Origin: a virus
IMG/VR virus record: IMGVR_UViG_3300012205_000277
Span: 1 to 64,000 of that record
Direction: 5' to 3' (one strand)
Length of the DNA stretch: 64,000 nucleotides
Shown: in pieces, positions 1 to 64,000 of the stretch
Layout of the letters: every line of letters begins with the position of its first letter
How positions within the stretch are numbered: position 1 is the stretch's first letter
Translations under genes and position numbers: made by a program
Notes under the pieces: model-generated
What the model was told of the DNA's origin: nothing
The model's database searches: none
Seen by the model: the letters and a program-made list of their open reading frames with translations, nothing else

Positions 1-2229
1 CGCTGCGCCTGGCGTCAGTACGATGTTGCCGCCGTTCGCGTTCGCACCGGTCCCAAGCGACGCTCCACCCGCGCCCGCCGTCAGATTGATCGCTCCACCC
101 GCTCCGCCTACCGCGTTCGTCCCTGTCCCGGCTCCGCCAGCTCCCGCTGCGATTGAAGGCGAACTGCCGATTCCGGCCGTTCCCGTTGCATTGCTGTCGG
201 CACCGCCCGTAACGCCGGTGATCGTGAGCAGTGCCATGGCATTCGTGCCCGTAGAAGTGGATACCGAAGCCGGCGCTGTCCCCGAAAGCGTGAATCCGGT
301 TGTTGCCGTATTTGGAAACGTGAAACTGCCGTTGCCGACTGGAGCAAGGAGTCCGGTCCCGGTTGAATCGAAAGTCGGAGAACTGGTTGCGCCACCGCGA
401 ACGATGGCAAAATAATTCGTGTTGTCGGAATAAATCCAGGCGCACTGGCCGGTGGTAAGTGCCAGAGTGGATGCGGCACTGGTATAAGCCGAGCCGGTCG
501 AATAACTGATATTCGATGTCGTTGGTGTGATCGTCGCCGTCCCTGTTCCAATATCGCAACCCACTATCACGAAGTTGGATCCAAAGCCCGCCGAGGCTGC
601 GCTTGGCAGCGTCACGGCGATCGAGCCCGCATTGCTGAAAGTGACGTAGCTGGCGCGGTCAGTAACCGCGATCGTGTAAGTCGTGCCCGTTTGCGCGTTC
701 GTTGGTACACCCGGAAGCGCCCAAGCTTCGAGCGCAGCAGCGCCGCCCGATGGAGTATTCGTCAAGATTTGCGGGACGCCATTCGGAGTCGTAGGACCAG
801 CCAAACGAGCCGCAGCGGGAGTGGAATTCTCAACGATGATATCGCCTAGGGTCGTCATGGGATTTGTAAAACTTCCGCACGTACCCCAAGAAGTCTGTTG
901 TGGGTTCGCACCATTTGTTTGCAGGCATTGCCCATTCGTTCCGGTGGTAGTCGGTAAATTGATACGATTTGGAGTTCCGGCTACGCTGGCTGCTCCGAAG
1001 GCCGCTGAACCACTCGTTGCGCCGTTGTAAATTGTCTGGCCCGGAGGATAGCTTACGCGATACACGTTGATGAAGTCGTACCAAGTAGTACCTGCAGTGC
1101 CAAACGGGGTCGAGACTAGCTCTAAGGTGGCAAATACAGCGTTCGATGGAACAACCCCAGTAGCAGCCAGCAGTACCCAACTTGTCGAAGAACTTGAGAT
1201 TACTAAAGCATCGCCTGGAAAGGCCGAGGTAGCCTGAAGATTCTTATCGATCCACCTGATGGCAATGTTCGCGGTCACTACCCCGTCTGTTTTGACCGCT
1301 CCACTCACATAGAAGGTTTCTCCAGGAATGACCGGAATATCGGTAAACGTAAATACTCCTGCCCCGGCAGTGTCCGTATTTGACAGACACTTCAAGCTCC
1401 GCAGCCCCTCATAAGGGGTGACGGTTTCATAGGAGCAAGTCATGTTAAGATTCGGGTCCCAACCGGGAGGAGGTAAAGGGGGATTCAAACCCTCGAAGTC
1501 ACCGTTATATACAACAGGCAGTGGACCCTCAATAAATGAACGCTTATTGAAGAAGGCCCCATCAGGGATGGTATCCATCGTAATCGCAGCACAACCCGGC
1601 GCGCTGTTGCGCGAAAAAGCATTCGCGAATTGATTGGCAGGACAATTCCCAACGCCGGAATAGGCCGATGTCAGCCCGGCATCGTTCAGAGTCCCGGATA
1701 AGGCGAATTGCTCGATGCCGCCGGAAGGATTCGATGCGGCGATGGTCAGGCCATTAACCGCGGATCCGTTTTGAAAATTCAGGATCGATTGCAGCGCATT
1801 GGGCGTGCCATTTGTTTGTAGCGTTGCGCTTCTGCCGCTCTGGGTAAAATAATTCGTTCCGTTATTGTATATGTCTACGCCGCTCCCGGTAGACAACGTT
1901 ATGCCAGATGAGCCATCAATGGTTCCAAAAAGAGGAGTGATGGTCACAAGCCCGGCACCCAAATTTTTCAATTGGAATACATATCCGGCGCCGCAGGTCG
2001 CAGCCGATGGAAGATTGACGGCAAAGGCCGAAGCACTGTTCAACGTAACAAGCTTCAAAGCGTCCGAACAGACAACGGTGTAAGGGGAAACGGTCTGGGC
2101 ATTCACGCCGCTGTTCATGCGCGCAGTGTTCTGCCCGTACAATGGGCCTGCCATGGCCAGAAGTAAAAGCAACTTATTGAATATTTTCGGGCCTCTCGCG
2201 GGGAACATCCATCTGATCGGATTTAGCAT
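1..2229 (-). CDS. Large virion/tail-fibre-like protein (3'-partial, >=743 aa) with N-terminal signal-peptide-like segment, CBM4/9-like domain and Gly/Ala/Thr-rich region
   Basis: Translated by hand; open from ATG 2229 (or 2208) off the window edge, absent from the ORF track. MLNPIRWMFPARGPKIFNKLLLLLAMAGPLYGQN...; two copies of NAQTxxxYTxxxxDxxxxVTxxxAxxxAVxLPSAA; NGDFEG...PGW...YEGLRSL...PGETFYVSGAVK...WYD carbohydrate-binding-like module. Confidence 0.75.
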   Translation of the reverse strand, partial: MLNPIRWMFPARGPKIFNKLLLLLAMAGPLYGQNTARMNSGVNAQTVSPYTVVCSDALKLVTLNSASAFAVNLPSAATCGAGYVFQLKNLGAGLVTITPLFGTIDGSSGITLSTGSGVDIYNNGTNYFTQSGRSATLQTNGTPNALQSILNFQNGSAVNGLTIAASNPSGGIEQFALSGTLNDAGLTSAYSGVGNCPANQFANAFSRNSAPGCAAITMDTIPDGAFFNKRSFIEGPLPVVYNGDFEGLNPPLPPPGWDPNLNMTCSYETVTPYEGLRSLKCLSNTDTAGAGVFTFTDIPVIPGETFYVSGAVKTDGVVTANIAIRWIDKNLQATSAFPGDALVISSSSTSWVLLAATGVVPSNAVFATLELVSTPFGTAGTTWYDFINVYRVSYPPGQTIYNGATSGSAAFGAASVAGTPNRINLPTTTGTNGQCLQTNGANPQQTSWGTCGSFTNPMTTLGDIIVENSTPAAARLAGPTTPNGVPQILTNTPSGGAAALEAWALPGVPTNAQTGTTYTIAVTDRASYVTFSNAGSIAVTLPSAASAGFGSNFVIVGCDIGTGTATITPTTSNISYSTGSAYTSAASTLALTTGQCAWIYSDNTNYFAIVRGGATSSPTFDSTGTGLLAPVGNGSFTFPNTATTGFTLSGTAPASVSTSTGTNAMALLTITGVTGGADSNATGTAGIGSSPSIAAGAGGAGTGTNAVGGAGGAINLTAGAGGASLGTGANANGGNIVLTPGAA

Positions 2230-2281
2230 GTGCGTTTCCTAAAAACGGTACCAAGGAAATGCACCACGGACAACCACTTTA

Positions 2282-3139
2282 CTAGAAGATGGTACCTGCG
2301 CAGGCGAGCGCTGCCGGCATATCGCCGATGAAAGTGTTCGTACCCATATGCGTTGATTTTATCCAGGGACAAAGCAAAACTTTGTAACCCATGGCGATGC
2401 TGCTGAAGCAAAACCAGTAATCTTCAGAATCGTATTCGTGTGTTTCCGGATTGATGCCGACCTTGAAAAAATCATGGATGCGGCCGGGATTCGATGCGGG
2501 ATCGTGGCGAGCTTCATACCAGCGGTCCGGATAGACTTTCATGAATTTCAAAAACACTTCGCGCTTGACCATCAGGATCCCGGTACCGACATGCTTCATC
2601 GGCTCCGGCTGATCGAGTTGAATGGTCTTTTCGCCTTCAAATGCCGGGAAATTCAAGACGAAGTCGCCGCCGATTCTAGGAAGATCCTCAGCCGTAAACG
2701 CCTGGCCGCTCGTCTTGAACTGATGCGCAAGGCCTGCAGGATCGAAACCATTCGGAGAAGGATTGTTGTGGCTCCATTCGAGGACGCGGCGCGCGATCGC
2801 GTATTGAATGCGGTCCCAGCGGATGGATTTCTTGCTGCAAGGAACGCCCAAAATATCCTTGTCCATTTCGAGCATCGCGACGATGTCGCGCGGATCGAAA
2901 CCGATATCGGCATCGATGAAGCAGGCATGGGTATTCGAGCTTTCTTTTAGAAAACTGTCGGCCAGGCGGTTCCGCGCCCGGCTGATCAAGGATTCGTTGT
3001 AGACGCTGCTCCAGCCGAAATCGACGCCCAGTTCTTTGCAGAGGTAGGCGAGATGCACAAAAGAATCGTGATAATTGATGGTGAGATTGCCGCCGTACAT
3101 CGGCGTCAGGATATACAGCGATTTCCCGCGTAGACTCAT
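2282..3139 (-). CDS. GT-A fold glycosyltransferase-like protein
   Basis: ILTPMYGG, SLISRARNRL, FIDADIGF (DxD), GTGILMVKREVF, SEDYWFC motifs. Confidence 0.8.
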   Translation of the reverse strand: MSLRGKSLYILTPMYGGNLTINYHDSFVHLAYLCKELGVDFGWSSVYNESLISRARNRLADSFLKESSNTHACFIDADIGFDPRDIVAMLEMDKDILGVPCSKKSIRWDRIQYAIARRVLEWSHNNPSPNGFDPAGLAHQFKTSGQAFTAEDLPRIGGDFVLNFPAFEGEKTIQLDQPEPMKHVGTGILMVKREVFLKFMKVYPDRWYEARHDPASNPGRIHDFFKVGINPETHEYDSEDYWFCFSSIAMGYKVLLCPWIKSTHMGTNTFIGDMPAALACAGTIF

Positions 3140-3163
3140 GCAGGCCGGAATAATATCACAAAT

Positions 3164-4372
3164 TCATTTTGAAGCGCTGCGCACCAATGATTCTTTTTCG
3201 GTGATGCGCATGGGATCGATCAGGAATTGCCCGGACTTGACTTGGAGTCCGCGATATTCCGCAGAATCTATTGTTATCACGATCGTGCGGCAGGCCAGCA
3301 CTTCCTCCAAGTGCTCCGCCATGATCAGCGGGTCATGAACCCTCACGGTTCGGCCCATGGCCCTTAATTCCGTCATGAGCGCCATGCCGGCAGATTCTTC
3401 GGTGATGGCTGTGCCCGCTTTGTAGGCAAGACCCAGGATCCCGACGTCGCCATTTACTGGAATCTGCGCCAAGATGAATTTCAGCATTGTTTCGTTGATG
3501 GCGTCGGTAGCGGCCGCCAAATGGGCGGTGATTCCGGCTTTTTTGGCAACACATTGGAACATCCGGTTATCGCGCGGGAAACAGGGCCCACCGTAGCTCA
3601 AACCCGGCTGTAATGCTTTGTGCCCGATACGGCTATCGCGGCCGATGAAATTGAGAATCATGTGTGGGTCGGCTCCCAATTGTTTCGCTACCATGCCCAC
3701 CTGGTTCGCAAAACTGATCTTCATGGTAATCGCGCAATTCAAGGAAATCTTCGCGAGTTCGGCTTCGACCAAAGACATGCTTTGGAAATCGCAAAGCTGC
3801 AGGCGTGAATAAAGGCGGAACACTTCCTCGGCTGCCGCCTTGTCATTGGCGCCAATCAAGCCAATGTCCGGATGAACCAGGTCGCGCATGACCGTTCCGA
3901 GAGCGATCAATTCCGGCTTGTAGACCAGCTGGATGTTGGCCGAATGCTGCTGGATGGCCGGCAAAAGAATCTTCTCGCAACTCCCCGGCGTCACCGTGGA
4001 TGCAATGATGAAAAAATACGGGCTCTTGCGGTTTTGCTCGCTGACCGCATTGGCAATCGCTGCGATTCCATCAAGTAGATGGTGGTTGCTAAAACTTCCG
4101 TCAGCAAGGCTTGGCGTGGGAGCAACGAAGATGCAAGCTTCCGTCGAGCCAACCGCTTCCTGCGGGTCGGTCGTCGCGTTTAGGAATGGCCCCGTTTTCT
4201 GGATGGCTACCTCGAGTTCAGGCTCCTGGATGGGAGAGCATTTCCCATTGACGTGATGAACTTTCATGCGATCGAGGTCGTACCCGGTTACCTGCAAGCC
4301 GGTGCGCGCAAACGATACCGCCAGGGGCAAGCCCAGGCGTCCTAATCCAAGTACGCAGAGATGGTTGATCAT
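3164..4372 (-). CDS. UDP-glucose/GDP-mannose dehydrogenase family protein
   Basis: GLGRLG Rossmann motif, PTPS, STVTPG, AELAK, GGPCFPRD catalytic Cys, GLAYK. Confidence 0.92.
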   Translation of the reverse strand: MINHLCVLGLGRLGLPLAVSFARTGLQVTGYDLDRMKVHHVNGKCSPIQEPELEVAIQKTGPFLNATTDPQEAVGSTEACIFVAPTPSLADGSFSNHHLLDGIAAIANAVSEQNRKSPYFFIIASTVTPGSCEKILLPAIQQHSANIQLVYKPELIALGTVMRDLVHPDIGLIGANDKAAAEEVFRLYSRLQLCDFQSMSLVEAELAKISLNCAITMKISFANQVGMVAKQLGADPHMILNFIGRDSRIGHKALQPGLSYGGPCFPRDNRMFQCVAKKAGITAHLAAATDAINETMLKFILAQIPVNGDVGILGLAYKAGTAITEESAGMALMTELRAMGRTVRVHDPLIMAEHLEEVLACRTIVITIDSAEYRGLQVKSGQFLIDPMRITEKESLVRSASK

Positions 4373-4632
4373 CTGAGGGTAAACATAAATTCGTGCGGTT
4401 CGAGTATCCCGGTCAGATCAAGACGCACCGGGATTATGCCGCAAACGAAAAACCCTTCGGCATCGGAAATTTCGCGCAAACAAGACCAAAGAGCGCCGCC
4501 AATCATAAGCGACGGTTGCGGCTTGCCATGGACTCCTTGTAATAGCTGCTGGAATTCACCGAAGGCGGACAAGATCTGCTCGTAGGGCCATCCTTCGACC
4601 GCTGGCAAGGTGATGGAAGAAGTTTTTGACAT
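4369..4632 (-). CDS. Hypothetical protein
   Basis: ORF coupled within the operon (ATGA overlap with the next gene). Confidence 0.6.
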   Translation of the reverse strand: MSKTSSITLPAVEGWPYEQILSAFGEFQQLLQGVHGKPQPSLMIGGALWSCLREISDAEGFFVCGIIPVRLDLTGILEPHEFMFTLR

Positions 4633-4635
4633 TTT

Positions 4636-5343
4636 CTAGAACCAGGACTCTCCGCACTGGTTGCAGCGCCGCATCCCGCCGGCGAGCCCTGTCGCCGTAC
4701 TCCCACATTTTGGACAAACCGGCAACCGTTGTCCAACAAGAAGATCGGGAAGGTTCGTTCTTCGTATCTGGTCTACCGGCTGTACGTGGTCCGTTTTGCT
4801 GCCGCGGTAGAAGTAAAAATACATGACTTCGGGGATGTAATGCTCCGTCTTGACAATGCCCAGATTGCGCAACTGCGTTGACCAGCGCTCGTCCTCGCCG
4901 AAGCCGCCGGACATCTTGGCTTGCAGCGCCAATTCGCGGCGAATCGGATTTAGGTGCGAAATGTCGCGATAAAAACCGTCCTGGTCCGCATTCCATTCTT
5001 TGTATTGGAGCGAATGATAAGTCGGCTTCTGCTTTTCTCCGTCCACATACAATTGAAGACGAAAGCCCACGTAGTCGACTCCATCGAGCAATGGATAGAT
5101 TGTCGAGACATAGGAGGCCGGCACCAAATCGTCATCATCCACTTGCGATATATACTCAGCAGAGGATGCCTCGATCATAGCTTGGCGGTTAGTTCCTAGA
5201 TCCATGCGTTGGTCGAATAGGCGGGTCTTGAATTCAACATCCGAATATTCTTCAAGTTGAGGTTTTAGAACGGCACTGATGCGCGCCAGAAAACGTTCTC
5301 GAGAAGGTTGAGTCAAGCAAAGGATGCTCCATTTGGCGTTCAT
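4636..5343 (-). CDS. Glycosyltransferase family 2 with C-terminal zinc ribbon
   Basis: WSILCLT..R, SQVDDDDLV, GEDERW; C-terminal CPKCG...CNQCG; start moved to MNAKW. Confidence 0.8.
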   Translation of the reverse strand: MNAKWSILCLTQPSRERFLARISAVLKPQLEEYSDVEFKTRLFDQRMDLGTNRQAMIEASSAEYISQVDDDDLVPASYVSTIYPLLDGVDYVGFRLQLYVDGEKQKPTYHSLQYKEWNADQDGFYRDISHLNPIRRELALQAKMSGGFGEDERWSTQLRNLGIVKTEHYIPEVMYFYFYRGSKTDHVQPVDQIRRTNLPDLLVGQRLPVCPKCGSTATGLAGGMRRCNQCGESWF

Positions 5344-5864
5344 AGGATGACAGTTCTGTGCGCTGTAACGGTGACCTGCCCCCAGTTCGCAAGAGCCTCT
5401 TTGAAGACGCGATTGGCTCGCATATTGTTTTGTTGTTGTTTCCGGGTGGCCCATCTACAATTTAAAGGCTCATAGTTACCAAGTTTGTTATTCCGCTCCA
5501 GGCTTTTATTCTTAGGGCGGTCGCCCATGTCAGCAAGGAAATGTAGGAATCCATCGGGACCGAGCCAACGATTGCAAACATTAATTCCACGGCCGCCATA
5601 TCGATGAAAATTATCGTTTCGTGGGTTACAGCAACGCTGTATCATATGGTCCCAAGACATGTAGGTTCGTGTTCTTCTCTTGCGTCGATTATGTCCATGA
5701 TGGGTAGCGGCTACGTGTCCAAGTGCTGCATTTTTTAATGGCCCAACCCAGCCTCGCGTCTTTGCATATTTCTGTCGTCTACTTGCGTACATACACGACC
5801 TACACTGTGCGGAATATTTACCCTTGATATTGCCGCAGCTACATTTATTCCACAGATGCCTCAT
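5340..5864 (-). CDS. HNH homing endonuclease inserted in the glycosylation cluster
   Basis: SWDHMIQRC.NP....YGGRGI.VC.RW...F..DMG.RP...SLER....GNYEP.NCRWAT. Confidence 0.88.
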   Translation of the reverse strand: MRHLWNKCSCGNIKGKYSAQCRSCMYASRRQKYAKTRGWVGPLKNAALGHVAATHHGHNRRKRRTRTYMSWDHMIQRCCNPRNDNFHRYGGRGINVCNRWLGPDGFLHFLADMGDRPKNKSLERNNKLGNYEPLNCRWATRKQQQNNMRANRVFKEALANWGQVTVTAHRTVIL

Positions 5865-6552
5865 AACTTGCCTTTCTTAATTTTTCTATATCGACCTCAC
5901 GCAACGGCGCTAGGTCTTCGTAGAGTTGAGATACATTGTCACGCGAATGACGTTCCAATCGATCGTCGTAGGTTTTATCTTGGGGGCCCTTGCCAAGCCA
6001 AAAATGGAGATGCTCTATGATAAAAGTCAAATATTTTCTCCTACCAAGAGCATTTGCAACTTCATTCAAGTGAGTATCGCCGTAGTCTGAGGAATAGAAT
6101 GGAGGAGTTAAATATCCGAGCGTCTCCAGCCATCTGCGATGAACAAATGGGTGACAGCCAAACTTTCCCTGACTACCACTCGGAAGGTTCGTTCCATCGG
6201 ATCCGTGAACCAGTAAAATTTTGTCAGGATATTTAGAGAATTCCCTATAAACCAAACTATCCCATCCACGTGTTCGGAATGCAATATCGTCATTCCCCTG
6301 ATGGAAAATTTCGCCAATGGCCGCGGCTGCGCATTTATTCCACATATTCGAAAGAACGATGCGCGGACCGATGAGGAATTGGACTTCGAGATTAAATTCC
6401 TCGTTGAAATTGAAATAGGTCAAGGCATCGTCTTGATCCACATAGGCGATAAATTGAAGGCAGTCACGATCATCTGCCGTGTCGAGAGCCGAACGGACGG
6501 CGTGTTCCAGGCCTCGGCGGCGTCCCCGCGTCGGAATTAAAATAGAAATCAT
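5845..6552 (-). CDS. Glycosyltransferase family 2
   Basis: MISILIPTRGR, YVDQDD, GNDDI.FRT.GWD, IEHLH. Confidence 0.82.
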   Translation of the reverse strand: MISILIPTRGRRRGLEHAVRSALDTADDRDCLQFIAYVDQDDALTYFNFNEEFNLEVQFLIGPRIVLSNMWNKCAAAAIGEIFHQGNDDIAFRTRGWDSLVYREFSKYPDKILLVHGSDGTNLPSGSQGKFGCHPFVHRRWLETLGYLTPPFYSSDYGDTHLNEVANALGRRKYLTFIIEHLHFWLGKGPQDKTYDDRLERHSRDNVSQLYEDLAPLREVDIEKLRKASYEASVE

Positions 6553-7097
6553 TCGGGGCGTTGGAAGATCGCGAAACCTACGACGGAGGGCAATACCAGA
6601 TGGGGCCAATCCCGCGCGGCGGCAAAGCTTCCGTACATATTCTGGTAGGCTACGCAGGCATCGTGCCAGCAGACAATCCCGCCGGGAGCAATATTGTGGT
6701 CTCCAAGGCTCATCAATTCCTTCTCGCGCACATTCGGGTCGCCGGAATCGATGTGGACAAAATGCATTGGCGAGGTCCTTGAAGCAAGAAGGTCTTGCCC
6801 TGACATCTGCACGACATCCACCATCGGCAGGTCTAAGAATCGTTGGCGCGCCGGACCGATGCGCTCTGGATCGATGTCGCAGGTAATCAAGCGTCCCGTG
6901 CCGTTATCGCGGAGAGCCCGGCCAATCCATTCGGCCGAATCGCCGACAAACGTGCCGGTTTCAATGCAGACGATCGGCTTAACCATCCGGACTAGCCCGT
7001 AAAGGAGCGCACCCACTTCCTGTTCGACCCCGCGGCCTTCGACCATGTTGTACTGGCTACGCGGTCGACCCGCCGGCAATGCTTGGTACTGTCGCAC
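6549..7097 (-). CDS. Class I SAM-dependent methyltransferase (Methyltransf_24-like)
   Basis: IETGTFVGDS, CDID, FVHIDS, GGIVCWHD. Confidence 0.85.
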   Translation of the reverse strand: MRQYQALPAGRPRSQYNMVEGRGVEQEVGALLYGLVRMVKPIVCIETGTFVGDSAEWIGRALRDNGTGRLITCDIDPERIGPARQRFLDLPMVDVVQMSGQDLLASRTSPMHFVHIDSGDPNVREKELMSLGDHNIAPGGIVCWHDACVAYQNMYGSFAAARDWPHLVLPSVVGFAIFQRPE

Positions 7098-8097
7098 GGT
7101 TCATCACCTTTCCGATCATTTTCTGGAGCATGCCTTCAAGGGTATAGTCCCGCCGCACCAACTCGCCGCCGGCGCGCGCGATTCTTTCACATTCTTCGGG
7201 ATGTTCCAGGTAATACTTGACTTGCTTCCCGTTGTTGGCGAAAAATCCCAGCTCATAGTAGACGATATGGATTCCCTCTTTAAAAATCGTGAGGTTCTTG
7301 GCGGCATCGCCCGGGAAACGCGGAAACATGACCAACGTATCGCTGGCCATGATATCGAAGGTTTTTTCCACCAGCAATCGTGACATTGGGGGCAAAAGAA
7401 AAAAAATTCTTATCTGACGGTAGTTCTCCGCCAGAAGCTCGGTCGTTTCGCGTTCGCGAAGCCCGCCGAGATCCTGGACGAGAACGCAGCCGGAATAGAA
7501 AGTGGTTTTTGCGCCGACGTGCTGGATCAGCTTCATCAGATATTCATGCCGTTGCTGATAGAGCGAGCCGATGAAGCCGAGATCGTATTTCTTTAGCTTA
7601 CTGATAATCGGTCCATCCGACAGACCGTTCAATGTCGGCGGATGGAAGATCGTGGTATCGGCGCCGTACGGCAGCCACTCGCCGCCATATTTTTCAGCGT
7701 CCTGGGCTGCCGGGAAGGAATAGTACCTTGCCCATTTCTTCAGTTCCGGCACGCGCTGCGGCAGCCAGAGGTCGCCGCGGTCCATGGACTCATCGAACCG
7801 CGCGAGCACCGGCACTTTCTCCATGAGCAGCTCCCACTGCTCGAATGGATATATCACTTTGAGCCAGGGCTGGGTGTATTCGTGATAGAACGAAATTACC
7901 AAATCCGATTCAAGCAACTGTTCCATGGTCGGCATCTTGGCCAGGATTTCAGCAGTGACTTGCACGGTGTTGCCGGGGAAAAAGCAATCGCGCACTTCAT
8001 GTCCCATTCTCGTCAGCGTATTGTAATAGCCGCCGAGAGCGTAGCTGCAGGCCAAAAAATTCCGCGGGTAAAAAATCGCGATCTTCACGGTTTCCAA
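7057..8097 (-). CDS. GT-B glycosyltransferase (CgeB/YkvP-like)
   Basis: WLPYGAD..IFHP, YDLGFIGS, KTFDIMA, YYLEHPEE.ERIARAG. Confidence 0.75.
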   Translation of the reverse strand: METVKIAIFYPRNFLACSYALGGYYNTLTRMGHEVRDCFFPGNTVQVTAEILAKMPTMEQLLESDLVISFYHEYTQPWLKVIYPFEQWELLMEKVPVLARFDESMDRGDLWLPQRVPELKKWARYYSFPAAQDAEKYGGEWLPYGADTTIFHPPTLNGLSDGPIISKLKKYDLGFIGSLYQQRHEYLMKLIQHVGAKTTFYSGCVLVQDLGGLRERETTELLAENYRQIRIFFLLPPMSRLLVEKTFDIMASDTLVMFPRFPGDAAKNLTIFKEGIHIVYYELGFFANNGKQVKYYLEHPEECERIARAGGELVRRDYTLEGMLQKMIGKVMNRATVPSIAGGSTA

Positions 8098-8438
8098 CCT
8101 CTTGTGGTTTCCGCGGCCTTCGGTATATCGTAGCTGATGCCAAACTCGGTCGCGCGCATCCCGGGGAATTTTTCTTCGTATTGTCCGGAAAGATGGTCGG
8201 CTTCCTCGATCATCTGCTTCTGAAATTCTTCCACCGTAAAAATTCCTTTCTTGACCAAGAGGCCCAGCAAGGCGTTTAATTCAGCGCGCATCAGGATGGT
8301 AACTTCGCGATGATCTTTGACGGCCTTGCATTCCGCATCGGTATCGCTGCGCGTGCCCAACTGCCAGGCAGCAAAGGGCTGCCGCCACTTCGTCAAGATG
8401 TTCAGGTGGCGCATCAATTCTTGCTCTAGTTCAGCCAT
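8085..8438 (-). CDS. Hypothetical protein
   Basis: Operonic ORF. Confidence 0.65.
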   Translation of the reverse strand: MAELEQELMRHLNILTKWRQPFAAWQLGTRSDTDAECKAVKDHREVTILMRAELNALLGLLVKKGIFTVEEFQKQMIEEADHLSGQYEEKFPGMRATEFGISYDIPKAAETTRGWKP

Positions 8439-8884
8439 TAGGGATGCTCCTGTTGAAACATTTGAAACGTGGTCCGCCGCCCACAGGTCTTGCAGCAGAA
8501 CGTTTCCATACTGAAGTCGGGCTCGAACCCGGACGTGGATCCACAGCCTCTGCAGGCGAGCTCCGCCTGCAAGCCGATTTGGCCGAGATTGAAGTAATCG
8601 TTGAAGTCGCGGAATTGGGTTAGGTTTGGATTTTTCTTGATTGCCTGGCCAAGCGCTTCCTCATCGAGTGCGCCATTGGGCATTATCCAGCGCGGGCCGG
8701 GTAATTCCCAGGACCTAGGTGCGACCAGCGGCTGCCAGGTTTCCGGCCATTTCCATGGTGTACTTGGATTTGTAACGGACGGCCTAGCAACAGTGGGTGC
8801 GGATGCGATGGATGCTTGCGGCTCCGGCTCCGCAGGCGAGCAGATTTCCGAATCTTCGAGCACGATCCTGCGGTCGAGCGCCAT
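8438..8884 (-). CDS. Hypothetical protein with C-terminal zinc ribbon
   Basis: CRGCG...CKTCG. Confidence 0.6.
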   Translation of the reverse strand: MALDRRIVLEDSEICSPAEPEPQASIASAPTVARPSVTNPSTPWKWPETWQPLVAPRSWELPGPRWIMPNGALDEEALGQAIKKNPNLTQFRDFNDYFNLGQIGLQAELACRGCGSTSGFEPDFSMETFCCKTCGRRTTFQMFQQEHP

Positions 8885-8920
8885 CGGCGGATTCTATAAT
8901 AGAAAATCTAAGAGGGCAAG

Positions 8921-9154
8921 TTATTGGGCGGTGATTTTTACGATTTGCTCGATTGGGATAAACGTCAGTACGCCGCTGGCATCTGTAAACCAAAACCCGC
9001 CGGAGCGCACAATATTCGAAACCATCAAGCTATAATCGGCCTGACTGCCTCCCGCTGAAACGATAGTTATCGTCACAGTCGTCGTTGTGATTACGGCTGG
9101 CGAAGCCCCGCTGTAGACTAAATAGGTGATTATTATTGTGGTTGGATTTGCCAA
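8921..9154 (-). CDS. Small hypothetical (possibly virion) protein
   Basis: TTG start with AGGGG SD; Thr/Ile-rich. Confidence 0.6.
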   Translation of the reverse strand: MANPTTIIITYLVYSGASPAVITTTTVTITIVSAGGSQADYSLMVSNIVRSGGFWFTDASGVLTFIPIEQIVKITAQ

Positions 9155-9176
9155 CTTAGCCCCTTAGATGTATACT
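9148..9176 (+). promoter_or_regulatory. sigma70 promoter of pentamer RNA 1
   Basis: TTGCCA-N17-TATACT. Confidence 0.75.
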
Positions 9177-9180
9177 TATG

Positions 9181-9275
9181 TTCGGCGTGGATAAGCCAGG
9201 TATGACTATATGGGCTGCGGCAAGACTTGCAATGGCAGGCAAGGCCGAGGGAGCGAATTCTGCTCCCTCTTTTTT
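9181..9275 (+). ncRNA. Pentamer-repeat (GGN-NN) candidate guide RNA 1
   Basis: 10 pentamers 9184-9233 plus GGCAGGC; own promoter and own terminator. Confidence 0.7.
9247..9275 (+). terminator. Rho-independent terminator
   Basis: GAGGGAGC-7nt-GCTCCCTC followed by T6. Confidence 0.8.
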
Positions 9276-9289
9276 CACCTGAATTCGCA

Positions 9290-9544
9290 TTACGTAACGT
9301 CCGGAGTGCCTTCGTCGATGATGCCCGGTTTTTGGCCGCCGTAAATATAAGCTTGATAATTCGTTACGGCCGTTTGTGCCGCTTGATAGGCAGCTTTGTT
9401 CGTTTCGCTGGTTTCGATGCCGGCCTGATAAGTAGCCAACGTCGACGCTGCCGTCGCCTGCAAAACGGCGAGCTGCGTCAATTGCGCCGCTGTCGGAACA
9501 TGAGGCGCATCTGCGCCTTGCGGATTCCCTGCTGCTGCTGGCAT
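9290..9544 (-). CDS. Small protein downstream of the capsid gene
   Basis: GGAG SD; position in the head operon. Confidence 0.65.
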   Translation of the reverse strand: MPAAAGNPQGADAPHVPTAAQLTQLAVLQATAASTLATYQAGIETSETNKAAYQAAQTAVTNYQAYIYGGQKPGIIDEGTPDVT

Positions 9545-9576
9545 AGGCCCTCTCCTTCAGAAATCGCCAGCCGCTA

Positions 9577-11256
9577 TCAGGCCGGGGCGACGAACGGTCC
9601 GCAGCCGGTGCGGATCGCGGAAACCCATGGCATGTAGTGCGCCAGGACTTCCTGTACGTAGGTACCGAAGGTCCACTGGCGCGTCACGATCGGCCATTCG
9701 ATCGCGTAGTAGTCGCGCTGCATGAGGAACGTGCGTACCGCGGGGATCCGGCTGTGCGGATACGGGTTCTTGTTGATGTCATAGAGCATCGTGCCTTGCG
9801 GGAACATGGGGTGAATGCGAATCGGGATAGTGTCGCCGCCGGTCGGGTTGACGCTGTACTTCGATTTGTAACCGGTCACGACGAACCCGCCGAGGATGCC
9901 GGCTTGCTGCTCCATCTGGCTGACCTGGAACATGTAGCTGTTGTTCCCGGTCGAAGAGAAGATGATGGCGGACTCGAGGTTGGCTTTGACGTCGGCGGAA
10001 ACCCAAATGGCATCGGGCTGCGCCTGGAAGTTGGTCCAGAGATATTGGAGGTCGCTTTCGAGTTCGGCGACTTGGCCGTTGCCTGCCGGAGTGAACGATC
10101 CGCCGTTCATATCGGTCCACAGGCCGTTCTGGAAAGTATAGGTGCCCAAGCCGTCGAAATCGGTTGGCTGGAAGCTGTTGTCGGTCGAGAGCCCGGCGGC
10201 GTTGCCAAGTTGGGTGCCGGCGGCGACGGCGGAAATCGTGTAGTTCGGCCAAGCAGTGATGGCGCCAAGCTTGACGTTGCCGGTGGCGGCGGTGACGTTG
10301 ACGCCCCAGAACCAGGCATAACCAACGGCACCCTTTACGGCGGGCACGGAAACGGTGACTTTCTGGGCCGTGGCGTTGGTCGTAACGATGGCGGCCACGT
10401 TTGAAATCGAGCTGCAGCCGCAAGCCACGTTCGTCGTGCTGCCATCGGCGTTCGTCCGGCTATAACTCGGGGTGATGCCGTTGACAACGCTTGGCGGCGC
10501 CGCATAACCGGCTTGGCCGCCCGGGTTCATGCCGTAAGCGGTGATGGCCACGACTGCGGCGACAACGTTTGCGCCGTTGCCAAGAGCGGTGCCGGCAATC
10601 AAGGTCGAGGTTACGTTCGGAGCCTGCCCAAGGGCGAAACCGAGGTTTCCCGCCGCCGTGCCGCTGTTGCCCCACAGCGTCATCATCTCTTCTTGCAGGC
10701 GCAGGCGCGCCAGGTTGCGGAAATGCTCATCGGCCAGGTTGTCGGTGTAGCCTTCGCCGGCAAACTGTGCCGTGAAGGTTTCCCCGCCTTCCATGCCGAG
10801 TTCCTTGTAGGTGGCCAGGTAATCGATTTCGTTCGGGGTGGCCGTCGCGTTGCGCTGCCCTTCGAGCACGCCGGCATAGACAAACGTGGAATTCGGATTG
10901 CGCGTGGCCTTCCAATGCGCCGCGGTGCCGACGCCATCGTTGACGCGGCCTTGGCGGGGGATCATCTGGATGAACGGAGTGAGCAGCGGGAAAATGAAGT
11001 AGGCCGGTCCCCGGAGGTCGAAAAAGTTGAAGCCCGTGCTGGTCGTGACGCCCGCCTTGATCAGCGCGCGCCCGACCGCCTTGACGAGCGGGTGATCCCA
11101 GTTCCAATCCTTCGGGTCGACTTCGCCGCCCAGCGTCTTCGGCATGGCTCGCTTCATCAAGATAGCGAGTTCCGATCCAGGAGCGTACGCCTTGGCCATG
11201 CTGCTGCGCGACCCGGCCATGGCGGCTTTGTAAAAATTCTGATCCATGCTTTTCAT
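9577..11256 (-). CDS. Putative major capsid protein with central beta-rich insertion
   Basis: Follows protease and scaffold; strong codon bias; DLRGPA..IFPLLTP...IPR and IRIHP.FP.GT segments. Confidence 0.75.
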   Translation of the reverse strand: MKSMDQNFYKAAMAGSRSSMAKAYAPGSELAILMKRAMPKTLGGEVDPKDWNWDHPLVKAVGRALIKAGVTTSTGFNFFDLRGPAYFIFPLLTPFIQMIPRQGRVNDGVGTAAHWKATRNPNSTFVYAGVLEGQRNATATPNEIDYLATYKELGMEGGETFTAQFAGEGYTDNLADEHFRNLARLRLQEEMMTLWGNSGTAAGNLGFALGQAPNVTSTLIAGTALGNGANVVAAVVAITAYGMNPGGQAGYAAPPSVVNGITPSYSRTNADGSTTNVACGCSSISNVAAIVTTNATAQKVTVSVPAVKGAVGYAWFWGVNVTAATGNVKLGAITAWPNYTISAVAAGTQLGNAAGLSTDNSFQPTDFDGLGTYTFQNGLWTDMNGGSFTPAGNGQVAELESDLQYLWTNFQAQPDAIWVSADVKANLESAIIFSSTGNNSYMFQVSQMEQQAGILGGFVVTGYKSKYSVNPTGGDTIPIRIHPMFPQGTMLYDINKNPYPHSRIPAVRTFLMQRDYYAIEWPIVTRQWTFGTYVQEVLAHYMPWVSAIRTGCGPFVAPA

Positions 11257-11307
11257 TGCTGTGCTCCTAACGGAAATTTCGCTTCTTGAATCTTGGAACC
11301 GGCCTTA

Positions 11308-11991
11308 TCAGGCTTCGACGTCGGCCAGTTTTTCGAATTCCATGGGAACCGGGATCTTCTCCGCTGCGGCCGGCGCGCCCGCGCGGGGAACGGCAGTGAT
11401 CCCGGGCCGGTTCGGAGTGACCGCGGATACCGCCGTCGGTATGATCTTGTCGCCGAGCGTGGCGGAAATCCCCTTCAGCACCATCTCGCGAATCTTTTCC
11501 TGGACCGCAGGGTCGGTGTCGAAACTTTCCAGAGCCTTCTTGGTCAAATGCTGGGTCGTTTCATGAATCATGGCTTCGATGCCGCCGGAAGGCACAACAA
11601 GAGCAGTGCCATCGGCGCCTTTGACAACGCCAACGGTGCTGCCGCCCCACTCCGCGGCCATGGCCTTCATGGCGTCGATTTCGGCTTTCATCGTTTCGGC
11701 ATGAGCGGCATGCGCTTTTGCAAGGGCCTCGTGATGCGCGGCCATTTGCGTGTGGTGCGTGGCGCCCTTGGCCATGTGCGCCTTCATGTCGTGATCGTTG
11801 GCCATGCCGTCGTGCGTGGCCTTGTAGTGCGCGGCATGCTCGCTGTGCGCCGCCTTCATCGCGTCATGGTGCGCCGCTGCGGCGGCATGGAAAGCGTGGG
11901 TCTTTTCCAGGTCCTGCGCCTGCTTTGTGAAGAAATTCCCGATGGAGCGCCCGGCCTTCTCAAGATCGGCTGCTTCGGTAAGTTTGAACAT
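11308..11991 (-). CDS. Putative scaffolding protein, His/Ala-rich
   Basis: Between protease and capsid; GGAGG SD before MFKLTE; helical composition. Confidence 0.6.
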   Translation of the reverse strand: MFKLTEAADLEKAGRSIGNFFTKQAQDLEKTHAFHAAAAAHHDAMKAAHSEHAAHYKATHDGMANDHDMKAHMAKGATHHTQMAAHHEALAKAHAAHAETMKAEIDAMKAMAAEWGGSTVGVVKGADGTALVVPSGGIEAMIHETTQHLTKKALESFDTDPAVQEKIREMVLKGISATLGDKIIPTAVSAVTPNRPGITAVPRAGAPAAAEKIPVPMEFEKLADVEA

Positions 11992-12025
11992 CGTTCCTCC
12001 TAGAATCTTTAGAAAAAATCCCGTT

Positions 12026-13228
12026 TTAGGCCACGCGCGCCTTGACTTCGGCAAGCATTTCGCGCGTCTCTTCGTCCACCATGGCGACCAGCGTCTGTGT
12101 CAGCGCGGCCACGTTACCGGCCAGCATCTCGGGCAACTGCGAATTTTCGTCCAGTTCGTATTCCTGCTCGCAGGCAACCGAAAACACCAGGCAGGCCAGT
12201 TCCTCGAGCGAACAGGCTAAGCGCGAAACTTCCCACATGCCCTTGGCCAGCTTCCCCATATCGGCGTCGAGCGCGGCCAAGCGCTGGCTGGCAATCTTTT
12301 CCAGGTTCTGATTCAGATAAACCCGCGCGGACTTGCGCATCAGGGTGCGGATGGCGGCAATCTTCGTTTCCTCGGTAGTCACATCGACCCCGAATTTCTT
12401 GGCGGCAGCAACGATCTTGCCGCGTACTTTGGCCTTCTCTTTTTCCGGCGCGGCCACCATCTTCGCAATGCTCCGGCGGACATAGCCGGCTTCGTGCACC
12501 GGATAGTCCCAAGTTTCCGTCTTGTCGAGGTCGGGAACATGCGCAAAAGCCGTGCTCTCTAAATCCTTTCCGCCTATTCGCTTGGTTTTCTTGACTGGCG
12601 TTGCTGCTGCTGCTGCCGCGGGCATGATCCCTGTCGTAATCGGCGTCGCTTTGACTGCCTTCAAGAGGCTGACTTCGGCCTCGAGCGCCGCGATCCGCGG
12701 ATCGGATCCAGGAACTTCCGTCTTGAGGAACTTGCGCATTTCAATGCTTCCGTCGGTCTTTATGTATGCGAAGTGAGCCGTTGGGAGGCAGGGGTTGTCG
12801 ACTAAAGAAATTTCTGACGGATTCGCCACGTAGCGCATGCAGTTTTTGAAAACCGGATCGGGAACTTGATTGCCGACTTTGCGGCCGCCTTGAGAAAAAC
12901 CGGTGTAAACTCGCTCTTCGACTTTTTTCCAGGCATCGTCGTCAATTACCTTAAAAGTCATTTCGATCTCTTTGTCGGAGTCATCGAAATTGAATCCGAT
13001 GCCCTTGCCCACCGCGGAAAGCTGATGCATTTCTCGCAACGGCATGATATTCGCGCCGTCGGTGGCTTTTGACATTTCCGTGATCAGCGCCTGGTAGTAG
13101 GGCTTGGATTTTTCATAATCGCAAACTTCAAGATCCTTATCGGGCAATTCGGCGGTGACGATGCCCGACACTTCGCGCTTGGCGGCATTCACCTTTGTAA
13201 AAGGGAGGAATTTTAAGAGGTCAGACAT
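12026..13228 (-). CDS. Prohead protease with C-terminal extension
   Basis: REMHQ (His), YTGFSQGG (Ser), EISLVDNP. Confidence 0.82.
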   Translation of the reverse strand: MSDLLKFLPFTKVNAAKREVSGIVTAELPDKDLEVCDYEKSKPYYQALITEMSKATDGANIMPLREMHQLSAVGKGIGFNFDDSDKEIEMTFKVIDDDAWKKVEERVYTGFSQGGRKVGNQVPDPVFKNCMRYVANPSEISLVDNPCLPTAHFAYIKTDGSIEMRKFLKTEVPGSDPRIAALEAEVSLLKAVKATPITTGIMPAAAAAATPVKKTKRIGGKDLESTAFAHVPDLDKTETWDYPVHEAGYVRRSIAKMVAAPEKEKAKVRGKIVAAAKKFGVDVTTEETKIAAIRTLMRKSARVYLNQNLEKIASQRLAALDADMGKLAKGMWEVSRLACSLEELACLVFSVACEQEYELDENSQLPEMLAGNVAALTQTLVAMVDEETREMLAEVKARVA

Positions 13229-13412
13229 TTCACAAAAACCGTATCGAAGAAATGCACCACATACAACTAATTTCTTATAACTAGGATTGGCAGCATTAGA
13301 AACTTAGGCTGCGGGGAATAAAAACTTAGGCTGTTTCTGTTAAAATCAAGCGGCGGACGGCTGTTGAAAGCAGCGCGCCCGCCAGCATAACGAGTCGTTG
13401 GAGGACTCAACC

Positions 13413-13892
13413 ATGCGCTCTCACTTTAATGGCAAACCGGTACAGTTTCAATGGTTGATTCACCGGGTCAAAGAACACAAATCAAATAAATGTCTATTCT
13501 GGGATGGCCGTCTTGAGAAAACCGGATATGCAAGGATTCGGTCAGAGAATGGTCCAAAGGAATTCGTCCATCGAATAGCATATCGGCTGTTTGTAAAACC
13601 AATCCCGAAAGGCAAGTTTGTTCTGCATCATTGCGACAATCGTTCTTGTTTTTGGTATATGCATCTTTATCTTGGTACAAAGAAGAAGAATTCGGAGGAT
13701 ATGGTCGAACGCGGGAGAAGCATGCGCGGAGAAAGGAATTGTAAAGCAAAGCTCACACCAGAAAATGTTATTGAGATACGAAGGCTTTACAAAGAAGGAA
13801 TCAATGCAACGGTCTTGGGATTCCGCTTCGGGGTGGATAGAACCGTAGCGTGGCAGGCCGCCACGCGAAGAACATGGAAATATTTAACCTGA
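13413..13892 (+). CDS. HNH endonuclease (zinc-binding type), antisense to the head operon
   Basis: HRIAY..F...IPKG..VLHHCDN..C....HL.LGT...N..DM..RGR, AKLT...V.EIR; GGAGG SD. Confidence 0.88.
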   Translation: MRSHFNGKPVQFQWLIHRVKEHKSNKCLFWDGRLEKTGYARIRSENGPKEFVHRIAYRLFVKPIPKGKFVLHHCDNRSCFWYMHLYLGTKKKNSEDMVERGRSMRGERNCKAKLTPENVIEIRRLYKEGINATVLGFRFGVDRTVAWQAATRRTWKYLT

Positions 13893-14753
13893 AACTTCTG
13901 TAACGATTAAAACACATGCACAATTCGGATGATCTGGCGGCATCACCGAGCCGCTGGCAAATGGTTTATTGATTTCCATTTCTCCTTGAGCTTCGTTAGT
14001 TAAACATTCGTCGCAAGGTTCAAGATTCGATGTGAGCCATTTCACTTTCCTCACTAGCCCCGACTGAATCCAGGCCGAAAAATTTCCCCCGGCTTGCGCC
14101 CGACTGATTTCCGTTCTAGCAATCATGGCCGCTCGCGCTTCGCTAAAAATACCACTACCGGTTGCCTCTTCTTCCAGTGCCTCATGAATAGCTGATTTTA
14201 TTTCTTCAAGCGGAGTCTCTTCGGTGAAGGCGTCAGCAATAATTTCACGTATTTTATCACGGCTCGTATTTGATATTGCCCATTTAGCGTCCGGATTCTG
14301 AACGAGGGTCCCTTCGACGTCCCGTTTCATGCCAACCATTTCGGCGGCACGCTCGCGAGCATAATTTTCGGCAGTGGTGTTGGCCGATGCGATCATGCCG
14401 GCAGTGGAGAATTCAATCTGCAGAGCTCCCTGGCCGATCCCGGAGAGCATCGCGGATTCGAGTGCCGGCTGGACCTCGAGCGGCAAGCTTTCCCATTCTT
14501 TTTCTAGCGCGGCAATCACAGCGTCGGCGAAGGCTTGCACATCGTCATCGAGAGACTTCCGGAGCAGCTTCGCGTAGCTTTTCGAAGCATGGGGCCCGGC
14601 GATGGAATTAGCCGAACTGAAGGCGATGCGTTCGCGCTCGGCCGCGGAATCGCCTTGATGCTTTTTCCACTCGCTGTTAAAGACGTGCAACCATTGACGC
14701 CGGCGCGACGAGGGAACGTATTTAGGGACCTGCGACTCACTAGAGTAAGGCAC
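13884..14753 (-). CDS. Minor head protein (Mu gpF/SPP1 gp7-like) with N-terminal ChaB-like domain
   Basis: RA.MIARTE, W...PC..C..N, PP.HPNC.C; N-terminal MPYSS...P...W..VFNS.W. Confidence 0.85.
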   Translation of the reverse strand: MPYSSESQVPKYVPSSRRRQWLHVFNSEWKKHQGDSAAERERIAFSSANSIAGPHASKSYAKLLRKSLDDDVQAFADAVIAALEKEWESLPLEVQPALESAMLSGIGQGALQIEFSTAGMIASANTTAENYARERAAEMVGMKRDVEGTLVQNPDAKWAISNTSRDKIREIIADAFTEETPLEEIKSAIHEALEEEATGSGIFSEARAAMIARTEISRAQAGGNFSAWIQSGLVRKVKWLTSNLEPCDECLTNEAQGEMEINKPFASGSVMPPDHPNCACVLIVTEVSG

Positions 14754-14791
14754 GGATGGATTGTGACTTCAGAATTGCCGACTCGTCAAGG

Positions 14792-15193
14792 TTATCTTCC
14801 GGCCAGCCGCGAGTTCATCCATCCCATGGCTTCTTCGATGCCCCGAGATGGAACTTCGACTTCGAATTCCTTATCGTCAAAATAAATTCGCCGAAGCTTC
14901 TTTGCTACATCAGCAGATGCTGCATCAGCAGGCCGAAAATCCCATAGGCATGTTGGTACTTTGGCGAGATTACGCATTTTTATCATCAAATCCCAGGTCC
15001 CGTACCGCCAAAGTTCGGTTTCGGGGTAGAACAGGCCGGCTTCTACTGGTTCGTTCAAAATCACTTCCCGGGCTCGCTTGTAAGCAATTGCGTCCGCCCA
15101 CATTTGGTCGTCAGCCGCTGCATTCAATTCCGGCGCCACAAAGAGGCCGATGATCCCGCCGAACAGAACTTTGAAAAAGGATTTACGCTCCAT
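14792..15193 (-). CDS. Hypothetical protein with Tat-like signal
   Basis: MERKSFFKVLFGGIIGLFVAPELNA. Confidence 0.65.
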   Translation of the reverse strand: MERKSFFKVLFGGIIGLFVAPELNAAADDQMWADAIAYKRAREVILNEPVEAGLFYPETELWRYGTWDLMIKMRNLAKVPTCLWDFRPADAASADVAKKLRRIYFDDKEFEVEVPSRGIEEAMGWMNSRLAGR

Positions 15194-15590
15194 GATTGAT
15201 CCTCAGCCACCGTCCGTCAGGAAGTGTTATAGTGCCAGTCTCTCGAAATTGCCGCATATTGTTTTTAAACGCCGTCACCTGCTCTGTTGTTGGCTGCTTT
15301 GGGTGTAAAAGACCGCATTTCTGGCAATCCTCCACATTAAACAGAAAGCCTCCCAGTTCGCCGTTCGGTTCACCGACTATGGCGGCAGCCTCTTTAAGCG
15401 TTAGGCGCGTGGGTTGTGATTGGCAATCCCAGGCTATACCAGGAGGAAGTAATCCGGGCATGCCCGGAGAATAATCTACCGTCATCTTAATATCGGTTGG
15501 CCTAGGCCACAAGCAAACGGCCTTCAGTTTTGCCGCCAGCACCGCGAACGGCGATAGCAGAATGGTGCGAAGAAAAGATTTACGTTCCAT
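15183..15590 (-). CDS. Hypothetical protein with Tat-like signal
   Basis: MERKSFLRTILLSPFAVLAAKLKA; GGAGG SD. Confidence 0.65.
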   Translation of the reverse strand: MERKSFLRTILLSPFAVLAAKLKAVCLWPRPTDIKMTVDYSPGMPGLLPPGIAWDCQSQPTRLTLKEAAAIVGEPNGELGGFLFNVEDCQKCGLLHPKQPTTEQVTAFKNNMRQFRETGTITLPDGRWLRINHGA

Positions 15591-16011
15591 ATTGCCTCCT
15601 CAATCAAAGTTCCTGGTCGTTGTTACGAGGTAAGAGTCCTTGCCCCTAATCTCAATGGTGAGCGTCTTAAACGCCGTACAAAGAGCTGGAGCTAATTTTT
15701 TTAGCAGTTCGTCGTCCAACCCTTCAGACTCCAAGGTAACAACGGTGCGAACCGACCAACTGTCACCTTTTTTATTTGGTTTGGTTTTACTAGTGGTTAT
15801 CTTCATAGCGATCCTATGTAGCTGAGAGTGGTCGAGCCACAATTCGGGCAATATTTCCAAGCTTTGCTGGCGATCCCTACACTATTTGATTCGCATACCA
15901 GACATTCAAAAACTTTTGCCCTGAGCAATAATTCTATAAGTTCTGTCGCGGCCGGCATGCCTTCTGCACAAGTTCGGAAAAGTTCTTCATCGGTCATTTC
16001 TTCCGCTGATT

Positions 16012-16257
16012 TCATAATTGTCCCTTTGTCCTAACGCGCGCCTTCGGCTGCTCGCCGCCGACAACGCTCTTGCGAATGAACTGCTCGATATCCGACTCGC
16101 GGTATTTGATTGCGGAGCCCAAGCGCACAAAGGGCAGTCGAGGCGTGCCGAGTGATCGCCACTTTTCCAAAGTTTTTGGACTAAGGCCGAGTTTCTCGGC
16201 CGCTTCTCGCTGATTCAGCAGTTGCGCGGATGTCATTTTTTCCCCCCAGGGAAACAA
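16012..16257 (-). CDS. Excisionase-like/AlpA helix-turn-helix protein
   Basis: LLNQREAAEKLGLSPKTLEKWR...P.VRLG..IKY...DIE.F. Confidence 0.85.
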   Translation of the reverse strand: MFPWGEKMTSAQLLNQREAAEKLGLSPKTLEKWRSLGTPRLPFVRLGSAIKYRESDIEQFIRKSVVGGEQPKARVRTKGQL

Positions 16258-16263
16258 TTCCCG

Positions 16264-17217
16264 CTAATATACAGTTTTTGGAGTAGCTGCAAATTCACAC
16301 TCACCATTAGGCTGCCTCTCCGCGCATCGTGAGATCGTCCTGATTAATCCAAATACGTTTTCCATTCTAGCCCTTTCCTTGAGATGGTCTCTGGCGAATT
16401 GATCCAAATGTAAAATTGACAAACGAATACAATTCATCCGAGTCTTTATGTTTTCTCCAGGAACCATCCATCTGTCCAGGTCTTTAAACCACCAGATTGC
16501 ACAATTAAGTTCCTCATAGTTGTAAACATGCCCGCTTGGGCGCGGCCATAAAACCTCGCCATACATTACGGTTCGCTTCTCGTTTATTTGAAGAGGTTTT
16601 TTACGTTCCTCGTACATACGGATATCTGTTTGTTTGCGGAGCCCGTCAATAATGATTGACTCCGTCGTTGCTGGATGTGCGATGATTCGTTCCTTTGCCG
16701 CTATGGCTATTGGCAAAATCCGATCACGCACGGCAATCAAATCATCGGTTTTGGTTAAATCGTATCGCAGTCGAGTTCTGTGGTTTAACTTGGGGAATAG
16801 GGTGCGAAGGGTAGGTTTCGCAAAGACCTCGGATGTCGATATAAGAAGGCCGTTGTCCATAAGAGTTAAAAATAGGTTCCAGATATCTTGGCTACCGGAC
16901 CGCTTAATTGAGCTTGCTAGATATGACCTGGTTTGCAAATTTTTTATAAAGACGGCTAGTTCTTCCGCTCGCGGAAATGTATAAAATGCCCCATGTCTCT
17001 GTCTGGTCAGGGCATTTGTAGACCCGGACATTTTGTCCGGACCCGGCAAAATGTCCGGGTCGTACGGGGGATTGACTGGCACTGTGGCAATTCCCACCGA
17101 TGTATCTTCCGGTTGGCTGATAATCGAGACGTGCGAAATAACCGATGCATGACCGCATCCTGACAGTTTACCAATAAAACAATTAAGTTGCTCTTCTAAT
17201 TCAGATTCTGGAATCAT
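16264..17217 (-). CDS. Hypothetical protein (AT-richer)
   Basis: 317-aa ORF with AAGGA SD. Confidence 0.65.
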   Translation of the reverse strand: MIPESELEEQLNCFIGKLSGCGHASVISHVSIISQPEDTSVGIATVPVNPPYDPDILPGPDKMSGSTNALTRQRHGAFYTFPRAEELAVFIKNLQTRSYLASSIKRSGSQDIWNLFLTLMDNGLLISTSEVFAKPTLRTLFPKLNHRTRLRYDLTKTDDLIAVRDRILPIAIAAKERIIAHPATTESIIIDGLRKQTDIRMYEERKKPLQINEKRTVMYGEVLWPRPSGHVYNYEELNCAIWWFKDLDRWMVPGENIKTRMNCIRLSILHLDQFARDHLKERARMENVFGLIRTISRCAERQPNGECEFAATPKTVY

Positions 17218-17248
17218 GTATTCCTTTGGAACCCCAGGGGTTGCCCAG

Positions 17249-17458
17249 CTAATCCCGTGTTTTGTGATCCCTTTTTAGAAATGCTTCCAAGCTGGTTTTG
17301 GGGATGAGTGTCTTACGGCCGATCTTCCTCCTCACCAGTTCCTTTGCTTTAAGCAGGTTATTGACGGTGCGAATCGAAATGCCCAAAAAAGTCGCGGCCT
17401 GCGATTTGGTGTACAGCGCCGGCTCAGGGCGCCAGTCGAGTTGGAACGTGTCCGCCAT
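17249..17458 (-). CDS. Excisionase-like helix-turn-helix protein
   Basis: LYTKSQAATFLGISIRTV..L....EL..RKIGRKTLI. Confidence 0.85.
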   Translation of the reverse strand: MADTFQLDWRPEPALYTKSQAATFLGISIRTVNNLLKAKELVRRKIGRKTLIPKTSLEAFLKRDHKTRD

Positions 17459-17536
17459 CTTTCATTGCACCAGTGCGAGAGCTGTTTCGTATTGGTCCTA
17501 TAGATTCCGGAACCGGCCGGAGGACTCCGCCTTGTT

Positions 17537-18526
17537 TTAATCGGCCGCGTCTTGCTTTGCGCTCGCAGGATATTGAACTTCGATTGGGCCGGCGGTGGCA
17601 TTTTTCTTAAATATACTTAATTTGTATACCCTGCCAAAGGAAAATTCCCGTAGCGCAAATGCTGCGACTCCTAGTTGCTTGGCAACACTGAGATGCTCTT
17701 TACGTTCGCTTGCATCCTGGGCATCTTCGATCACTTTACCGGCCTGAACAAGCACGTCCTCCGTACCATCGGGACTCGCTCCGGACTGTAGACGTCTCAG
17801 CTTCTCCAATAGTTCTGATTCCGGCCATTGCCAAAGAAGAAAAAGATAGGCCATCGTAGAAATCTTATCTAATTTCAATATTGGCTTTACCTGTCCCTCC
17901 ATCGACTTTTCAGCTATACGGATCGCCGTGTCAAGGATCGCATCTTGCCGTTCCATTTCCTGCTTGATTTCTTGCGGCGATTTCAATGCAGCCTGGCGAT
18001 TCCCTGCGGCGACGCGGTATGTTGCACTCACTTTAATGATTATTTCCTTTAGTCTCGCATTCAAGATCCCATCCATTTTGGCTGCGTCGGACGCACGGCG
18101 CACCTTAGGATTGTCGACAGTATCGATCGCATCGCGCGCCATTCCGCATACAATGGTTACTTTAAGCGAGTATCCCGCCATCGCCGCGGCGGCAAGTCGG
18201 TTTTGACCATCAGCCAGAGTGCCATCTTTGTAAAAACCAATCGAGGCACAGTTGAATTTCCATAACCCAGTAGTCATGCGCCGAACAAGTTCCGCAACCC
18301 ACTTTGAGTCAAGATCACGGTTGTGCTCATTGGTCGCCATAAATAACAACGCGCATACGCACGGGGAAAGTGTTTGTATCTTGCTAGCTTCGTGGCCAGC
18401 TTTAGCTATAGCCAATAGCTCTTCGAGATCGGCGCTATCTTTCGGCGAAGCATTTGCGGCAATTGATTCAATTTTCTTGCGGATCGTTACCTCAGGACTG
18501 TCCAGGGAAAATAATTCACGGTTCAT
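17537..18526 (-). CDS. ParB/Srx-like (DGQxR) domain protein
   Basis: NRDL....V......M..G.W..N...I.F..DG.L.DGQNRL.A. Confidence 0.7.
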   Translation of the reverse strand: MNRELFSLDSPEVTIRKKIESIAANASPKDSADLEELLAIAKAGHEASKIQTLSPCVCALLFMATNEHNRDLDSKWVAELVRRMTTGLWKFNCASIGFYKDGTLADGQNRLAAAAMAGYSLKVTIVCGMARDAIDTVDNPKVRRASDAAKMDGILNARLKEIIIKVSATYRVAAGNRQAALKSPQEIKQEMERQDAILDTAIRIAEKSMEGQVKPILKLDKISTMAYLFLLWQWPESELLEKLRRLQSGASPDGTEDVLVQAGKVIEDAQDASERKEHLSVAKQLGVAAFALREFSFGRVYKLSIFKKNATAGPIEVQYPASAKQDAAD

Positions 18527-18614
18527 AAATGCTCCTTTTTACGCAATCGTTTTAATTGGCCGAGCCACGATTTGCGATGTTCGGAGCTGATAACTTAGAG
18601 TCTTTGAATATAGA

Positions 18615-18643
18615 TTGTCAAGGACTATTTTAGGGTGTAAGAT
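18615..18643 (+). promoter_or_regulatory. sigma70 promoter of pentamer RNA 2, overlapping a divergent leftward promoter
   Basis: + strand TTGTCA-N17-TAAGAT; - strand TTGACA(18621-18616)-N18-TAAGTT. Confidence 0.7.
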
Positions 18644-18646
18644 TAT

Positions 18647-18727
18647 GGCGGCACGGAGTGGGTTGGCTGGGCGGGATTTGGTCAGTCAGGAAGAGGCGTG
18701 CAACGATAAGGCATGGCAGGCATGGTT
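18647..18727 (+). ncRNA. Pentamer-repeat candidate guide RNA 2
   Basis: 13 pentamers 18650-18714, each starting with G, then GGCAGGC. Confidence 0.75.
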
Positions 18728-21700
18728 AAATCCCAAGGCGGCGAAGCCGTTCGCTCGGGAGTATCAGTTTCCCGAGGTCCTGTACGGTGTAATCGATTCC
18801 GCTATAAACCAAATTCCTCAGCGTAAATACTTCGCCTTCGATCCCGCTGCCGGCATCCACATATTTTTGTGCGTCGGCTTTCGGATCCAAGTACGCGACG
18901 CAAATGTGCGGCTTATATTCCGGATGGGTTTCTGTGTGCGGGAGTACTTTCAGATCCTCGTGTAACTTTCGCAATTTTTCGCTTTCGATTCGAATTACCA
19001 AAGGCACGCCATCTTCACCAACCGGGAAAGCTTCAAGTCCTTCGATCGTAACTTCTATATCGCCAATTCCTTTGGTGATTTTGTTGATTTGTTTGGCGGT
19101 CACTTCGGCGTGAAAACCCCAAAGTACGGTGACGTGCGGAGCGACATCCCTCCCCTTTTTGGCAAAATCTTCTTCCTCGACTGGAATCGCCAGCACCCGC
19201 TGGGCATCATCGGCCGATAGATTGAATTGGACGCTTCCATATTTGCGTTTCTCGAGAATGTTGCCGAGGATCTTCTGGAACCGGCCGGAAACGGACGTGA
19301 GCTGGGAATTGAACACTTTACGTACAGCATGCTGGATGGCGTGGACGGCTTGTTCGGATTCGGCCGTCAGTACGCCGGCTTCAATACGCGATCCGAGCCG
19401 CTTTTCGAATAACGCTTCGCGAATTTTTTTTTTACCGTCGAGGCTTTCCTTGCCGTTCTCGGCCCCGGTGTTTCTTCCCGTCGACCGGCCGCCACCAGCT
19501 TCCTGGCTGACGGGGGTTCCGCCGCGCGTGGCATTGTGCCCGCCGGCGCCGTTCGTTGCGGGTTTCATAGGCGGTGCCGTGGGCGTTACCGGATGCGGCT
19601 TGATATTTCCCTTTTCATCGACCATCAATCCCGCGGTTGCCGGAGCGACGCCCACCGGAATGAATCCGGTCCCGCTGATCACCCCGAGCTGGTCGGCTTC
19701 CGGCTCCGGCCGCAATTCCTCGCCAACGCGCTTCCGGGCTTCGTTCGGGGTCAGCACGGCTTTCCCGACCAGCATCGTAAGCGCCGCGGCATTCTTCAGC
19801 GGATCCGGCTCGGCATAGGGGTTGATCGCGATTTCATAATCGGTCATGCCCATCTTGCGCTGGATGATGAAATCGATGATCCCTTTGACCCAGAGCACCC
19901 AGGGAAGCGTCCCTTCGACTTCGGCGGCGTCCGAAGACGATTTGCCTTCCGTGCGGATCATCTTCATCAGCCGCTGGGGGCTTGTCCCGTAGCCAAAAGC
20001 GATTTCGCGGATATGCTTTTCGTCGTAGAGCCCGGCCAGGAGCGGCTCTTTCGGGAAAAGAATCTGGTCGATTTTGCCTGGTTCGTTGAATCCTTGCACG
20101 AGCCGCCACTGGTTGCGCTTCGCGAGGTTCCCGGCCAGCTGCGAGTTCATCCATTCCATCGCTTCTTCGATGCGGTCGGGTGAGGTTCCACGTGGAACGA
20201 CTTGAACGACGCCGGGAACGGATCCTTCGGTATTCCCGGACCATGCAACTTTTCCGTTGCGACGGACATAAAGGAATTTATTGGGAACACAGACGCAGCA
20301 AACGGGGCCGCTATATTGTTCGCGGGTTGCGGTCCATCCGCGCGTATTTATGCCTTTACGGCGCGTGACCATCCAGCCAATTCGAGATTTACCTGAACGG
20401 CTATCGGGAAACTTTGCGGTTTGCGCCTTGCGTGTCCATGTTGTTGAAGCATCACCCATCTTCTGGATGATTTCTGTGAGTTGGTCAGCTAGTTTCTTAC
20501 TGACTGTGAACACCTGCGGAGTTCCGGAAGCGCATCCATCACCCATCCAATAATACTTCCAAAAAATCTCCAATTGGCGCGTGGTGGTATCGCGAATATC
20601 ATCCGGGATGAATTTTTGATGCGAATGGCCAAGTGGTTTCAGAAAGTCAACGAGCACTCGGCGCTGAAACTCGAACTGATGGCCGGAATAACATGGCTCG
20701 TCACCGAGAATATCCGCAAGCAGTTTTAGGTAGAGTTCATAACTGCCACGTGTATCTCTTTTCTTTTGGGCAATCTGAATAGACCTTCTGCGCGTAGAGC
20801 CTTCTGCTAAATACATGCCCATGAAAGCGCAATATTGGTCACCAGTCATGCGGACTTCGAGTGGATCTGGGCCACTTCGCTTTTTTGTTGACTTGAACAC
20901 CTTCTCAGAAATCTCAGTTCCCATCCATACAGATGACTGCGGGATTCCGGTGCGTCCGGAATACACTTCTGCCAGTGCATCGGCTTCAATGACAAATTCT
21001 TTTTTGCGCCCAGGCTTGCCTTTTCCAAGAGCGCGAGGCAGTGAATCAACAAGCATCCGATGGTTTGGTGTAACGAGCAGATCCAAACTTTGGCCCTTAA
21101 AGTGGACCATCTCCCCTTCGTAATGTTTATAAAAAGTGTCGTATGCTTTTTGCCACTCAAAGATTCCTGTTTGAATTTGACGTGTCGCAAATTCATCATT
21201 CTCATTTGTTTCTGCAAAACGGAACCAGCCGCGTTTTGTCAAGACTTCGGTATCATCGGAGTAGCAATAGTAGGCAAGAACGAACTGCATGCGTTTGATG
21301 CCGATTTGAATTTCCGGGGCAAGTTGTTCAGTCACGGAATTCCCGTATAGCTGAGAGGCCAGCGTATTGCGGGGCACGATGCTGCGCGGCTTGTAAACGA
21401 GTTGGTCCGTAGTTAGGTCGACCAGCGGCAAGCCCCACCAGTTTTGGGCATAAGCCGGGCTCGGCGGCATGGGCGTAAATCCGTTGTTATCTATATAGCG
21501 CGTGATCATCTCCCCTCTTATCGTAGGGAGTTCCGCGATTTCTCCTTTGTATGTTTTCCTGATCAAAATGCTGGGCGCATCGATGACCAGCAGATCGTCG
21601 AGCAGCGGCCGAAGCCATTCCTGCCAGTTGTGCTCGCGGTCGGGATATTCAAAGAACCGGTTCAGTTTGATCAGGTCGTCTTTGTTGTCTTTGGCGCGCT

Positions 21701-22070
21701 GCGCTACGTCCTTGCGCGACTCCATCGGGTTGGCGCGCATCTGGATTTCCCAGGGCGCGCGCGTCACGGTGTCTTTCACGTTCTCGATGCAGATGCGCGC
21801 CAGCGGATACGTCGCGAGCGCTTTCAGGTCGGCGGCGGAAAATTCCGCGTCGGCCCGCGGGGTAAAAATCAGGTTCTGCCCGGCCCACGTCTGGAAGCCG
21901 CGCGGCTCGGTTCCCGGGGGAGCTAGCGGGCGCACCGGCTGCAGGGGAGAATACCAACTGTCTTGATCGATGCCGCGGATGGTTTCTGGCGGGCGCTGAT
22001 ACAGCGATGTGAGTCCTTGCACCAATTGGGCAACAGGACGGATGACGAGACCGGTGCGGCCGTTTGCCAT
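18726..22070 (-). CDS. Portal protein with LAGLIDADG intein and C-terminal 2H phosphoesterase (Acb1-like) domain
   Basis: Portal segments DLLVIDA, YG.S..EQ, TPNEAR...G; intein; PHVT...PHIC 2H motifs. Confidence 0.85.
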   Translation of the reverse strand: MANGRTGLVIRPVAQLVQGLTSLYQRPPETIRGIDQDSWYSPLQPVRPLAPPGTEPRGFQTWAGQNLIFTPRADAEFSAADLKALATYPLARICIENVKDTVTRAPWEIQMRANPMESRKDVAQRAKDNKDDLIKLNRFFEYPDREHNWQEWLRPLLDDLLVIDAPSILIRKTYKGEIAELPTIRGEMITRYIDNNGFTPMPPSPAYAQNWWGLPLVDLTTDQLVYKPRSIVPRNTLASQLYGNSVTEQLAPEIQIGIKRMQFVLAYYCYSDDTEVLTKRGWFRFAETNENDEFATRQIQTGIFEWQKAYDTFYKHYEGEMVHFKGQSLDLLVTPNHRMLVDSLPRALGKGKPGRKKEFVIEADALAEVYSGRTGIPQSSVWMGTEISEKVFKSTKKRSGPDPLEVRMTGDQYCAFMGMYLAEGSTRRRSIQIAQKKRDTRGSYELYLKLLADILGDEPCYSGHQFEFQRRVLVDFLKPLGHSHQKFIPDDIRDTTTRQLEIFWKYYWMGDGCASGTPQVFTVSKKLADQLTEIIQKMGDASTTWTRKAQTAKFPDSRSGKSRIGWMVTRRKGINTRGWTATREQYSGPVCCVCVPNKFLYVRRNGKVAWSGNTEGSVPGVVQVVPRGTSPDRIEEAMEWMNSQLAGNLAKRNQWRLVQGFNEPGKIDQILFPKEPLLAGLYDEKHIREIAFGYGTSPQRLMKMIRTEGKSSSDAAEVEGTLPWVLWVKGIIDFIIQRKMGMTDYEIAINPYAEPDPLKNAAALTMLVGKAVLTPNEARKRVGEELRPEPEADQLGVISGTGFIPVGVAPATAGLMVDEKGNIKPHPVTPTAPPMKPATNGAGGHNATRGGTPVSQEAGGGRSTGRNTGAENGKESLDGKKKIREALFEKRLGSRIEAGVLTAESEQAVHAIQHAVRKVFNSQLTSVSGRFQKILGNILEKRKYGSVQFNLSADDAQRVLAIPVEEEDFAKKGRDVAPHVTVLWGFHAEVTAKQINKITKGIGDIEVTIEGLEAFPVGEDGVPLVIRIESEKLRKLHEDLKVLPHTETHPEYKPHICVAYLDPKADAQKYVDAGSGIEGEVFTLRNLVYSGIDYTVQDLGKLILPSERLRRLGI
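20232..21266 (-). mobile_element. Intein (345 aa) with LAGLIDADG homing endonuclease
   Basis: YY|CYSDDTEVLTKRGW...VTPNHRM...FMGMYLAEGS...YWMGDG...VRRNGKVAWSGN|T. Confidence 0.92.
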
Positions 22071-22099
22071 TTAGTGGGCCAGTGTATTCCAAATATGTA

Positions 22100-22468
22100 C
22101 TATGTGGAAGATGCAGTTTCCCCTTCTTCCTGCAGGAATGCTTGCCGGTCTTCTTTTGTTTCGAGATCCGTCCGCGCCACCGATGGCAATACTTTCGAGG
22201 GATCGACGGCTTTGGCGATCGGAGAATCGAACCAGCGCGCGCCGTCGACCGCACACGTATGCTGGCAAAGAATCTGCCCGCCGATGACGGGGTTTTTCGC
22301 GGTTGGACCCGGTTTGGCTTTGAGAACGCACCGTAAACGCCCTTCGCGAGCGCCGCATACCGGGCAGCGCGCATTCGGATCGATCCGTGCAAGTTCTTCC
22401 GGCTTGGGAATCCGCAAAAACCATACGAAGCGCTTCAAGGCGACGATCAGCCAATAAAAGAGCATCAC
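22100..22468 (-). CDS. Hypothetical zinc-finger protein
   Basis: CPVCG...C.VDG. Confidence 0.6.
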   Translation of the reverse strand: MMLFYWLIVALKRFVWFLRIPKPEELARIDPNARCPVCGAREGRLRCVLKAKPGPTAKNPVIGGQILCQHTCAVDGARWFDSPIAKAVDPSKVLPSVARTDLETKEDRQAFLQEEGETASST

Positions 22469-23030
22469 TCCCTCCGGCGGAATTGCCGCCGATCGCTATA
22501 GAGCTTGTCGGCTTCGTGTTCGATGGTTTCGCGCGACGGGAACCAGCGCACAAAATCGGGCCTGGTCTCGACCGAATCCATTATGAATTGGAGGCTCCCA
22601 TAATCGCAATTGATGCAGACCACTTCCCCATCGCGCCCTCTGAGGATAAAGCCGAACTTGAAGGGCCGCGCTGCCTCTTTCAAGGCCGCGAGTTCCTGGC
22701 TCCTGGTCAGGACGGGCGGGTCTCTTTTCTTGCCGTTCATCAATTCTTCCAATTTCCCCAAGGGGCCACGCGCATCAGTTCCCGGATGCGCTTTTGCTCG
22801 GCTAGAATTCCCGGAGCGGTATGCTTCGGCAGGGCGCGGTGAGGCTGCATGAGTTTCGCCGCGTCCGCCCCGGAGATGACGCCCACCACGTTTTTCTCGT
22901 AGCCGAAACGGCCGTTCCACAGTTGCGCGTATTCGTTCCAACTGTTCGCCGTACGCCGCCAAGAGCGCGAACTGCAGGCCTGGGCCTTATAAAGTTCGCC
23001 GTTACGGAACCACACAACGATGGTCACGTT

Positions 23031-23399
23031 TCACTCCCCAAATTTCCATTGGTTCCAGCGCCGCAGGAGTTCTTCTTTTGCCGCCGCTGTCGTTAAACGC
23101 TCGAGACAACCTGTGGTCATCCCTTCGAAACAATAATCCATTTGGTCCCAGAGTTCGCCGCCGAAGATTCTCCCATTGCAGTAGAACGCTTCCGCAATTT
23201 CCGCGCAAATCAGACACGTGTCGGCTACCCACATGTCCCCTTCGAACTTGCCGGTGGCATGCTCATAACGCTCGCCAGATAGGATTTCCTTGCTGCACTC
23301 GCTGCATTTGTGCGGCTTCCGGGCCCGGCGAACTTCCACGTGGAAGAATTCACAAGAGCCTTCCGGTTCCGCTCCGATGCAAATTCCACAATCGCTCAT
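23031..23399 (-). CDS. Cys-rich phage protein
   Basis: RRARKPHKCSEC...GE.Y....G..EG....TC..C; start MSDCG. Confidence 0.65.
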   Translation of the reverse strand: MSDCGICIGAEPEGSCEFFHVEVRRARKPHKCSECSKEILSGERYEHATGKFEGDMWVADTCLICAEIAEAFYCNGRIFGGELWDQMDYCFEGMTTGCLERLTTAAAKEELLRRWNQWKFGE

Positions 23400-23970
23400 C
23401 GCCGCTCCTCGTCCTGCTTCATATCGAAAAGCGCGTCGACCAGTCTCTTGGCTTTTTCGGGGTCGAGCCCGGGACGCGTCGCGAGCACCGCCTTGAAGAT
23501 CCCGCCTGCCGGCCGGTTCATCTGGATCAGCGGCCGCATGACGTTCACATAGTTTCGCCGGCGCTTCCATCGGCGATTGCTCGTGCGGTCGACGCCGAAG
23601 CCCATTTTAGCCTTTCTTTAGCCTTTCTTTAGAGCGGAGGCCGGTCCCTTTTCCATCGTACCCACCGGCCCACGCTCCTCCTGGCGGTCAACTATCCCGC
23701 CGGAATCCAATCATGTGCCCAGCTGCTTGTCGGTCCCTTCCCAGACGAATTCAGTCAACGGGGCGGGGTTTCAGTTCGCGTTCCTTCCAATATTTTTGCC
23801 GGGCTTCCTGTTCCGCTTCCTCCGCTTTCCGGATGAGGAGGTAGCCAAGATTCCGCGCCTGGTCCGGGGAGAAAACGATATGCCCAACGCCGTTCGCGTC
23901 CGGCTGCAAATCCGGATGATTCACTACGACTTCGCCGTCCAAAGTGCCCACTTCGAGAATACCTCCGGTT

Positions 23971-24411
23971 TTATTGTCCACCCGGCACCTCCCAATTGAA
24001 GATTCCTTGCGCGCCTTTCTGCGGGAAGGGCTTGTCGAATTTACGGACGAGCGTCAGGAACCATCCGAAGCGCCCCGGCGTAAAATCCCCGTAGCGGCCT
24101 TCCTGGTACAGCATGATTTCTTTGTAAAAGTCCTGCGTGAACCGTTCGCACTTATCGAGCCGTACGATCCCGAGCACGGCGCCGCGCGGTATGCTGTCGG
24201 CGGAATAGCCCCAGGAAGCGCACATGCAGCGGTCGACATATTTGGTCGCATGAATCGCCAGTTCCGCCCCGATGAGCCAGGCCGGCGCGGGCCAGTGGCG
24301 CGTTTCGATCTGTTTTCTGCCGTCGGTTATGAGACTTGCCCACGGCTGCCAGAGGGAAATACATTTGAGAGTGGTCGGTAGCGTCGTCGTGCCCATTATC
24401 GTGCCCGCCAA
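23971..24411 (-). CDS. ASCH domain protein
   Basis: ISLWQPWASLI..G.KQIETR.W...KG.QG. Confidence 0.88.
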   Translation of the reverse strand: MAGTIMGTTTLPTTLKCISLWQPWASLITDGRKQIETRHWPAPAWLIGAELAIHATKYVDRCMCASWGYSADSIPRGAVLGIVRLDKCERFTQDFYKEIMLYQEGRYGDFTPGRFGWFLTLVRKFDKPFPQKGAQGIFNWEVPGGQ

Positions 24412-24803
24412 TGAATGATTTCTCCGCTAAACGGCAGCCGGTTCTTCGGCGTGGTCCAGAATTTCATCATCTCGCGAAGGCTTTTGAAACCGTCGCGGCG
24501 CGCGAAATGGTCGCATTCGGAATCATCCAGTTCCACGCCATCGATCGTTATGCCCATGGTCTTTAGACTTCCAAGCGCCCGGATGATGGGCCAGATATTG
24601 ATTTGCTCCACCTTGACGCATTCAACTTCCATAAGTAGCTTCGCTTCTTTGGTGCGCAGCCCGGTGTAGAGGTAGAGCGTGTCGCCAGGCTTGTCGGGAT
24701 ACTTCCGCGCCGCGCGGATAGTGTGCTTCTTCTTCCCGGCGAGGATCGCTCCTGCAAACATCGGTTTGAAATTGTACAAGCCCATTTTCAGCAGTCCCGC
24801 CAA
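24396..24803 (-). CDS. ASCH domain protein (second subfamily)
   Basis: NFK..F...I..GKK.HTIR, PGD.L.LYTG.RT, FA..DGF. Confidence 0.8.
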   Translation of the reverse strand: MAGLLKMGLYNFKPMFAGAILAGKKKHTIRAARKYPDKPGDTLYLYTGLRTKEAKLLMEVECVKVEQINIWPIIRALGSLKTMGITIDGVELDDSECDHFARRDGFKSLREMMKFWTTPKNRLPFSGEIIHWRAR

Positions 24804-25039
24804 ACGCCTTTTTCAAGATAGCCGTGTTTTTCGACCGGCTTCCCGGAATCGTGCCCGGTCGTCAGTATCGACGGGCTTGCCGTGATCGTCCCGTCTTCGT
24901 GCTCGACGATTTTGTGATTGGCCAGATTCCCCAGGCCACAACCGGGCATGTACAGATACCAGATGCCTTCTTGCTTGAAATAACAGAATTTCGTATCGTC
25001 CAGATCCTCAAATTTTTCGATGCGATACGCTGGGGTCAT
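24788..25039 (-). CDS. DUF6527-like protein
   Basis: DGTIT.SPSI...HGYL..G.W. Confidence 0.55.
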   Translation of the reverse strand: MTPAYRIEKFEDLDDTKFCYFKQEGIWYLYMPGCGLGNLANHKIVEHEDGTITASPSILTTGHDSGKPVEKHGYLEKGVWRDC

Positions 25040-26018
25040 TCTTTTTCACCAGGCAATCGATTCGAGCTTGGCCCAGGCATGGTCCCATTCCTCGGCGTTC
25101 AGTACCACCACGCGCTGCGCTTCGCAAGCCTGAGTCATGTCCGGATGGGCGACGCACGGGCAATTCTTCTTGCAGTCCGCCTCGTCCGCATACACCTTGC
25201 TGCCGCCAAGGGCATGCCCCAGCTCGTAAGCAAAATCGGTAGAATCCATCCAGCCGATTCTTTTCCTCCGCATGGCTTCAAGCAGCGGCAGTAAATGCTC
25301 CGCCAGCACCTTTTTGCCGTGTTCGATGACCTGTTGGCGGACGTAATGGTTTACCAGGCCTTCGCTCGGAGCGATGCGCGAAGCCAGGTTGTGGAGCAAC
25401 TGCTCTTCTTTGAGATTCATGCGGTCCCTCACAGGAAATAGATGGCACGCGCTTCGGCAAGCGCCCGGAGACGCCCGCGGCCCAGTTCGCGAAGTTTTTG
25501 ATACAGCCACAGATACTCTCTCAGCCCGGTGCCAACCTCCAAACGGTCGGCATTGTAAATGATCCGGCCATCTTCTTGAACCGCATAGACGGGATTTGAC
25601 CAGTGACGGTGGTGTCCGGGACCGTATTTCGCGATCGTCCAGCGGGGATACCGGGTTAAAAATTCCGGCGCTATCGCCAATTCCGGCTGCCCTGCTTCTC
25701 CGCACGATGGCTCATCCGGAACTTTTTCGGTTGCCATGGTTACCGGCGTCCGGCCATCGGCCGGCCAGGGATCGGAACTGAGCACCGGCGATACGATGTT
25801 TCGCGGAGGCGGTGCCGCCGGCATGGGTGGAAGTGGCTTAGGTAAGGGCGGATACGCCAGGGAAGTCAGTGGTGGCAATAGCGGATCGCGATAGAACCGC
25901 GCCATCGCTCCGTTATTGAATAGCGCCACTTCTTCGCCATTGCGCTCGATGATGCGGTAGGGCATGTTCGCCGAATCAAGCGGCCGGCCTTTCATCACTC
26001 CGGTGGCATATTTCAGTG

Positions 26019-26651
26019 TCATGATTTCCCCTCGAAATGATCGTTGACGACCAGCATGTTCCAAGGAAACGTTTCAACGACCGTCCATCCAGGAAGCATG
26101 CCGAGGAGCTCCGCCTTTGTCGCCATCCCTTCATATACCGGAGTATCGAAGCATTCCACAAACAAATAATGCGTGCGCTTCAAAGCTTCTCTCCCGAACG
26201 CGATCATATCTTTTTCGGCCCCGTGGATGTCCACCCACAGCAAATCGATCTCGTCGAGCCCGGCATCGGCAAAAAGACGGTCGAAGGTGAGGCAGGGAAT
26301 GGCCGTAATTTTTTTGAATTGTGCCGGCAGCACGCTCAAGCCTGAAAGCGGCGGATAAATCGATCCGAACCCCCCACCGGAATCGCGGCATTCCCAGAAA
26401 TCGCACGTGCCATCGTGACCCGCGATGGCTCCGTGAAGATAATAATGATTCCCGGGGAGCCCGCGGGTGACCAGCTTCATGAAATTCACGTGGTCGGCTT
26501 CGACCATCACCGCGCGCGCGGGCTTCCCGCCGACAGCCTCGAGCATCCATTCCATGTCTTCGCCTTCGTGCGCGCCCAACTCGACAATCGTTGGCACGTT
26601 CAAGATTTTGAGGATCGCGGTGATGCGTTCCTGCTCGACTGGAAAAGTCAT
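26019..26651 (-). CDS. FkbM family methyltransferase
   Basis: IVELGAHEG, VEAD, IDLLWVDIHGAE, Y.G. Confidence 0.88.
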   Translation of the reverse strand: MTFPVEQERITAILKILNVPTIVELGAHEGEDMEWMLEAVGGKPARAVMVEADHVNFMKLVTRGLPGNHYYLHGAIAGHDGTCDFWECRDSGGGFGSIYPPLSGLSVLPAQFKKITAIPCLTFDRLFADAGLDEIDLLWVDIHGAEKDMIAFGREALKRTHYLFVECFDTPVYEGMATKAELLGMLPGWTVVETFPWNMLVVNDHFEGKS

Positions 26652-26886
26652 TCTTTTATGTCCTCGATTTCGCGGAAAAATTCGCCCACCTGCAAGGCTA
26701 CCTGTTCGAAATTGAGCACGCCGATCCGCGCCAGCACGGCATTGGCTTCCGCCAGCTGCGCGGCGATTTCCGTCAAGATTTCCAGTTGCGTCAAGGCGAT
26801 TTCGCGGTCGAGTGTCGGGGTGACCGCGCCTTGCTGCTGCATAAGGTTCCGCAAGCGCCAGTATTTGGCCCGGATTTCGCTGACAT

Positions 26887-27084
26887 TCATCGGAACATTC
26901 TCTTTTTTGCCAATTTCGCGATCGCGAGCCGGCTGGGAGCGTGGAGCTTTTTTCTCAAGCTGCAGACGGCGTTCTTGGCGCTTTGCACTTTGATCGACAA
27001 CTGCTCGGCGATTTGGCGGTCCGTGAGGTTGCGCTCAAGCAGCGCCAGCAAATCCCATTCGCGTTTGGTCAGCCGGAGGGCCAT
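26887..27084 (-). CDS. LuxR-type helix-turn-helix regulator
   Basis: LTKREWDLL.LL....TDRQIA.QL.I....KN....LRKKL. Confidence 0.85.
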   Translation of the reverse strand: MALRLTKREWDLLALLERNLTDRQIAEQLSIKVQSAKNAVCSLRKKLHAPSRLAIAKLAKKRMFR

Positions 27085-27333
27085 TTGTTTAGTTCACCAA
27101 TAATTTCTGCTGGTGTTCCCAGGCGGCCACCGCGGCGTCGGCAGCCTGGCGCACCGTCAAGCCTTCCGGATCGGTTTCCCCGGAATCGAGGATATAGCAC
27201 CCGCAGCGCCGCTCGATATGCGCGACGCTCCCAATGATTGTCCGCATAAAGCAGTTCTTGTGCGCCAGGTCGCCGTCGGGATACCGATGCACGGGATCTT
27301 CCGGGCCGATCGGTTCCTGGCAATGGAAGCACT

Positions 27334-28701
27334 TCATTGCGGTTCTCCGAACATGTCCGGGGCGGCTTCCTCGAACCGCGTGTAATTGGATAGGAACACG
27401 AACCGGACCATGTCCGTCGGGCCGTTGCGCTGCTTGCCGATGATCAGTTCGGCTTCGTCGCGTTCTTCCTGGGTGGCGCTATGTTTGTACAGGTTCGGGC
27501 GGTGGATGAACAAGACCACGTCCGAATCTTGTTCAAGGCTCCCACTCTCGCGCAAATCGGATAGGTGCGGAGCGCGGTCTTCTTTGTCCGGAGCCCGGGT
27601 GAGCTGGCTCAGCGCCACGACCGGCACGCCAAGATTTTTCGCCAAGGCTTTTAAGCCGCGGCTGACGTCGGCAACTTCTTCCTGGCGGCTGCGCAGATGC
27701 CGCGAGCTAGCTACCAGCTGCAAGTAATCCACGATCACCAGGCTCAGGCCATGCTCGTTTTGGACGCGTTCTGCGCGCGCCATGATTTCACCGACGGTAG
27801 CGAGGGAAGAATCGTCGATCCACAGCGGGGCCGGAGCGATCGTCGCGAGCGCGGTAACGATTCTCTGCCAGTCTTCTTTGGTGAGGTGCCCGGTCCTGAA
27901 TTTATGCGCATTGATTTTGGCTAGAGACGCAAGCAAGCGCAGGAGGAGCGAATCGGCGCTCATTTCGAGGGAAAACAGCGCGACCGGCTGGTGGCTCCGG
28001 ATGGCCACGTTTTCCGCGATGTTCACGGCCAAAGACGATTTCCCGCAACTGGGGCGCGCCGCGAGGATCGTTAGTTCCCCGGGCTGGAGGCCGGCAAGGG
28101 CTTTATCGAGTTCGCCGTAGCCGGTAGGGAGTCCGGTAACGTTTTTGCCTTCTTTATAGATTTTCTCCAGCCGCTCGAAATTCCCTTTGACGATGCCCAT
28201 GACCGGCCGGAGGCTTCCGGCCGACTGCAGTTGCTGCAGCTGGTTCAGCCGGCTGCGGGCTTCTTCGAGGACGGCGGCCGAGGTTTCTCCTTCAAATGCA
28301 TGGAGCTGGACGGCTTCGGCCATGCGGATGATCTGCCGCAATACGGCTTTTTCCTTGACGATTTTCGCGTAATGCTCGACGTTCGAAATTTTCGGCATGC
28401 CGTCGACCAGGCTCGCGAGGTAGGCGGTGCCGCCGATGGCCTCGAGTTCCTGTTCCTGGGCCAGGCGGTCGTTGACGGTAACGAGATCGACGGGGATCCC
28501 GGCGGTGTGCAGGGCCAGGAAATGCCCGAAGATATGCACGTGCGGGGCATAGTGGAAATCTTCGGGCTCGAGGAGCTCCTGGGCGGCGAGCAAGGCTTGG
28601 TTGTTGGCCAAAATGCCGCCTAGGACAGAACGTTCGGCTTCATGGTTGTTCGGCAAAGCCGGAGCGATCGCTTTGGCCTGCGTCATTTTTGGGCTAGCCA
28701 T
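27334..28701 (-). CDS. dnaB: Replicative DNA helicase
   Basis: EAERSVLG, AARPSCGKS, FSLEM, IVDYLQL, LSQL.R, DLRESGSLEQD.D, KQRNGP. Confidence 0.97.
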   Translation of the reverse strand: MASPKMTQAKAIAPALPNNHEAERSVLGGILANNQALLAAQELLEPEDFHYAPHVHIFGHFLALHTAGIPVDLVTVNDRLAQEQELEAIGGTAYLASLVDGMPKISNVEHYAKIVKEKAVLRQIIRMAEAVQLHAFEGETSAAVLEEARSRLNQLQQLQSAGSLRPVMGIVKGNFERLEKIYKEGKNVTGLPTGYGELDKALAGLQPGELTILAARPSCGKSSLAVNIAENVAIRSHQPVALFSLEMSADSLLLRLLASLAKINAHKFRTGHLTKEDWQRIVTALATIAPAPLWIDDSSLATVGEIMARAERVQNEHGLSLVIVDYLQLVASSRHLRSRQEEVADVSRGLKALAKNLGVPVVALSQLTRAPDKEDRAPHLSDLRESGSLEQDSDVVLFIHRPNLYKHSATQEERDEAELIIGKQRNGPTDMVRFVFLSNYTRFEEAAPDMFGEPQ

Positions 28702-29308
28702 GCTTCTCCCTGAATTTTTTCATGGCCTTCTCGAGCAACGGCCGCATTTCCGGAGAGAGGAATCCCCCCGGCTGGGAATATTTTTCTAGTGCGATATGGA
28801 GCAAATAGGCTTCCATGTAGGTTTTTTTGGCCCACACAAGCTGTTCGCGCGTGGCCGTGGCGAGATAAGCGACGCCGCCGGCGGAGCGGATAGCGTATGC
28901 GCTTCTGGGAGTGAATTTCGGTCCGCGGCCGAGATCGGGATAATAATTCTTGTCGATCGCTTTGAGGGCTTCCTGCCAGGAATCTTCGTTTTCCTCCCTG
29001 TCGGCGGTTTCTTCTATCCCCTTCAAAATATCCCAGACATGGGTGGGTGCCGGGAAAGGGCAGGCCATGCTAGGAATGAACGTTTTCATCAATTGCCCGA
29101 AAGCGAGTTCCAGGAGCGGCGGATCCACGTCCGCCAGACTTTCCAGCCATAGCGGCTCCCAAGCTTCATTCACCTCGCGATCGAATAGCACGGCGAGGCG
29201 GAAAAGCCCTTCACGGATGGTCAAGTCTAAGGGTTTTGGCGGCTTTCTGGGCACGATTTCGGTATTCTTCGGTGGTACGGCCGGCAGGTCCGATGATTCG
29301 TCGGGCAT
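28694..29308 (-). CDS. Putative helicase loader
   Basis: Between initiator and dnaB; W...L..........FP.P..V pattern. Confidence 0.55.
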   Translation of the reverse strand: MPDESSDLPAVPPKNTEIVPRKPPKPLDLTIREGLFRLAVLFDREVNEAWEPLWLESLADVDPPLLELAFGQLMKTFIPSMACPFPAPTHVWDILKGIEETADREENEDSWQEALKAIDKNYYPDLGRGPKFTPRSAYAIRSAGGVAYLATATREQLVWAKKTYMEAYLLHIALEKYSQPGGFLSPEMRPLLEKAMKKFREKHG

Positions 29309-30044
29309 TGGTATTCTCCTTTGGAGGTGATTTTTTCCAGTTTTCTTCCTGCAACCACTTCCTGGCTTTCTGGATGAATCCTTGCTGCCATTGCGGCGAA
29401 GCTTTGTAGACGAGTACGGCGGCGATCACGTCGTCCAGGACGGCGACGGGCAAATACAGGAAAATGGTTTTTGCCGATTGCTCGTCCTGTTTATTCGGAT
29501 ACAGCTCCCAGAACAGTTCCCACTTGGCCTGTTTGAATTTTTGGGATTCATCGCCGTTTCCCTCGGCGCGCCCGGCATATTCTTTGCCGATGGCCGCGGC
29601 TTCGGCCTGGAGGGCTGCCGGAGCGGGGAATAAGCGAAGCGTCTCCGGGTCGGCTTTGAGGCCGTTCCAGTATTTTTCTATGGCTTTATCGCTGGGGGTC
29701 GTAACGTCCAGTTTCGGGTAATGGTTGCGCTGGGATTTGGGCGGCAGCCGCCCGGGCTTGTTGCTGCCGGTCCAGTGCCCGTATTTCTTCCCGTGCTCTT
29801 CCCAGATATAGAGCAAGCCGTGACGATGGAAATCGTCCAAGACTTGCCGCAACGTATCGATACCGAAATGCGGCCGGATGGCGGCGACTTTGCCGTGGAT
29901 CACCCGCAAATCGCCGATTTCGAAATTGCCGTTGGCGTCCGCCAGCGCGTACAGCCAGGTATATTCCGGAATGAATTCCTCCTTGCAGTTCGCCAGTTTC
30001 GAACTGCCCCAGACCGCATCGCCGTCGATGATTCTTTTTGCCGT
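29211..30044 (-). CDS. Putative replication initiator/replisome organiser (start uncertain, possibly ACG)
   Basis: KRIID..VW.S.KL, ADANG; C-terminal FWELYP.K.....A...F...WL....W. Confidence 0.7.
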   Translation of the reverse strand, partial: TAKRIIDGDAVWGSSKLANCKEEFIPEYTWLYALADANGNFEIGDLRVIHGKVAAIRPHFGIDTLRQVLDDFHRHGLLYIWEEHGKKYGHWTGSNKPGRLPPKSQRNHYPKLDVTTPSDKAIEKYWNGLKADPETLRLFPAPAALQAEAAAIGKEYAGRAEGNGDESQKFKQAKWELFWELYPNKQDEQSAKTIFLYLPVAVLDDVIAAVLVYKASPQWQQGFIQKARKWLQEENWKKSPPKENTNARRIIGPAGRTTEEYRNRAQKAAKTLRLDHP

Positions 30045-30816
30045 AGCCCCTCCCGGTCTTTTTTTTAGCGCAGCCCCGGCAGGGCCGCGTTCGCTTCTTT
30101 CAGCAAGGTCATGCGGCTTCGCCAGCCTTCGTATTCGGGTGCCGTGTGTCCCGGCCGGTAGGCGCAATTCCCCTGGACGCACCCGTGCGCTTCGGCTCCC
30201 GCCAGCGGCCACCCGCAACACATGCAGCGCCGGACGGAAGCGAGCGCCACCATTTCCTGCAACGCCATCAGCTTCGCTTCGAGAAAAGCATTGGTGAATT
30301 GCTGTTCGTTCATTTCTTTCCTGTAAAGATTTTCTTCAGGAGCAAAATCAGGAGGACGGAAAAGCAAACCGCCAAAACCAAAGCCGCGAATTGTTCCATT
30401 TCCCCGGGCCCCCTGGATCTTAAAAATGTTTGGGACAAAAATCCTTGCCGGCCGTCGAACGCGCGCAGTACCGGCAAACCGGGCGGTCGCAGGTGAAGAT
30501 TGCGCCCCCGAGCGAACGCCCTATTTCGTAATCGCAAACAAGCGTGGCGGGCTGGGACCCGGAACAGAATTTGCACCGCGGCGCACGCCGGGCGGCATGC
30601 TTCACGATCGCCACTACGCCGTCCGGGAACTTGACATGCGAGCAGGGCATGAACGACCTAAAAAAAGAGCTGCAGGAAGGAAGGAAAACCTAGGGAGAAC
30701 GGGCTGCGGATAGAGGGAGAAAAAGATGGACGGTTTAGCCGGTTTTACCCGGCCTAGCGCTTCACCGATTTCGTTCTAAACCGTTCACCGGTTCTCCTTC
30801 CCCCCGCAGGAGCCGT

Positions 30817-30845
30817 ACACTAGTACTATGGTCCTAGCGTGTCAA
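30817..30845 (-). promoter_or_regulatory. sigma70 promoter for the replication operon
   Basis: TTGACA-N17-TAGTGT. Confidence 0.65.
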
Positions 30846-30925
30846 GTTTCATTTCTGTTTTCTCCAAAATCCGTCCGTGGATTGCTGTGGGAAACCACTA
30901 AAAACCATGGGAAAAAGTTTTCTGT

Positions 30926-31052
30926 CTAGGCAATGCCTAGCTGTTGCGTAGGCAGCCAATTTGGTTGCCTAGATAGGTTTGGGTTTGGTTTGGGTTTGGT
31001 TTAGGTGTAGGTAACACATACTATCTAGGCGCGGTCCTTTTTGCCTAGGCAA
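30926..31052. repeat. Cluster of CCTAG/CTAGGC motifs, palindromes and GGTTT(G) tandem repeats
   Basis: CTAGGCAATGCCTAG, TAGGCAGCCAATTTGGTTGCCTA, GGTTTGGGTTTGGTTTGGGTTTGGTTTAGG. Confidence 0.75.
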
Positions 31053-31519
31053 GGATGCCAAGTCGTCTCATTGTGAGATTTCCTGTGCTCCTACAATCCA
31101 ACCCGAAATGAAACCCACAAGACCAAACTAATTTCTTTCCCCGAGTAGTACTACCCCCCCCCTCGGAGTTTACCTGATTGACTTCCACTCCTCCCTTGCC
31201 ACACTCAATTCTGGCCTGCTCTTAGGCCTAAAGAAAAAGGCAAATTTTTGCCCGCGGATCCCGTCCCCATGACCCGTGAACGTAAAACCGATTCCGCCCT
31301 CAAATCCGCCTGGTTCTCCGGCCTCCTCTCCCCCTCCCTCGCCGCCGATTCCTCCCTCCTCGATTCCTTCCCCGATGGCCATTCCGCCGACCGCTCCCTC
31401 TCCCGCTTCCTACGGAGAAAAAAACTCAGAATCCTGCCCCAAAAATTCCTCGAGTCCAAACGCGCCTGAAAGTCCCGAATTTTACCCAAAAATTTTCGCG
31501 GGGCTAGAAGAGCCCTGGC

Positions 31520-31635
31520 GCGCATCGCATCCCAGAAGTTATGAGCCGCATCGCATCGCAGATCGTCGCGCCTTGCGGCTCTGTGTCGCATGAGCGCGCA
31601 TCCTAGGACGCATCGCAACCGCATCGCATCGCAGG
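31520..31635. repeat. CGCAT short-repeat tract
   Basis: About 10 copies of CGCAT in ~115 bp. Confidence 0.65.
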
Positions 31636-31765
31636 CTAGGGCGCATGCTGGCCGCACTGGGAGAGAGGCGCGCAAAATAAAAAAGCGCAATAGGGGCGCA
31701 TTAGGGCGCATTTAGAATCTAGGGCAAGTTAGGTAGTAGGTTGCTGGCTGGGAGTCTGTAGGAGC

Positions 31766-31795
31766 AAAAAAAAAGGCCGGGCTCGCGGCCCGGCC
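31766..31795 (-). terminator. Rho-independent terminator
   Basis: GGCCGGGC-loop-GCCCGGCC followed by T9 on the minus strand. Confidence 0.88.
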
Positions 31796-31812
31796 AGTTA
31801 GGGTTAGTGTGT

Positions 31813-32001
31813 TCAGAGTTTGCCTGACCGGAGGGTCCGCACCGATGGAAGTGCGCGCAAGGAACTATGGGCTATCTTGTGCGCGGTACTCTCTGCGATG
31901 CTGAGGCGCGTTGCAATAGTGCGGAGAGACAATCCGTACTCTTGTAGCGCGCGCACCCTAGCGGCTAGGCTAGGGGTAATTTGAAACGGTTTGCCAATCA
32001 T
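31813..32001 (-). CDS. Small helix-turn-helix protein
   Basis: GLSLRTIATRLSIAESTAHK; GGAGG SD before MIGKP. Confidence 0.65.
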   Translation of the reverse strand: MIGKPFQITPSLAARVRALQEYGLSLRTIATRLSIAESTAHKIAHSSLRALPSVRTLRSGKL

Positions 32002-32130
32002 GCTTTCCTCCCGGGATAGAGACAGGCATCCCATACCGTTTGGTCCCGCGAATCATCCCGCAAAAAAGTATCGCGGAATAGATCCCCGAGAAGGAACAGC
32101 ACCAAAAATACTTCGAAGAATGGGAGCATG

Positions 32131-32373
32131 TTAGATGCTCTGTTTCTTGGCGGCTAAGTAAGACTCAAGCGCCGCCTGTAGGTTGTTATGGCGAAGGAAA
32201 GATTCTAGGTCCGCATCCGTTTGGAACATGTAGCAGGGATTCGGCAATTCGGCGAACGGAATCAGAATGCGCGCGCCGTTTGCTTTTTTGCAAAAGCGCA
32301 TTGCGGCGAGGCGGATTCTCTCCGATCGTTCGCGCACTGTCCGCTGAACGGTTTGCTTTGTAATCATAGGCAT
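32131..32373 (-). CDS. Small early protein
   Basis: Start MPMITK, preceded by the repeated structured leader. Confidence 0.6.
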   Translation of the reverse strand: MPMITKQTVQRTVRERSERIRLAAMRFCKKANGARILIPFAELPNPCYMFQTDADLESFLRHNNLQAALESYLAAKKQSI

Positions 32374-32431
32374 GGATTCTCTTTTCTTAACTGGCCGTCT
32401 AGTTTGGTTCATGCTCACTAGGCGGCCAGCT

Positions 32432-32467
32432 AAAAAAAATGGGAGCGGAAAAATAATCCGCTCCCAG
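32432..32467 (-). terminator. Rho-independent terminator
   Basis: TGGGAGCGGA/TCCGCTCCCA stem followed by T8. Confidence 0.8.
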
Positions 32468-32478
32468 GCCGGAAGAAA

Positions 32479-32628
32479 TTACCGATTGTCCAGAAAAGAC
32501 TCGACCGCCTTGCGGCCCTTTTTGGCGGCGCGGAGATACGCTTGAGATTTCATCGTTTTCCAAGCGGCAAATGCCGCCTTGCGCGCACTGGCTGACCGAC
32601 GCGATGCTGACTTGGATTGCTTGCTCAT
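32479..32628 (-). CDS. 49-aa basic protein (not in the ORF track)
   Basis: MSKQSKSASRRSASARKAAFAAWKTMKSQAYLRAAKKGRKAVESFLDNR; flanked by promoter, leader and terminator. Confidence 0.65.
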   Translation of the reverse strand: MSKQSKSASRRSASARKAAFAAWKTMKSQAYLRAAKKGRKAVESFLDNR

Positions 32629-32692
32629 GGAGTGATTCTCTTTTCCGACTGGCCTAGCTTTGGTCGGGCTCGCTTGTGGCCAATCTGTAAGA

Positions 32693-32721
32693 AGTATGAA
32701 CCTAGCCTATAAGATTGTCAA
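32693..32721 (-). promoter_or_regulatory. sigma70 promoter
   Basis: TTGACA-N17-CATACT. Confidence 0.7.
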
Positions 32722-33462
32722 CACAATTCGGAGTTAGGGCCAAAGAATAATTTGAATACAAGATTGGCCGATGCATGCAAAATACGGATACATACCGATG
32801 TATCAACGTTCGCTTTAGTTACGCTTTAGTTACGCTTTCCGCGCATACCATTTTCGGCATTCGATACCATTTATCATTTCGCGCATTCCATTTTCCATTT
32901 TTCCGCATATGCATTCCCATACGGAAAACCCTGACCCTCCAAAATCTCTCTGGCGCAAAATACCGGGAAAGTATTTTCCAGTCCAGGAAATCAAAACGGA
33001 TTTGAAAGGGGGGTCAATCGGCCATCTTGGGATCGCCGGCATTCTTGGGATTTAATGTTTGGTGAGTAGAACCTACCGGGCAACTTTATTGCTTGGACCG
33101 TGGTAAACTTGCGGCCATGAATCAACAGCAACAACACTGGCGAGATCCAAAAGAAAAAGTATTTTATATCGCGTGGATGACTAGCAAGAATGTGCCATGT
33201 ATCTTAACCGGGCCGTTCGAAAATACCGATCAAGCAAAACAGGCGATTGATGCGCTGCAACCACTGCATCGCAATAGACGCCTGGTCTATGTCGGGGGAG
33301 AACTCTGGCGCAGAATCGGATGGTAGACTTTCGCCTGTCGTCGCACGCCACAGTCTGATAAGACCTAAAAGGTTAACCTGGGGTCCATGTATCGTGGTGT
33401 GTGTTCAATAACTTACAGGGTAGCAGTAATTATGCGGACCTTCGCCACTACTAATTGCGGTA

Positions 33463-33921
33463 CTACTCGCCAGTTTTGCTCGATTCTTCATCTTCGAGCT
33501 GCTGCGTAACGCTCTCGACCACCGCGGCTTCGATCACTTTGTTTTCGATCTTCTCTTCGAGCATGCGTGTTTTCGCCGGCGCTTCAAAAGAAATTTGTAC
33601 TTGCCAGCCACGATCTTCAGGTGAATGAATTTCTACGCGCTGCGTGGGCTTGCCTTCAATGCGATCCGCAATTTCTTTTGCCGCGAGCGTTCCTCCGCGT
33701 GTTAATGCTTCGCGTGCGCGAGCAAGCGCCATCGCGCGGCCCCACGTTGTTCCAACCGGCAATCCCAAAGCCTTGCGTTCTTTCTCCGGCAAATCTTCTC
33801 GCACCAATTCGTCGTACTCTTCAGTCATCGGCCGTTTACGCGGCCGGCCAGGGCTTATTGGCGGCGGATTATTCGGGCCCCAAGGCTTCAGGGTGGAAGG
33901 ATTTCCGTTGGGATTTGGCAT
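33463..33921 (-). CDS. terS: Putative terminase small subunit (DUF5681-like N-terminus)
   Basis: GNP..LKPW......PGRPRK, A.KEI.DR.EGKP.Q. Confidence 0.6.
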   Translation of the reverse strand: MPNPNGNPSTLKPWGPNNPPPISPGRPRKRPMTEEYDELVREDLPEKERKALGLPVGTTWGRAMALARAREALTRGGTLAAKEIADRIEGKPTQRVEIHSPEDRGWQVQISFEAPAKTRMLEEKIENKVIEAAVVESVTQQLEDEESSKTGE

Positions 33922-34096
33922 TTCAGCTTTGAAGCAGCAATACCGGGTGCTTCAATCGACAGGATAGCCGCGCAAGGATTTTTCCGCAAGAGCAAGTTAG
34001 CAACCATGTGCGGAAAGGATATTTTCCGCTTTTTATTTCCTTTGGAAAAACTTAGACTCAATTCGTGTCGAAGCCTGGCGAAGGGAGAAGCGAAAA

Positions 34097-34483
34097 ATGG
34101 CCGACGAGCCCACCGCAGCGAAACCTACAGGGAAAGTAAAGATATCGAAAGTGGTGGAACCGCCGGCGCCTCCGCCGGAAACATTCGGGTTGGTGGTGAG
34201 CGCGGTTTTTGATATTCAGAGCAAATTGGGCGAGCAAACAAAAACGGTGGAGACGCTGAACACGCGGTACATGGAGCAGCGGGAGGACATCCGCATCCTG
34301 GAAAAATTAATCGAAACGAAAGTTTTGGAGTTGACGACGGCGATGACTTTGATGAACAGGACACTTTATGCCGGGTGGATATTGCTGGTGACGATCGGGG
34401 GGATAGCGGCATGGACGATTTACCGGGTATGGGAAGTGATCCTACCCCTAATCCAGAGCAAGCTAGGGATACCGGTGAGGTAA
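34097..34483 (+). CDS. Coiled-coil protein with C-terminal transmembrane segment
   Basis: Hydrophobic LYAGWILLVTIGGIAAWTIY. Confidence 0.6.
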   Translation: MADEPTAAKPTGKVKISKVVEPPAPPPETFGLVVSAVFDIQSKLGEQTKTVETLNTRYMEQREDIRILEKLIETKVLELTTAMTLMNRTLYAGWILLVTIGGIAAWTIYRVWEVILPLIQSKLGIPVR

Positions 34484-34498
34484 GGCAAGGAGGCCGAA

Positions 34499-34882
34499 AT
34501 GGAAATTTCATCCGAGAACCAAGTCAACCGCGGCATGGAAGTTTTCGCCGTATCTACTGAAGAACCAACGCCATGCAGTTCATGTGGGAACTGGAGGATT
34601 GGGAAATACCGCGTCCCGGGAATATCGGGAGTGTTCTGTTCGGTGGGTTGCCTGGAAACCGAGCTATTCGGGCAGAAGCACTGCCGGTGGTGCGGAAGGC
34701 CGATGGAGAACCCTTACACGAGCATCGAAGCGCGGCTGTGTTCAGAGAACTGCAGCGTAAGTTATTGGAAACACGTGAAGGGCGACCGAAGTGCCGCATT
34801 GGGATCTGGTAAGCGCTTCGTCGGCTGGCTCCAGGAAAACTCCCCAAGAGCGTTTGCCATGCTCATGGGCAATAGAGCGTAA
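34499..34882 (+). CDS. Tandem treble-clef (TRASH/MYM-like) zinc-finger protein
   Basis: Two CxxC...CSxxC units. Confidence 0.6.
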   Translation: MEISSENQVNRGMEVFAVSTEEPTPCSSCGNWRIGKYRVPGISGVFCSVGCLETELFGQKHCRWCGRPMENPYTSIEARLCSENCSVSYWKHVKGDRSAALGSGKRFVGWLQENSPRAFAMLMGNRA

Positions 34883-35311
34883 TGGGTGTTTTCACCAAGA
34901 ATCCGTTTTTGCCTGTGGAAAACGTTCCTGCGCAGCCTGGAACTGCCAGCATTGGCATGTTTGAACAGATTTCGCAAAGTCTCCCATGAAACCGGGCTTC
35001 ACAACTGAGCGGTGTTCCTGCGGGGGCAAAGACCCGTTTTGCGGCAAATGCTCCGGGTTGGGCCGGGTGATGGTGGAGAGAACACCAGAGCCTACGCATT
35101 GGCATAGACTAGGCTGGGTAGTGTTTTGGGTAGTGGTGTTATTCTTGCTGACGATTCTGGTTACGGTGAAGTGAATGGGGTGGCTGAAACCAAAGCGCGG
35201 GAACCTGGGGCCGGGCTGGCTCTCGCAGCATGGCGCGGAAGTTTGCCGGCAATGCGGGACGTGTGTCGCGGCGATGGTCGGCGGCCCGAAAACCATGCGA
35301 CTAGGGAAGCC

Positions 35312-35581
35312 ATGAACCGGCGTTACTTCGCTAGTAAACTTCTGGGCGCGATCGCGGTGTGGCCCTGGCATTTTCGCGGCGCCCCGATCGACTGCGCCGA
35401 AGGGAAAGACTTGTGCCCGCTGGGGCATTGCCAAGTCAGTGAAGATTTCCTGCAGTTGCCGGCCGAGCCCCACCAGCGGATCCTCGCGGAAATGGTAGCG
35501 AGCTGGACACTCAAAGCCAAAGTCTGCACGCACGCAGGTTGCGGGATCGTGTACGTGCCGCGCGCGGGGCTTAAAACATGA
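35312..35581 (+). CDS. Small protein with twin-arginine-like N-terminus and Cys motifs
   Basis: MNRRYFASKLLGAIA; CPLGH, C...GCG. Confidence 0.55.
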   Translation: MNRRYFASKLLGAIAVWPWHFRGAPIDCAEGKDLCPLGHCQVSEDFLQLPAEPHQRILAEMVASWTLKAKVCTHAGCGIVYVPRAGLKT

Positions 35582-35754
35582 AAATCTGTTTCCTGGCCCT
35601 GGCACTGGCGTTTTGCGGGTGTTCGGCGCGGCGCGCGGGCTCGTTGCGCTCCCCGTGCCGGCCGGGCTTCTGGAATCCGGAGACGCGCTCTTGCCAGCAG
35701 TGGCATTACTGCTTGGAGAATTGCCGCTGGGACCCTACGGTTACTACGGAATAA
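35578..35754 (+). CDS. 58-aa Cys-rich lipoprotein (not in the ORF track)
   Basis: MKICFLALALAFCG|CSA lipobox-like; ATGA coupling; ends 4 nt before terL. Confidence 0.6.
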   Translation: MKICFLALALAFCGCSARRAGSLRSPCRPGFWNPETRSCQQWHYCLENCRWDPTVTTE

Positions 35755-35758
35755 AATT

Positions 35759-37390
35759 ATGCCGGCAGCCAAACCCACCACCCCCGAGCCGGACATCCCC
35801 CAGGAGCTGATCGACAAGTTCACGCCCAAAAGGTTAATCACTGTCAAACTCCGGAATCCCGCCGGGCATCCGGGGCAGGAACGGATCTGCTATTCCACCA
35901 AGAAACGCATCATCGTAAGGGCCGGAAGACGTGGAGGCAAAACTTCCGCCAGTGCCATCAAGGCGGTGATGTCGTTTTTAGGGGACCCCGATAGAGGCAT
36001 TCCACCGAAACGCGTCCTTTATGCCGCGCCGACCATCGACCAGGTGCGTAAATTCTGGGAAGAAGTCAAACGCGCCTTGCACGAAGGCCTGGCCTACAAG
36101 GTGTATTACAAAAACGAGACCAACCATATTATCGAGCCCTTCGGAACTCCGCCGGTGATGCCCGGAGAACGTCCCCGGCACCCACGGATCCGCGCCAAAA
36201 CCGCCTTCAACGCGGAGAGTTTGCGTGGAGATTTCGCCGACGTTTTGATCCTCGATGAATACCAACTGATGGATGAAACCGCCTGGACGGAAGTCGGCGC
36301 GCCGATGCTGATGGACAATAACGGGGATGTGATTTTCATATACACGCCACCCAGCCTCGAAAGCCGCTCGGCATCGAAGGCGCGCGACCCGCAGCATGCC
36401 GCGAAAATGTACCGCGAACATAAAGACGATCCGTTGTGGGAATGCATCCATTTCGCGAGCAGAGAAAACCCGCACATCTCTGAAGAAGGGATCGAAGAAG
36501 CCAGTAAGAACATGACGGCGCTCGCCTACCGCCAGGAGATTCTCGCCGAAGATACCGAAGAAATTCCGGGAGCCTTGTGGACGCGGAAAATCATCGAAGA
36601 GTCCAGAGTGAAATCGATTCCGTGCGAACTGCGGCGGGTGGTGGTGGCGGTCGATCCGAGCGGCGGAAACCTTACCGAAGTCGGGATCATGGCGGCCGGC
36701 GAAGGCGCCGACGGGCATTACTATGTGCTGCGCGACGCTTCGATGAAAGCCAGCCGGCCGAAAGAATGGGCGCAGCGCGCGGTGAACCTGTATTACGAGC
36801 TCCTCGCCGACCGGGTAATCGCGGAACGCAACTACGGCGGGGACATGGTCGAAGAAACGCTACGTAACGTGGATGAAAACGTGTCTTACCACGACGTTGT
36901 TTCTTCGCGCGGGAAACTGGTGCGCGCCGAGCCCATCCTGGCGCTGTTCCAGCAAAACAAGATGCACCTGGTATGCCGCTGCGGGCAATCGCCCTGCCGC
37001 GAATTCGCGGAACTGGAAGAAGAACTCGTCACGTACACGGCCGAAGCCGGCCAGAAATCGCCGAACCGCTTAGACGCCATGGTCTTTGCAGGAACGGAAC
37101 TTTCCGGCATGGGCAGCCTCGGCCTGCTCGACCTGTTCAAGTCCGGGCGCGCCGGGAAAATGGCGGAACGGGAAATCGCGAAGATCAAGACGTCGACCTC
37201 GCTGGCCGCGATCGCGACAAACGACAAGACCCCGCGGTGCACGAATTGCGGAAGCTTGACGCTAAGCGTGCTCAGCCGCGGGCCGCAATTCGACGGCGGG
37301 ATCGAGTACCGCTGCCAGGCTTGCGGAAACCAGCAACCCAAGCCCACCATTTTGGGAATCGGCAGCCGACGAATCCAATTGGAAAAATAA
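35759..37390 (+). CDS. terL: Terminase large subunit with C-terminal zinc ribbon
   Basis: AGRRGGKT, LRG...D.LILDE, VAVDPS, E.NYGG, K..RAEP, SPNRLDA. Confidence 0.95.
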   Translation: MPAAKPTTPEPDIPQELIDKFTPKRLITVKLRNPAGHPGQERICYSTKKRIIVRAGRRGGKTSASAIKAVMSFLGDPDRGIPPKRVLYAAPTIDQVRKFWEEVKRALHEGLAYKVYYKNETNHIIEPFGTPPVMPGERPRHPRIRAKTAFNAESLRGDFADVLILDEYQLMDETAWTEVGAPMLMDNNGDVIFIYTPPSLESRSASKARDPQHAAKMYREHKDDPLWECIHFASRENPHISEEGIEEASKNMTALAYRQEILAEDTEEIPGALWTRKIIEESRVKSIPCELRRVVVAVDPSGGNLTEVGIMAAGEGADGHYYVLRDASMKASRPKEWAQRAVNLYYELLADRVIAERNYGGDMVEETLRNVDENVSYHDVVSSRGKLVRAEPILALFQQNKMHLVCRCGQSPCREFAELEEELVTYTAEAGQKSPNRLDAMVFAGTELSGMGSLGLLDLFKSGRAGKMAEREIAKIKTSTSLAAIATNDKTPRCTNCGSLTLSVLSRGPQFDGGIEYRCQACGNQQPKPTILGIGSRRIQLEK

Positions 37391-37465
37391 TGCAATGCCT
37401 GCCCTGCCTCGTTCGCGCCGTTTCTAACCCTGTTCGTGCCAATGCTCAACTCTCCTCGCCTGATT
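37391..37465 (-). ncRNA. Pentamer-repeat candidate guide RNA 3
   Basis: 11 units (two are 6 nt) plus GGCAGGC; promoter TTGACA(37498-37493)-N18-TAGACT. Confidence 0.7.
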
Positions 37466-37541
37466 CCAAGTCTACTATCTTACCCGGCAGGTTGTCAAGG
37501 ATTGCTTGACCTGGGGAAACAAAGGCGGTAAGTTGATGGGT

Positions 37542-38273
37542 ATGCAGTTCTCGACCGCCGGCGTGATCCAGTATTTATCGATGCGGCTGGACTTCGTGCG
37601 CGACATCGACCATGAAGTGATCCGGCGGGTGGCGAACTACGTCGTCAAAGGCGACTGGACGATGGCCGAAGCGGAAGAATTTTTAAGGCAAGTCCAGGCG
37701 CAAGATGTGCGCTTGAAAAGAGGCAATCCCCCGAGAAAGGCGGTTCCCTCTTTGACCCGCACGGCCACGCAAATGCTGCAGCAGCAGGAAGCCGCCAGGG
37801 AGCGAATGAAAACGGTTTTTAATGACATGATGGGGCCAGGCTATTGGGAAAGCTGCGAGGACCAGCGGCGGGCGCGGTTAGCCGCATTGGACACGTTCGG
37901 AATCCCGCCGGAGAGGGTGCCACCAGACGGTGCGAACCGGGCGACGGCGGAAGTCTTGCAACAGGAACAGGAATCGGCCACCGAGCAAATGATTATAGCT
38001 TTCAATGAACTGATGGGAGAAAACTATTTACAAATCCCCTCTGCGCTCCGCACGGCCGAGCAGCAAGGCCAGATTGCGAGAGCCGAACTGCAGCGCCAGG
38101 ATGAGGAGAATCGCTATCGGCTCGAATTGCTGAAAGACATGCCTTTTATCGTGCCGGGAGAAACTGTCGATGAATTGCGTGCTAGAAAGTCGAGTCCAAG
38201 TTCACCGGGAATCATACAGACCGAGCCGGAAACCTCTTTTCTTACCGGCAAGCGCAAAATTGTTTTGGAGTGA
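37542..38273 (+). CDS. Hypothetical protein with internal duplication
   Basis: RTATQMLQQQE...FNDMMG / RATAEVLQQEQE...FNELMG; promoter TTGACC-N17-TAAGTT immediately upstream, possibly leaderless. Confidence 0.65.
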   Translation: MQFSTAGVIQYLSMRLDFVRDIDHEVIRRVANYVVKGDWTMAEAEEFLRQVQAQDVRLKRGNPPRKAVPSLTRTATQMLQQQEAARERMKTVFNDMMGPGYWESCEDQRRARLAALDTFGIPPERVPPDGANRATAEVLQQEQESATEQMIIAFNELMGENYLQIPSALRTAEQQGQIARAELQRQDEENRYRLELLKDMPFIVPGETVDELRARKSSPSSPGIIQTEPETSFLTGKRKIVLE

Positions 38274-38368
38274 ATCATGACACGCTGGCTGAAAAATGAA
38301 TGGCGATTCATTAAATATATTTTCCGGTATGCGGAGTTTAAGCCAAAGGAATAATCATGTGCTTCCCG

Positions 38369-38809
38369 ATGAAAGATGCCATCGAAAAAGAATGGCGCTA
38401 CGCTGGCCTCGATTGCGTGGTGGCACGCGCCGACCTGGCGCACGCCGTGGGTGGCTGGGAAGGTGTGATGAAGCATCGCTGCGGCTATGTGCGCGTTCCG
38501 GCCGGACACCGCTTCCATGGACAACCGTACGACGATATCGATGTGGACGTGCATGGCGGACTGACGTTTGCCGAAATCGAGCCGTGCGCCCATGAAGACG
38601 GCATCGGCTATTGGATTGGATTCGATTGCGCCCATTCCGGAGATGCCAACTGCCCGCCAGGCGATCCGGACGCCGTGCGTCTTGGACTACGCAGTATGCT
38701 CCAGGGCCATTACTGGACGCTCGATGAGGTCCAGGCGGAAACCGAACGCTTGGCGGAACAAGTCCTCGCGGCTGCCGCTCTTGGCGGCCGGCACATCGTT
38801 GTGGCATAA
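38369..38809 (+). CDS. Conserved phage hypothetical protein
   Basis: CGYV.VP.GH..HG, VHGGLTF, GFDCAH.GD. Confidence 0.75.
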   Translation: MKDAIEKEWRYAGLDCVVARADLAHAVGGWEGVMKHRCGYVRVPAGHRFHGQPYDDIDVDVHGGLTFAEIEPCAHEDGIGYWIGFDCAHSGDANCPPGDPDAVRLGLRSMLQGHYWTLDEVQAETERLAEQVLAAAALGGRHIVVA

Positions 38810-39010
38810 ATGAAAGAAAAAGGGTGGCTTGGCCGGGTTATCTGTTTCCTGCATCTGTGCACGCTCGATCAGATCAGATACGACTGGGATCCGTTCATTC
38901 AGCACAAGCGGCGGAAATTCGGGATTTGCTCGCGGTGTTTGCGCAGTAAACGCCTGCCGGCACCTTGGCTTTGCCCGCATTGCCACGCCTTCCACTGGAG
39001 ATAATTCGGC

Positions 39011-39040
39011 TTGACAGCGCGGGCGGAGTTCTGGCAAAGT
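39011..39040 (+). promoter_or_regulatory. Putative promoter of the pth-like/tRNA unit
   Basis: TTGACA-N18-CAAAGT with TG extension. Confidence 0.5.
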
Positions 39041-39049
39041 CTTCGCATC

Positions 39050-39487
39050 ATGACCTAGATTCCACAAGAAGAATCTTACGTTTTTTGTTTCATCCGCACT
39101 AACCTCCCGACCGAACATCAATTTGTGCAAGCCCTTCATTCCGTCTATCATCTGGCACAACTCCGCCGCGAAGATGGCACGCCCAACATCGTCCTGATCG
39201 GGTTGCCGGATGCGGCGGCGCTCCGGCGCGCGGAACAGAAGCTGATTGCCGCGAAGATCCCGCATTTTGTTTGGGAAGAGCCGGATTATAATTTTGGGCT
39301 TACGAGCATTGCGACGGCGCCGATCCGCGGCGATGAGCGCAAGGCTTTGGCCAATTATCGAGTTTACAAAGCACCGGTGGTGTCAAGTAGCACGTCGCCC
39401 TCTAAAGGTGAAAGTGTCTGCTCAATACAGACCCGGTGCGCCAATTCCAGTGGGGCAGGCACGGTTGCTAGCGCTGTGCGGGTTTGA
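39050..39487 (+). CDS. PTH2/PTRHD1-like peptidyl-tRNA hydrolase with in-frame TAG at codon 3; ORF runs into the tRNA genes
   Basis: MT*IPQEESYVFCFIRTNL...QALHS...IVLIGLPD...IPHFVWEEPD...TSIATAP...YRVYK. Confidence 0.75.
39371..39443 (+). tRNA. Atypical tRNA, anticodon CUA (amber)
   Basis: GCACCGG/CCGGTGC-G-CCA; D stem GTGT/GCAC with loop CAAGTA lacking GG; stem TCGCC/GGTGA with loop CT-CTA-AA; T stem GTCTG/CAGAC with loop CTCAATA. Confidence 0.8.
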
Positions 39488-39504
39488 GTACCACTGCCCC
39501 ACCA
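39452..39504 (+). ncRNA. 53-nt D-armless tRNA-like RNA with CUA centred in its loop
   Basis: GGGGCAG/CTGCCCC-A-CCA; stem GCACGGT/GCTGTGC with loop TG-CTA-GC; mini T arm GGT-TTGAGT-ACC. Confidence 0.65.
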
Positions 39505-39510
39505 GTTTGA

Positions 39511-39585
39511 CCGCGTGTAGCTCAGTGGCAGAGCAGGGACTTCTAAACTCCTTGGGCGCGAGTTCGATTCTCGCCACGCGGTCCA
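39511..39585 (+). tRNA. Amber suppressor tRNA (CUA)
   Basis: CCGCGTG/CACGCGG-T-CCA; canonical TAGCTCAGTGG and GTTCGATTC; loop TT-CTA-AA; C31-C39 mismatch. Confidence 0.88.
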
Positions 39586-39638
39586 AATGTCAAGTTTCCG
39601 GCGCAAAAACTTGACATTTAGAAACGGAATCTTATACT
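39585..39638 (+). promoter_or_regulatory. 13-bp perfect inverted repeat overlapping the promoter of the ARPP-1 gene
   Basis: AAATGTCAAGTTT-N9-AAACTTGACATTT; TTGACA-N16-TATACT. Confidence 0.75.
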
Positions 39639-39687
39639 CTTCGACGGAACTACCTGCGGAAGAATCCGCATCGAAAAGGAGAACCTG

Positions 39688-40794
39688 ATGCCAAACCTCG
39701 AGCTATCCGTCAATTCCATTTGTAAAATCGTTTCCGAAGAAAAATACGGTTTCAAATTCGGCAAGCCCGATCGTCCGTCGGCCGAATCGTTGTCTTGCAT
39801 CCTCCCGATCCTGCGCAAGACGGCGCAAGTCCGCCAATACGTGACGTATCCGGAAAGCGATCAAGTCCTCGTCCACGACTCCGGCAGCATCAACAAAGTC
39901 AACCTGCTCAATTCCTCGAAAGAAAATGTTTTCGTCCGCAGCGGAACGATTTTCGAGGGCAAAGGCACGCAAAGCCGCGCGTTGACGCGCAGTGCGGTGC
40001 TCTTTCCCGGCCAGGCGGTGGCGCTCGATGTGCGCTGCGTGCATGCCTCGCACGGGATCCGCAGCGGGTCGGCATTCGTTTACGGCGGGATCACCCCGCT
40101 GAGCGTCGATACGGCTTTCTATCGTTCCGGGTACACTCCGGGCGATCAGCACACCATGTGGAATACGGTAACGGCCAGCACCACTTCGATGAGCGGCATG
40201 TCGGCTGGCGAGGTCCCCGAACCGGTCCGCGGCAGCTTTGAAAAATGGGCTGGCGCCCCAAGGCGCGGAAGCCGTCGCAGCCTCATGGCTTCCGGCGGAA
40301 GCGTCGTCCAGGACTTCGGCAGAGCCGTCATTGGCGAAGCCGGCCATGAAACGTACCTGCCCAACGCTGACAACCTCAAAGAGAACTTCGATGCGTTCGC
40401 CAAGAACTTTGACGAGATCCTGTCGAAAGCGCGGCTGCATGACAACCAGGTCGGTCTCGGGCTGATTACCGACAAAGGATGCAAAACCGTTGAACTTTTT
40501 GATATAGGCAAATCCTGGGAAGCGGTCCACAAGGATTCTGTAAAACGCGTGGGCGCAGAATTGCTTCGCGGCGAGGACAAAACGAATGTGTTCGAATACA
40601 AGCCGGAGCATGCGGTCAATGCGGTTCGCGCGGTCCTTGGATTGCCGTTCAAAACCAACCTGATCTACCAACATAAGCCGTCGAACGGCGAGCCGCCGGT
40701 ATCGATCTTTGGATTGACGGCCGAGCGCTTCGTCGGCGAAGTGGTCGAGTTGGATTCGCGAGTGATCCACCTGGTCATTATTGAGACGGTGTAA
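39688..40794 (+). CDS. ARPP-1/DUF6569-like protein
   Basis: G.I..V.L.N.S...VF...G..F.G..TQ.R......L.PG....L.V.CV; Q..MW..V. Confidence 0.7.
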   Translation: MPNLELSVNSICKIVSEEKYGFKFGKPDRPSAESLSCILPILRKTAQVRQYVTYPESDQVLVHDSGSINKVNLLNSSKENVFVRSGTIFEGKGTQSRALTRSAVLFPGQAVALDVRCVHASHGIRSGSAFVYGGITPLSVDTAFYRSGYTPGDQHTMWNTVTASTTSMSGMSAGEVPEPVRGSFEKWAGAPRRGSRRSLMASGGSVVQDFGRAVIGEAGHETYLPNADNLKENFDAFAKNFDEILSKARLHDNQVGLGLITDKGCKTVELFDIGKSWEAVHKDSVKRVGAELLRGEDKTNVFEYKPEHAVNAVRAVLGLPFKTNLIYQHKPSNGEPPVSIFGLTAERFVGEVVELDSRVIHLVIIETV

Positions 40795-41058
40795 ACTCAT
40801 GGAATGGGTCTTACCGCCGAAGAACGCGAGAAATTCGCGGCCTATCTCGAGCAAAACGCCAGGGACACCGAGAAACTGGTGCAGCAACTGCTGAATCTCC
40901 CGGCAGGCCGGCAACTGGCCGCACGATTCGAGAAAGAAGCGGAGGCTTCCCGGATCATCGCGGAGAAATTGCGGAACACCCTGAGGCAGGAAATCAAATA
41001 ATCAAGGGTACTCGCTTGCTGTGGGACGCCCCAAGCTTTCCCCTTGATTATTTTTCCT

Positions 41059-41394
41059 CTATCCGACCGGAACGCCAAGCCCGAAGGAAATCTGTGCCGC
41101 CGGCCCGCTCACGATATCGATCGAGACCGCCCCGGTTGGACCCGGCGTCCCGTCCGTATTCGTCACCGCGGCATTGATCTGCACGGTCCCGAGCTTCGCT
41201 CCGCCGGCAATCACCCCGCTCGCGACCGTTCCGCTGGCAGGAGTGGCATCCGGCAACACCGTGGCACTGGCCGGGTCGCTCGAACTGACCGTGATCGTGC
41301 CGCCCGGCGCCAGCTGCGCCGGGTTTCCGTCCGCATCCACGGCGGTCAACTGGTAAGGCACCTTCTGAACGTCTTGCAATTGGAAATTGGACAT
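41059..41394 (-). CDS. Ig-like beta-sandwich protein
   Basis: L...DADGNP......SSSDP..ATV; GGAGG SD. Confidence 0.65.
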   Translation of the reverse strand: MSNFQLQDVQKVPYQLTAVDADGNPAQLAPGGTITVSSSDPASATVLPDATPASGTVASGVIAGGAKLGTVQINAAVTNTDGTPGPTGAVSIDIVSGPAAQISFGLGVPVG

Positions 41395-41609
41395 TTTGTA
41401 AATTTCCTCCTTTTTATTTCGGTAGTCCCAAAGAAAATTTCAATACCACTGCTGTACGCCCGTGTAAAGCATCCAGGATTTTCTGTTGCAAGACCAGGGA
41501 CTCTTTTTGCAGGTGCAGCGATAGCGCCAACTGGTTTCTGAGCAAAGCCAGGTTGTCTTCGATCTCGGTCAGCAACCGCCGGTCTTCCTTGCCGTAGAAC
41601 GTGAGCATT

Positions 41610-41876
41610 TTATTCGGCCTCGAGCCGGATGGCGCGAATGCCATCGAGCGGGAAACGGTCTACGGGGATTTCCGGGTCGGGAGTTGCGGCGAGATCCGCG
41701 CGGAGTCCGCGGTAATCCAATTCGGCGATCAGGCTGTCTCTCAGCCAGCGCCATTCCGGGGAAGTCATCACAAAGGTGGTCGTGAGAAAAGATAAATAAG
41801 AATCGGACAACAAGCGGATACGGGTGCCTTTATGCTTTCCGAATGGGATCACCGCCCTGCCATGCCGCCGTGCCAT
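41610..41876 (-). CDS. DUF3820-like protein
   Basis: IPFGKHKG..I..L..SYL.F. Confidence 0.65.
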   Translation of the reverse strand: MARRHGRAVIPFGKHKGTRIRLLSDSYLSFLTTTFVMTSPEWRWLRDSLIAELDYRGLRADLAATPDPEIPVDRFPLDGIRAIRLEAE

Positions 41877-42115
41877 GACGGTTATTCTGGCACGAGCGTC
41901 ACGATTTGGATATCGTTTTCAACGCGGACTTCGCTAACTTTCCACCAGACGGATCTTTCACAGATCGGATCGCCAACGGCATAAAGCCGGCTGTATAGCA
42001 TGGGCTCTTCCCAGAGAACATCACCGTCGTGGATATAGCGAATCGTGTTGATAACATCGGCCATGGAGAGTTCTCCTCGGGCGGAGTCTAACATATTTAG
42101 GGTGTAAGAAAGTAG

Positions 42116-42225
42116 TTGCAATCCGCCATGAGGTTACCTAGACTCTAGGCCACGTGCCGGTTGCTGCGAGCCGGAAAGGGTGAAACCCTCGCCCTCAAGG
42201 GCCCGCGCGGGGACAGGCCGGCACG
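42116..42225 (+). promoter_or_regulatory. Promoter plus structured 5' RNA
   Basis: TTGCAA-N17-TAGACT, then CGTGCCGG/CCGGCACG stem enclosing hairpins. Confidence 0.6.
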
Positions 42226-42249
42226 ATTGATTTTGGGGAGGAATCGGAA

Positions 42250-42687
42250 ATGGCGCGATGGGTGAAATGGTCGATTGGCGGTACCGCCGGCCTGGTCATA
42301 GCCTTCTTGTTCTATCTGGCCTTGTTTAATCATATCGCCATCAACGAAATCGGCGTAGCTTACAATTCCATCGGCGGCAAAGTCTGGGTGCAGGATCATC
42401 CCGGGTGGTATGTGACCGCGCCAACCGTGGAAGTGGCGGTCATCCCGACAGTCCCTTTGCGGGTAACGATACCTTCCGAAGCCAAGGTGATCAACACGAA
42501 AATCGTCCGGTTCAATCCCAAAGGCGTCGATGAATTTATCCGCCTGCAAGGCTTCAGTTATTTTTCAAATCAAGGAATCGAAAATATCCTGATGGGCTAC
42601 GCGTTTTCCGGACAGAAGTATCCTTTCCTGGATGTGCTGCAGGAAAGCGGCGGCGAGAACGCCACTTCCGCTCCGCTCCGGCAATGA
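42250..42687 (+). CDS. Short SPFH/band-7-like membrane protein
   Basis: N-terminal TM helix, I..NEIGV..N..GG......PGWY. Confidence 0.55.
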   Translation: MARWVKWSIGGTAGLVIAFLFYLALFNHIAINEIGVAYNSIGGKVWVQDHPGWYVTAPTVEVAVIPTVPLRVTIPSEAKVINTKIVRFNPKGVDEFIRLQGFSYFSNQGIENILMGYAFSGQKYPFLDVLQESGGENATSAPLRQ

Positions 42688-43110
42688 AATGGCGCATCGC
42701 GATGACGCTAAGCCTCGCGGCTGTTGCGGTGCGACTGCTGTATGGCTGGAGGCAACTCACGTTCCTCGTATGGACGGTTGCGGCGGTCATCAACCATGCG
42801 CATCCGCTTCTGACCGTATCGGCGATCGAAGGGACAGTGATTCTTGGCATCGTCAAGGCCTCGTGGTTGGCGGCAGGAAGGATTCTTGATTTTTGGATGG
42901 AGCTAAAATGGAAGTGCGTATCTCGCTATCGGAAGAGCAATTCAAGAAACTAGTTGCCGGCGAAATCGTGGACACCGAACTGCCCCATCCAGAGACTTAT
43001 GGTCTTGTCCCCATCAAGCTGGCGCTCCAGGATATCGGTTTCAAAGTCATGCTGCGCGCTGTTTATGATGCTATGGCCGCACAAGCCAAGAAGAACCGGG
43101 AAGCAGCCCG

Positions 43111-43305
43111 ATGAGACGCCGCTGGCTTACCGCCGAAGAGTACTCGCGGATCAAGGCGCTGCGCGGGCAAGGATTGACCTACCAACAGATTGCGTCGCGC
43201 TTTGGGATTCCGTTGCCGACGATCGAGACGATCGCGAGAGGCCGGTCGAAGCCGCATGTTTATGCCAAACTGAAACCGAGCGATACCCGGAGCGCGACCC
43301 GATGA
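43111..43305 (+). CDS. Helix-turn-helix protein
   Basis: GLTYQQIASRFGIP..TI..I..G. Confidence 0.7.
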   Translation: MRRRWLTAEEYSRIKALRGQGLTYQQIASRFGIPLPTIETIARGRSKPHVYAKLKPSDTRSATR

Positions 43306-44657
43306 AAACGTATTTCCGCAAAGTGAATGGTATGTACCATGTCGATGAGGAGGGTTATTTGGTCAAGACCAGCAATGGCGAGCGCGTGCCGCCAGAAGAG
43401 CCGCTGTTCATTTTGCGCGGCCGCGATGCGCTTGCTGTTGAAACCATTCATCATTACGTGGGATTGCTCGCTGGCAATGGAGGAGATCCGCAGAGAATGT
43501 TCGAACTTGGCGGCGTGGTTCACGATTTTTTGATGTTCAGGAAAGACCATCCCGAACGCATGAAACTGCCAGGGAGCACCAAAGGCAAATGATTGTCAAA
43601 GTCAAGATCGCGCCGTTTGAAAAATGGTGTGAGCCGATGCGGCAGGCCATGGCGCTTGCGCCGCCGCACCTTCTTCATAGATTTGGCCTTCCTATCGGCG
43701 TGGAAATTAGCATCGAAACGTCCTCAATGAGGACCACGCAAACGGTTATTCCCTGCGGTGGAAAAGAATGGCGCGTTGTGGAGTTGCCGGCCGAGATCAC
43801 GCCGTTTGATGCGGAAACCGGCGAAGTGAAGAAGGGCGGACGCGGCTGGATTTGCGAGCATGTTCTCGAAATGGATTGAACTGAAAAAAATGGACCAGCA
43901 AGAAAGACTTGAAGCCGTCAAAGCCTCGGTCGAACAAGTCCGCCAACTGACTTTGCAAAGCTGGCCTTCGACCCACTCGAATCCCCCGGATATCGAGAAT
44001 TGGCGGACGACGATTGCCTGTCTGATTAAAAATTGCGATGAATTACAAAGGGCTCTGCGCCAGCAGCGTTGGATCGATGAGAATTTTGCTTCTTATGTGC
44101 TGGATCAATGCGAACGGGCAAAAATATCGACGCGCGCCGGCCATCCCATGGATTGGATGGCGCTGATGGACAGCTTAATCGTTGCCTGCCGCGACGTTCT
44201 TGACCGATGATCTGCCCGAAGGAGTGACGATGCCGCTATTTGAATGTGAGCAATGCCATTGCGTGGACAACACAGCGCTTACAAACTTCTGGCAAGCGCA
44301 CATTGAGGAAAAGCCTCAGCTATGCAGCGCGTGCGACCCTGAAATTGGGAAGTGGCATGATAAGTTTCCGAGGATTCCAGCAGCCGAATACACGGAGAAG
44401 TATCCGAAGGCCAGAAAAGTTGAATATCCGGCTAAGGGCGCGGCGCAAAGCCGTGGGTGAGGAGACGGCGGGCCGATGAAAAGACGAGCATTGCAGATGG
44501 AATTCGTACCCTAGCCCAAGCAGCCCATCCCGCTCGCTGCATTGGCTATCCTGATTGCGATGGTGACCTAGAAGGCGAGAAGCATAGTGAGAAGTGCAAG
44601 GCAGCCCATCCCAGAGTTTCAGGCGCAACTAGCGCCGCGAAGGATGGTGATTGACAA

Positions 44658-44870
44658 ATGCTAAATCCGTTGTTTGAAGTCCATATGCTGAACGAGCAGG
44701 GCAAGGGACTGGCAAAGTCGTTGGCTGGGGAATTTCATGGCTTCCTGTGTTCTATCGAGGGCATGTGCGGCACGGAAGGCCGGGAAATGGCAATCGTGCG
44801 AACAAAGTTAGAGGAGGCGTCGTTTTTCGCAAAGAAGGCGATGGCAAATCAGAAGTGCAACCAGCAATAA
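44658..44870 (+). CDS. Acb2/Tad1-like helical-hairpin protein
   Basis: GREMAIVRTKLEEASFFAKKAMA. Confidence 0.6.
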   Translation: MLNPLFEVHMLNEQGKGLAKSLAGEFHGFLCSIEGMCGTEGREMAIVRTKLEEASFFAKKAMANQKCNQQ

Positions 44871-45967
44871 ATAGCGGTGACTTGATGCGCGTGAGGACTT
44901 GGGGCTGCGGTGCGCAGTTAGCTTGAAATCAGAAACCACAAGCAACAAGCGCAGGACAGCCACAGCCCCAAGATTTCAGGAGAAATGGGCCATGAGCGAA
45001 GCCAAACGCGACTTTTATGGTGATCTGGTTGGTCCTGACCGGCAACCTGAGCAGGAGCGAGCCATGAGCGAAGTGGCAAAGCTAGTTGAGAAGTGGCGCA
45101 AAGAGCAATTTACATATTCAGGCATCCCAGACTGGATGGCCGTATTTCTGGCAGTTAGAACATGCGCCGACGAACTGGAATCCGCGCTACGAGCGGATGA
45201 ACAAGCACCAGAAAGCACAGGAGGGATTTACAAAGGAGGTACCCGCTACGAGGGCACGAACGAACGGGCCGCGAGTGAGACTGAAGACTATCCCGGCCAG
45301 GCTTTCTTCCATGAGAACAATCCGAATATCAAACGGGCTGAGGAGCGAATTGTGAGCCGGGAAGAGTTCAATGGCAGTATCAGTGATGAGGCTGCGCAGT
45401 CCACCCTAGAGGAAAGAGCGAGGGAGTTTGCCGACAAAATAGCTGGCCTGCTTGACCCCCAGCAACTTGCGACAATTGGAAAAGGTGGCCGCGTTCCTTC
45501 TAGCACACTTCGGTATAACGTTCGACAGGCGAAGAAAGCAATAGAACCTTTGGCCTTAGAAATGCTCACCAGCGTCCAAGCCGAAGCGGAAGGCCATGTC
45601 GTCATCCGAATTAGGAACGTCCTCGCGGTGCTCGCAGGTGCTCCATTTGACAATCTCACGCCGGAAATTCAGGGACTAGTAAAACATTGGCAGCCAGCAA
45701 TCCAAGCCAAGTTGGAAACGGCGCTCCAGCCCCAAGCCGCAAGTGCTGGGGCGCTGAGTGCTATAAAAGAGAAAATACACTGGTATGTCGGCAGTGATTC
45801 AATGAGTGACTGTTGGGCAGAGATCTTGCCGCTGCTCGCTGCCCACGATCAAAAGGTGCGAGAAGGGATGCTGGATTTGCTACGAAAATGTCCGGAGTGG
45901 GCCACACCAAAAGCAAATTGGCTAAAGGCCGCCCTGGCCTCCCGAACAGAGGAGAAGGAGACGAGTC

Positions 45968-46165
45968 ATGGCAAGACTTAGCCCAAGGTCCAGAGAGCTA
46001 GTCACGTTGCTGATCTGTGGGCTTACTATCAAAGAAGCGGCATCCTACATGGACATTTGCCACGGCGCAGCCAGGAAACTCTTGATGAAAGCAAGAATCA
46101 AGCTCGGCTGTCGAACTGCCTGGCAACTGCTATACGAACTTGGGATGGAGTGTAATCTCAAATGA
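45968..46165 (+). CDS. LuxR/sigma4-type helix-turn-helix protein
   Basis: LSPR.RE...L...GLT.KEAA..M.I........AR.KLG. Confidence 0.75.
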   Translation: MARLSPRSRELVTLLICGLTIKEAASYMDICHGAARKLLMKARIKLGCRTAWQLLYELGMECNLK

Positions 46166-48075
46166 GCGAAGCAACCGAAATAGTCCACTGGCCCGGCCAG
46201 GACACTCCGATGTGTGACCGTCATACGTTGCAAGCGAAGCGTATCGGTCAGGCTATGGGAATCACCGTCAGCTCTACTCCATGGCCGGTAGAAGGCACGA
46301 TCTGCAAGAACTGCGAGAACGAAGCAAAGAAGGCAGCAGCCAAATAGTGAGGTAGCAATGGACGAACGACGCTCCGGAAAAAATAAATCACACTCGACTT
46401 TGGAGCAAAAGGTGGAATGGCTGCTGAGGCATCCTCTCTTCCTGAAAGAGATTCTGGACAAGAAGAAACTTGTGGCGGAGATGAAGAAGGACAAACTGAT
46501 CGCGCCGTCCACCTATTGGAGAGATATCAATCTGGAGGATGCGATTAAGCAGGCGAAGATTAGGACATGAGACTGGGGATGAAAAGAGGACTGCCCGGAA
46601 TGCGCAGTCCTCAGCCCTAGCCCAGACACCTGCCAAACCGAAGTTTACTTCGCGCCAGCGGATTTTTCAAGGATTGAACCAATGGTATTTTCTGCAAAAG
46701 AAAGAGGTTTGAGGTCGCCAAGTAAAAGCATTTTTTTTTGGAGCAGCCGACAGACTTCGAGGCGCACCTCGAGCGGCCATGCCTCATCGTGGATTACATG
46801 GTTGTGGATATCCAGTAACATGTACCAGCGCCGCATACGGGAGCAGCCTCTGTTCTGTTACCTGTAAAATTGGTTTAATTCGTACGCTTAAACCACTACG
46901 ATAGCAATAGTACCGGGAGGCAAGTACGGAAGTACTCTCCATGATCTCTCCCATTGACGTCCACACCATAGAATCAATTGATACCGACGTGAATAAATTC
47001 GCCGGTGGCTTCATCGTCGCGCGGGCCGAAGGGAATACTCTCGTCGAGGCCTATCATTGTGATACGCAGTCGGAAGCGGACAGTCTGGCCCGCAGCTTAT
47101 TCGAGGACAAACTAGGATATGTGGAAGTCTTTATCAAGGAAACCATTCATTGAGCGAAGAAAAACGCCCTTTCACGAAAGAGCAACCGCATTATGGAGAA
47201 TCGATTCTTCATTGCGGCCATCCCAATAGCCGGCCGCAGCACTTCTACAGTTTTGGCCCAGGCATGCCGGAGAAAGAATGGAAATCGCCGGATGGAAGAG
47301 CAGTGATGTCGCGCTGGATGGTGTTGTGCGATGATTGCAACAAAATCTATGGCTTCACGCCGCATTTGGCAATTCAAGCGGATGCCACATGGAAAGCGCT
47401 CGATCCGGTGATCCAAATACCGGAAGTAAGGAAAAATAAAATATGAGATCGATATCGCCAGTAATTCCCGGGATGGACCTGGAAGAAACTGTTTTTGCAA
47501 AGCATCAGCCGCAATACAATCCGTTGCCGGCCGTCATGGTCGATGGCCGCGTGATCAGCCGGTGGAAGCTGACCTGGCGTGAACGGTTCAAGCTGCTCGT
47601 AACCGGGAACCTTTGGCTGACGCTGTTGACTTTCGGGCAGCCGCTCCAGCCGATTCTCATCGAGATAGACTCACCCAAACGTTATCTCGAAGAAGAGAAA
47701 GAAGAAACGCTGGCCGACGCTTAAAGTTTTCAATATCCGTGCACTGCACAGCCTCGGCTTCTAAAAAGCACGGTGCGTTCGCTTTTGTTACATCGAGTGC
47801 ATGTCCACAAACAATCGAGGCACCCACACCGAAGAGTGATATTTATTTTCTCCCACCGATGCCTGAAGATTTTACAAAGCAGGCCCAGCTTCATAGCGAC
47901 ACTCGATTGAGCAATGCAATTTCCGGAGGGGAAAGTTTGCCAGCGCACAGGAAACAGATCCAGGAATCCTCGAGTTTTTCCGTGCGCGCCGGGCAAAGTG
48001 GCCCGGGATCGCCAAGACGCCGCGGCAGCGTGCACGTTCGCAAGTGTCCGCATTTGGAGCAAAAATGAGTGTGGG

Positions 48076-49203
48076 TCATGGGCATTGGGATTCCTTCCGA
48101 TCGTTGTAAGTCGGCCCATAGCCTTCGATGCGAACCAGTTTCCGGAATTCGGCTGGCAGCGGGTTTGGCGCCTGGTCCAGATGGTTCAAGGCAATCCAGT
48201 CGACCCCGCCGCAAATAGCGAGTGCTTTGCGGAATAGCTGCTCGTCGAAACGGCCGTACCGGAATGCTCCGGGGAATCCTGGCTCGTTGTGCGGCTCGGG
48301 ATAGCTCAGAGTCGGATCTTCGGTCGGGAATGCTCCGAGGCCGTGCCGTGTGTAGTAGGTACGGATAATGCCGACGCGCGTGCGTTTGCCATCATAGCCG
48401 GATTCATTCAGGAGCGTATCCGCATTGTGGAATGTGCAATCCGTCCACGTATTGAATCCCGGCTCGCCATGATTCTCATCGAGCAGCACGCCCTGGGCCC
48501 CTTCGAAGATGGCGCAATCTGTCTCGGCGAGCAAGGTTTTCAGATGCCCGCGGTCGACCACCTTCGCCGGCCAGTTTTTGTACCAGCTCCAGCACACGTC
48601 GATCAGATCGTCTTTCTGCAGCGTTGGATCGACATAGCGTACGAATGGCTTGGTCATAAACCCGGCGGCGCTCAATTCATCCGAGGCCCAGAGTTCGATA
48701 AACTTAAGTTTCTGGCGAACTAAAGTTTCATTTTTTAGGTCGCCGGCGAACAGTGCCCGATCGCCAAACTCCAGATGGAATTGGCGGCACTTGCCGATGC
48801 CCTGGCCGCAAGTGTTCGTGCGGTTGCCTGGAAGAGTCAAGAGGCGGTTCAATTCTCTGTGGAAAGGGGTGACGATTAATGCTTCGGCGTCGACCGTTGT
48901 ACGCTCCCAGGCGTCAGTGACGCCAAGTGATGCCAAATGCTCAGCTTCTCTCATAGCATTTATTGGATTGTAAAGCATAAATCTTGAGATATGCGTGCGC
49001 ACACCGGGATGGAAAGTGCCACTCCCGAATTGCTGGAAGATATGATGCCGGCCGTCGGGTGTCACTACGGAATGCCCTGCTTGGCAGCCTCCGGAATAGC
49101 GGACGACAAGCCCGGCATTATGCCAAAAAGTAAGTGCGTCAACTGTACTGCCTTTGCCGCAGTCGCCAAAACCCAAGCCGCAGACGAGGAAACTTTGCTT
49201 CAC
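48076..49203 (-). CDS. purA: Adenylosuccinate synthetase-like protein
   Basis: GLGFGDCGKG, GGCQAGH, FEGAQG.LLD, Y.TRHG.G. Confidence 0.88.
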   Translation of the reverse strand: MKQSFLVCGLGFGDCGKGSTVDALTFWHNAGLVVRYSGGCQAGHSVVTPDGRHHIFQQFGSGTFHPGVRTHISRFMLYNPINAMREAEHLASLGVTDAWERTTVDAEALIVTPFHRELNRLLTLPGNRTNTCGQGIGKCRQFHLEFGDRALFAGDLKNETLVRQKLKFIELWASDELSAAGFMTKPFVRYVDPTLQKDDLIDVCWSWYKNWPAKVVDRGHLKTLLAETDCAIFEGAQGVLLDENHGEPGFNTWTDCTFHNADTLLNESGYDGKRTRVGIIRTYYTRHGLGAFPTEDPTLSYPEPHNEPGFPGAFRYGRFDEQLFRKALAICGGVDWIALNHLDQAPNPLPAEFRKLVRIEGYGPTYNDRKESQCP

Positions 49204-49220
49204 AATCCCTCCTAAATTAA

Positions 49221-49247
49221 GATAGGGCCGCGATTAACGGCCCTATC
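49221..49247 (-). terminator. Terminator-like hairpin between RNA 4 and purA
   Basis: GATAGGGCCG/CGGCCCTATC followed by TTAATTT. Confidence 0.55.
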
Positions 49248-49249
49248 CA

Positions 49250-49331
49250 TTTGACGTGCCTGCCACACCCAGCCCTGGCTCGACCGGTCTTTCCATGCCT
49301 TTGCATTCCAAGGCCCGCCTGCAGCGTCAAA
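49250..49331 (-). ncRNA. Pentamer-repeat candidate guide RNA 4
   Basis: 11 G-initial pentamers plus GGCAGGC, closed by a TTTGACG/CGTCAAA stem. Confidence 0.75.
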
Positions 49332-49964
49332 CTCTTATCGCAATTCTATCCATCTGTGTGCCGCGTTCTTGCGAAGCCACTCCCCGGCTTTTTGATAAAG
49401 CGGATTGTTCGGTTCGCGGCTGTAGCCGTAGCCGTCGGTCACACCGTTCCGGTAGGACCACTTCATGCAGAAGCTGGCTACGATGATCCATGTCAAATTC
49501 CCAATGAGTATCCAACCGAATATTTCAGTCATCGTCGTCCCTTTCATTTCTTGTCGAGGCAGGCTGTAGGATCGAGTCCGCAATTCGGGACCGGGACATG
49601 CCGCATGAGATAACCCCAAACCAAACCGGAAGCGATGATACAGAAATAGATCAGCAAAGCCTTCTTCGTCTCTTTCTTCATGGCTTACCCCCCCTTATCG
49701 CGTGTAGGCCAAAAGACCCAAACTATGGCGAGGTTCACAAAGCCTACGACCATCAGTATCGCCAATAGCCACTCTACCCCGCCCATTGTGGCCTTCGCTT
49801 TGCCAGAGCCTTCTGCACGGTCGTCGCATGAATGCACAAGAGCTTCGCAATTTCCGGTTTGCTGACCCCGCGCGCGGCGAGACGGCGAATCTCGTCGGCG
49901 CGGGCATCGGCATTCTTCTTTTTGCGGGCTGCGACAGCGGTTCTCTTTGTGAGTTGATAGTCCA

Positions 49965-50897
49965 TCAGGCTGTCGCGGAAGTTCCCAGATTGATCTTGCG
50001 GCCGCCCCAGAGGATTTTGCTGATGGCGGCAGCTTCGGCGGCGTCAGTGCCAGCGGCTACGAGGTCCGTGACGGCATCGGCTTCACTGTTCAGCCGGCCT
50101 TCGGTCATGCCGATGAGCGATCCGATTACTTCGCAAATCAGGTTCGGATGCTGGAGCGTGATGACGCATTCGTTGCCGAACAGGCGCACGTACTGTTCCC
50201 TGGCATTATCGAAGCCGCCTACCGGCCAGAGCACGAAAACGTTGTAGAGCTGCTTGAGCGCCAGGATGGTTGTTTCAATCGGAATCGATCCAGGAAGGCT
50301 GTCGCCAAACACTGACCGGGCATGTTCCGCGCTGGTTGTCGAGAAAATGGGTTCATCGGCATACATGAAGAAGTAACCCTTCCGGTTGCGCTTCTCCATG
50401 CAATCGAGGATGGTCTTATTGGCGGCCGCATACATGACGAGATCGTAGGACTCCCCCTGATTGCCGCCACCTTGTCCGACCAGCATCAGCTTGCGAATGT
50501 GCTCGTCGATCCGGTTGTCGGATTCGAAGTCTGAGATTTGTGTAGATTTGTCCCGGACCACGGTCCAATCGTCGTTGGCGGCAATCGCTACCTGGGGATC
50601 GGGAAGATAGCGCTCAAGCAGCGCCATGAGGTTCGGAAGTTTCTGCTGCGCTTCGCGCGCCCGCGAGATGTTCGATCCAGTGACGTCCAAGCAAAGCAGG
50701 ACGGCATTCGATTCCGGGTGCTCCGTGCTGTCGCGGCTCTCGAGTTTCCCGAACGGCTTTGCTTTGATCCGTTTCGGATCGAGGTCCGGGTGGATGGTTG
50801 TCGCTGTTTGCGTGTATTCGAAATCATCCTTCCCGGTGAGTCTGCGCGTTGATGCCGCGCGTGAGTAGGTAGGTGCATCAAAACGTCCACTGCCCAT
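49965..50897 (-). CDS. vWA-domain protein
   Basis: MGSG.F....Y, ESRDS.EHP.S, LDVTGS (MIDAS), GGGN.GESY, ADE. Confidence 0.8.
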   Translation of the reverse strand: MGSGRFDAPTYSRAASTRRLTGKDDFEYTQTATTIHPDLDPKRIKAKPFGKLESRDSTEHPESNAVLLCLDVTGSNISRAREAQQKLPNLMALLERYLPDPQVAIAANDDWTVVRDKSTQISDFESDNRIDEHIRKLMLVGQGGGNQGESYDLVMYAAANKTILDCMEKRNRKGYFFMYADEPIFSTTSAEHARSVFGDSLPGSIPIETTILALKQLYNVFVLWPVGGFDNAREQYVRLFGNECVITLQHPNLICEVIGSLIGMTEGRLNSEADAVTDLVAAGTDAAEAAAISKILWGGRKINLGTSATA

Positions 50898-51483
50898 GTG
50901 AATTCTCCTTTTAATTTTGGCCCGTTTGGCTACGCGACCGGAAAAATTTATTCCAAGACAATTCTGCGTCCTGAGAAAAACGGTTCCACCGTCGGTGGCT
51001 GCTTGCTCAGCCAAATGCGGCTCCCTTCGGCAAGACAATCACAGTCGGGCGGGCCGATAACGGCCGGATGATAGTTCTCGCAATGCGCCGGCCCGCGCTC
51101 CCGGTGAAGCGCGAATCCAATGTCATTCATTTCGTTGACTTCCTTGATGGTGAAATCGGAATACCGGATCATTTCTCACCTCGTCCCGGTTTTGGCGCGT
51201 CCTTTCCAGGACATTTCCTTGCAGAGTTCCGCATACTTGATCCTGCACAATCGGTGCGGACAATACTCCGAATTTAGCCATGTCGAGATATGATCAGGCT
51301 CCAGGAGTGGCCAGTTGATCCAGCTTGGCTGCCCGCACATGCACAGAATTCGTTCATTTCCATCGGAATTGACCACACTGGCTTTCTGCCAGATCCAATC
51401 GTTCTTCTTACAGTGCGCGCAAACAATGGGCTTCGAATCCACGTTGACGGATCCAAACATCGGAACGTGGATAAAGAGAGCCG

Positions 51484-51774
51484 TCATTTCTCGCCGATGG
51501 CCCGGATAGGCGCTCCCAATTGCTTCCCGGTACCGAGCCCCTTCGATTCAAAGAAGGTCCCGGTCTTTTTAGGGTCGGCCAGCGCCGGCAACCGTTCCTG
51601 GCCGACTATGTTCAGGAATTGGAGCTCCACCTTGGCCGAATTGATGATTTGCGCGGCCACGTGAGCTACCGCTTCGGCGCGCTCAACCGGCATGGGATTG
51701 TCTTTGTCTTTTAGCTTTTCGAGCGCGTCGAACAAATGATCGCGCAAGTCTGACATCTTCCTGTTGTTTTCCAT
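51484..51774 (-). CDS. Conserved phage protein downstream of HNH gene
   Basis: DLRDHLF..LE.L......ERA.AV..VA.QII.SAKVE. Confidence 0.7.
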   Translation of the reverse strand: MENNRKMSDLRDHLFDALEKLKDKDNPMPVERAEAVAHVAAQIINSAKVELQFLNIVGQERLPALADPKKTGTFFESKGLGTGKQLGAPIRAIGEK

Positions 51775-52579
51775 ACTTTTCCTTTCTTTCTCGGATTTGC
51801 CGTTTCAGTGCTCCGGTCAAAAGAATCACTTTCCTGAGTTCGGGAGGATAGCTTGGCCGGTGAATGGAATTGCGCCGCATCAGCTCCGCCCTGGTGATGC
51901 ATTCCAGGTTCGTAAGAACGGTATTCTGTTTGTTGCCATCCTTGAAAACCACGGCATGCCCTGGAGGAACCTTTCCATGCGCCTCTTTCCATATGCGAAG
52001 ATGCACAAATTCCCATACTTTCTGATTGCCGAATCCGCCCAGGACTCGATCGGCAATCTTCCTTCGCAGGTAGCCGTCGGAATCCGCCTTGATGGTTCCG
52101 ACTGGAAACCAGTTGCGTGACCGCTGGCCTTTCTTGAAGGTTGTCTCCGCCATGCGGCCATGCGCCAAGGAATACCCTGGACGTCGCAAGCCTTTGTTAT
52201 GAGGAACCTGCCCGGGCTTGAACCGCGTTTGAACGCTGCACCGGCGCAAGCGCGCGCTTTCGGCTGCGTGAAGAGTCTCTGTGTATGCTTTTGTTTTATG
52301 TAGATGCAATATGCCCGCTTGAGCATGGACGCTATTGAGAGTGCGGCCCAAGAGGCCAGCCACTTCGGCACAAGGCAAGTGCGGATAGATTTTACGGAAC
52401 TGTGCATGATCGGCAGCCGTCCAAGGCTTGCAGCCAAATCTTTTTCTGATTCCAAGTTTCTCCGCGCGGCTCTTGATCGAATCATCGGACCGGTGAAGTT
52501 TGGCGGCAAGTTCTTTCCGGGGATGATCGGGATAGAGCCGACATAAAATCAGGTCTTCACGTTTTGACCAGTATCGCAT
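51683..52579 (-). CDS. HNH endonuclease family protein with N-terminal helical repeats
   Basis: F.PG..P.NKG, H..IW....G..P.G..V.FKDGN..N....NL..I.R. Confidence 0.8.
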   Translation of the reverse strand: MRYWSKREDLILCRLYPDHPRKELAAKLHRSDDSIKSRAEKLGIRKRFGCKPWTAADHAQFRKIYPHLPCAEVAGLLGRTLNSVHAQAGILHLHKTKAYTETLHAAESARLRRCSVQTRFKPGQVPHNKGLRRPGYSLAHGRMAETTFKKGQRSRNWFPVGTIKADSDGYLRRKIADRVLGGFGNQKVWEFVHLRIWKEAHGKVPPGHAVVFKDGNKQNTVLTNLECITRAELMRRNSIHRPSYPPELRKVILLTGALKRQIRERKEKYGKQQEDVRLARSFVRRARKAKRQRQSHAG

Positions 52580-54196
52580 GGTGCCTCCTTTCTTTTTTGA
52601 GCGCGGCTCGCGTTCGCTTCGACAACCACCACATAGCGTCAATTTCAGCATCCGTACGCGGCGGTGGCGGCGGCGGCTTTGGCGGCCGGGGACCGCCAAG
52701 AGCACGCCAGAGAATTTCTTGATTCCGCGGACTGCGCCTGGTTCTCAATTTTTGAATCCTTCGAGGGCGGTCAAAGCCGCTTGGATCTGGCCTTGGAATC
52801 TACTGATAACTTCCAAATCGCCGGATGCCCTGGAATTCATGCAGGTAAATCGGTGCCAGGCTTGGCGTTCCGGCAAAGTTAATTTATCGAATATGGCTAG
52901 GATCAATTTCATTTCCGGGGAATCATCCGGCAGTCTTGCGCCTGTGGCGAGGTTGAGCATCGCTGGCTTGCATCCGGGACAGGCATCCTCGTAGGTTTCC
53001 CAGCTCATGATTGATTCCCTAGGGCCTCTAGTGCGCGAAGCACCACTTGCCCATATTCCGTGGCGGTGCCAAAGCCGCTTTCGACGCAGGCAATCCGTTT
53101 TTGCCAGTAGGGGTCGTCCAGTAAATCCCGCAGGGCTTTCTCTAGCGCTGATTGTTTCGAAAGCCAGCGTGCGATAATTGGCTCGATTCGGTCGATATCC
53201 TGGGCAATGATTTCATCGAGCTGGCCGATGGCGTCTACGCTGGCTGCTTCTGGTAATTCTGGATCGCGCAATGCATTGAAGAGTTCCTGCCGTTGCTTGT
53301 CCGATAGTTTCATTCATTGGCTCCGCACGGTTGTATCGATGGGAATCGAGCACGGAATCTTGATCGACCGCGGATCGTCCGGCCGGCCAGCCGTTGTCAC
53401 GATGCCTGTCCATCCGCACCGCGAGCAGGAAATGAGATACTGCCCACAACGCGGCGCTGGATATGGCAAGGCCGTCTGGCAGGTAAACTGGAACGGATGG
53501 CCGTTTGAAACATCGATATCGATGCCATTCGGATATTTCGGGTCCGGAGCGTTTTGAGGCTCCCGGTGGCCGTCAATCCACTCTACCGTTAGATTTTCGC
53601 TGTTCATTGAGTTCCTTCGTTAGTTCTGAAATGACCCGAGCAATATCGAGAGCCGCAAAATATCCGGGCAAGCCAGCCGAACTGGTGGCTAAAAAGATGG
53701 CCTGTCACGTGGTAGAACCGTGCCCGCGCGCAATGGCTAGAATCTGTTCGCGTGTCAAACCGCATAAAAGGGCCTGGCCTATCGCGGCTTCGAGCCGTTC
53801 ATATGCCGTCATGGATCTTTCCTCTTCTTGCGTCTGTGCGGCGCACCGGAAAGGTGAATTCGCTCCAACCCTTCTGCTTCGGGGACGCTCTTGATTGACG
53901 ATAGCGGCACCTTGCATTCGTGAAGCGGGAAGCGCACTGACACTAATGCTTTGCAAACTGGACAACGAATTACGCTGCTCATCATTTTTTCCTCACTCTC
54001 TCAAGGGCATAGCAGCCGCTAACTCCTGTCAGCCAAATAACGGCAGTATGGCCACTAAGCATCTCCGCCTCGCTGCGCGTGGTCGTTTCTATTTCTGTGC
54101 CATCGTCTTTTTCAACGATCACCGGAGTCCCAATCGGAACCTGGCCCCAAGCGTCAAAGATTTTCTGCTGCTGCTTTACGTAGCCGGTTGGATGTC

Positions 54197-55003
54197 TCAT
54201 GGGAACAATCCACTTTTCTCTTTGCCGTACTGGAAGTAGGCAGATGGATATTCTTGAATTTTGCCTTCGCCTTCTAGCTCAATTTTCATTTCTGTTCTGG
54301 GAGCACTGCTTTGTTTGAACCAGAAAGCAATATCATGCTTCCTACAAATCTTCAGGATGCGCCTGGCCCACTCATGATCCATGAAACGAAATAAGTCAGA
54401 ATTGTTTCCGGATTCTCCGCCCACAATCAGTTGCGAGAAGCCGTCAACATATTCCTCTAGGTCCGGCGTAATGTCTTCGAGCAATGGCTCGGCGGATACA
54501 AACCGAACGTATGCGGGAATCGCGCGGAGCACTGCCATGCGTTTCAAATACTTTTTGCTTTCGACGCTCACTCCCATCCAACAATTCTTATAACCAATCC
54601 CCCAATCAGTAGGTAGGCGCCGCTCAATCAATTCCGGGCGCTTGGTCAATATCTGATAGACCAGGTTCGGAGTGTCTCGGATGATCTTCCATACTTCCGG
54701 ACGCCATTGGTCGGCATCTTGAATGAAGAAATCACTCAAGCTGCAAGTAAAAACCAGATCGTAACGCTTGGCCTTTTCTGCTTCCCGTTGCCAGCGTTTT
54801 GGATCGTTCCAAGTTTTTGTGCGGACTACCGTATCAAATGGATGAGGATTCGCCGGTGTGCCGCGCATCCGGTTAATCATTGCTCGGGCATAGCATGCGT
54901 GGCACCCTGGCGACACGGTCCTGCAGCCAATAAATGGATTCCAAGTTTTTGAGGCCCAGCTAATACGCGTTGTATCGCCCAAATTTACTCCTTTCACCTT
55001 CAC
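54197..55003 (-). CDS. DUF5131 (phage Gp37/Gp68) three-Cys protein
   Basis: WNP..GC..VSPGC..CYA, LSDFF, LTKRPE, S.EPLL, GGESG. Confidence 0.9.
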   Translation of the reverse strand: MKVKGVNLGDTTRISWASKTWNPFIGCRTVSPGCHACYARAMINRMRGTPANPHPFDTVVRTKTWNDPKRWQREAEKAKRYDLVFTCSLSDFFIQDADQWRPEVWKIIRDTPNLVYQILTKRPELIERRLPTDWGIGYKNCWMGVSVESKKYLKRMAVLRAIPAYVRFVSAEPLLEDITPDLEEYVDGFSQLIVGGESGNNSDLFRFMDHEWARRILKICRKHDIAFWFKQSSAPRTEMKIELEGEGKIQEYPSAYFQYGKEKSGLFP

Positions 55004-55006
55004 TGA

Positions 55007-55125
55007 CTTACCTGTCCCTGCCGTACAATTCCAAGAACGCGAACACCGCGCCTAACCCAAGCGGGCCAGTTCGTGTCTTGTCCCGCCGAGGCTGGACATG
55101 CCATGACTAACCGGTCCGGGTTAAG
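55007..55125 (-). ncRNA. Pentamer-repeat candidate guide RNA 5
   Basis: ~20 pentamers (first 15 G-initial) plus GGGACAGG; promoter TTGACA(55152-55147) with -10 TAATCT (N17) or TATAAT (N15). Confidence 0.72.
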
Positions 55126-55158
55126 ATTATAACTTAGGGTCTAATTTGTCAATGATTT

Positions 55159-55839
55159 TTACTGCGCTTCGACAAGCAAGCCGTAGTAATCGACTCTTCC
55201 TAGATTGATAACATAGCCTCTGGTAATATGGGCCGTCGGGCACGGCATCGTCAGAAGACATTTGTCCGCGTAATCAAATACTTCTTTCTTTCCGGGAACA
55301 TTCCAACTCTCAGGGATACCCATCACCCGCTTTGCCAACTTGCTGATCGGCATCTTGCCGCTTCCGGGTCCGTGTTGGCCATAAGATACAGTCCCGCGCG
55401 TCAAAAATACAACTGTGCGTTGCTTGATCCGGAATAGCAATTCATGCCAGATCTCCCATGGATCGCCGTAACAGTCCACGTCCACCGTGTTATACCTACC
55501 CAAGCCTGTGCCGGTGTATTCATCGACTTTCGTATCGCCATTCAAGGCCGCGATAAAGCGCGGCGTGATTTTAATTTGGAGCTGGCCGGCTTGCTTCGCG
55601 ACTGCATCGACCGGCGTATACGTTTGGACTTGCAAGGCCCGCGGCTGATCCTCGGGAGATAAGTCCGGATCGTAGCGCGGCTGGCGCCGGAGCTCCGACC
55701 AAACCATTCCCTCCCCGGCAAATAAATCAAGGACACGCAGCGGTTCCATCTGGGCTTCCTCAATCAGGAACCTTCGTAGGTAAACTTTATCGGCTAAAGA
55801 ACGATTGTCGGTTTTTTTCTGCAGCGCCGAAGCACTCAT
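55159..55839 (-). CDS. Methyltransferase-like protein upstream of DUF5131
   Basis: VLDLFAGEG..W, Y..VD.D.YG.P. Confidence 0.6.
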   Translation of the reverse strand: MSASALQKKTDNRSLADKVYLRRFLIEEAQMEPLRVLDLFAGEGMVWSELRRQPRYDPDLSPEDQPRALQVQTYTPVDAVAKQAGQLQIKITPRFIAALNGDTKVDEYTGTGLGRYNTVDVDCYGDPWEIWHELLFRIKQRTVVFLTRGTVSYGQHGPGSGKMPISKLAKRVMGIPESWNVPGKKEVFDYADKCLLTMPCPTAHITRGYVINLGRVDYYGLLVEAQ

Positions 55840-56385
55840 AGCGGATCGAGCCCGATATCGAGCGCCTTGAAAATCCACTGGCTTATTTCTGTCGCCGTGG
55901 CCAAGTCGCGCGCGCTGATTCTCAGGTCTGCAAGTTCGGTTTGGAATTCCGGCTGGTCCCAACAGGGAGCGTTGATCCAATGGCAAAGATAGTCGCGCAC
56001 CAAAGAAATCTGTTCGTCAGTAACCGTGGTTCCTTTGATCCGATTGTCCAGGTAAGCGTTGACGGCGCTGATCAATGTTCCGGAGACTTCATCGCGCCAA
56101 AAAAAAGGGAGCCCCAGCGGGGGCTTGTACGCGGCCGGCATAATTGTCATGGGGATTTGTCTCTAGGCAACAGCAGCTTCAGATTCGGGTTCAGGCTTTT
56201 TCTTTTTGGAGCCGGGCGGTCTGCCGCCAAGTTTTGCCCATCTGGATAATTGCGCGGCGGAATGTCTTTTTGCGCGAGCGCGGCCGCCTTTGCTGCCAAC
56301 TTTTTGGAAAAATTCCAAAGCCGGGCCGCTCAATTTCAATTTGTCTTTCTTTGCCATTGGTTCCTCGTCTGGTCATAAGTATACA

Positions 56386-56982
56386 CTAGGTTTTTGCCAG
56401 GAAATCGTAAACTTCATTTAGAAGATTGGTCACTTCCTCGAAAGAAGGTTTGAGTCCTTTTTGTCTAAGATGCATCCATAACGCGACGCGGAGAACTTGC
56501 TCCGACCTAGAATCACCTTTTATCGTATTCGCCCTGCGGGAGATAACGGATACATTACCATTGACATACCCAAGCTGAGGATAGAACTTATCAATACTGG
56601 CACAGTCTGGGTCAGGCGAACCCTTCGTTTTCTTCTGCACAAACGGCGTTCCGAATACCGGGCACTTCATTGGAAGTACGAGTCCCAATAGGTCGCCATA
56701 GGCGATGTGAGATTGTCCGTGCTTTCTCGCATACGCCTTGGCTCGCGAGAGCATTGCCCTGGCAATAGCGGGAGCACCTCCGCATTCCATACATTTGCCA
56801 CGGATTTTACCGTGAGTGCAAACATTGCTCCCGCCGCATTCTTTGCAGTTAGTGCGCCTCTTTTTATGTTTGCAGAAACGGTGAGGAGCGCACCTTGCAC
56901 AGTTGGACGCAGCGTTGCCGTGTTTGCATCTTTTACTCCTGTAAACTCGCGTCATGCCGCCGAATAAGTCTGGTGAGTTCAT
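56386..56982 (-). CDS. HNH-like endonuclease with N-terminal C.H....C..C repeats
   Basis: CKHG/CKHK/CTHG repeats; CPVFG, SIDK..P.LGYV.GNV.VIS.RAN..K. Confidence 0.72.
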   Translation of the reverse strand: MNSPDLFGGMTRVYRSKRCKHGNAASNCARCAPHRFCKHKKRRTNCKECGGSNVCTHGKIRGKCMECGGAPAIARAMLSRAKAYARKHGQSHIAYGDLLGLVLPMKCPVFGTPFVQKKTKGSPDPDCASIDKFYPQLGYVNGNVSVISRRANTIKGDSRSEQVLRVALWMHLRQKGLKPSFEEVTNLLNEVYDFLAKT

Positions 56983-57550
56983 GTGCTGTGATTATATCAA
57001 TCTTTGTCTCTATGTTTCAAGCCAGCGAGGCATGTGCTGCCTTACGGCTGTAGCAACCGCTGGATATATAATTTTGCCTTATCGTAGCCCCAGGCATGAA
57101 TCGAATGGTCAATCTTGGTGACGTCCTCATTCGGGAACACAACGTCAGCCGGGCCAGCGACTGACGGTTCCCAATTTATTGCGATGACTCGCTTGCGCCA
57201 GCCCAAAGTGACTCGGCCTTTCCTTGTGGTTATGGTGTACCACGGCTTCTGGCTGCAACAAGGCTGGGAGCAATAGCCGTTGGGAATTTCCTCTACGAAA
57301 ATTAGCCCGGTAAGCGAAAAGGGTTCAAATAGGCCAACCAGTGCTTGGCGTTCAACTTCCCGTTCGACGGCAACATCGGGATCGAGCCGCGCTGTTTCCA
57401 GCTCCAATGCTTCTACCAGTTTGTCGGCTAAGTCCCTCGCGGCGCGTTCATCGGCTTCGGTTACCGGCCGATGCAAAGAAACGCGAACCTCGATGCCCAA
57501 AGCATGCTTGCCAATGATTTCCTGCTTGTAAAGTGTCTTGTATTCGAGAT

Positions 57551-58438
57551 TCATGGTCGTCCTTTCTTTTTATGCTTCAAGTCCTCAGCAATATTGCGAC
57601 GAATTGTTCGCCAAGCTTTTTGCGCGCGCAAACTGCCGATGCTCGAAGCACCGCCGCATGTCGGACAAATGGTCAGGTGTGGCAGTTTGCATTTCAACTC
57701 CGAACACTTCCACGGCTTGTGGCATTTCTCGCAATCGTGGGTGTGTACTGGAAGGATTTTCAAATCCCCATTTGGAAGACCTTCCCGTTTATCACCGAGG
57801 AGCAATTCCACTTGCAATTTGTTTAGCGCGTCCCGAACATTGAATTGAACGCTCTTGGCCAGATCGCAGAAATTTACAGGATATTTGCCGCCCTCTTTCT
57901 TGTAAATCGCGCCTAAGTAGGCTCCAAGTTCTTCTTCCAGGGTTTCGGCATCGAATTCGAGCACGCTGCACCTGGACATAAATCGAGGCTCCAGATTCAA
58001 TCTGCTGTTGGCTGTGAAAATGAAAATGGTTTTCGGCGGCCATGCGGTCGAATCCATTTTGGACAGGAGAGAGATTTGGGCCGCTGGCGACATTTTATCG
58101 GCCTCGTGAATAGAGAGGATATGCCAGTCGCAGGTTTTGCCGGTATCGAAATTGAATGCGCCGTATCTGCACATTTCCGTCTCGCGCCTTACCCGGTCCA
58201 GGTCGCATTCAGCGCTCGGGACTTCGTGAAGTTCGGCATTGATTTCTTCGGCGATGGCCTGTACCAGGGCCGTTTTCCCAAGGCCAGATCCGCCGAGAAA
58301 GAACCAGCTATGTTCGAATGGTTTCTTGACGAATGGTTCGATCGTGCGTTTCACCTTCATCAATCCGATGAATTCGCTCACTCGCCGCGGGCGGTATTTC
58401 TCCGTTAGTGGCTCGGGGAACGGCAAGCTTTTCGTCAC
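57551..58438 (-). CDS. Clamp-loader-like AAA+ ATPase (RFC/DnaX clade) with Cys/His-rich tail
   Basis: LTEKYRP, G.SG.GKT, IHEADKM, TAN, SRC. Confidence 0.8.
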   Translation of the reverse strand: MTKSLPFPEPLTEKYRPRRVSEFIGLMKVKRTIEPFVKKPFEHSWFFLGGSGLGKTALVQAIAEEINAELHEVPSAECDLDRVRRETEMCRYGAFNFDTGKTCDWHILSIHEADKMSPAAQISLLSKMDSTAWPPKTIFIFTANSRLNLEPRFMSRCSVLEFDAETLEEELGAYLGAIYKKEGGKYPVNFCDLAKSVQFNVRDALNKLQVELLLGDKREGLPNGDLKILPVHTHDCEKCHKPWKCSELKCKLPHLTICPTCGGASSIGSLRAQKAWRTIRRNIAEDLKHKKKGRP

Positions 58439-58739
58439 TTGAGCTGCCCTCCCTGACCCCAAAGATTGACGAAGACGCGCTTGCCATGCTCATCTTTCAT
58501 CATGTTTGGGTGGGCGATGTCCTGACCCTGACAGTCATAATCGTAGATTTCCACGGTCATGCCGGGCGGGATGTTGTGAATCCTATGAATGACACCGCCA
58601 TTCATGACGACGCGGATTGGCTTCTGTGTAGGAACTTCATGGCCCTTGCAATGCGTCCATTGGCCGGATTGCACCTGTGGACAATTTTTGTTGTCGCCGT
58701 GATGCATGGTGGTCATGTGTTTCTCCCTTTGGACGCTTA

Positions 58740-58799
58740 GGCCGCGCCCTGGCTTGAATCTTAGACACTAACATAAGTCCCGGCAGGGCAGGCGCGGTT
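58740..58799 (+). ncRNA. Degenerate pentamer-repeat RNA 6
   Basis: GGCCGCGCC/GGCGCGGTT closing stem, GGCAG-GGCAGGC end, irregular period. Confidence 0.45.
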
Positions 58800-59223
58800 A
58801 ATCCTGCAAGACAATTGATCGCGTCGTTTGCAATAAAAATATCGGCTCGATCGGAGCACTGCTTGTGATTTTGCGGCCGGCCCGGAGGAATGCCTGTTCC
58901 GCCGCAGGAGTCGTCCGGCTCTTATCCACTGGTTCCTTGGACAAGATCAGGTCGATGTGCTTGCACGCGATCTTCGGCGCTTTGTGAAACTTCCAGAACG
59001 GGCAGGAACATGCCCAGGTCCCGTCCGCTTTCATGGAAACTACGTATTGGGCATCGGAAGTCATGCTGGTGACTTGCCAACGCGCGATGTACTGCGCACT
59101 CGGTTTCAGTTTCGTAACCATTTTGTTTCTCCCTTTTTTTGATTCCAACCACTGTTTCACTTCGGCTTTGATGGCTGCATCAATTGTCTGCATCGTCTTC
59201 GGGAAGATTTTGTGCTTCTTCAT
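58798..59223 (-). CDS. SWIM zinc-finger protein
   Basis: W.CSCP.W.......CKHI. Confidence 0.78.
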   Translation of the reverse strand: MKKHKIFPKTMQTIDAAIKAEVKQWLESKKGRNKMVTKLKPSAQYIARWQVTSMTSDAQYVVSMKADGTWACSCPFWKFHKAPKIACKHIDLILSKEPVDKSRTTPAAEQAFLRAGRKITSSAPIEPIFLLQTTRSIVLQD

Positions 59224-59958
59224 TTTGTTTCCTCCATCAGTCGTATGCATTCCTCAAGGCGCCCGGCGCGCAATAATCGGAGACGCTCACTCGCCGCCGG
59301 GATCGCCATCTCTCCTTTCCATCGTTGTTTGAGAAGCGGAAATCCGCGATGCCAATCGTTGAGCACACAAGCATCGCCGTCCCACGTGGCCTCATCGGCA
59401 CGCTCTAGGGAAAATTCCACACCCAAATAAGCGGAACCTTCATTGAACCAGGTTGAGTCGAGCAGAATATTCTGCGCGTCTGCGTTCCAGGCATGAGGAA
59501 CTGGCAAGGCGGCCCCACCAAAACCGGGCAGCGCATAGCCTTCGACATATTTAAGGTTGTAGATCGCGCCTGCAAAAACGGAATTCCCGTAGCAGTGTTT
59601 TGGAAGGCCGCGATAACCGTCTGGCGGATAAGCCACCGGCTCGTACCAGATCCCATGCTCGATGATGAAGTCGGCGGAACAGGAATAGACAAAGCCATCC
59701 GGCTTCGTCATGCATTCCCGTATCTGTTCGAGGGCACGCAACAAGCGGTTTCGTGCCTGGTTCATTTCTTGACCCATGGGACGGTATGCCAAGTCCTCAA
59801 GAGGAGGACATGCGGGATGGGATATGGTGTCCCGGCTTTAACTGCCTTCATGATCTTGCGCATCCCGTTCTTTCCGAACATCAACTCCATGTCCTTATAG
59901 AAGGCCGCAAGATGCTTGATCGGCACGGTGATATCCAGGGTGACGACGACCTCTGATT

Positions 59959-61461
59959 TCATGCGACCTTCTTCGGCGCGGCCTTTGGCTTGGATTTCTT
60001 TTCGCTGGCTTGTTTGGCCAATTGGGCGAGTGGGACACCAGCTTGTTTTGCTTTAGCATCGAGCAGTTGCGCCTTGTTGGTGCTGCCGCTGTGGAACCAC
60101 AGGTCGGATTCCGCCAGCATGAGCAGATAGAGCCACTGATAAACGGCGTCTGCGGTCAATTTGGCAAGGTTCTTCTTGACTGTGCCGTGATAGTCCTTCC
60201 CGCCATACTTCGCGGCTGCTGGCTGCCATTCCATGGCGTCAGCGAGACTTTTGGCGTGATCGTGGCTGAGTCCTTCGATCGCGTGGCCCAAGATTACGCG
60301 GTAGTCTTTAGTGGCCATCGGGAAGGTATCCGACGCCAGTTCTTTGAATACCAGTGCGCGGCGCCGCAGCTCGATCTTGCGCTTTCGATCGGCCTGCTTT
60401 GATGCATCACTGCGTTTATAGCCCGAGTCAGAAGCATAAGACTGATGCGTCTTGCATTTCTGGTTCGTGCAAATCTTCAATATTTGACCAAGTTTCGCTT
60501 CCTGGTTGTGATTGGCATAGTGGCTGATCTGTTCGACCACCACGCCTTGTTTCGTGTCCGGGCAATTCTTGTCGCCGGCTTTTACCCAGGTCGTCAGGTG
60601 TTTGGCTCTGGAAGATTCATACTGCGAGGCAATGCTCAGCAGGACCGCGTCCTTGTGGGTACCCACCTGAATCTTGATGAAGGCCCGGGTCTTTTCCTCG
60701 AAGCAGGCCGGATCGGTGCAGGTGTCGGCGCTTCGCACGTCTTCAAAAAGCGCCTTGTTGAATCCGGTGCGTTTCGGGCAAGTCACACAGGACCCCGCTT
60801 TGGCTACCAGCTTCGCGTCAGTCGTATCGAATGGAGCCTGCTTCAGCACCAGAAAGAAATGCCGTGCGATTTCATCCGCGAGGTTGCGCGCACTGTCGCC
60901 ACGCTTCAGCCAAGGCACGATTTGTTTCTGCTGCTCCGGCTGGAGCCGCGCGGCCTGGTCGGCATGGCCAACGCCGATTTTGTTTTCGAGAAACAGCTTC
61001 CGGATTGGCTCGATGAGATCCGCGTATTTCAATCGTCGCTGCACATACGCAGTTGACTTCCCTAGCCGTGTTGCGAGCTGCTCCAAGGACAAATTCCCTT
61101 CCTTCTGCAATTGCTGGTAGCCGGTACATTGTTCGAGTGGGTGAATATTTTCCCGTTGATCGTTTTCAAGAACCATCAGTTCGACGGCCTGCTGATCGGT
61201 CATTTCGCGGACGAGTACTGGCACTTCGACCAAGCCAGCATCTTTTGCGGCGAGATATCGCCGATGACCGGAGACGATCTCCAAATGCTTGTAGACCGGG
61301 CCTACGCCATTTTGCACTGGTCTCGCGAGCAAGGGCGTAACGATTCCTTGCTCGCGGATACTGGCAACCAATTCGGTCATGGCCTTCTTATCGAAGAATC
61401 GACGCGGATTGTTTTTTGACTCTTGCAGACTTCCGATTGGCACTTTTTGTAGTTCTGACAT
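59959..61461 (-). CDS. ParB/RepB/Spo0J family protein
   Basis: NPRR.F, L..SI...G...P, IVSGHRRY.AA, EN.QRE...P.E; C..CPKR...C.D..CF. Confidence 0.9.
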   Translation of the reverse strand: MSELQKVPIGSLQESKNNPRRFFDKKAMTELVASIREQGIVTPLLARPVQNGVGPVYKHLEIVSGHRRYLAAKDAGLVEVPVLVREMTDQQAVELMVLENDQRENIHPLEQCTGYQQLQKEGNLSLEQLATRLGKSTAYVQRRLKYADLIEPIRKLFLENKIGVGHADQAARLQPEQQKQIVPWLKRGDSARNLADEIARHFFLVLKQAPFDTTDAKLVAKAGSCVTCPKRTGFNKALFEDVRSADTCTDPACFEEKTRAFIKIQVGTHKDAVLLSIASQYESSRAKHLTTWVKAGDKNCPDTKQGVVVEQISHYANHNQEAKLGQILKICTNQKCKTHQSYASDSGYKRSDASKQADRKRKIELRRRALVFKELASDTFPMATKDYRVILGHAIEGLSHDHAKSLADAMEWQPAAAKYGGKDYHGTVKKNLAKLTADAVYQWLYLLMLAESDLWFHSGSTNKAQLLDAKAKQAGVPLAQLAKQASEKKSKPKAAPKKVA

Positions 61462-62071
61462 TTCGTTTCTCCCTTGCAAAACTTCCAGGCGTCTTGCTGC
61501 CCTTTAAATAACTTTCCCTTGCTTATTGAGGAAGGCTTTCCAAGTGAACCGCGTGCACTCGCATTGGAGGCATTCAAGATGATGCAGGTCTCCGCCATGC
61601 TGTGACCTCTTGTGGCCGCAGCAGCAGAGTTCTTCGATGACCTTTGACCAATCGCGTTTCTTCTTCTTCATCAGGCTAGTTTCCGGCCATTGCGATTGCG
61701 CGCTTGATTGTTCGGGTAGAAAGACGCATTGTGAAATAGGTCCACTTCCGCCCCACTTTCGTGCTGAAAATCTTACCGCCTGCAAGTTGTGGCTTCAGAT
61801 GAATCGCTTTCATTTGGTTTCTCCTTTTTGTTATCGAGCATGTGTTTCGATAAATTCAGCGGCCTTGATGGCCATTGCCCGCCGATCGTCCATCGATACG
61901 GCTGTCTGTGAATGGCTTGGCCCTATCAGCCATCCGGCCCAGAACGCCAGTGCCGGCCCGGCCTCGGAATCAGATACTTCTGGTACTTCTCCGGTAAGCT
62001 GATACTGCCGCAGCCATTCGCTCACTTTCATGTTTGGTACCTCTTAAAATTAGCGGCGGTTCCCGGCCCGC

Positions 62072-62159
62072 GTTTGCCGTTCCTGCCTTGCCGGGCCAAG
62101 GCGGGCCTTTTCGCAACTTTGCCCGCCTCTCCTTCCTTTCCTAGCCTGCCACGGCAAAC
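62072..62159 (-). ncRNA. Pentamer-repeat candidate guide RNA 7
   Basis: ~12 G-initial units between GGCAGG motifs; closed by GTTTGCCGT/ACGGCAAAC. Confidence 0.65.
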
Positions 62160-63230
62160 TTAGGCTGCAATCCCTTCTTTGAAAGCTTTCTTTAGTTGAG
62201 AAAAAACACATTCCGATTCCGCTATATCGGTGCGCATTTCCTTGACCCGCGGCTGAAAAAGTCTTCCACCGGCGCCGACATATAAGAATGTGATTTCGAG
62301 AATTGAACCAATCCTAATTCGAGAATCTTTCCCGTTCAAACTAACGCGGCCAACTTCACGCCATTTGCCTTCGTCGAGCAGTGCGAGTGTCGCGGAATTG
62401 TGACCTTTATGACCCATTCCAATGACCTTGCAACTCGCGCTCTTTAAGAATTTGAATTTCTTGTGTTGGCCGTTCCGACCTGCACGGTAAGGTGCATCTT
62501 TGCATTTGAAGCAGACACCTTCAGCGCGTTTTTTCAGAAGCAATGCTAAGGCGGCTTGCTTTTGTGTCGTTGAAAGCCAGGTATCGACCGTGAATTCCGG
62601 AGCCTTCTCGTCAAGAAGTAGCCAGCGCTTTTCGTAAGGCATGGTTTTGATATTCGTTCCATCGGCAAAGAAAATATCGAAGGCGTAATACTTGTCGCCG
62701 ATGATCTCGCCATCTATGAAAAAAGAATCAAGGGCGATGGCTTTGAGACTGTCGACCAATTCTGCCGGGAGTGCAACTGTTTCACCCTTTTTGTTATAGC
62801 CCACGAAATTGCTGGCCTTTGTCTTTTCAATTTGGCGGCGATGTCCGTCGAGTTTGGTTTGCAGAATATAGCGGTCATCTTTGACTAATGCTTCCGCTTC
62901 TTCTCGCGTGATTTCTTCCAACAACTCGACCGGGAACTGCGTCCGCGTGCTGTTGGCTGGCGGTTCAACTGGTGCGAGCGGTGCCGCGGTGCCAGCTTCC
63001 GCGCCGACGTAGCCCTTGCTTGTTTTTTCGCGGACCAGGCGTTCGTAAATCTTGGTTGCTTCTTCGAGCGAAACTGGCGTTGGCGTCTTAGTCCCCGCGG
63101 TCAAAGTCCCAGCGCGACGACCATATTGAAAAAGCACAACGTATGCAGTACCTTTTTTGACCAACTGAAGCCGATACTCCTTATCCGAGTTCTCTTCGAG
63201 GCTCTTGTAATACAAAATCGTTGCCTTCAT
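62160..63230 (-). CDS. WGR-domain ATP-dependent DNA ligase
   Basis: SDKEY...YGR WGR domain; KLDGHR, DGE, AFD, EG...K, KFKF ligase motifs. Confidence 0.85.
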   Translation of the reverse strand: MKATILYYKSLEENSDKEYRLQLVKKGTAYVVLFQYGRRAGTLTAGTKTPTPVSLEEATKIYERLVREKTSKGYVGAEAGTAAPLAPVEPPANSTRTQFPVELLEEITREEAEALVKDDRYILQTKLDGHRRQIEKTKASNFVGYNKKGETVALPAELVDSLKAIALDSFFIDGEIIGDKYYAFDIFFADGTNIKTMPYEKRWLLLDEKAPEFTVDTWLSTTQKQAALALLLKKRAEGVCFKCKDAPYRAGRNGQHKKFKFLKSASCKVIGMGHKGHNSATLALLDEGKWREVGRVSLNGKDSRIRIGSILEITFLYVGAGGRLFQPRVKEMRTDIAESECVFSQLKKAFKEGIAA

Positions 63231-63459
63231 TTTGATTCTCCCTTTGCATCGGATTCCAGGCTCGATGTTGCCCACAAAAATCGTCAAACTGTCACGTCGA
63301 ACTGTTCCAAGAGGTCGGCGATGGCTTCCTCTTCGGTCGCTCCTTTTCCAATGATTGCCTTCGAATCAGGATCTCCACCATCGATTGTGCCGTCCACATA
63401 GGCTTGCCAGTCGTAGTTGCGCGTTGGAATTGGAGGACAGACGAATACGGTTTTGATGT

Positions 63460-63972
63460 TCATGGTTTCTCCATTCGCAGATAATCTTCGATATCTTCTT
63501 TCGTGACATCGCGGAGGTCGGCGGGCCGGCTTTCGTCATCCCATTTGCGCTGCCTCGCGCCAAGATCATAGCCACCTTCCGATACCCAGCGCTCGTTGTA
63601 TCCAACGGGCCACTTCATGCCTTTGATACTCCAAAGCGAAAATTCATTGGATGTATCCACTAATCTGGATTCGGCTGGAAAAAGTTCGATGGCTTCTTCC
63701 TCCGGGCCGAGCAATTCATTTTTGATTCTCTGGAAGTGCCGCCAATCGCGGCGTGTGCTGCGAGCGTGATCGTGTATGGAGAGTTGAATTACTGTCCCAA
63801 CTTCGATTCCATCCTTGTCGAAGAGTGGTGTCTCGCGTTTGTGAACGGTGTATAAATTGTTTCTGTATATCGATGTCTCTCTCTCATTCTTCTGTTCCAT
63901 GCGCTTTCCCAAGTCTGTGTCCGGGGCTCTGGATACGCCAAAAGCTGGCTGGAGCGGCTCCCATTTGATCAT
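63460..63972 (-). CDS. Conserved phage protein (DUF7694-like)
   Basis: LSI......DW...Q.IKNEL.G.E.EA.E..P..S.LVD..N...LW. Confidence 0.65.
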   Translation of the reverse strand: MIKWEPLQPAFGVSRAPDTDLGKRMEQKNERETSIYRNNLYTVHKRETPLFDKDGIEVGTVIQLSIHDHARSTRRDWRHFQRIKNELLGPEEEAIELFPAESRLVDTSNEFSLWSIKGMKWPVGYNERWVSEGGYDLGARQRKWDDESRPADLRDVTKEDIEDYLRMEKP

Positions 63973-64000
63973 TCGAGTTCCTTTCTCATTTTGGCGCGAA

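What the first reader, a model, noticed from the sequence alone, without database searches (positions are those of the whole stretch)
9148..9275. RNA 1 is a complete transcription unit that appears to target its own promoter and the start of gene 8921-9154
The NN string GT TA CA AT TA GG GC AA TT AT predicts the + strand pattern AT.AA.TT.GC.CC.TA.AT.TG.TA.AC. The sequence at 9153-9175 reads AAcTTaGCcCCtTAgATgTAtAC. Six consecutive units match, or eight if the atypical AGCCA unit is looped out. The site covers the promoter spacer and -10 box, plus the SD and TTG of the divergent gene. Inference: autoregulation, or a target conserved in relatives.
Basis: partly seen in the sequence, partly recalled or inferred. 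Interest (0 to 1): 0.82.

Follow-up and report, generated by a model that had tools for sequence, protein, structure and literature searches.

The report
VIPR guide RNA matching own promoter
RNA 1 is a guide-RNA gene of the CRISPR-like VIPR system (described in 2026) in a soil phage. Its partial match to its own promoter is real, but it looks more like the phage's own spared copy of a site aimed at rival strains than like self-regulation.

Summary
Window 9148-9275(+) has a sigma-70-like promoter, ten 5-nt units and a tail with a terminator. The variable dinucleotides, read with the one-base skip, match 9153-9169 at six consecutive units, or eight if one guide unit is skipped.

The element is a VIPR guide RNA (vrRNA), one of at least eight scattered through this 92-kb phage record. 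This scan has already found VIPR on other DNA.

The match is not chance: only 3 of 20,000 shuffled guides give a six-unit run in the 351-nt locus. But it does not meet the published targeting rule. The gapless match is 13/20 (65%; the rule needs 80% or more), and the one relative shows no compensating changes.

That relative, a sister phage, carries the orthologous guide. It matches this phage's neighbouring gene (9290-9544) at 24 of 24 read bases, while the sister's own copy has an extra codon.

By analogy, I read RNA 1's promoter match as the phage's own register-shifted (3 bp shorter) copy of a site aimed at rival or ancestral alleles of this locus. Autoregulation and a decaying guide remain possible.

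No fully matching target and no Vipr gene were found. The record is about 60% complete.

The parts
9148..9176 (+). Promoter of RNA 1: -35 TTGCCA, 17-nt spacer, -10 TATACT
   Evidence: Consensus scan, 10 of 12. The sister phage keeps TATACT but 3 nt further downstream, as an extended -10 (TGTTATACT), with a poor -35 (CCGCCA).
9153..9175 (+). Period-3 site complementary to the guide dinucleotides: six exact units at 9153-9169, then TA.AC after a register break
   Evidence: A run of six or more occurred in 3 of 20,000 shuffles in this locus.
9186..9235 (+). Guide tract: ten 5-nt units with NN = GT TA CA AT TA GG GC AA TT AT
   Evidence: A soil-metagenome variant has G at 9194 and 9209 (scaffold positions) with NN unchanged.
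9236..9275 (+). Conserved 3' tail (CAGGCAAGGCC...) with a terminator hairpin at 9247-9269 and a T-run
   Evidence: Terminator scan. The tail is nearly identical in the sister phage while the guide tract differs. The end motif GGCAGGC is shared with other guides of this genome.
8921..9154 (-). 77-aa gene (TTG start) whose start codon and Shine-Dalgarno-like run lie under the site. It diverges fast between the sister phages.
   Evidence: ORF list, translation. tblastn to the sister gives 38% identity, against 75-98% for neighbouring genes.
9290..9544 (-). 84-aa gene next to the RNA 1 terminator. Its C-terminal codons are the target of the sister phage's orthologous guide.
9315..9349 (+). Site matched at 12 of 12 units (24 of 24 bases) by the sister's RNA 1 ortholog. 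The skipped bases fall on codon third positions.
   Evidence: Phase: 9317-9290 = 27. The sister's own allele scores 16/26 and has an extra codon (GGNNKPGIY against GG-QKPGII).
42086..42114 (-). Second partial site of RNA 1 (14/20; six exact units CC.TA.AT.TG.TA.AC) on an extended -10 promoter (TGTTAGACT) of a small gene starting at ATG 42065
   Evidence: The core is identical in the sister phage.

Best explanation
RNA 1 is a stand-alone gene for a VIPR guide RNA (vrRNA) of about 93 nt. It has ten 5-nt units whose two variable bases would pair with DNA at two of every three bases when held by a Vipr filament, followed by a conserved tail that doubles as a terminator.

Its match to its own promoter is most likely not a working self-target. 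I read it as the phage's own spared copy of the site the guide spells: the control region of the RNA 1 locus (guide promoter plus the ribosome-binding site and start of the next late gene) in a rival or ancestral allele. That allele would have the 3-bp-longer, extended -10 architecture that the sister phage still has.

The phage's own promoter is 3 bp shorter, which breaks the register after six units. It also mismatches the tail-proximal unit and has gained a proper -35 box.

Shown: the anatomy, family membership, the statistics, the sister guide's perfect hit on this phage's neighbouring gene, and the indel-type escape of the sister's own copy.

Inferred: that RNA 1 acts on rivals, that a register break protects, and that a Vipr protein is available.
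For: Family membership:
- The unit scaffold and tail motif are shared with seven or more other tracts in the genome.
- It fits the published vrRNA description: 9-16 YNNGG units plus a tail, with a one-base skip.
- In the sister phage the promoter, tail and terminator are kept but the NN tract is different.

The code works at this locus:
- The sister's ortholog matches window 9315-9349 at 24 of 24 bases, in codon phase.
- It matches its own allele, which carries a one-codon insertion, at only 16/26.

The same layout holds for other guides here. Each one's best own-genome match is imperfect and lies next to the guide gene: RNA 2 at 19093 (21/28), 62-kb guide at 61899 (18/24), 87-kb guide at 86533 (19/24).

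Relation of RNA 1 to its own locus:
- RNA 1's dinucleotides relate non-randomly to the locus flanks in both phages. The own promoter has a six-unit run (3 of 20,000 shuffles).
- The sister locus has two 14/20 sites, one at the promoter and one at the tail (8 of 20,000 shuffles). The own tail scores only 10/20.
- The guide's extra TG unit is present in the sister's 3-bp-longer promoter and absent from the own one.

Both alleles occur in one soil sample.

Guides aimed at rivals' VIPR components are published.
Against: - No sequence with 80% or more match was found. There was no hit at 17/20 or better in nine relatives' records.
- There was no hit at 16/20 or better in 371 kb of fetched loci.
- The nine-unit pattern had no exact hit in IMG/VR, and its seven hits in GTDB genomes look like chance.
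- The sister's promoter is only marginally better than the own one (14 against 13 of 20).
- Only one relative carries the locus, so the direction of the 3-bp change is unknown.
- Two of the ten units have lost the otherwise invariant scaffold G, which fits a decaying guide.
- No Vipr gene was found in the record.
Confidence: 0.45

Rival explanations
1. Self-regulation, the first reader's idea, extended. With Vipr, RNA 1 binds partial six- to eight-unit sites on promoters in its own genome: its own promoter, and the promoter at 42086-42114. This damps its own synthesis and neighbouring genes, much as a long tracrRNA lets Cas9 repress its own promoter through a short match.
For: - There are two separate six-unit perfect runs in the phage's own genome, both over -10 regions. 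None of 2,000 shuffled guides gave two.
- The own-locus run is very unlikely by chance.
- The 42-kb site is conserved in the sister phage.
- VIPR silences from promoter-proximal sites on either strand.
Against: - Both sites score 65-70% gapless, below the 80% rule. Published surveys saw no self-targets.
- The structural work reports R-loop growth led by the guide's 5' edge, which I read as starting at the tail end. The tail-proximal units are mismatched at both sites.
- The two promoters resemble each other, so the two hits are not independent.
- There is no compensating change in the sister phage.
- A Vipr complex bound at 9153-9175 would also lie in the path of transcription of the downstream minus-strand structural genes, if they form one operon (gene order).
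Confidence: 0.2
2. A disarmed or decaying guide. RNA 1 descends from the guide against the 84-aa gene that the sister phage still carries. Unit insertions, deletions and substitutions scrambled it in a lineage that carries the sensitive allele, so it no longer has any target. The partial matches are historical residue plus promoter-like AT-rich composition.
For: - Its 5' units (xT TA [CA] AT TA GG) are homologous to the sister guide's TT TA AT TA GG, which spell the invariant YIYGG of the 84-aa protein.
- An intact copy of the sister's guide would hit this phage's own gene at 24 of 24 bases.
- Two units have lost the invariant G, while a metagenome variant keeps it.
- No full target was found anywhere.
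Against: - It does not explain why the non-homologous 3' units (GC AA TT) extend the match into the own promoter, giving the six-unit run seen in 3 of 20,000 shuffles.
- Promoter, tail and terminator are intact, and the NN string is unchanged in the variant seen in run X10.
Confidence: 0.25
3. Pure coincidence between an AT-rich guide and an AT-rich promoter.
For: The gapless identity is ordinary.
Against: Local shuffles give 1.5e-4 for the run and about 7e-4 for the 16-of-18 match with one unit skipped. The related pattern at the sister's locus arose in 8 of 20,000 shuffles.
Confidence: 0.05

Closest known systems
VIPR vrRNAs (Vipr RAMP protein plus vrRNA), e.g. type II of Escherichia phage SUSP1 and a Pseudomonas fulva prophage; bioRxiv 10.64898/2026.04.26.720920 and 10.64898/2026.04.26.720927
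   Same: - An RNA of about 100 nt with 9-16 pentamer units, fixed scaffold bases alternating with hypervariable NN, and a conserved 3' tail.
- The target is read with a one-base skip that falls on codon third positions.
- Phage-borne and aimed at related phages.
   Different: - The scaffold is looser: YNNGN, with only the first G invariant.
- The tail is a plain terminator hairpin rather than a demonstrated pseudoknot.
- The guide genes are scattered singly, some with promoter-like sequences just upstream, rather than flanking vipr.
- No vipr or vap gene was found in the 60%-complete record.
vrRNA-targeting and vipr-targeting solo vrRNAs of SUSP1-family phages; bioRxiv 10.64898/2026.10.15.759431
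   Same: - Guides directed at a rival's VIPR components, with a lower match to self than to rivals.
- RNA 1's best partial matches lie on the guide gene's own flanks, and its match to the sister's tail is better than to its own tail (14 against 10 of 20).
   Different: - The published footprints cross the repeat-tail junction or the vipr gene and score 0.8 or more.
- Here the sites are a promoter and a terminator loop at 0.65-0.70, and no full-scoring target is known.
Cas9 autoregulation by long-form tracrRNA, and Francisella scaRNA repression of an endogenous promoter through short partial matches
   Same: A guide RNA that uses a short partial match at a promoter to repress rather than attack. 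The autoregulation reading would work like this.
   Different: It is a different effector family with contiguous pairing. There is no evidence here that six gapped units suffice for Vipr binding.
Dispersed VIPR guides beside the phage's own mismatched allele, seen by this scan in this genome and in other phages (e1-6070572, e1-5745284)
   Same: The guide gene sits next to an imperfect own copy of what it spells. The sister strain's guide hits the other strain's allele. I re-tested this here for RNA 1's ortholog and for the own-genome hits.
   Different: For RNA 1 the neighbouring copy is a non-coding control region, its own promoter, not a coding sequence. The better-matching rival allele has not been found.

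Membership tests
VIPR vrRNA | Tandem pentamer units (9-16) with fixed scaffold positions alternating with a variable dinucleotide | tested here: met
   Ten units at 9186-9235. Position-4 G is present in 8 of 10 units, or 10 of 10 in the metagenome variant, and in 68 of 68 units of the seven other guides. Positions 2-3 are near-uniform in base use.
VIPR vrRNA | Conserved, structured 3' tail after the repeat tract (a pseudoknot in the SUSP1 clade) | tested here: inconclusive
   The tail CAGGCAAGGCC plus hairpin is conserved between the window and the sister phage, and the GGCAGGC motif is shared in the family. Only a terminator hairpin is predicted. I did not test for a pseudoknot.
VIPR vrRNA | NN positions hypervariable between orthologs while scaffold and tail are kept | tested here: met
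   In the window-sister alignment the tail is about 95% identical, while the guide tract differs in length (10 against about 16 units) and content.
VIPR vrRNA | Gapless one-base-skip complementarity of 80% or more to a natural target | tested here: not met
   For RNA 1 itself the best score is 14/20 (70%), and 13/20 at its own promoter. No hit at 17/20 or better in nine related records. For its sister ortholog the criterion is met: 24 of 24 on window 9315-9349. So the locus type is validated, but not this guide's target.
VIPR system | A Vipr (minimal RAMP) protein encoded by the same element | tested here: inconclusive
   - PF03787 gave no hit in the phage's own record or in five relatives.
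- A SUSP1-type G-loop motif was not found in the six-frame translation.
- One candidate, 57042-57554, folds confidently but is not RAMP-like.
- The record is about 60% complete, and longer contigs could not be fetched.
VIPR vrRNA | Expressed as a small RNA that co-purifies with Vipr | not testable with these tools
   All listed sequencing runs are DNA contigs.
Autoregulatory guide (self-promoter target) | Complementarity to the own promoter that reaches the system's functional threshold in one register | tested here: not met
   13/20 gapless. 16/18 only with one guide unit skipped. The published rule allows no gaps and needs 80% or more.
Autoregulatory guide (self-promoter target) | Guide and promoter co-vary in relatives | tested here: not met
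   Only one ortholog exists. The sister's promoter reads AC.TT.CC.CC.AA.TT.TG.TA.AC, while its guide keeps TA AT TA GG at the homologous units. The sister guide against its own promoter does not reach 14/26. With a single relative this test is weak.

The most novel reading that the evidence does not exclude
RNA 1 is a guide that acts on guide-gene promoters. Through a short gapped match it throttles its own promoter (and a related promoter at 42.1 kb). In rivals with the longer promoter form it shuts off the guide that attacks this phage's 84-aa gene.

This would be the first case of a VIPR guide working as a promoter-level regulator or anti-guide, with self-immunity set by a 3-bp register shift.
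Probability: 0.2. Interest if true: 0.65.

Novelty: new member of a known kind. Interest (0 to 1): 0.4.

Why it matters
VIPR is a newly described RNA-guided DNA-silencing system. How phages avoid silencing themselves, and whether guides can regulate rather than attack, is open.

This locus gives a clean natural pair. One strain's guide matches the other strain's gene at 24 of 24 bases, while its own copy escapes through a one-codon insertion. The other strain's guide matches its own promoter except for a 3-bp register shift.

If register-breaking indels are the usual route to self-immunity, that sets a testable design rule for VIPR targeting and for predicting targets. Gapless scoring would miss the phage's own copies.

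The specific claim of autoregulation is not supported at present.

Tried and rejected
- Rfam gathering scan of the window: only two tRNAs, no family for this RNA.
- GenBank phages, blastn with 7000-11300: no match.
- PHROGs and Pfam on neighbouring genes: the 559-aa gene matches an unnamed PHROG. The 77-, 84- and 148-aa genes matched nothing.
- Orthologs of the locus:
  - Of 33 IMG/VR relatives found through the 559-aa gene, only one (L001) has the RNA. In L017 the 84-aa and 77-aa gene homologs are about 110 nt apart.
  - A tail-pattern scan of IMG/VR gave the same contig plus six chance hits.
  - The metagenome scan gave the same sister phage on a 132.7-kb contig. That contig is not held for whole-record search.
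- Full-target searches:
  - The nine-unit pattern had 0 hits in IMG/VR.
  - It had 7 hits in GTDB genomes, all in unrelated AT-rich genomes, which I judge to be chance.
  - Allowing up to 3 mismatches in nine related records gave 0 hits.
- RNA 1 as a guide against an allele of the 84-aa gene: no allele among 14 aligned proteins fits V-Y-(H/Q)-I-Y-G-A.
- The sister's version of the 42.1-kb site scores 14/20 by hand, the same as the window's, so the site does not discriminate alleles.
- Vipr search:
  - PF03787, negative.
  - G-loop motif scan, negative.
  - Protein atlas, no usable hit.
  - AlphaFold model of 57042-57554 (pLDDT 94) against the PDB: no RAMP fold. The best matches were Mediator Med17C at Z 8.2 and the T4 MotA C-terminal domain at Z 6.9.
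The 134-kb contig that holds an identical 84-aa protein, and the contigs of intermediate alleles (P0002, P0004-P0006), could not be read.
- Sequencing runs: no RNA holder listed.
- One script call returned nothing and was rerun.

Full report
**What is there.** Window 9148-9275 (+) carries a sigma-70-type promoter: TTGCCA, 17 nt, TATACT, matching 10 of 12 consensus positions. It also has an intrinsic terminator, a 9-bp GC-rich stem at 9247-9269 followed by six T. Between them lie ten 5-nt units at 9186-9235: CGTGG ATAAG CCAGG TATGA CTATA TGGGC TGCGG CAAGA CTTGC AATGG. The tail CAGGCAAGGCC follows, leading into the hairpin. A transcript from about 9183 to 9275 would be about 93 nt. Rfam has no family for it. 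The unit lies on the opposite strand to a run of minus-strand structural genes, between an 84-aa gene (9290-9544) and a 77-aa gene (8921-9154).

**The observation.**
- The + strand at 9153-9175 reads AAcTTaGCcCCtTAgATgTAtAC.
- Units AA TT GC CC TA AT match exactly, and this is the only exact hit in the window.
- TA and AC follow if the guide's CA unit is skipped.
- The site fills the promoter spacer, overlaps the -10 box, and covers the TTG start and the AAGGGG run of the 77-aa gene.

**Is it more than chance?**
- Among 20,000 base-shuffled guides, 3 gave a run of six perfect units in the 351-nt locus.
- 1 of 1,500 reached 16 of 18 with one unit skipped.
- The gapless score of 13/20 is unremarkable.
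- So the relation is real, but it rests on a short run plus a register break.

**What it is.** Earlier notes of this scan on the same genome pointed me to the 2026 VIPR preprints, which I read.
- VIPR guide RNAs (vrRNAs) have 9-16 YNNGG units and an invariant tail.
- A filament of the small RAMP protein Vipr holds one unit per protomer.
- The NN bases pair with DNA while every third target base is skipped.
- The outcome is transcriptional silencing, mostly of rival phages and satellites.

RNA 1 fits this description. The 92-kb record holds at least eight such tracts, which end in GGCAGGC-like motifs and in several cases have promoter-like sequences just upstream. In the seven other tracts unit position 4 is G in 68 of 68 units, and positions 2-3 are unconstrained.

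**The ortholog.** It is L001/L039, and the same phage appears again on the 132.7-kb contig behind L041. There the tail and terminator are nearly identical. The guide tract is longer and different, apart from homologous 5' units.

**The code is active at this locus.**
- The sister's guide reads TT TA AT TA GG GG CA AA CC GG AT AT GA.
- With the one-base skip it matches window 9315-9349 at 12 of 12 units (24 of 24 bases).
- The skipped bases fall on third codon positions of the 84-aa gene. The matched codons spell YIYGGQKPGIID.
- The sister's own allele scores 16/26. It carries an extra codon (GGNNKPGIY) and an Ile-to-Tyr change.
- So the sister phage is armed against this phage's allele, and it protects its own copy largely by a register-breaking insertion.
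- A second sister guide matches window 12885 at 19/20.
- One soil sample holds both RNA 1 alleles.

**Does RNA 1 target its own promoter?** By the rules in use (gapless, 80% or more), it does not. The own promoter scores 65%, and the published surveys found no self-targets at that threshold. Several further points count against it:
- The fuller match needs a skipped unit.
The atypical units are ATAAG and CTATA, which have lost the invariant G. A metagenome variant has G at both positions with the NN string unchanged.
- The tail-proximal unit is mismatched. The structural preprint describes DNA engagement advancing at the guide's 5' edge, which I take to mean it starts at the tail end.
- The sister's promoter differs at the read positions (AC.TT.CC.CC.AA.TT.TG.TA.AC), and its guide does not follow.

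**What the match most likely means.**
- Other guides of this genome have their best, imperfect own-genome match right beside the guide gene.
- RNA 1 follows that pattern, except that the neighbouring copy is its own control region.
- The guide spells a site one unit (3 bp) longer than the own promoter. The missing TG unit is present in the sister's promoter. That promoter is 3 bp longer, has an extended -10 (TGTTATACT) and has a poor -35.
- The window's shorter promoter has a good -35 (TTGCCA) instead.
- RNA 1 also scores 14/20 on both the promoter and the terminator loop of the sister's guide gene. Two such sites arose in 8 of 20,000 shuffles. On its own tail it scores only 10/20.
- I therefore favour (0.45) a guide aimed at a rival or ancestral allele of this locus, with the own copy spared by the 3-bp register shift. 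This mirrors the sister's codon insertion. Guides aimed at rivals' VIPR parts are published.

**The weaknesses.** No allele with 80% or more match was found in IMG/VR, in nine related records, in 371 kb of fetched loci or in GTDB genomes. Only one relative carries the locus.

**Rival readings.**
- *Self-regulation (0.2).* A second six-unit run lies on another promoter at 42086-42114, and it is conserved in the sister phage. None of 2,000 shuffles gave two such runs. However, the two promoters share a CCCT(A/T)A...TAnACT architecture, so the two hits are not independent.
- *A decaying descendant of the ancestral guide against the 84-aa gene (0.25).* This fits the homologous 5' units, the lost scaffold Gs and the absence of any target. 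It does not explain why the non-homologous units extend the promoter match.
- *Chance (0.05).*

**Effector.** I found no Vipr gene.
- PF03787 gave nothing.
- A SUSP1-type G-loop motif scan gave nothing.
- One candidate, 57042-57554, folds well but is not a RAMP.
- The record is about 60% complete and relatives are 150-180 kb, so the question stays open.

**Novelty.** VIPR is already described, and this scan has met it in several phages, including this genome. RNA 1 is a new member. The points of interest are the non-coding, self-locus position of its partial match and the indel route to self-immunity seen in both strains.

Noticed in passing
L001 minus strand about 1880-1650 (window-equivalent about 13379-13600); window 12873-12915 and 13398-13892: The sister phage has a guide array where this phage has a 164-aa ORF with an HNH-type motif (HHCDNRSC; low GC3). 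Both sit behind a similar AACTTAGG-containing upstream region. One sister guide matches window 12885, inside gene 12026-13228, at 19/20 with a nine-unit run.
   Followed up: partly
window 9194 and 9209: In soil run X10 a contig differs from the window at exactly these two bases (A>G, T>G). Both changes restore the invariant scaffold G of units 2 and 5 and leave every NN base unchanged.
   Followed up: yes
window 9161(+), 42102(-), 55139(-); genome 71082(-): Four promoters share CCCT(A/T)A, then 2-9 nt, then TAnA(A/C)T; 0.8 are expected from shuffles. The heptamer AACTTAG also sits beside many guide genes (9153, 18592, 55131, 62157, 87272). It may be a common operator or promoter element.
   Followed up: partly
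window 57042-57554 (-): A 170-aa protein belongs to a large unannotated family found on big phage contigs. The AlphaFold model is confident (pLDDT 94). Its C-terminal domain weakly resembles Mediator Med17C and the T4 MotA C-terminal domain (Z 7-8). In the sister's 132.7-kb contig the homolog appears split into two ORFs.
   Followed up: partly
window 8921-9154 (-) against L001 6173-6367: The 77-aa gene is only 38% identical between phages whose flanking genes are 75-98% identical. A run X3 contig joins 8899 to 9141, so the gene is replaced or missing in a co-occurring strain.
   Followed up: partly
sister RNA 1 ortholog (L039 about 1590-1670); genome 87219(-): In some guides the 5-nt frame slips by one base two units before the tail (...TGAGA A CGAGG CGTGG CTGGC...). 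This recalls the 'staggered' overlapping vrRNAs mentioned in the VIPR preprint.
   Followed up: no
genome 69781-70614 (-), beyond the window: A 277-aa ORF starts MSTKVWKGFLNFGLLSIPVYL, which looks like a Ku-type DNA-end-binding protein. I judged this by eye only. It lies just downstream of the guide at 70710.
   Followed up: no

What the first reader, a model, noticed from the sequence alone, without database searches (positions are those of the whole stretch)
9181..62159. Dispersed family of pentamer-coded small RNAs whose NN dinucleotides spell neighbouring genes while skipping every third base (candidate non-contiguous guide-RNA system)
Seen: seven intergenic elements (9181+, 18647+, 37465-, 49331-, 55125-, 58740+, 62159-) share a G(G)N-NN 5-nt period and a terminal GGCAGG-type motif; most have a stem joining their ends. 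Four start right at a sigma70 promoter and one has its own terminator. Reading only the variable NN as NN-x-NN-x gives clear matches to nearby sequence for RNAs 2-4 (RNA 1 matches its own promoter; RNA 5 is weaker), always on the strand opposite to the one encoding the RNA. In coding targets the skipped base is the codon wobble position. The matches are imperfect to this phage but conservative at the protein level. Inference: these are guides for a repeat-binding protein filament that recognises homologous loci of related phages regardless of synonymous drift, while the resident allele escapes. I recall GGY-NN guide RNAs reported for a Cas7/RAMP-like phage system (VIPR); this should be checked. 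The individually promoted, locus-adjacent layout resembles homing-endonuclease logic. No RAMP-like effector was recognisable in this window.
Basis: partly seen in the sequence, partly recalled or inferred. Interest (0 to 1): 0.97.

Follow-up and report, generated by a model that had tools for sequence, protein, structure and literature searches.

The report
Scattered phage guide RNAs beside immune alleles
This soil phage carries about ten scattered small guide-RNA genes of the recently described VIPR system. Each sits next to one of the phage's own genes and spells, two bases per codon, the version of that gene carried by sibling phages, so it looks like a weapon against relatives kept beside the allele that escapes it.

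Summary
All seven named sites are real pentamer arrays: G at unit position 1 in 94% of 128 units, and a shared GGCAG(G) 3' motif. Three more lie on the same 92-kb contig beyond the window. 58740+ is only a truncated remnant.

The variable dinucleotides follow the published VIPR one-base-skip code. For six guides the best, usually unique, genome-wide match lies 290-580 bp away. This appears only with a skip of 1, and all six coding sites are in wobble phase.

Resident sites are imperfect (15/20 to 19/22). Half of their single-base mismatches are Leu or Arg codon-family switches (P = 4e-6).

Relatives match better:
- E5 matches relative L105 24/24; the window has no comparable site.
- E4 matches G002 21/22, against 17/22 in the window.
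- E7 matches G002 22/24, against 15/24.
- Guides of relatives in the same slots hit this window perfectly: 24/24 at 9315-9349 and 18/18 at 55538-55563.

No Vipr gene is on the contig, which is about 60% complete. One relative has a divergent Vipr. Another complete relative has arrays but no detectable Vipr.

VIPR itself was published in 2026, but this dispersed layout of a guide beside an immune allele is not in those papers. Earlier notes of this scan report the same layout on other DNA. Verdict: a new variant of a known kind.

The parts
9148..9275 (+). E1: vrRNA-like gene. Promoter hexamers at 9148-9176, array at about 9184-9248, tail GGCAGGCAAGGCC, and an intrinsic terminator at 9247-9269 followed by a T run.
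   Evidence: The ortholog in G007 has the same promoter and terminator but a different NN string.
9153..9175 (-). Resident site of E1. The match is 16/16 if the non-canonical unit AGCCA is looped out. The site covers E1's own promoter spacer and -10 box, next to the start of divergent ORF 8921-9154.
9315..9349 (-). Site in small gene 9290-9544(-) (peptide YIYGGQKPGIID) that the E1-slot guide of relative G007 matches 24/24.
18615..18730 (+). E2: promoter hexamers at 18615-18643 and a 16-unit array at 18650-18729.
19099..19130 (-). Resident near-cognate site of E2 (19/22), in frame in the 2H/Acb1-like C-terminal domain of gene 18726-22070(-), peptide TVLWGFHAEVT. The skipped base is the wobble base.
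37385..37498 (-). E3: promoter at 37498-37469 and an array with two 6-nt units, convergent with terL.
37016..37044 (+). Resident near-cognate site of E3 (16/20), in frame in the terL nuclease domain (EEELVTYTAE). This patch is variable among relatives.
49215..49331 (-). E4: 13-unit array at 49319-49255 closed by a 5'/3' stem (UUUGACG/CGUCAAA), followed by a hairpin at 49245-49215.
   Evidence: The upstream handle is conserved in L108.
48965..48996 (+). Resident near-cognate site of E4 (17/22), antisense and in wobble phase in adenylosuccinate-synthetase-like gene 48076-49203(-). Relatives match better: 21/22 (G002), 20/22 (G001) and 19/22.
55000..55175 (-). E5: TTGACA/TATAAT hexamers followed by about 23 units. 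The first 12 units match the DUF5131 gene allele of relative L105 24/24.
   Evidence: A 25-nt (5-unit) indel polymorphism lies at 55039.
55538..55563 (-). Site in gene 55159-55986(-) (PRFIAALNG) that the E5-slot guide of relatives L107/L108 matches 18/18.
58741..58810 (+). E6: truncated remnant with only the tail, GGCAGGGCAGGCGCGGTTAATCCTGCAA.
   Evidence: L108 has a full-length array in this slot.
62055..62159 (-). E7: array closed by a 9-bp terminal stem, starting one base after the stop codon of ligase gene 62160-63287(-).
   Evidence: The 5' and 3' handles are identical in L105 while the NN string differs (pos1 9/10, NN 7/20).
62764..62798 (-). Resident allele of the E7 target in the WGR/ATP-dependent ligase gene (YNKKGETVALPA), matched 15/24. 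The G002 allele YNKEGKAKPLPA is matched 22/24.

Best explanation
The elements are genes for VIPR-type guide RNAs (vrRNAs). Each is a small, separately promoted RNA of about 70-125 nt. Its 5-nt units present two variable bases each, and these read double-stranded DNA two bases per codon while skipping the wobble base. In published VIPR loci the guides are arrayed beside vipr. Here they are scattered, and each sits within about 0.6 kb of the phage gene whose alleles in sibling phages it spells: the 2H/Acb1-like C-terminal domain of gene 18726-22070 (relatives were fetched with this protein), terL, a PurA/PurZ-like enzyme, DUF5131, a DNA ligase, and small ORFs.

The resident allele differs at guide-read positions. 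The differences are Leu or Arg codon-family switches, conservative substitutions, a codon indel, or wholesale divergence. In mixed infection, a Vipr filament loaded with these RNAs would therefore silence the rival's copy and spare the carrier. Placing the guide next to the immune allele keeps the two together through recombination.

Shown by computation: the periodic anatomy, the one-base-skip code, wobble phasing, hypervariable NN strings in conserved slots, and reciprocal perfect or near-perfect cross-matches between related soil phages. Inferred: transcription, loading onto Vipr, silencing, and the source of Vipr. That source could be the missing ~40% of the genome, or Vipr supplied in trans.
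For: Periodicity exceeds shuffles, and G occupies unit position 1 in 94% of units.

Local near-cognate sites appear only with a one-base skip. For E2, E3, E4, E8 and E10 the local site is the single best site in the 92-kb genome, 290-580 bp from the guide, with P about 0.02 each. For E9 it is one of the two best sites, 418 bp away, with P about 0.04. All six coding sites are in wobble phase.

Six of 12 single-base mismatches are six-fold synonymous switches, against 4% expected (P = 4e-6).

Orthologous slots in G007, L105 and L108 keep the promoter, handles and terminator but change the NN string.

Cross-matches, with shuffled guides giving 0.0-0.7 hits:
- E5 units 1-12 match L105 24/24.
- E4 matches G002 21/22.
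- E7 matches G002 22/24.
- The G007 guide matches this window, L030, L005 and L009 24/24, and its own allele 16/24.
- The L107/L108 guide matches this window, L104 and L106 18/18, and its own allele 17/18.

Relative G001 encodes a Vipr homolog. Its subfamily profile hits PDB 36pp, the SUSP1 Vipr, at 2e-6.
Against: No Vipr homolog is on the contig. Complete relative G002 has arrays but no detectable Vipr.

The scaffold is degenerate (GNY rather than GGY), and the tail is a short GGCAG(G) motif rather than the SUSP1-type pseudoknot.

Some resident sites reach 80-90% NN identity (E2 19/22, E10 18/20). That is above the 80% threshold the VIPR authors used to call a target, so escape of the resident allele is not proven. 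E1 matches its own promoter 16/16 if one unit is looped out.

For E2 the best relatives (20/22) barely exceed the resident site. For E3, E8, E9 and E10 no better allele was found, and exact-pattern scans of IMG/VR for E2 and E10 found nothing.

There is no expression data; no RNA run holds the sequence.
Confidence: 0.75

Rival explanations
1. Solo (orphan) vrRNAs. The phage has no vipr of its own. Its guides are loaded onto Vipr brought by a co-infecting Vipr-positive relative, or made by the host, and turn that machinery against the rival's own core genes. This would be the 'guns for hire' logic of the October 2026 preprint, extended to core genes.
For: No Vipr is found on 92 kb. G002, rated 100% complete, has two strong arrays at the terL slot but no A1- or A2-type Vipr. 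Solo vrRNAs on vipr-null phages and satellites are documented (10.64898/2026.10.15.759431).
Against: The contig is only about 60% complete, so vipr may simply lie off the contig. Vipr proteins are very divergent, and the two profiles used may miss another type. The tails here differ from those of the arrays in Vipr-positive relative G001, so cross-loading is unproven.
Confidence: 0.3
2. Self-regulation. The guides repress the phage's own neighbouring genes or promoters, for example as a timing switch, and the system tolerates a few mismatches.
For: Resident sites reach 80-90% NN identity for E2, E3, E8 and E10. E1 matches its own promoter 16/16 with one unit looped out.
Against: Wherever relatives are available, a non-self allele matches as well or better, and the only perfect full matches are non-self. 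E5 has no resident site at all. Orthologous slots change guide while the neighbouring gene stays the same. A self-regulator should co-evolve to a perfect match.
Confidence: 0.12
3. These are not VIPR guides. They are G-periodic small RNAs that act as sponges or binding platforms for another RNA-binding protein (Csr/Rsm-like), or repeats with no coding meaning in their NN positions.
For: The scaffold is degenerate, no effector has been found, and there is no Rfam match.
Against: The skip-1-specific, wobble-phased local matches and the 24/24 and 18/18 cross-genome matches cannot arise by chance. Expected hits are about 1e-9, and shuffled guides give 0.
Confidence: 0.03

Closest known systems
VIPR vrRNAs of type II systems (Escherichia phage SUSP1, P. 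fulva prophage); bioRxiv 10.64898/2026.04.26.720920 and 10.64898/2026.04.26.720927
   Same: Tandem 5-nt units with a conserved G-rich scaffold and hypervariable NN. Targets are read with a one-base skip that falls on the wobble base, on either strand. Targets lie in competing mobile elements, and each RNA is about 100 nt with a constant 3' end.
   Different: Here the guides are scattered over at least 80 kb as single transcription units instead of arrays flanking vipr. The scaffold is GNY, with only the first G near-invariant. The tail is a short GGCAG(G) motif, plus slot-specific 5'/3' handles that form a closing stem in E4 and E7. The targets are core genes of sibling phages, and a mismatched resident copy lies next to each guide. 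The published analyses found no own-contig hit at 80% or above.
Solo/orphan vrRNAs of F5 satellites and vipr-null SUSP1-like phages; bioRxiv 10.64898/2026.10.15.759431
   Same: vrRNA genes without a vipr gene on the same element. Self-match scores are lower than matches to rivals, which avoids autoimmunity. The guides serve conflict between related elements.
   Different: Published solo vrRNAs number 1-2 and sit at the former vipr locus or in a satellite non-coding region. They target vipr, other vrRNAs, satellites or host REP elements. They are not many guides each linked to the neighbouring gene they spell. Whether this phage truly lacks vipr is unknown.
Homing endonuclease genes with a cleavage-resistant host allele, or phage marker exclusion
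   Same: A sequence-specific weapon is encoded beside the allele that resists it. This predicts preferential inheritance of the linked pair in mixed infections.
   Different: Recognition here is RNA-guided, and published VIPR silences rather than cuts. No nuclease is linked to the guides. Drive or gene conversion is purely inferred.
Class 1 CRISPR crRNA with a Cas7 backbone
   Same: A RAMP filament binds a guide RNA periodically and leaves regularly spaced bases unpaired.
   Different: There are no repeats and spacers, no adaptation genes and no PAM. The guide period is 5 nt and the target period 3 nt, and the code is non-contiguous.

Membership tests
VIPR vrRNA | At least 4 (typically 9-16) tandem 5-nt units with a conserved GGY (or related) scaffold alternating with NN | tested here: met
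   Each element has 11-23 units. G occupies position 1 in 94% of units and position 2 in 60%, and C/T occupies position 3 in 74%. Scores exceed shuffles. The scaffold is degenerate, as the authors allow (NNNNG/YNNNG variants).
VIPR vrRNA | NN hypervariable while the scaffold and flanks are conserved among related loci | tested here: met
   The E1 slot was compared with G007, the E7 slot with L105, and the E4, E5 and E6 slots with L105 and L108. Promoters, handles and terminators are conserved and the NN strings differ. For E7, position 1 is identical in 9/10 units and NN in 7/20 positions.
VIPR vrRNA | Targets follow the one-base-skip rule, with the skipped base on the codon wobble position | tested here: met
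   A local signal appears only for skip 1. All 6 resident coding sites, and the L105 and G002 sites, are in wobble phase.
VIPR vrRNA | Natural targets at 80% NN match or above in competing mobile elements | tested here: met
   E5 matches L105 24/24, E4 matches G002 21/22, and E7 matches G002 22/24. Relatives' guides match this window 24/24 and 18/18.
VIPR vrRNA | No hit on the own contig at 80% NN or above (as reported for the P. fulva clade and types III and V) | tested here: not met
   Over the variable region, resident sites reach 19/22 (E2), 18/20 (E10), 15/18 (E8) and 16/20 (E3). Over the full parsed guide including tail units, none reaches 80%.
VIPR vrRNA | Conserved structured 3' tail (a pseudoknot in the SUSP1 clade) | tested here: inconclusive
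   Only a short shared GGCAG(G) motif and slot-specific handles are present. A closing stem is seen in E4 and E7 only, and no fold is better than shuffles. Tails of other VIPR types are not described in the text I could read.
VIPR system (complete) | A vipr gene (minimal RAMP with a G-loop) in the same genome, normally flanked by the vrRNAs | tested here: not met
   HMMs of type II Vipr (A1) and of the G001 subfamily (A2), together with hhalign, find nothing on the 92-kb contig. The contig is about 60% complete. Relative G001 has a Vipr homolog 1.7 kb from terL.
VIPR system (complete) | vrRNAs expressed as small RNAs of about 100 nt that co-purify with Vipr and silence matching DNA | not testable with these tools
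   No RNA run holds the sequence.
Solo vrRNA (vipr-null carrier) | vrRNA present while vipr is absent from the complete element, with a tail matching that of a helper's vrRNAs | tested here: inconclusive
   The contig is incomplete. Complete relative G002 has arrays but no detectable Vipr. Tail compatibility with the arrays of G001 is not evident.

The most novel reading that the evidence does not exclude
Each guide and its adjacent recoded gene form a linked 'weapon plus immune allele' cassette, which behaves as a selfish, drive-like unit in phage populations. In mixed infection the guide silences the sibling's essential allele, so progeny preferentially inherit the cassette through recombination. 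The cassettes may work even without the carrier's own Vipr, by capturing a rival's. This would make VIPR the engine of allele-level warfare and of patchy hypervariability in core phage genes such as terL, the gene 18726-22070 and the ligase.
Probability: 0.3. Interest if true: 0.9.

Novelty: new variant of a known kind. Interest (0 to 1): 0.8.

Why it matters
VIPR was described only in 2026, with guides clustered at the vipr locus and aimed at satellites, prophage regulators or other VIPR loci. This case adds four things:
- The same gapped code is deployed as many single-guide genes spread through a large soil phage genome.
- Their targets are conserved coding patches of core genes in sibling phages.
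- The carrier protects itself by the few synonymous routes the code leaves open (Leu and Arg codon families), by conservative changes, or by a codon indel.
- Co-occurring relatives carry reciprocal guides.

This gives a concrete, testable model for self versus non-self discrimination without a PAM. It offers a possible cause of hypervariable patches in essential phage genes. It also provides a natural panel of guide-target pairs with 0-7 mismatches for measuring VIPR's mismatch tolerance.

Tried and rejected
- Full-length guides including tail units, scanned against the own genome, were no better than shuffled guides. The signal appeared only after separating the variable region from the tail and testing locality.
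- The GGCAGG motif alone is uninformative: it occurs 67 times in the genome (context).
- Megablast of 24 kb of the window against the phage collection found nothing.
- The Vipr searches of the own contig all found nothing: phmmer with SUSP1 Vipr and with the G001 Vipr, HMMs A1 and A2 with filters off, hhalign against 279 open frames, a motif regex, and inspection of C-terminal G-loops.
- Pfam and PHROGs scans of about 40 proteins gave no RAMP.
- Exact gapped-pattern scans of IMG/VR for E2 (11 units) and the E10 core returned 0 hits.
- A search for relatives with the PurA-like protein found none. terL relatives other than G007 are too distant.
- 31 other capsid-gene loci (60-83% identity) carry no array at the E1 slot.
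- Guides of G001 and G002 have no hit at 82% or above in 1.27 Mb of relatives.
- No RNA holder is listed among the sequencing runs. The contigs laid on the window showed only low-depth DNA variants and the 25-nt E5 indel.
- The record behind L108 (132.7 kb) could not be searched for vipr.
- The 22808+ periodicity peak was rejected: it lies inside a coding gene and is conserved in L107/L108 without NN variation.
Full report
**What is there.** The window is the first 64 kb of a single 91,829-bp viral contig. IMG/VR labels it a provirus, CheckV rates it about 60% complete, and it has no close match among deposited phages. Its relatives are 150-180-kb soil phages, and one related contig is binned with an Acidobacteria MAG.

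In a 12-unit GGY score, 20 Markov shuffles of the genome peak at 19-21.5. The real elements score 21-24, and three more appear beyond the window at genome positions 70745-, 74462- and 87245-. Over 128 parsed units, position 1 is G in 94%, position 2 is G in 60%, position 3 is C or T in 74% and almost never G, and positions 4-5 are close to random. Every element carries a GGCAG unit near its 3' end.

E1, E2 and E3 follow promoter-like hexamers found by the scan, and E1 ends in a strong terminator. E5 has TTGACA and TATAAT with a 15-nt spacer, and these hexamers are conserved in relatives. E4 and E7 are closed by 7-9-bp stems joining their ends. Otherwise the RNAs fold no better than shuffles. 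E6 at 58740 is only a tail: relative L108 has a full-length array in that slot with the same tail. Rfam finds only two tRNAs in the window.

**What is known.** VIPR (Viral Interference Programmable Repeat) was described in 2026 preprints. Vipr, a minimal RAMP protein, polymerises on vrRNAs made of 9-16 GGY/NN units plus a constant tail. The NN bases read double-stranded DNA with one base skipped per unit, and that base falls on the codon wobble position. The outcome is transcriptional silencing of competing mobile elements (10.64898/2026.04.26.720920 and 10.64898/2026.04.26.720927). A third preprint reports solo vrRNAs on satellites and on vipr-null phages (10.64898/2026.10.15.759431). The authors found no hit at 80% NN match or above on a guide's own contig. 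I located the SUSP1 locus and confirmed its Vipr against PDB 36pp.

**The code test.** Guides including their tail units matched the own genome no better than shuffled guides. However, the best partial matches clustered beside the elements. I separated the variable region from the tail and allowed 4- and 6-nt units. I then compared the best match within 1 kb of each element with 44 decoy windows elsewhere in the genome.
- With a one-base skip, E2, E3, E4, E8 and E10 beat every decoy, and E1 and E9 nearly so. Fisher P is 9e-5.
- With a skip of 0 or 2 there is nothing (P = 0.59 and 0.99).
- For five of six coding sites the local site is the single best in the whole genome, 290-580 bp from the guide.
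- All six sites are in wobble phase, on the sense or the antisense strand.

| Guide | Resident site | Gene | Match |
|---|---|---|---|
| E2 | 19099-19130 | 2H/Acb1-like C-terminal domain of the 1114-aa gene 18726-22070 | 19/22 |
| E3 | 37016-37044 | terL nuclease domain | 16/20 |
| E4 | 48965-48996 | adenylosuccinate-synthetase-like gene | 17/22 |
| E1 | 9153-9175 | its own promoter | 16/16 with unit AGCCA looped out |

Gene assignments are, and the E1 match.

**The mismatches.** In the six resident coding sites, 17 codons differ from the guide. Twelve differ by a single base, and six of those twelve are Leu (TTR/CTN) or Arg (CGN/AGR) codon-family switches that keep the amino acid. Four percent would be expected (P = 4e-6). 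These switches are the only synonymous changes visible to a code that ignores wobble bases. The pattern shows that guide and neighbouring gene are truly related, and that they diverged under selection on the protein. By itself it fits either escape or drift.

**Relatives decide.** G007 is 80-89% identical and collinear with this genome over 1.8-47.5 kb. Its ortholog of E1 has the same promoter and terminator but an unrelated NN string.
- That guide matches this window 24/24 at 9315-9349, in the small gene next to E1.
- It matches three other relatives (L030, L005, L009) 24/24 although their wobble bases differ.
- It matches two relatives 22/24 and two others 21/24.
- It matches its own allele only 16/24, because that allele carries a Q-to-N change and an extra codon.

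Metagenome relatives L104-L108 carry arrays in the E4, E5, E6 and E7 slots, with conserved handles and different NN strings. The E5-slot guide of L107/L108 matches this window 18/18 at 55538-55563, and also L104 and L106. It matches its own allele 17/18, and L105 17/18 through an Arg CGC-to-AGA switch.

The window's own guides behave the same way:
- The first 12 units of E5 match the DUF5131 gene of L105 24/24, antisense and in wobble phase. The resident DUF5131 allele is so diverged that no comparable site exists.
- E4 matches G002 21/22, G001 20/22 and three others 19/22, against 17/22 at home.
- E7 begins one base after the stop codon of the WGR/ATP-dependent ligase gene. It matches the G002 ligase allele 22/24, against 15/24 for the resident allele at 62764-62798.
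- E2 is marginal: 20/22 in G002, L005 and L009 against 19/22 at home. Those relatives have the guide-matching TTA Leu codon where the window has CTT.

Shuffled guides gave 0.0-0.7 hits in these searches. For E3, E8, E9 and E10 too few relatives cover the locus, and exact-pattern scans of IMG/VR for E2 and E10 found nothing.

**The effector.** No Vipr homolog is on the contig, by any of these methods:
- phmmer with the SUSP1 Vipr and the G001 Vipr;
- two family HMMs run with filters off;
- hhalign against all 279 open frames of 110 aa or more;
- Pfam and PHROGs scans of about 40 proteins.

Relative G001 (165 kb, with terminal repeats) encodes a divergent Vipr of about 241 aa, 1.7 kb downstream of terL. 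It carries the conserved RPxxxxW and GxGSWRPxxGGxFGxF motifs. The profile of its subfamily hits the solved SUSP1 Vipr at 2e-6. The arrays next to Vipr genes of this subfamily are GCYNN-type, whereas G001 also has two strong GGYNN arrays far from vipr. G002 (179 kb, rated complete) has two strong arrays at the terL slot but no detectable Vipr. G003 has neither arrays nor Vipr.

The reader protein for this phage may therefore lie in the missing ~40% of the genome. It may be too divergent for my profiles. Or it may be supplied in trans, as proposed for published solo vrRNAs.

**Interpretation.** These are vrRNA-type guides (confidence about 0.9). The best-supported function (about 0.75) is allele-specific attack on sibling phages, with the resident allele protected and physically linked to the guide. 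Self-regulation remains possible for E1, and for resident sites with 80-90% identity, because VIPR's mismatch tolerance is not known. Transcription, Vipr loading, silencing, and any drive-like spread are inferred, not shown.

**Novelty.** The three VIPR papers in the library do not mention terminase or portal genes, alleles or neighbouring genes, so the dispersed layout of a guide beside an immune allele is not published there. Earlier unchecked notes of this scan describe the same layout in several other genomes and ordinary VIPR arrays in more than 50. The layout is therefore recurrent rather than unique to this contig. I rate it a new variant of a known kind.

Noticed in passing
window 48076-49203 (-): A short (375-aa) adenylosuccinate-synthetase homolog (PF00709, 4e-43). 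Its size is like that of PurZ, so the phage might make 2-aminoadenine DNA. This gene is also the E4 target.
   Followed up: no
window 18726-22070 (-), especially 20231-21268: This 1114-aa protein ends in a 2H/Acb1-like (anti-CBASS) domain and has a weak LAGLIDADG hit at aa 503-548. Relative G007 lacks about 1 kb here, which suggests an intein or homing-endonuclease insertion.
   Followed up: partly
window 14756-18738: A 4-kb segment with about 8 genes and E2 is absent from the otherwise collinear relative G007. G007 instead has two tandem arrays where this window has ORF 13398-13892.
   Followed up: partly
window 55039: A 25-nt (exactly five-unit) indel polymorphism lies inside E5. It is present in L104 and in a soil run (X10). 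The inserted form contains a tail-like TGCAGG, so E5 may be a fusion of two guides.
   Followed up: partly
window 62160-63287 (-), 59959-61479 (-); genome 69781-70614 (-): The phage encodes a WGR/ATP-dependent DNA ligase and a Ku homolog (an end-joining pair), plus a ParB-like protein.
   Followed up: no
G007 31392-31530 (slot of E3): Relative G007 has the same promoter as E3, but it is followed by a non-periodic RNA-like insert of about 110 nt ending in a T run, instead of a pentamer array.
   Followed up: no
L110 10780-11000; L111/L112 10750-11700: Arrays immediately beside Vipr genes of the G001 subfamily use GCYNN units rather than GGYNN units.
   Followed up: no
window 39371-39440 and 39511-39582 (+): Rfam finds two tRNA genes.
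   Followed up: no
window 22808-22870 (+): A pentamer-score peak of 21.5 lies inside a coding gene. It is conserved in L107/L108 without NN variation, so it is probably chance and not a member of the family.
   Followed up: partly
window 37016-37048 (+): The terL patch read by E3 is hypervariable among close relatives (EEELVTYTAEA here, EEEMCSYCAEP in G007), as expected of a site under guide pressure.
   Followed up: partly

What the first reader, a model, noticed from the sequence alone, without database searches (positions are those of the whole stretch)
37016..37498. RNA 3, convergent with terL, decodes to a terL nuclease-domain allele
The NN string is GA GA GA TT AC CA TT AC GC GA AG (taking the last two bases of the two 6-nt units), which reads as E-E-E-L-T-Q-F-T-A-E-S. 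The resident sequence at 37016-37048 is EEELVTYTAEA, just upstream of the SPNRLDA motif. Six of 11 are exact, with conservative changes. The RNA has its own promoter (TTGACA-N18-TAGACT).
Basis: seen in the sequence. Interest (0 to 1): 0.85.

Follow-up and report, generated by a model that had tools for sequence, protein, structure and literature searches.

The report
Solo VIPR guide RNA beside terL
The short repeat tract after the phage's DNA-packaging gene (terL) is a guide-RNA gene of the recently described CRISPR-like VIPR system; its two-letter code matches a sister strain's version of terL better than the phage's own, so it probably serves competition between related phages.

Summary
On the minus strand at 37498-37381 a sigma-70-type promoter (TTGACA-N18-TAGACT) is followed by 13 pentamers, each starting with G.

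Read by "two bases read, one skipped", the variable dinucleotides match terL codons 420-430 (37016-37048):
- 7/11 units against the resident gene.
- 9/11 units (20/22 bases, the first 8 in a row) against a sister strain's allele, EEELTSYTGET.

The same code works for the phage's other arrays. The best case is 13/13 units, between a relative's array and this genome.

This is the published VIPR system (bioRxiv 10.64898/2026.04.26.720920, .720927, 2026.10.15.759431): Vipr protein filaments hold GGY and present NN to double-stranded DNA, skipping the wobble base.

No vipr gene is detectable in this 92-kb, about 60%-complete contig or in a complete relative. RNA 3 is therefore best called a solo vrRNA.

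Two things differ from the papers:
- At least 10 promoter-driven vrRNA genes are scattered over the genome.
- Most lie within about 0.6 kb of the resident, mismatched copy of their target.

This scan has already reported VIPR arrays, and this linked layout, in other phages.

The parts
37469..37498 (-). Sigma-70-type promoter of the vrRNA gene: -35 TTGACA at 37498-37493, an 18-nt spacer, -10 TAGACT at 37474-37469
   Evidence: The promoter scan gives 10/12 matches and this is the only site in 36900-37700; shuffles average 0.2 sites. It is conserved in sister strain L069. In the relative G001 the promoter is kept although the transcribed body differs.
37404..37460 (-). Guide part of the vrRNA: 11 repeat units, GGCGA GGAGA GTTGA GCATT GGCAC GAACAG GGTTA GAAAC GGCGC GAACGA GGCAG. 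The presented dinucleotides are GA GA GA TT AC AG TA AC GC GA AG.
   Evidence: The units are read directly from the sequence. G is at position 1 of every unit. The dinucleotides match terL 37016-37048 at 7/11 and the L069 allele at 9/11.
37381..37403 (-). 3' part: GGCAG GCATT GCA, then TTATTTTTCC. It carries the GGCAGGCA motif shared by the phage's other arrays and is the likely vrRNA tail. It overlaps the terL stop codon on the other strand.
   Evidence: The motif (A/G)TGGCAGGCA recurs near the 3' end of R1, R2, R4 and the G001 arrays. These units do not match the target. No intrinsic terminator was found.
37016..37048 (+). Resident near-cognate site in terL, codons 420-430 (EEELVTYTAEA), mismatched at units 4-6 and 11
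   Evidence: translation; matches. Against L069, the only amino-acid differences between residues 292 and 467 fall at 418, 424, 425, 428 and 430.
35759..37390 (+). terL, the large terminase subunit (543 aa), the gene whose alleles the guide spells
   Evidence: Pfam Terminase_6N and Terminase_6C; 44 related loci.

Best explanation
RNA 3 is a vrRNA gene of a VIPR (Viral Interference Programmable Repeat) system.

**Mechanism, as published for SUSP1.** One Vipr (Cas7-like RAMP) protomer binds each pentamer. It buries G1-G2-Y3 and presents N4-N5. The presented dinucleotides pair with double-stranded DNA while every third target base is flipped out. The bound filament blocks transcription.

**What this gene does, as inferred.** Its 10-11 guide units are aimed at the terL nuclease-domain codons 420-430 as they occur in sister strains (EEELTSYT...). 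The resident terL differs at three or four units, which puts it below the published 0.8 identity threshold.

No vipr gene is seen in the contig. RNA 3 is therefore most likely a solo vrRNA that uses a Vipr protein supplied from elsewhere: the unassembled part of the genome, a co-resident element, or the rival phage itself. Its likely job is to silence a rival's packaging gene during co-infection.

It belongs to a set of at least 10 scattered vrRNA genes, most of them lying beside the resident, mismatched copy of their target.

**Shown here:**
- the repeat anatomy;
- the promoter motif;
- the code and its statistics;
- the cross-strain matches.

**Inferred:**
- transcription of the RNA;
- loading onto Vipr;
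- silencing of the target;
- benefit to the phage.
For: **Repeat family**
- G at unit position 1 in 99% of 135 units, G at position 2 in 50%, C at position 3 in 50%, positions 4-5 variable.
- The tracts show no consistent fold of their own; R3 has z = +1.8.

**Code**
- Only unit positions 4-5 match nearby DNA at stride 3.
- Local shuffle tests give R2 p<=0.003, R3 about 0.007, R8 about 0.01, R10 <=0.003.
- Other unit positions give p about 0.9.
- The genome-wide best hit lies within about 0.6 kb of the array for R2, R3, R4 and R8, and for both G001 arrays.
- The matches found in the tests start at unit 1 and span about 8-11 units.
- The skipped base is the wobble position in the clear coding cases, in either orientation.

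**Cross-strain matches**
- The G001 array matches G000 9311-9349 at 13/13 units (26/26 bases), but its own copy at 8/13; that copy has an extra codon.
- R2 matches G001 at 10/13 and its own genome at 9/13.
- R3 matches the L069 allele at 9/11 and its own at 7/11.
- The L069 guide matches the G000 allele at 9/11 and its own at 8/11.

**Target site**
- It is the only variable patch in 176 residues of TerL between the two strains.

**Identity with VIPR**
- Papers read.
- A Vipr profile built here hits PDB 36pp 'SUSP1 Vipr protein' at E = 7e-18.
- The same profile hits a gene directly upstream of an 842-nt pentamer array in the related phage G003 at E = 3e-52.
Against: - No vipr gene was found in the 92-kb contig. 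Three searches came up empty: HMM six-frame search at E<=10, hhalign against all 389 ORFs (best probability 11%), and G-loop motif scans.
- None was found in the complete 179-kb relative G002 either.
- Only 6 of R3's 13 units are canonical GGY, and two units are 6 nt long.
- No perfectly matching terL allele was found: an exact-pattern scan of viral contigs gave nothing.
- Self-avoidance is not clean. L069 carries almost the same guide and matches its own terL at 19/22 bases, the same as it matches G000's.
- No expression data are available.
- How many mismatches this (unknown) Vipr tolerates is not known.
Confidence: 0.75

Rival explanations
1. Relic vrRNA. The array is a decaying remnant of a VIPR system that this lineage has lost. 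It is kept only by chance or by linkage and no longer acts.
For: - No vipr in G000, G001 or the complete relative G002.
- The repeats are degenerate: 6/13 are GGY and two units are 6 nt.
- In G001 the same promoter drives an unrelated, non-periodic insert.
Against: - The promoter and the G periodicity are intact in G000 and in L069, against a background of 88.5% nucleotide identity.
- The three guide units that differ from the resident gene (units 4-6) equal the sister allele at all six bases.
- At least 10 such genes each keep their own promoter or terminator.
- The published solo vrRNAs of vipr-null phages and satellites are described as functional hijackers (10.64898/2026.10.15.759431).
Confidence: 0.12
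2. Self-regulation. The RNA regulates the phage's own terL, either as a partly matched VIPR guide or simply as a convergent antisense transcript that runs into the 3' end of terL.
For: - The promoter points into terL and no terminator lies between them.
- The resident site is the best match in the genome.
- L069 matches its own gene at 19/22 bases.
Against: - Across the family, self matches are always imperfect (7-9 of 11), while the one perfect match is to another strain's genome.
- The resident identity of 16/22 (0.73) is below the 0.8 threshold used in the papers.
- The target patch shows concentrated amino-acid change, which fits escape rather than conserved regulation.
Confidence: 0.08
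3. Decoy. Like the satellite-borne solo vrRNAs, RNA 3 exists to soak up or misdirect a rival phage's Vipr protein rather than to silence terL.
For: - Solo vrRNAs that redirect a helper phage's Vipr are documented.
- This contig has no vipr gene.
Against: - Decoy guides in the paper point at multi-copy host repeats.
- Here the guides point at single-copy essential phage genes and track rival alleles.
Confidence: 0.04
4. Coincidence. The periodic tract is a degenerate microsatellite and the match to terL is numerology.
Against: - Family-level statistics, the position-specific controls, and the 13/13 and 9/11 cross-strain matches.
- The code is experimentally established elsewhere.
Confidence: 0.01

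Closest known systems
Type II VIPR system of Escherichia phage SUSP1 (Vipr + vap1 + four vrRNAs); bioRxiv 10.64898/2026.04.26.720920 and 10.64898/2026.04.26.720927
   Same: - The guide is made of 9-16 pentamers with a conserved G-G-Y and hypervariable NN.
- The 3' part does not take part in pairing.
- The target is read as NN plus one skipped base.
- The skipped base falls on the codon wobble position.
- Sites occur on either strand, with no flanking motif.
- The targets are genes of competing mobile elements.
   Different: - There is no vipr or vap gene next to the array, or anywhere in the contig.
- The vrRNA genes are not clustered at one locus; they are scattered over at least 10 intergenic sites, each with its own promoter.
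- The repeats are more degenerate: only G1 is invariant.
- The tail is a short GGCAGGCA motif, not a demonstrated pseudoknot.
- The target is the homologue, in sister strains, of the gene next door.
Solo (orphan) vrRNAs of VIPR-null SUSP1-like phages and F5 satellites; bioRxiv 10.64898/2026.10.15.759431
   Same: - vrRNA genes sit on elements that lack vipr.
- They are predicted to use a Vipr made by another element.
- Self-match scores are lower than matches to rivals.
- Guides are aligned to the wobble position.
   Different: - The published cases have 1-2 solo vrRNAs left at the site of a vipr-vap1 deletion, or carried in satellites. They target vipr genes, other vrRNAs, satellites or host REP repeats.
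- Here there are many solo vrRNAs, each linked to the resident mismatched copy of an essential or accessory phage gene: terL, a portal-like gene, a purA-like gene and small genes.
Class 1 CRISPR crRNA-Cas7 filaments
   Same: A RAMP protomer is bound per guide segment, and a thumb breaks the guide-target duplex periodically (as stated in the VIPR papers).
   Different: - Pairing is 2 nt per 5-nt guide unit and per 3-nt target unit, instead of 5 of 6.
- There is no repeat-spacer array, no adaptation genes and no PAM.
Free-standing homing endonuclease genes of T4-like phages (seg/mob). This is an analogy of layout only, drawn from my general knowledge.
   Same: A selfish intergenic insert acts on the neighbouring conserved gene of related phages, while the carrier's own copy is resistant. 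Inteins occupy exactly this terL site in other relatives.
   Different: Nothing here indicates DNA cleavage or copying of the element. VIPR of the described phage types silences rather than cuts.

Membership tests
VIPR vrRNA | Tract of 9-16 tandem pentamers with conserved GGY and variable NN (YNNGG); degenerate forms NNNGG, YNNNG and NNNNG are accepted by the authors | tested here: met
   There are 13 units, all with G at position 1. Six are canonical GGY and two are 6 nt long. The family profile is G 0.99, G 0.50, C 0.50, N, N. The paper's definition was read.
VIPR vrRNA | NN positions are hypervariable between relatives while the G scaffold is kept | tested here: met
   The G000 and G001 arrays at the same locus cannot be aligned in their bodies, although the flanks are 85-89% identical. 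The G000 and L069 R3 arrays differ within the unit 6-7 stretch (guide dinucleotide 6) and from unit 11 on.
VIPR vrRNA | Targets follow the 1-nt skip rule, with the skipped base on the codon wobble position, on either strand | tested here: met
   Controls using other unit positions are negative.
VIPR vrRNA | Conserved 3' tail (a pseudoknot in the SUSP1 clade) that caps the filament | tested here: inconclusive
   The motif (A/G)UGGCAGGCA is shared at the 3' ends. No common fold was found. Pseudoknots were not tested.
VIPR system (complete) | A vipr gene (about 20-kDa RAMP with RRM core, G-loop and thumb) in the same element | tested here: not met
   Profile A4 finds SUSP1 Vipr (PDB 36pp) at E = 7e-18 and the G003 gene at E = 3e-52. 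It finds nothing in G000, G001 or G002 at E<=10. hhalign reaches at most 11% probability. Caveats: G000 is about 60% complete, and Vipr proteins are very diverse.
VIPR system (complete) | An accessory vap gene beside vipr | not tested
   With no vipr locus there is nothing to anchor a search. A ParB-like DNA-binding gene lies downstream of array R7, but nothing links it to VIPR.
VIPR vrRNA | Expressed as a roughly 100-nt small RNA that co-purifies with Vipr and represses a matching DNA target | not testable with these tools
   This needs small-RNA sequencing, pull-down and reporter assays.
Solo vrRNA (10.64898/2026.10.15.759431) | vrRNA carried by an element without vipr, with a self-match lower than the match to rivals | tested here: met
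   No vipr was found. R3 scores 16/22 against its own gene and 20/22 against L069. The G001 array scores 8/13 against its own genome and 13/13 against G000. The result is provisional because the contig is incomplete.
TRAP-binding RNA (considered early) | 9-11 (G/U)AG triplets with 2-3-nt spacers, plus a TRAP (TrpBP, PF02081) protein | tested here: not met
   The triplets are GGY or G-only, not NAG. PF02081 is absent from all six frames of the genome.

The most novel reading that the evidence does not exclude
In this phage lineage, vrRNA genes have left the VIPR locus and become many independent 'guide plus resistant allele' cassettes. Each solo guide sits next to the carrier's own mismatched copy of the gene it silences in sister strains. 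Guide and immunity are therefore inherited together by recombination. The guides may be loaded onto a Vipr protein brought in by the rival itself. Under this reading, terL codons 420-430 are a site of an ongoing allele-versus-guide arms race; inteins hit the same site in other relatives.
Probability: 0.35. Interest if true: 0.75.

Novelty: new variant of a known kind. Interest (0 to 1): 0.6.

Why it matters
VIPR was described only in 2026, mainly from one E. coli phage clade in which the guides sit at a compact locus and target satellites or prophages.

This case differs in four ways:
- It comes from a soil phage lineage.
- It carries many dispersed, individually promoted guides and no recognisable effector gene.
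- The guides are aimed at essential late genes (terminase, a portal-like gene) of near-identical sister strains.
- Each guide is physically linked to a resistant resident allele.

If this holds, it widens the known ecology of VIPR to warfare between strains. It suggests that guide genes can behave as selfish linked cassettes. It also gives concrete natural guide/target/escape triplets with which to measure the mismatch tolerance of the gapped code: R3 with the resident and L069 alleles, and the G001 array with the G000 and G001 alleles.

Finally, the gapped code could be recovered from raw sequence alone.

Tried and rejected
**Known RNA families**
- Rfam found only two tRNAs at gathering threshold, and nothing in 37300-37600 at E<=10 beyond chance-level hits.

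**Early hypotheses for the 5-nt rhythm, all dropped once the code was confirmed**
- TRAP/HutP-like ring-protein binding site; PF02081 is absent.
- Two-tier G-quadruplex: the second G is not conserved.
- R-loop origin or a replication-oriented signal: GC skew follows gene orientation only.
- Rho rut site on the complementary strand.
- Generic promoter-proximal element: only 4-5 of 14 strong promoters carry arrays.
- Translation of the tract: there is no consistent ORF.

**Literature**
- Searches on 'pentanucleotide' and 'periodicity' found nothing relevant.
- One preprint id could not be fetched.
- The VIPR papers surfaced only through earlier notes of this scan.

**Expression**
- No RNA holder is listed for this stretch.

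**Strain variation from reads**
- Contigs of four soil runs laid on 36500-56400 show strain variants.
- The output did not list the differences at R3.

**Search for a perfect target**
- An exact-pattern search for a perfect 10-unit R3 target in viral contigs gave 0 hits.
- The back-translated EEELTSYTGETGQK pattern gave 0 hits in viral contigs.
- The same pattern gave 1 hit in metagenome contigs, which is L069.

**Arrays in more distant relatives**
- No convincing target was found for the 34-unit array after terL in G002.
- None was found for the three G003 arrays either.
- Low-complexity GG phases dominate those scans.

**Search for vipr in G000**
- tblastn with the G003 Vipr, the HMM profile, hhalign, motif scans and a second profile search of the protein database all found nothing.

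**Gene content**
- A whole-proteome Pfam pass, using crude gene calls, found no Hfq, CsrA, TRAP, reverse transcriptase or RAMP.
Full report
**What is at the coordinates**

terL occupies 35759-37390 on the plus strand (543 aa; Terminase_6N and Terminase_6C). Window 37016-37048 reads EEELVTYTAEA, directly before GQKSPNRLDA.

In the 115-nt spacer after the terL stop codon, the minus strand carries TTGACA (37498-37493), an 18-nt spacer and TAGACT (37474-37469). This is the only promoter-like site in 36900-37700; shuffles average 0.2 sites.

From 37460 downwards run 13 units that all begin with G:

GGCGA GGAGA GTTGA GCATT GGCAC GAACAG GGTTA GAAAC GGCGC GAACGA GGCAG GGCAG GCATT

They are followed by GCA and a T-rich stretch that overlaps the terL stop codon. 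No intrinsic terminator follows, and Rfam has no match.

**Is it more than chance?**

Three places in the window reach 6 or more, and an unrelated one reaches 7. The picture changes at family level.

*The family of arrays.* The 92-kb genome is a single virus contig, about 60% complete, classed as a provirus. It holds at least ten tracts of the same kind:
- 9180-9249 (+)
- 18650-18725 (+)
- 37393-37460 (-)
- about 46590-46633 (-)
- 49238-49319 (-)
- 54998-55117 (-)
- 62057-62155 (-)
- 70647-70736 (-)
- 74372-74454 (-)
- 87130-87216 (-)

Their shared features:
- Several have a consensus promoter immediately upstream.
- Five have an intrinsic terminator immediately downstream.
- Strict 11/11 G periodicity occurs at four of them and in no shuffle.
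- Over 135 units, position 1 is G in 99%, position 2 is G in 50%, position 3 is C in 50%, and positions 4-5 are unconstrained.

*The test of the code.* I parsed each array on the invariant G, took the two bases before each G, and compared them with DNA at stride 3.

| Array | Best hit in the whole genome | Distance from array |
|---|---|---|
| R2 | 9/11 | within about 0.6 kb |
| R3 | 7/11 | within about 0.6 kb |
| R4 | 7/11 | within about 0.6 kb |
| R8 | 7/11 (7 of the first 8 units) | within about 0.6 kb |

Shuffled guides reach 6-7. Both arrays of the closest relative, G001, behave the same way.

In a local test (+/-1200 nt, 10 units, 300 shuffles of unit order):
- R2 and R10 give p<=0.003, R3 about 0.007, and R8 about 0.01.
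- R4, R5 and R1 give 0.07-0.11.
- Dinucleotides taken from any other position of the unit give p about 0.9 throughout.

The matches found in these tests start at the first unit, run for about 8-11 units, and stop before the units holding the GGCAGGCA motif.

In the clear coding cases the skipped base is the codon's third position. This holds whether the guide is sense or antisense to the gene.

**Matches between strains**

The closest relative, G001, is a 41.9-kb contig, syntenic with this genome and 80-89% identical in nucleotides.
- It has an array at the same place as array R1. The flanks align, but the bodies do not.
- Its dinucleotides match this genome at 9349-9311 (minus strand) in 13 of 13 units (26/26 bases). 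They spell YIYGGQKPGIIDE at the C-terminus of a small conserved gene.
- G001's own copy matches at only 8/13 and has an extra codon there.

For RNA 3:
- Protein searches found TerL variants that are 96% identical in this region and carry EEELTSYTGET (P0003-P0005).
- A back-translated pattern recovered one such contig, L069 (WNFQ01016030.1), which is 88.5% identical in nucleotides over 3.7 kb.
- Its codons, GAa GAa GAa TTg ACg AGc TAt ACc GGc GAa ACt, match the R3 guide in 9/11 units and 20/22 bases, with the first eight units in a row.
- The resident gene matches at 7/11 units and 16/22 bases.
- Units 4, 5 and 6 mismatch the resident gene (CT, GT, AC) and equal the sister allele (TT, AC, AG).
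- This includes the choice of TTG for Leu and AGC for Ser.

This needs the GGY-consistent register GAACAG | GGTTA | GAAAC.

Between G000 and L069, the only TerL amino-acid differences from residue 292 to residue 467 are at 418, 424, 425, 428 and 430.

Two caveats:
- L069 itself carries an almost identical array. Its guide matches G000's allele at 9/11 and its own at 8/11, but both score 19/22 at base level.
- No perfect target was found.

**What it is**

Earlier follow-up notes of this scan on other phages named the VIPR system. I checked the three preprints.
- vrRNAs consist of 9-16 YNNGG repeats plus a 3' tail.
- NN specifies double-stranded DNA by a '1-nt skip rule', with the skip on the wobble position, on either strand and with no PAM.
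- Binding silences transcription, and natural targets are competing mobile elements.
- Degenerate NNNNG repeats are recognised as a variant (10.64898/2026.04.26.720920).
- Cryo-EM shows one Vipr protomer per repeat. It buries G1, G2 and Y3 and presents N4 and N5, and the target's third base is flipped into a pocket (10.64898/2026.04.26.720927).
- Solo vrRNAs on vipr-less phages and satellites use another element's Vipr and match rivals better than self (10.64898/2026.10.15.759431).

RNA 3 fits the RNA side of this definition on every point I could test.

**The protein side**

In the more distant relative G003 (165 kb, complete), a 241-aa gene (L060 5913-6635, minus strand) lies directly upstream of an 842-nt pentamer array.
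- Alone, it hits PDB 36pp 'SUSP1 Vipr protein' weakly (E = 0.019).
- It has 736 relatives of about 200 aa.
- A 71-sequence profile of the family hits 36pp at E = 7e-18 over its full length, and the G003 gene at E = 3e-52.

The same profile finds nothing at E<=10 in G000, in G001 or in the complete 179-kb relative G002. G002 is syntenic with G000 and carries a 34-unit array at the same spot after terL. hhalign against all 389 ORFs of G000 reaches at most 11% probability. Motif scans are empty.

As assembled, therefore, RNA 3 and its siblings are solo vrRNAs. A very divergent Vipr, or one in the missing 40% of the genome, cannot be excluded.

**How it most likely works**

- Shown: the anatomy, the code, the statistics and the cross-strain matches.
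- Taken from the papers: the filament, the gapped pairing and the silencing.
- Inferred: RNA 3 is transcribed from its own promoter and loaded onto a Vipr supplied in trans. It is directed at terL codons 420-430 of sister strains, blocking their terminase expression in mixed infection. The resident allele, at 0.73 identity, escapes.

**What differs from the published systems**

The guide genes are scattered rather than clustered, and most lie within about 0.6 kb of the resident near-cognate site, so guide and resistant allele are linked.

Inteins in other TerL relatives are inserted exactly in this window (..EL | intein ..THN | CSYTA..; P0015, P0019, P0031). This marks the site as a recurrent target of selfish elements.

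**Verdict**

RNA 3 is a member of a kind first described in 2026, in an unusual dispersed, effector-less, allele-linked form.

Noticed in passing
window 9180-9249(+), 18650-18725(+), 46590-46633(-), 49238-49319(-), 54998-55117(-), 62057-62155(-); beyond the window, G000 70647-70736(-), 74372-74454(-), 87130-87216(-): These are nine further vrRNA-type pentamer arrays. Several have a consensus promoter, and five have an intrinsic terminator whose 5' arm continues the G rhythm. Arrays R4, R5, R7, R8 and R9 sit in the 5' leaders of genes (purA-like, DUF5131, an operon ending in a ParB-like gene, Ku, and a 129-aa gene).
   Followed up: partly
window 9290-9556(-) and relative G001 8161-8247(+): The array of relative G001 matches the C-terminal codons of this small conserved gene (YIYGGQKPGIIDE, 9349-9311) at 13/13 dinucleotides. 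G001's own copy has an extra codon and matches at 8/13. This is the cleanest natural guide/target/escape set found here.
   Followed up: yes
window 18650-18725(+) and 19098-19130(-): Array R2 matches codons TVLWGFHAEVT of the 2H/Acb1-like C-terminal domain of the 1114-aa portal-like gene at 9/11 units. It matches G001's allele at 10/13.
   Followed up: partly
TerL homologues P0015, P0019, P0031 (position equivalent to window ~37025-37030): Inteins (Intein_splicing and Hint domains) are inserted exactly inside the R3 target window of terL, between ..EL and CSYTA... The site is therefore hit by two kinds of selfish element.
   Followed up: partly
window 39371-39443 and 39511-39585 (+): Two tRNAs have the anticodon CUA (amber suppressors). 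Several well-supported genes contain in-frame TAG codons (for example 2279-3139, 4369-5460 and 6979-8097), which suggests partial TAG recoding.
   Followed up: partly
L060 (G003) 5061-5902(-) and 5913-6635(-): A related 165-kb phage has a bona fide vipr gene (the profile hits PDB 36pp at E = 7e-18) directly upstream of an 842-nt array of about 169 units. Its unit consensus is closer to A-G-C-N-N. No targets were found.
   Followed up: partly
L002/G001, terL-downstream spacer (L002 4600-4760, minus strand): The closest relative keeps the antisense promoter after terL. Behind it lies an unrelated, non-periodic insert of about 110 nt with its own terminator, in place of a pentamer array.
   Followed up: no
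L001/G002 47911-48075: A relative whose TerL is 61% identical carries a 34-unit array at the same position, convergent with terL. The complete 179-kb genome has no detectable vipr gene.
   Followed up: partly
window 18726-22070(-), 48076-49203(-), 54197-55003(-), 59959-61479(-), 62160-63287(-), 27334-28701(-): Gene content:
- a portal-like 1114-aa protein with a 2H/Acb1-like domain and a weak LAGLIDADG hit;
- a PurA-like adenylosuccinate synthetase;
- DUF5131;
- a ParB-like protein;
- a WGR domain plus ATP-dependent DNA ligase;
- a DnaB helicase.

Elsewhere in the genome there are Ku, Acb2/Tad1-like, SpoU methylase, ASCH and sigma-70 region 4 hits.
   Followed up: partly
window 31502-31670: This is a run of CGCATCGCATC-type short repeats in the gap between the leftward and rightward gene blocks. 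The cumulative GC-skew minimum falls at 31630. It may be an origin or iteron region.
   Followed up: no
window 37230-37330 (+): TerL has a C-terminal extension with two CxxC pairs (CTNCGS...CQACGN), a zinc-ribbon-like tail shared with its nearest relatives.
   Followed up: no

What the first reader, a model, noticed from the sequence alone, without database searches (positions are those of the whole stretch)
39360..39487. The pth-like ORF has no stop before tRNA 1, so processing would create a non-stop mRNA
The domain ends ...YRVYK where PTH2-family proteins normally end, and the next base (39371) is the first base of the tRNA. The frame continues 39 codons through two tRNA genes to TGA 39487. 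RNase P cleavage would leave a stop-less message that is subject to tmRNA tagging, analogous to arfA control, so the protein would accumulate when ribosome rescue is saturated. Translation and tRNA maturation would also compete.
Basis: partly seen in the sequence, partly recalled or inferred. Interest (0 to 1): 0.8.

Follow-up and report, generated by a model that had tools for sequence, protein, structure and literature searches.

The report
Stop-less phage gene running into tRNAs
A small phage gene for a peptidyl-tRNA-hydrolase-like protein has no stop codon of its own and runs straight into amber-suppressor tRNA genes; dozens of related soil phages keep this layout, so it looks selected, but how it works is untested.

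Summary
The frame from ATG 39050 ends its domain (…YRVYK) at 39370. tRNA 1 (anticodon CUA) starts at 39371. The first in-frame stop is TGA 39485-39487, inside a 53-nt mini-tRNA-like element and before the canonical tRNA 2.

In the window alone this could be chance, but it is conserved. Of 39 non-redundant related loci with an abutting tRNA-like element, only one has a stop before it. In 37 the frame stays open through the whole first element, against 34 of 78 control frames. A conservative test gives P = 0.006. The fused state marks one deep clade, where 43 of 45 rows run on. More distant homologues have their own stop and no adjacent tRNA.

The fold is PTH2-like. Every homologue carries an in-frame TAG, usually at codon 3, and most fused genes appear leaderless. 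The phage is not TAG-recoded.

However, the open frame and the codon-phased junction suggest that ribosomes really do read through tRNA 1. My best reading is a kinetic coupling of amber-gated translation with tRNA maturation. The arfA-like tmRNA control remains possible but untested. The scan noted this same stretch before, and not on other DNA.

The parts
39011..39040 (+). Promoter-like site: -35 TTGACA (39011-39016), 18-nt spacer, weak -10 CAAAGT (39035-39040). It ends 9 nt before the ATG, so the message would have almost no leader.
   Evidence: Read. TTGAC lies 34-44 nt before the ATG in 34 of 44 fused-class loci, and few have a Shine-Dalgarno. The consensus scanner did not call it because the -10 is weak. 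The transcription start is inferred, not shown.
39050..39058 (+). Start ATG, ACC, then an in-frame TAG (39056-39058) followed by A: the amber gate at codon 3.
   Evidence: An in-frame TAG is present in 74 of 74 unique homologous loci, at codon 3 in 60. The next base is A 53, G 19, C 2, T 0. The next codon is mostly ATT, GTT or ATC, which are not restart codons. The next in-frame start, GTG 39125, would delete the first beta strand.
39050..39370 (+). PTH2-like domain, 107 codons, ending ...NYRVYK.
   Evidence: AlphaFold2 pLDDT 74. Foldseek probability 1.00 and TM 0.67-0.74 to 2zv3, 3erj, 1wn2, 1q7s. Pfam PTH2 is the top but sub-threshold hit in 7 of 10 members. Codon-position entropy 0.92/0.69/1.42 shows it is coding.
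39371..39443 (+). tRNA 1: anticodon CUA, encoded CCA, irregular D and T loops. It lies wholly inside the open frame.
   Evidence: ARAGORN. Rfam 44.6 bits. Fold z-score -4.9.
39371..39487 (+). Stop-less continuation of the frame: 38 sense codons plus TGA.
   Evidence: There is no codon periodicity in the homologous stretch (entropy 0.58/0.65/0.70), so the peptide itself is not under selection; only the openness of the frame is.
39452..39504 (+). Mini tRNA-like element: 7-bp acceptor stem, then A and CCA; a 7-bp hairpin with loop UGCUAGC; a 3-bp stem with loop UUGAGU that holds the frame's TGA (39485-39487).
   Evidence: Fold. In 18 homologous copies, 14 of 15 predicted pairs show compensatory changes (alignment A3).
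39511..39585 (+). tRNA 2: canonical cloverleaf, anticodon CUA, encoded CCA. Probably the working amber suppressor. The frame does not reach it.
   Evidence: ARAGORN. Rfam 59.9 bits.
39586..39638 (+). AT-rich inverted repeat after tRNA 2, overlapping a strong promoter (TTGACA, 16 nt, TATACT) for the next gene (ARPP-1 domain, 39688-40794).
   Evidence: 11 of 12 consensus matches. (PF20208). No canonical terminator was called.

Best explanation
The gene is the translated 5' leader of a suppressor-tRNA precursor. One transcript appears to start at or next to the ATG, and it carries, in order: an amber codon at codon 3, a PTH2-like domain, no stop codon, tRNA 1 (CUA), a mini tRNA-like element and tRNA 2 (CUA).

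A ribosome can enter the body of the gene only if UAG is suppressed. Once in, it has nowhere to stop before the tRNA. It either melts and crosses tRNA 1 and ends at the UGA in the mini element, or it runs onto an end already cut by RNase P. Translation and maturation of the first tRNA-like element therefore compete for the same RNA.

I think this kinetic coupling is the selected feature. It ties the output of the hydrolase-like protein, and probably the maturation of tRNA 1 and the mini element, to how well amber suppression is working.

Shown: the anatomy, its conservation, the open frame, the fold. Inferred: co-transcription, RNase P cutting, which product is stable, and the direction of any feedback.
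For: Conservation: of 39 non-redundant loci with a tRNA or mini-tRNA starting within 40 nt of the domain end, 1 has a stop before the element and 1 has a stop inside it. In 37 the frame is open through the whole element, against 34 of 78 control frames. Collapsed to 13 element-cluster by phase combinations, the result is about 12 of 13 against a background of 0.56, P = 0.006.

The element's first base falls on codon position 1 in 32 of 39 loci, with offsets 0, 3, 6, 9, 12, 15, 21 and 24.

In loci built like the window, the tRNA-to-mini spacer takes the values 1, 4, 7 or 2, 5, 8. This offsets the length of the mini element, so its loop TGA stays in frame in all but one lineage.

The fused state has persisted while the first element changed between canonical-type tRNA, irregular tRNA, long tRNA and mini element. 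It marks one clade, in which 43 of 45 rows run on.

Of 145 representative homologues, 118 have tails of 15 aa or more, many with typical tRNA read-through peptides.

The amber gate is universal and sits in a suppression-friendly purine context. Fused genes are mostly leaderless.

The tail shows no codon periodicity, so it is the open frame and not the peptide that is kept.
Against: No RNA or protein data exist for any member, so co-transcription, cleavage and read-through are all inferred.

The statistical support rests on my own delimitation of elements and on an uncertain count of independent lineages; the conservative P is only 0.006.

A regulatory leader would not need a conserved 100-residue enzyme. 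Homologues with their own stop keep the amber gate without any tRNA next to them, so the gate has a purpose independent of the fusion.

One lineage (L006, L026, L030) has lost the in-frame loop TGA and runs into tRNA 2 without obvious harm.
Confidence: 0.4

Rival explanations
1. One reading: an arfA-like non-stop switch. RNase P cuts at 39370/39371 faster than ribosomes arrive. The message then ends at the last sense codon, ribosomes stall there, tmRNA tags the product for degradation, and untagged active protein (...YRVYK) accumulates only when trans-translation is saturated. Saturation is likely when amber suppression drives ribosomes past many stop codons.
For: The junction is exact and stop-less, and this is conserved. 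All three elements have 7-bp acceptor stems and an encoded CCA, which suits bacterial RNase P. The domain ends where stand-alone homologues end, give or take 4-13 residues. The tail peptide is not conserved as protein, as expected if it is dispensable or destabilising, like the tail of full-length ArfA (own knowledge). The element starts on a codon boundary in 32 of 39 loci. A peptidyl-tRNA-hydrolase-like enzyme fits a rescue role. PTH2 in jumbo phages has been proposed to serve ribosome rescue (PMC7824862).
Against: A cut at the junction makes everything downstream irrelevant to translation. Yet the frame is kept open through the first element and closed at a phased TGA in the second. A long junk tail on uncut transcripts could rescue the model, but that is an added assumption. 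There is no evidence for cleavage kinetics, tagging or activity.
Confidence: 0.25
2. Tolerated accident. A deletion once fused the gene's 3' end to a tRNA cluster. The extra 38 residues do no harm, and the layout persists by descent without any function.
For: The fused state maps to one clade, so one origin is enough. Stand-alone homologues show that the domain works with its own stop. In the window alone the open stretch is within chance. One member regained a stop (L035: TGA at +6, tRNA at +15).
Against: A single point mutation would restore a stop, yet 43 of 45 rows in a clade that diverges to about 40% identity have none. The frame is open through the first element more often than control frames, even in the conservative count (P = 0.006). 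Tail and spacer lengths change in steps of three. The arrangement survived several replacements of the downstream element.
Confidence: 0.2
3. The ribosome acts as an anti-polarity device, or the tRNA acts as a 3' stabiliser. Translation right up to the structured tRNA keeps Rho off the 320-nt leader, so suppression feeds forward onto suppressor-tRNA transcription. Alternatively, tRNA 1 left on the 3' end protects the message from exonucleases.
For: An amber codon at codon 3 would leave the whole leader untranslated when suppression fails, which is the classical condition for polarity (own knowledge). There is no untranslated gap before the tRNA. Polycistrons of irregular suppressor-type tRNAs were seen in forest and peat soil metatranscriptomes (PMC5389517). 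I could not confirm that those are these loci.
Against: A stop placed directly before the tRNA would serve equally well against Rho, so the model explains neither the missing stop nor the open frame. Rho sites were not examined.
Confidence: 0.1

Closest known systems
arfA regulation in Escherichia coli (RNase III cleavage inside the ORF gives a non-stop mRNA whose product escapes only when tmRNA is limiting)
   Same: The ORF continues past a predicted endonuclease site to a later stop. The truncated product would end at the natural domain end. The protein plausibly acts in translation rescue.
   Different: The nuclease would be RNase P acting on a tRNA, not RNase III on a hairpin. The downstream RNA is itself a product, a suppressor tRNA. 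The gene also carries an amber gate. Nothing about tagging or activity has been tested.
Mitochondrial tRNA punctuation with incomplete stop codons
   Same: A coding sequence abuts a tRNA gene with no complete stop, and tRNA excision defines the mRNA 3' end.
   Different: There is no in-frame T or TA before the tRNA that added A residues could complete to UAA (junctions). This is a bacterial system, and the frame stays open through the tRNA.
Leader-peptide attenuation (trp, his operons)
   Same: A sensing codon near the start of a leader ORF decides how far the ribosome travels. Ribosome position would remodel a downstream structured RNA.
   Different: The sensing codon is a stop codon read by the operon's own product. 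The leader is a conserved 107-residue enzyme domain. The regulated structure is a tRNA, not a terminator. No alternative pairing has been shown.
PTH2 (PF01981) peptidyl-tRNA hydrolases, including those noted in jumbo phages (PMC7824862)
   Same: The same fold. Similar motifs: an RTDL-like first strand and an acidic-Gly-Thr segment. Present in phages.
   Different: Below the Pfam threshold. 11-16% identity to solved structures. Always amber-gated, and in one clade stop-less and fused to tRNA genes.
Stop-codon-recoded phages with suppressor tRNAs (Borges et al., bioRxiv 10.1101/2021.08.26.457843)
   Same: A phage-encoded tRNA(CUA) and an in-frame TAG in a phage gene.
   Different: This genome is not recoded. 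TAG ends about 20 of 127 crude gene calls. A TAG stop is conserved as a stop in a relative. Only this gene shows a conserved in-frame TAG.

Membership tests
PTH2 peptidyl-tRNA hydrolase (PF01981) | PTH2 alpha/beta fold | tested here: met
   AF2 model, pLDDT 74. Foldseek probability 1.00 and TM 0.67-0.74 to 2zv3, 3erj, 1wn2, 1q7s, 1xty.
PTH2 peptidyl-tRNA hydrolase (PF01981) | Score above Pfam's gathering threshold | tested here: not met
   No hit for the window protein. Best E 0.013 among 10 members. No match in a six-frame search of the genome at E <= 1. No PDB hit by profile.
PTH2 peptidyl-tRNA hydrolase (PF01981) | Catalytic residues and hydrolysis of peptidyl-tRNA | not tested
   Invariant R16, Q24, Q27, H30, N46, E77, D79, T85 and T89 are listed, but they were not mapped onto the Pth2 active site.
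arfA-type non-stop regulation | Endonucleolytic cut inside the ORF upstream of its stop | not testable with these tools
   An RNase P site is predicted from the tRNA structure and the encoded CCA. No RNA run holds the sequence.
arfA-type non-stop regulation | Product tagged by tmRNA and stable only when rescue is limiting | not testable with these tools
   This needs protein analysis in ssrA+ and ssrA- hosts.
Mitochondrial-type tRNA punctuation | Incomplete in-frame stop (T or TA) abutting the tRNA | tested here: not met
   The last codons before the element are AAA, TAT, TAC, TCC and similar. None leaves an in-frame T or TA.
TAG-recoded phage genome (code-15-like) | TAG avoided as a stop and frequent inside genes | tested here: not met
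   Code 11 gives the best crude gene model, with TAG ending about 20 of 127 calls. The TAG ending the ORF at 42684 is matched by a stop in L001, followed by more stops.
tRNA (Rfam RF00005), for the element the frame runs into | Score above the gathering threshold, with a cloverleaf | tested here: met
   44.6 bits against a threshold of 29. The D and T loops are irregular.

The most novel reading that the evidence does not exclude
This is a self-sensing suppressor-tRNA operon. The amber codon at the head of a leaderless ORF measures suppression. Ribosomes that pass it are forced, because there is no stop, into the precursor of the tRNA-like RNAs, which sets how those RNAs mature. The same race with RNase P yields a hydrolase-like rescue enzyme by a non-stop route. 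That would be a new kind of translational feedback device, widespread in soil phages.
Probability: 0.3. Interest if true: 0.9.

Novelty: categorically new. Interest (0 to 1): 0.8.

Why it matters
I found no description of a conserved protein-coding frame that lacks a stop and reads through a tRNA gene, or of a gene family that always carries an amber codon next to its start, in five of the six full-text searches run.

If the layout is functional, it shows a new way to couple translation to tRNA maturation. It may also explain how a phage that is not recoded can run amber suppressors without wrecking its own and its host's termination.

It would also give an easily testable natural example of non-stop or read-through control outside arfA, and a compact amber-gated expression module of possible use in synthetic biology.

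The family is large: 1650 clusters at E <= 0.001.

Tried and rejected
I used the search for related loci instead.
- The look-up of sequencing runs listed only soil DNA runs, and no RNA holder is listed. I did not use read laying because contigs cannot show RNA ends.
- Restart at the codon after TAG, with a mini-ORF M-T-stop, is rejected. That codon is mostly ATT, GTT or ATC, and GTT, GTC, GTA, GCT and ACT occur.
- Genome-wide TAG recoding is rejected.
- Candidate amber-containing genes at 42684-43592 and 41002-41394 are rejected; their TAGs behave as real stops in relatives. For 44899-46155 there was no homologue among the loci held.
- Completion of a partial stop by added A residues is rejected.
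- P0003/L012, which seemed to lack the tRNAs, is a rearranged or inverted contig and tells nothing.
- ARPP-1 as a conserved partner is rejected; it is absent from the close relative L013.
- Profile search of PDB sequences found nothing.
- The Pfam PTH2 search of the genome found nothing.
- Supplements of PMC5389517 are not held, so I could not confirm that its soil tRNA polycistrons are these loci.
- I did not run complex prediction, because no binding claim is made.

Full report
**What is in the window.** The window is the first 64 kb of a single 91,829-bp virus record at 54% G+C. The record is classed as a provirus and is about 60% complete. A large terminase subunit lies at 35759-37390. The record has 33 tRNA genes: 31 in an array beyond the window, and two with anticodon CUA at 39371-39443 and 39511-39585.

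The frame named in the finding reads ...NYRVYK up to 39370. Base 39371 is the first base of tRNA 1. The frame then runs 38 more sense codons to TGA 39485-39487. Both tRNAs pass Rfam's tRNA threshold, at 44.6 and 59.9 bits.

Between the two tRNAs, 39452-39504 folds as a D-armless tRNA-like element. It has a 7-bp acceptor stem followed by A and CCA, a 7-bp hairpin with loop UGCUAGC, and a 3-bp stem whose loop UUGAGU holds the TGA. So the frame crosses one full tRNA, ends inside the mini element, and never reaches tRNA 2.

**The protein.** Under table 11 the ORF starts at GTG 39125. That start would remove the first beta strand. Read from ATG 39050, the frame is ATG ACC TAG ATT..., with an amber codon at position 3.

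Pfam gives no hit for the window protein. PTH2 is the top but sub-threshold hit in 7 of 10 relatives, with a best E of 0.013. A profile search of PDB sequences finds nothing. An AlphaFold2 model from 10 relatives (pLDDT 74) matches archaeal Pth2 and human Bit1, with Foldseek probability 1.00 and TM 0.67-0.74. 'PTH2-like' therefore holds by fold. Membership of PF01981 by score does not hold, and catalytic residues were not mapped.

**Relatives.**
- A word-based search gave five homologues. Four have 30-40-residue tails after ...NYRV[YW] that look like translated tRNA; the fifth, P0003, comes from a rearranged contig.
- IMG/VR gave nine loci, a genome collection gave one, and JGI and ENA metagenomes gave eighty, nearly all from soil or peat.
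- An exhaustive profile search found 1650 representative clusters at E <= 0.001.
- Of 145 representatives with a complete domain end, 118 have tails of 15 residues or more and 24 have tails of 10 or fewer.

**The amber gate.** All 74 unique upstream contexts have an in-frame TAG shortly after an ATG, at codon 3 in 60 of them. The base after TAG is A in 53, G in 19, C in 2 and T in none. The codon after TAG is ATT (31), GTT (14), ATC (13) or ATG (5), with others rarer. Restart at that codon therefore cannot be general.

In the fused clade, TTGAC lies 34-44 nt before the ATG in 34 of 44 loci and a Shine-Dalgarno is rare. That points to a leaderless message. In the stand-alone class, 19 of 24 loci have a Shine-Dalgarno.

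The genome itself is not recoded. Table 11 gives the best crude gene model, and TAG ends about 20 of 127 calls. A TAG that ends the ORF starting at 42684 is matched by a stop in a relative.

**The missing stop.** I projected the domain end from a profile and located the first tRNA (relaxed ARAGORN) or mini element (7-bp stem plus NCCA) on the same strand. Among 39 non-redundant loci with such an element starting within 40 nt:
- One has a stop before it (L035: TGA at +6, tRNA at +15).
- One has a stop inside it (L056).
- In 37 the frame is open through the whole element.
- The two other frames are open in 34 of 78 cases.

Treating loci as independent would exaggerate this. Collapsed to 13 combinations of element cluster (single linkage, 70% identity) and phase, the frame is open in about 12 of 13 against a background of 0.56, giving P = 0.006.

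The element's first base is at codon position 1 in 32 of 39 loci, at offsets 0, 3, 6, 9, 12, 15, 21 and 24.

In loci built like the window, the spacer between tRNA 1 and the mini element is 1, 4 or 7 nt where the loop stop lies 31 nt into the element. It is 2, 5 or 8 nt where the stop lies 33 or 36 nt in. The loop T(G/A)A is thus in frame in all but the L006/L026/L030 lineage.

The close relative L001/L013 has an extra tRNA of exactly 93 nt inserted between the gene and the window-type tRNA. Its frame crosses both tRNAs.

Codon-position entropy is 0.92/0.69/1.42 in the domain but 0.58/0.65/0.70 in the tRNA 1 stretch. The tail peptide is therefore not selected; only its openness is.

**The mini element is real.** In 18 homologous copies, 14 of 15 predicted pairs show compensatory changes. 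The loop YTTGARTR and the 3' CCA are conserved.

**Phylogeny.** A maximum-likelihood tree of 67 distinct domains puts the fused state in one clade of 45 rows (support 91/74), of which 43 run on. The remaining clades have their own stop 4-26 codons after NYRLW and no adjacent tRNA, although some have CUA tRNAs 0.5-1.2 kb away.

Within the fused clade the first element has changed kind several times: canonical-type tRNA, irregular tRNA as in the window, 84-86-nt tRNA, and mini element.

**Interpretation.** RNase P cutting at 39370/39371 is plausible because all the elements have acceptor stems and encoded CCA. A cut message would have no stop.

A model in which the cut always comes first predicts no constraint downstream of the junction, yet the frame is kept open and phased. 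I therefore favour a kinetic coupling. A ribosome admitted by amber suppression must go on into the tRNA-like RNA, so translation and maturation of that RNA compete. Both an extended product (ending at the loop UGA) and a non-stop product are possible outcomes.

Which product is stable, and whether the coupling feeds back on the level of tRNA 1, the mini element or the hydrolase, cannot be decided here. No RNA run holds the sequence. Neutral persistence is disfavoured but not excluded.

**Literature.**
- PTH2 in jumbo phages has been proposed to help ribosome rescue (PMC7824862).
- Recoded gut phages carry suppressor tRNAs (bioRxiv 10.1101/2021.08.26.457843).
- Mukai et al. reported polycistrons of irregular, possibly suppressor tRNAs in forest and peat soil metatranscriptomes (PMC5389517). 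These may be the same loci, but I could not check that.
- Five of the six full-text searches run turned up no description of a stop-less ORF reading into tRNA genes, or of an always amber-gated gene family. The sixth led to the PTH2 review cited above.
- Earlier notes of this scan concern this same stretch only.

Noticed in passing
window 39050-39058, and all loci L001-L090: Every homologue of the PTH2-like gene has an in-frame TAG 1-8 codons after its ATG, usually as M-T-TAG-I or M-x-TAG-V. It is followed by a purine in 72 of 74 loci, even where no tRNA is adjacent.
   Followed up: yes
window 39452-39504; L-loci listed in alignment A3: A mini tRNA-like RNA of 50-57 nt with an encoded CCA and strong covariation. 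Many copies carry CUA in the anticodon-like loop; others carry GAGGCAU. A second type (beta) sits directly after the gene in L008-like loci.
   Followed up: partly
window 39371-39443, and tRNA 1 of 11 related loci: The first tRNA has irregular and highly variable T loops (TGAAAAT, TACAAGC, CGCAAAT and others) and D loops that often lack GG. It may not be an ordinary elongator tRNA. tRNA 2 is canonical.
   Followed up: partly
L001 6536-6632, L002 6440-6542, L004 6443-6538: In some relatives the second CUA tRNA has a long variable arm (96-103 nt). This recalls the allo-tRNA or Ser/Leu-type suppressors described from Acidobacteria (PMC5389517).
   Followed up: no
window 39586-39638 and 39688-40794: A near-consensus promoter (TTGACA, 16 nt, TATACT) sits inside an AT-rich inverted repeat right after tRNA 2. 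It precedes an ARPP-1 domain gene, which is absent from the close relative L013 and so looks like an insertion.
   Followed up: partly
genome bases 81615-90219 (beyond the window): An array of 31 tRNA genes on the minus strand covers most amino acids. The two CUA tRNAs sit apart from it, next to the PTH2-like gene.
   Followed up: no
window 42951-43300: The stretch after the TAG stop of the small membrane-protein ORF (42684-42953) is about 73% conserved at DNA level in L001, but is full of stops there. It is a conserved non-coding region before the next ORF.
   Followed up: no
L012 (WNFR01145126.1), protein P0003: The contig joins 39003-39352, then 39903-40130, then an inverted copy of 39950-39440. 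It is probably an assembly chimera or an inversion, not a tRNA-less variant.
   Followed up: partly
L055 and L065, downstream of the gene: Some polycistrons include tRNA(GGU), tRNA-Lys(UUU) or tRNA-Arg(UCU) between the mini element and the CUA tRNA. Codon 2 of the gene is nearly always ACN (Thr). A link to the GGU tRNAs of PMC5389517 is only a thought.
   Followed up: no
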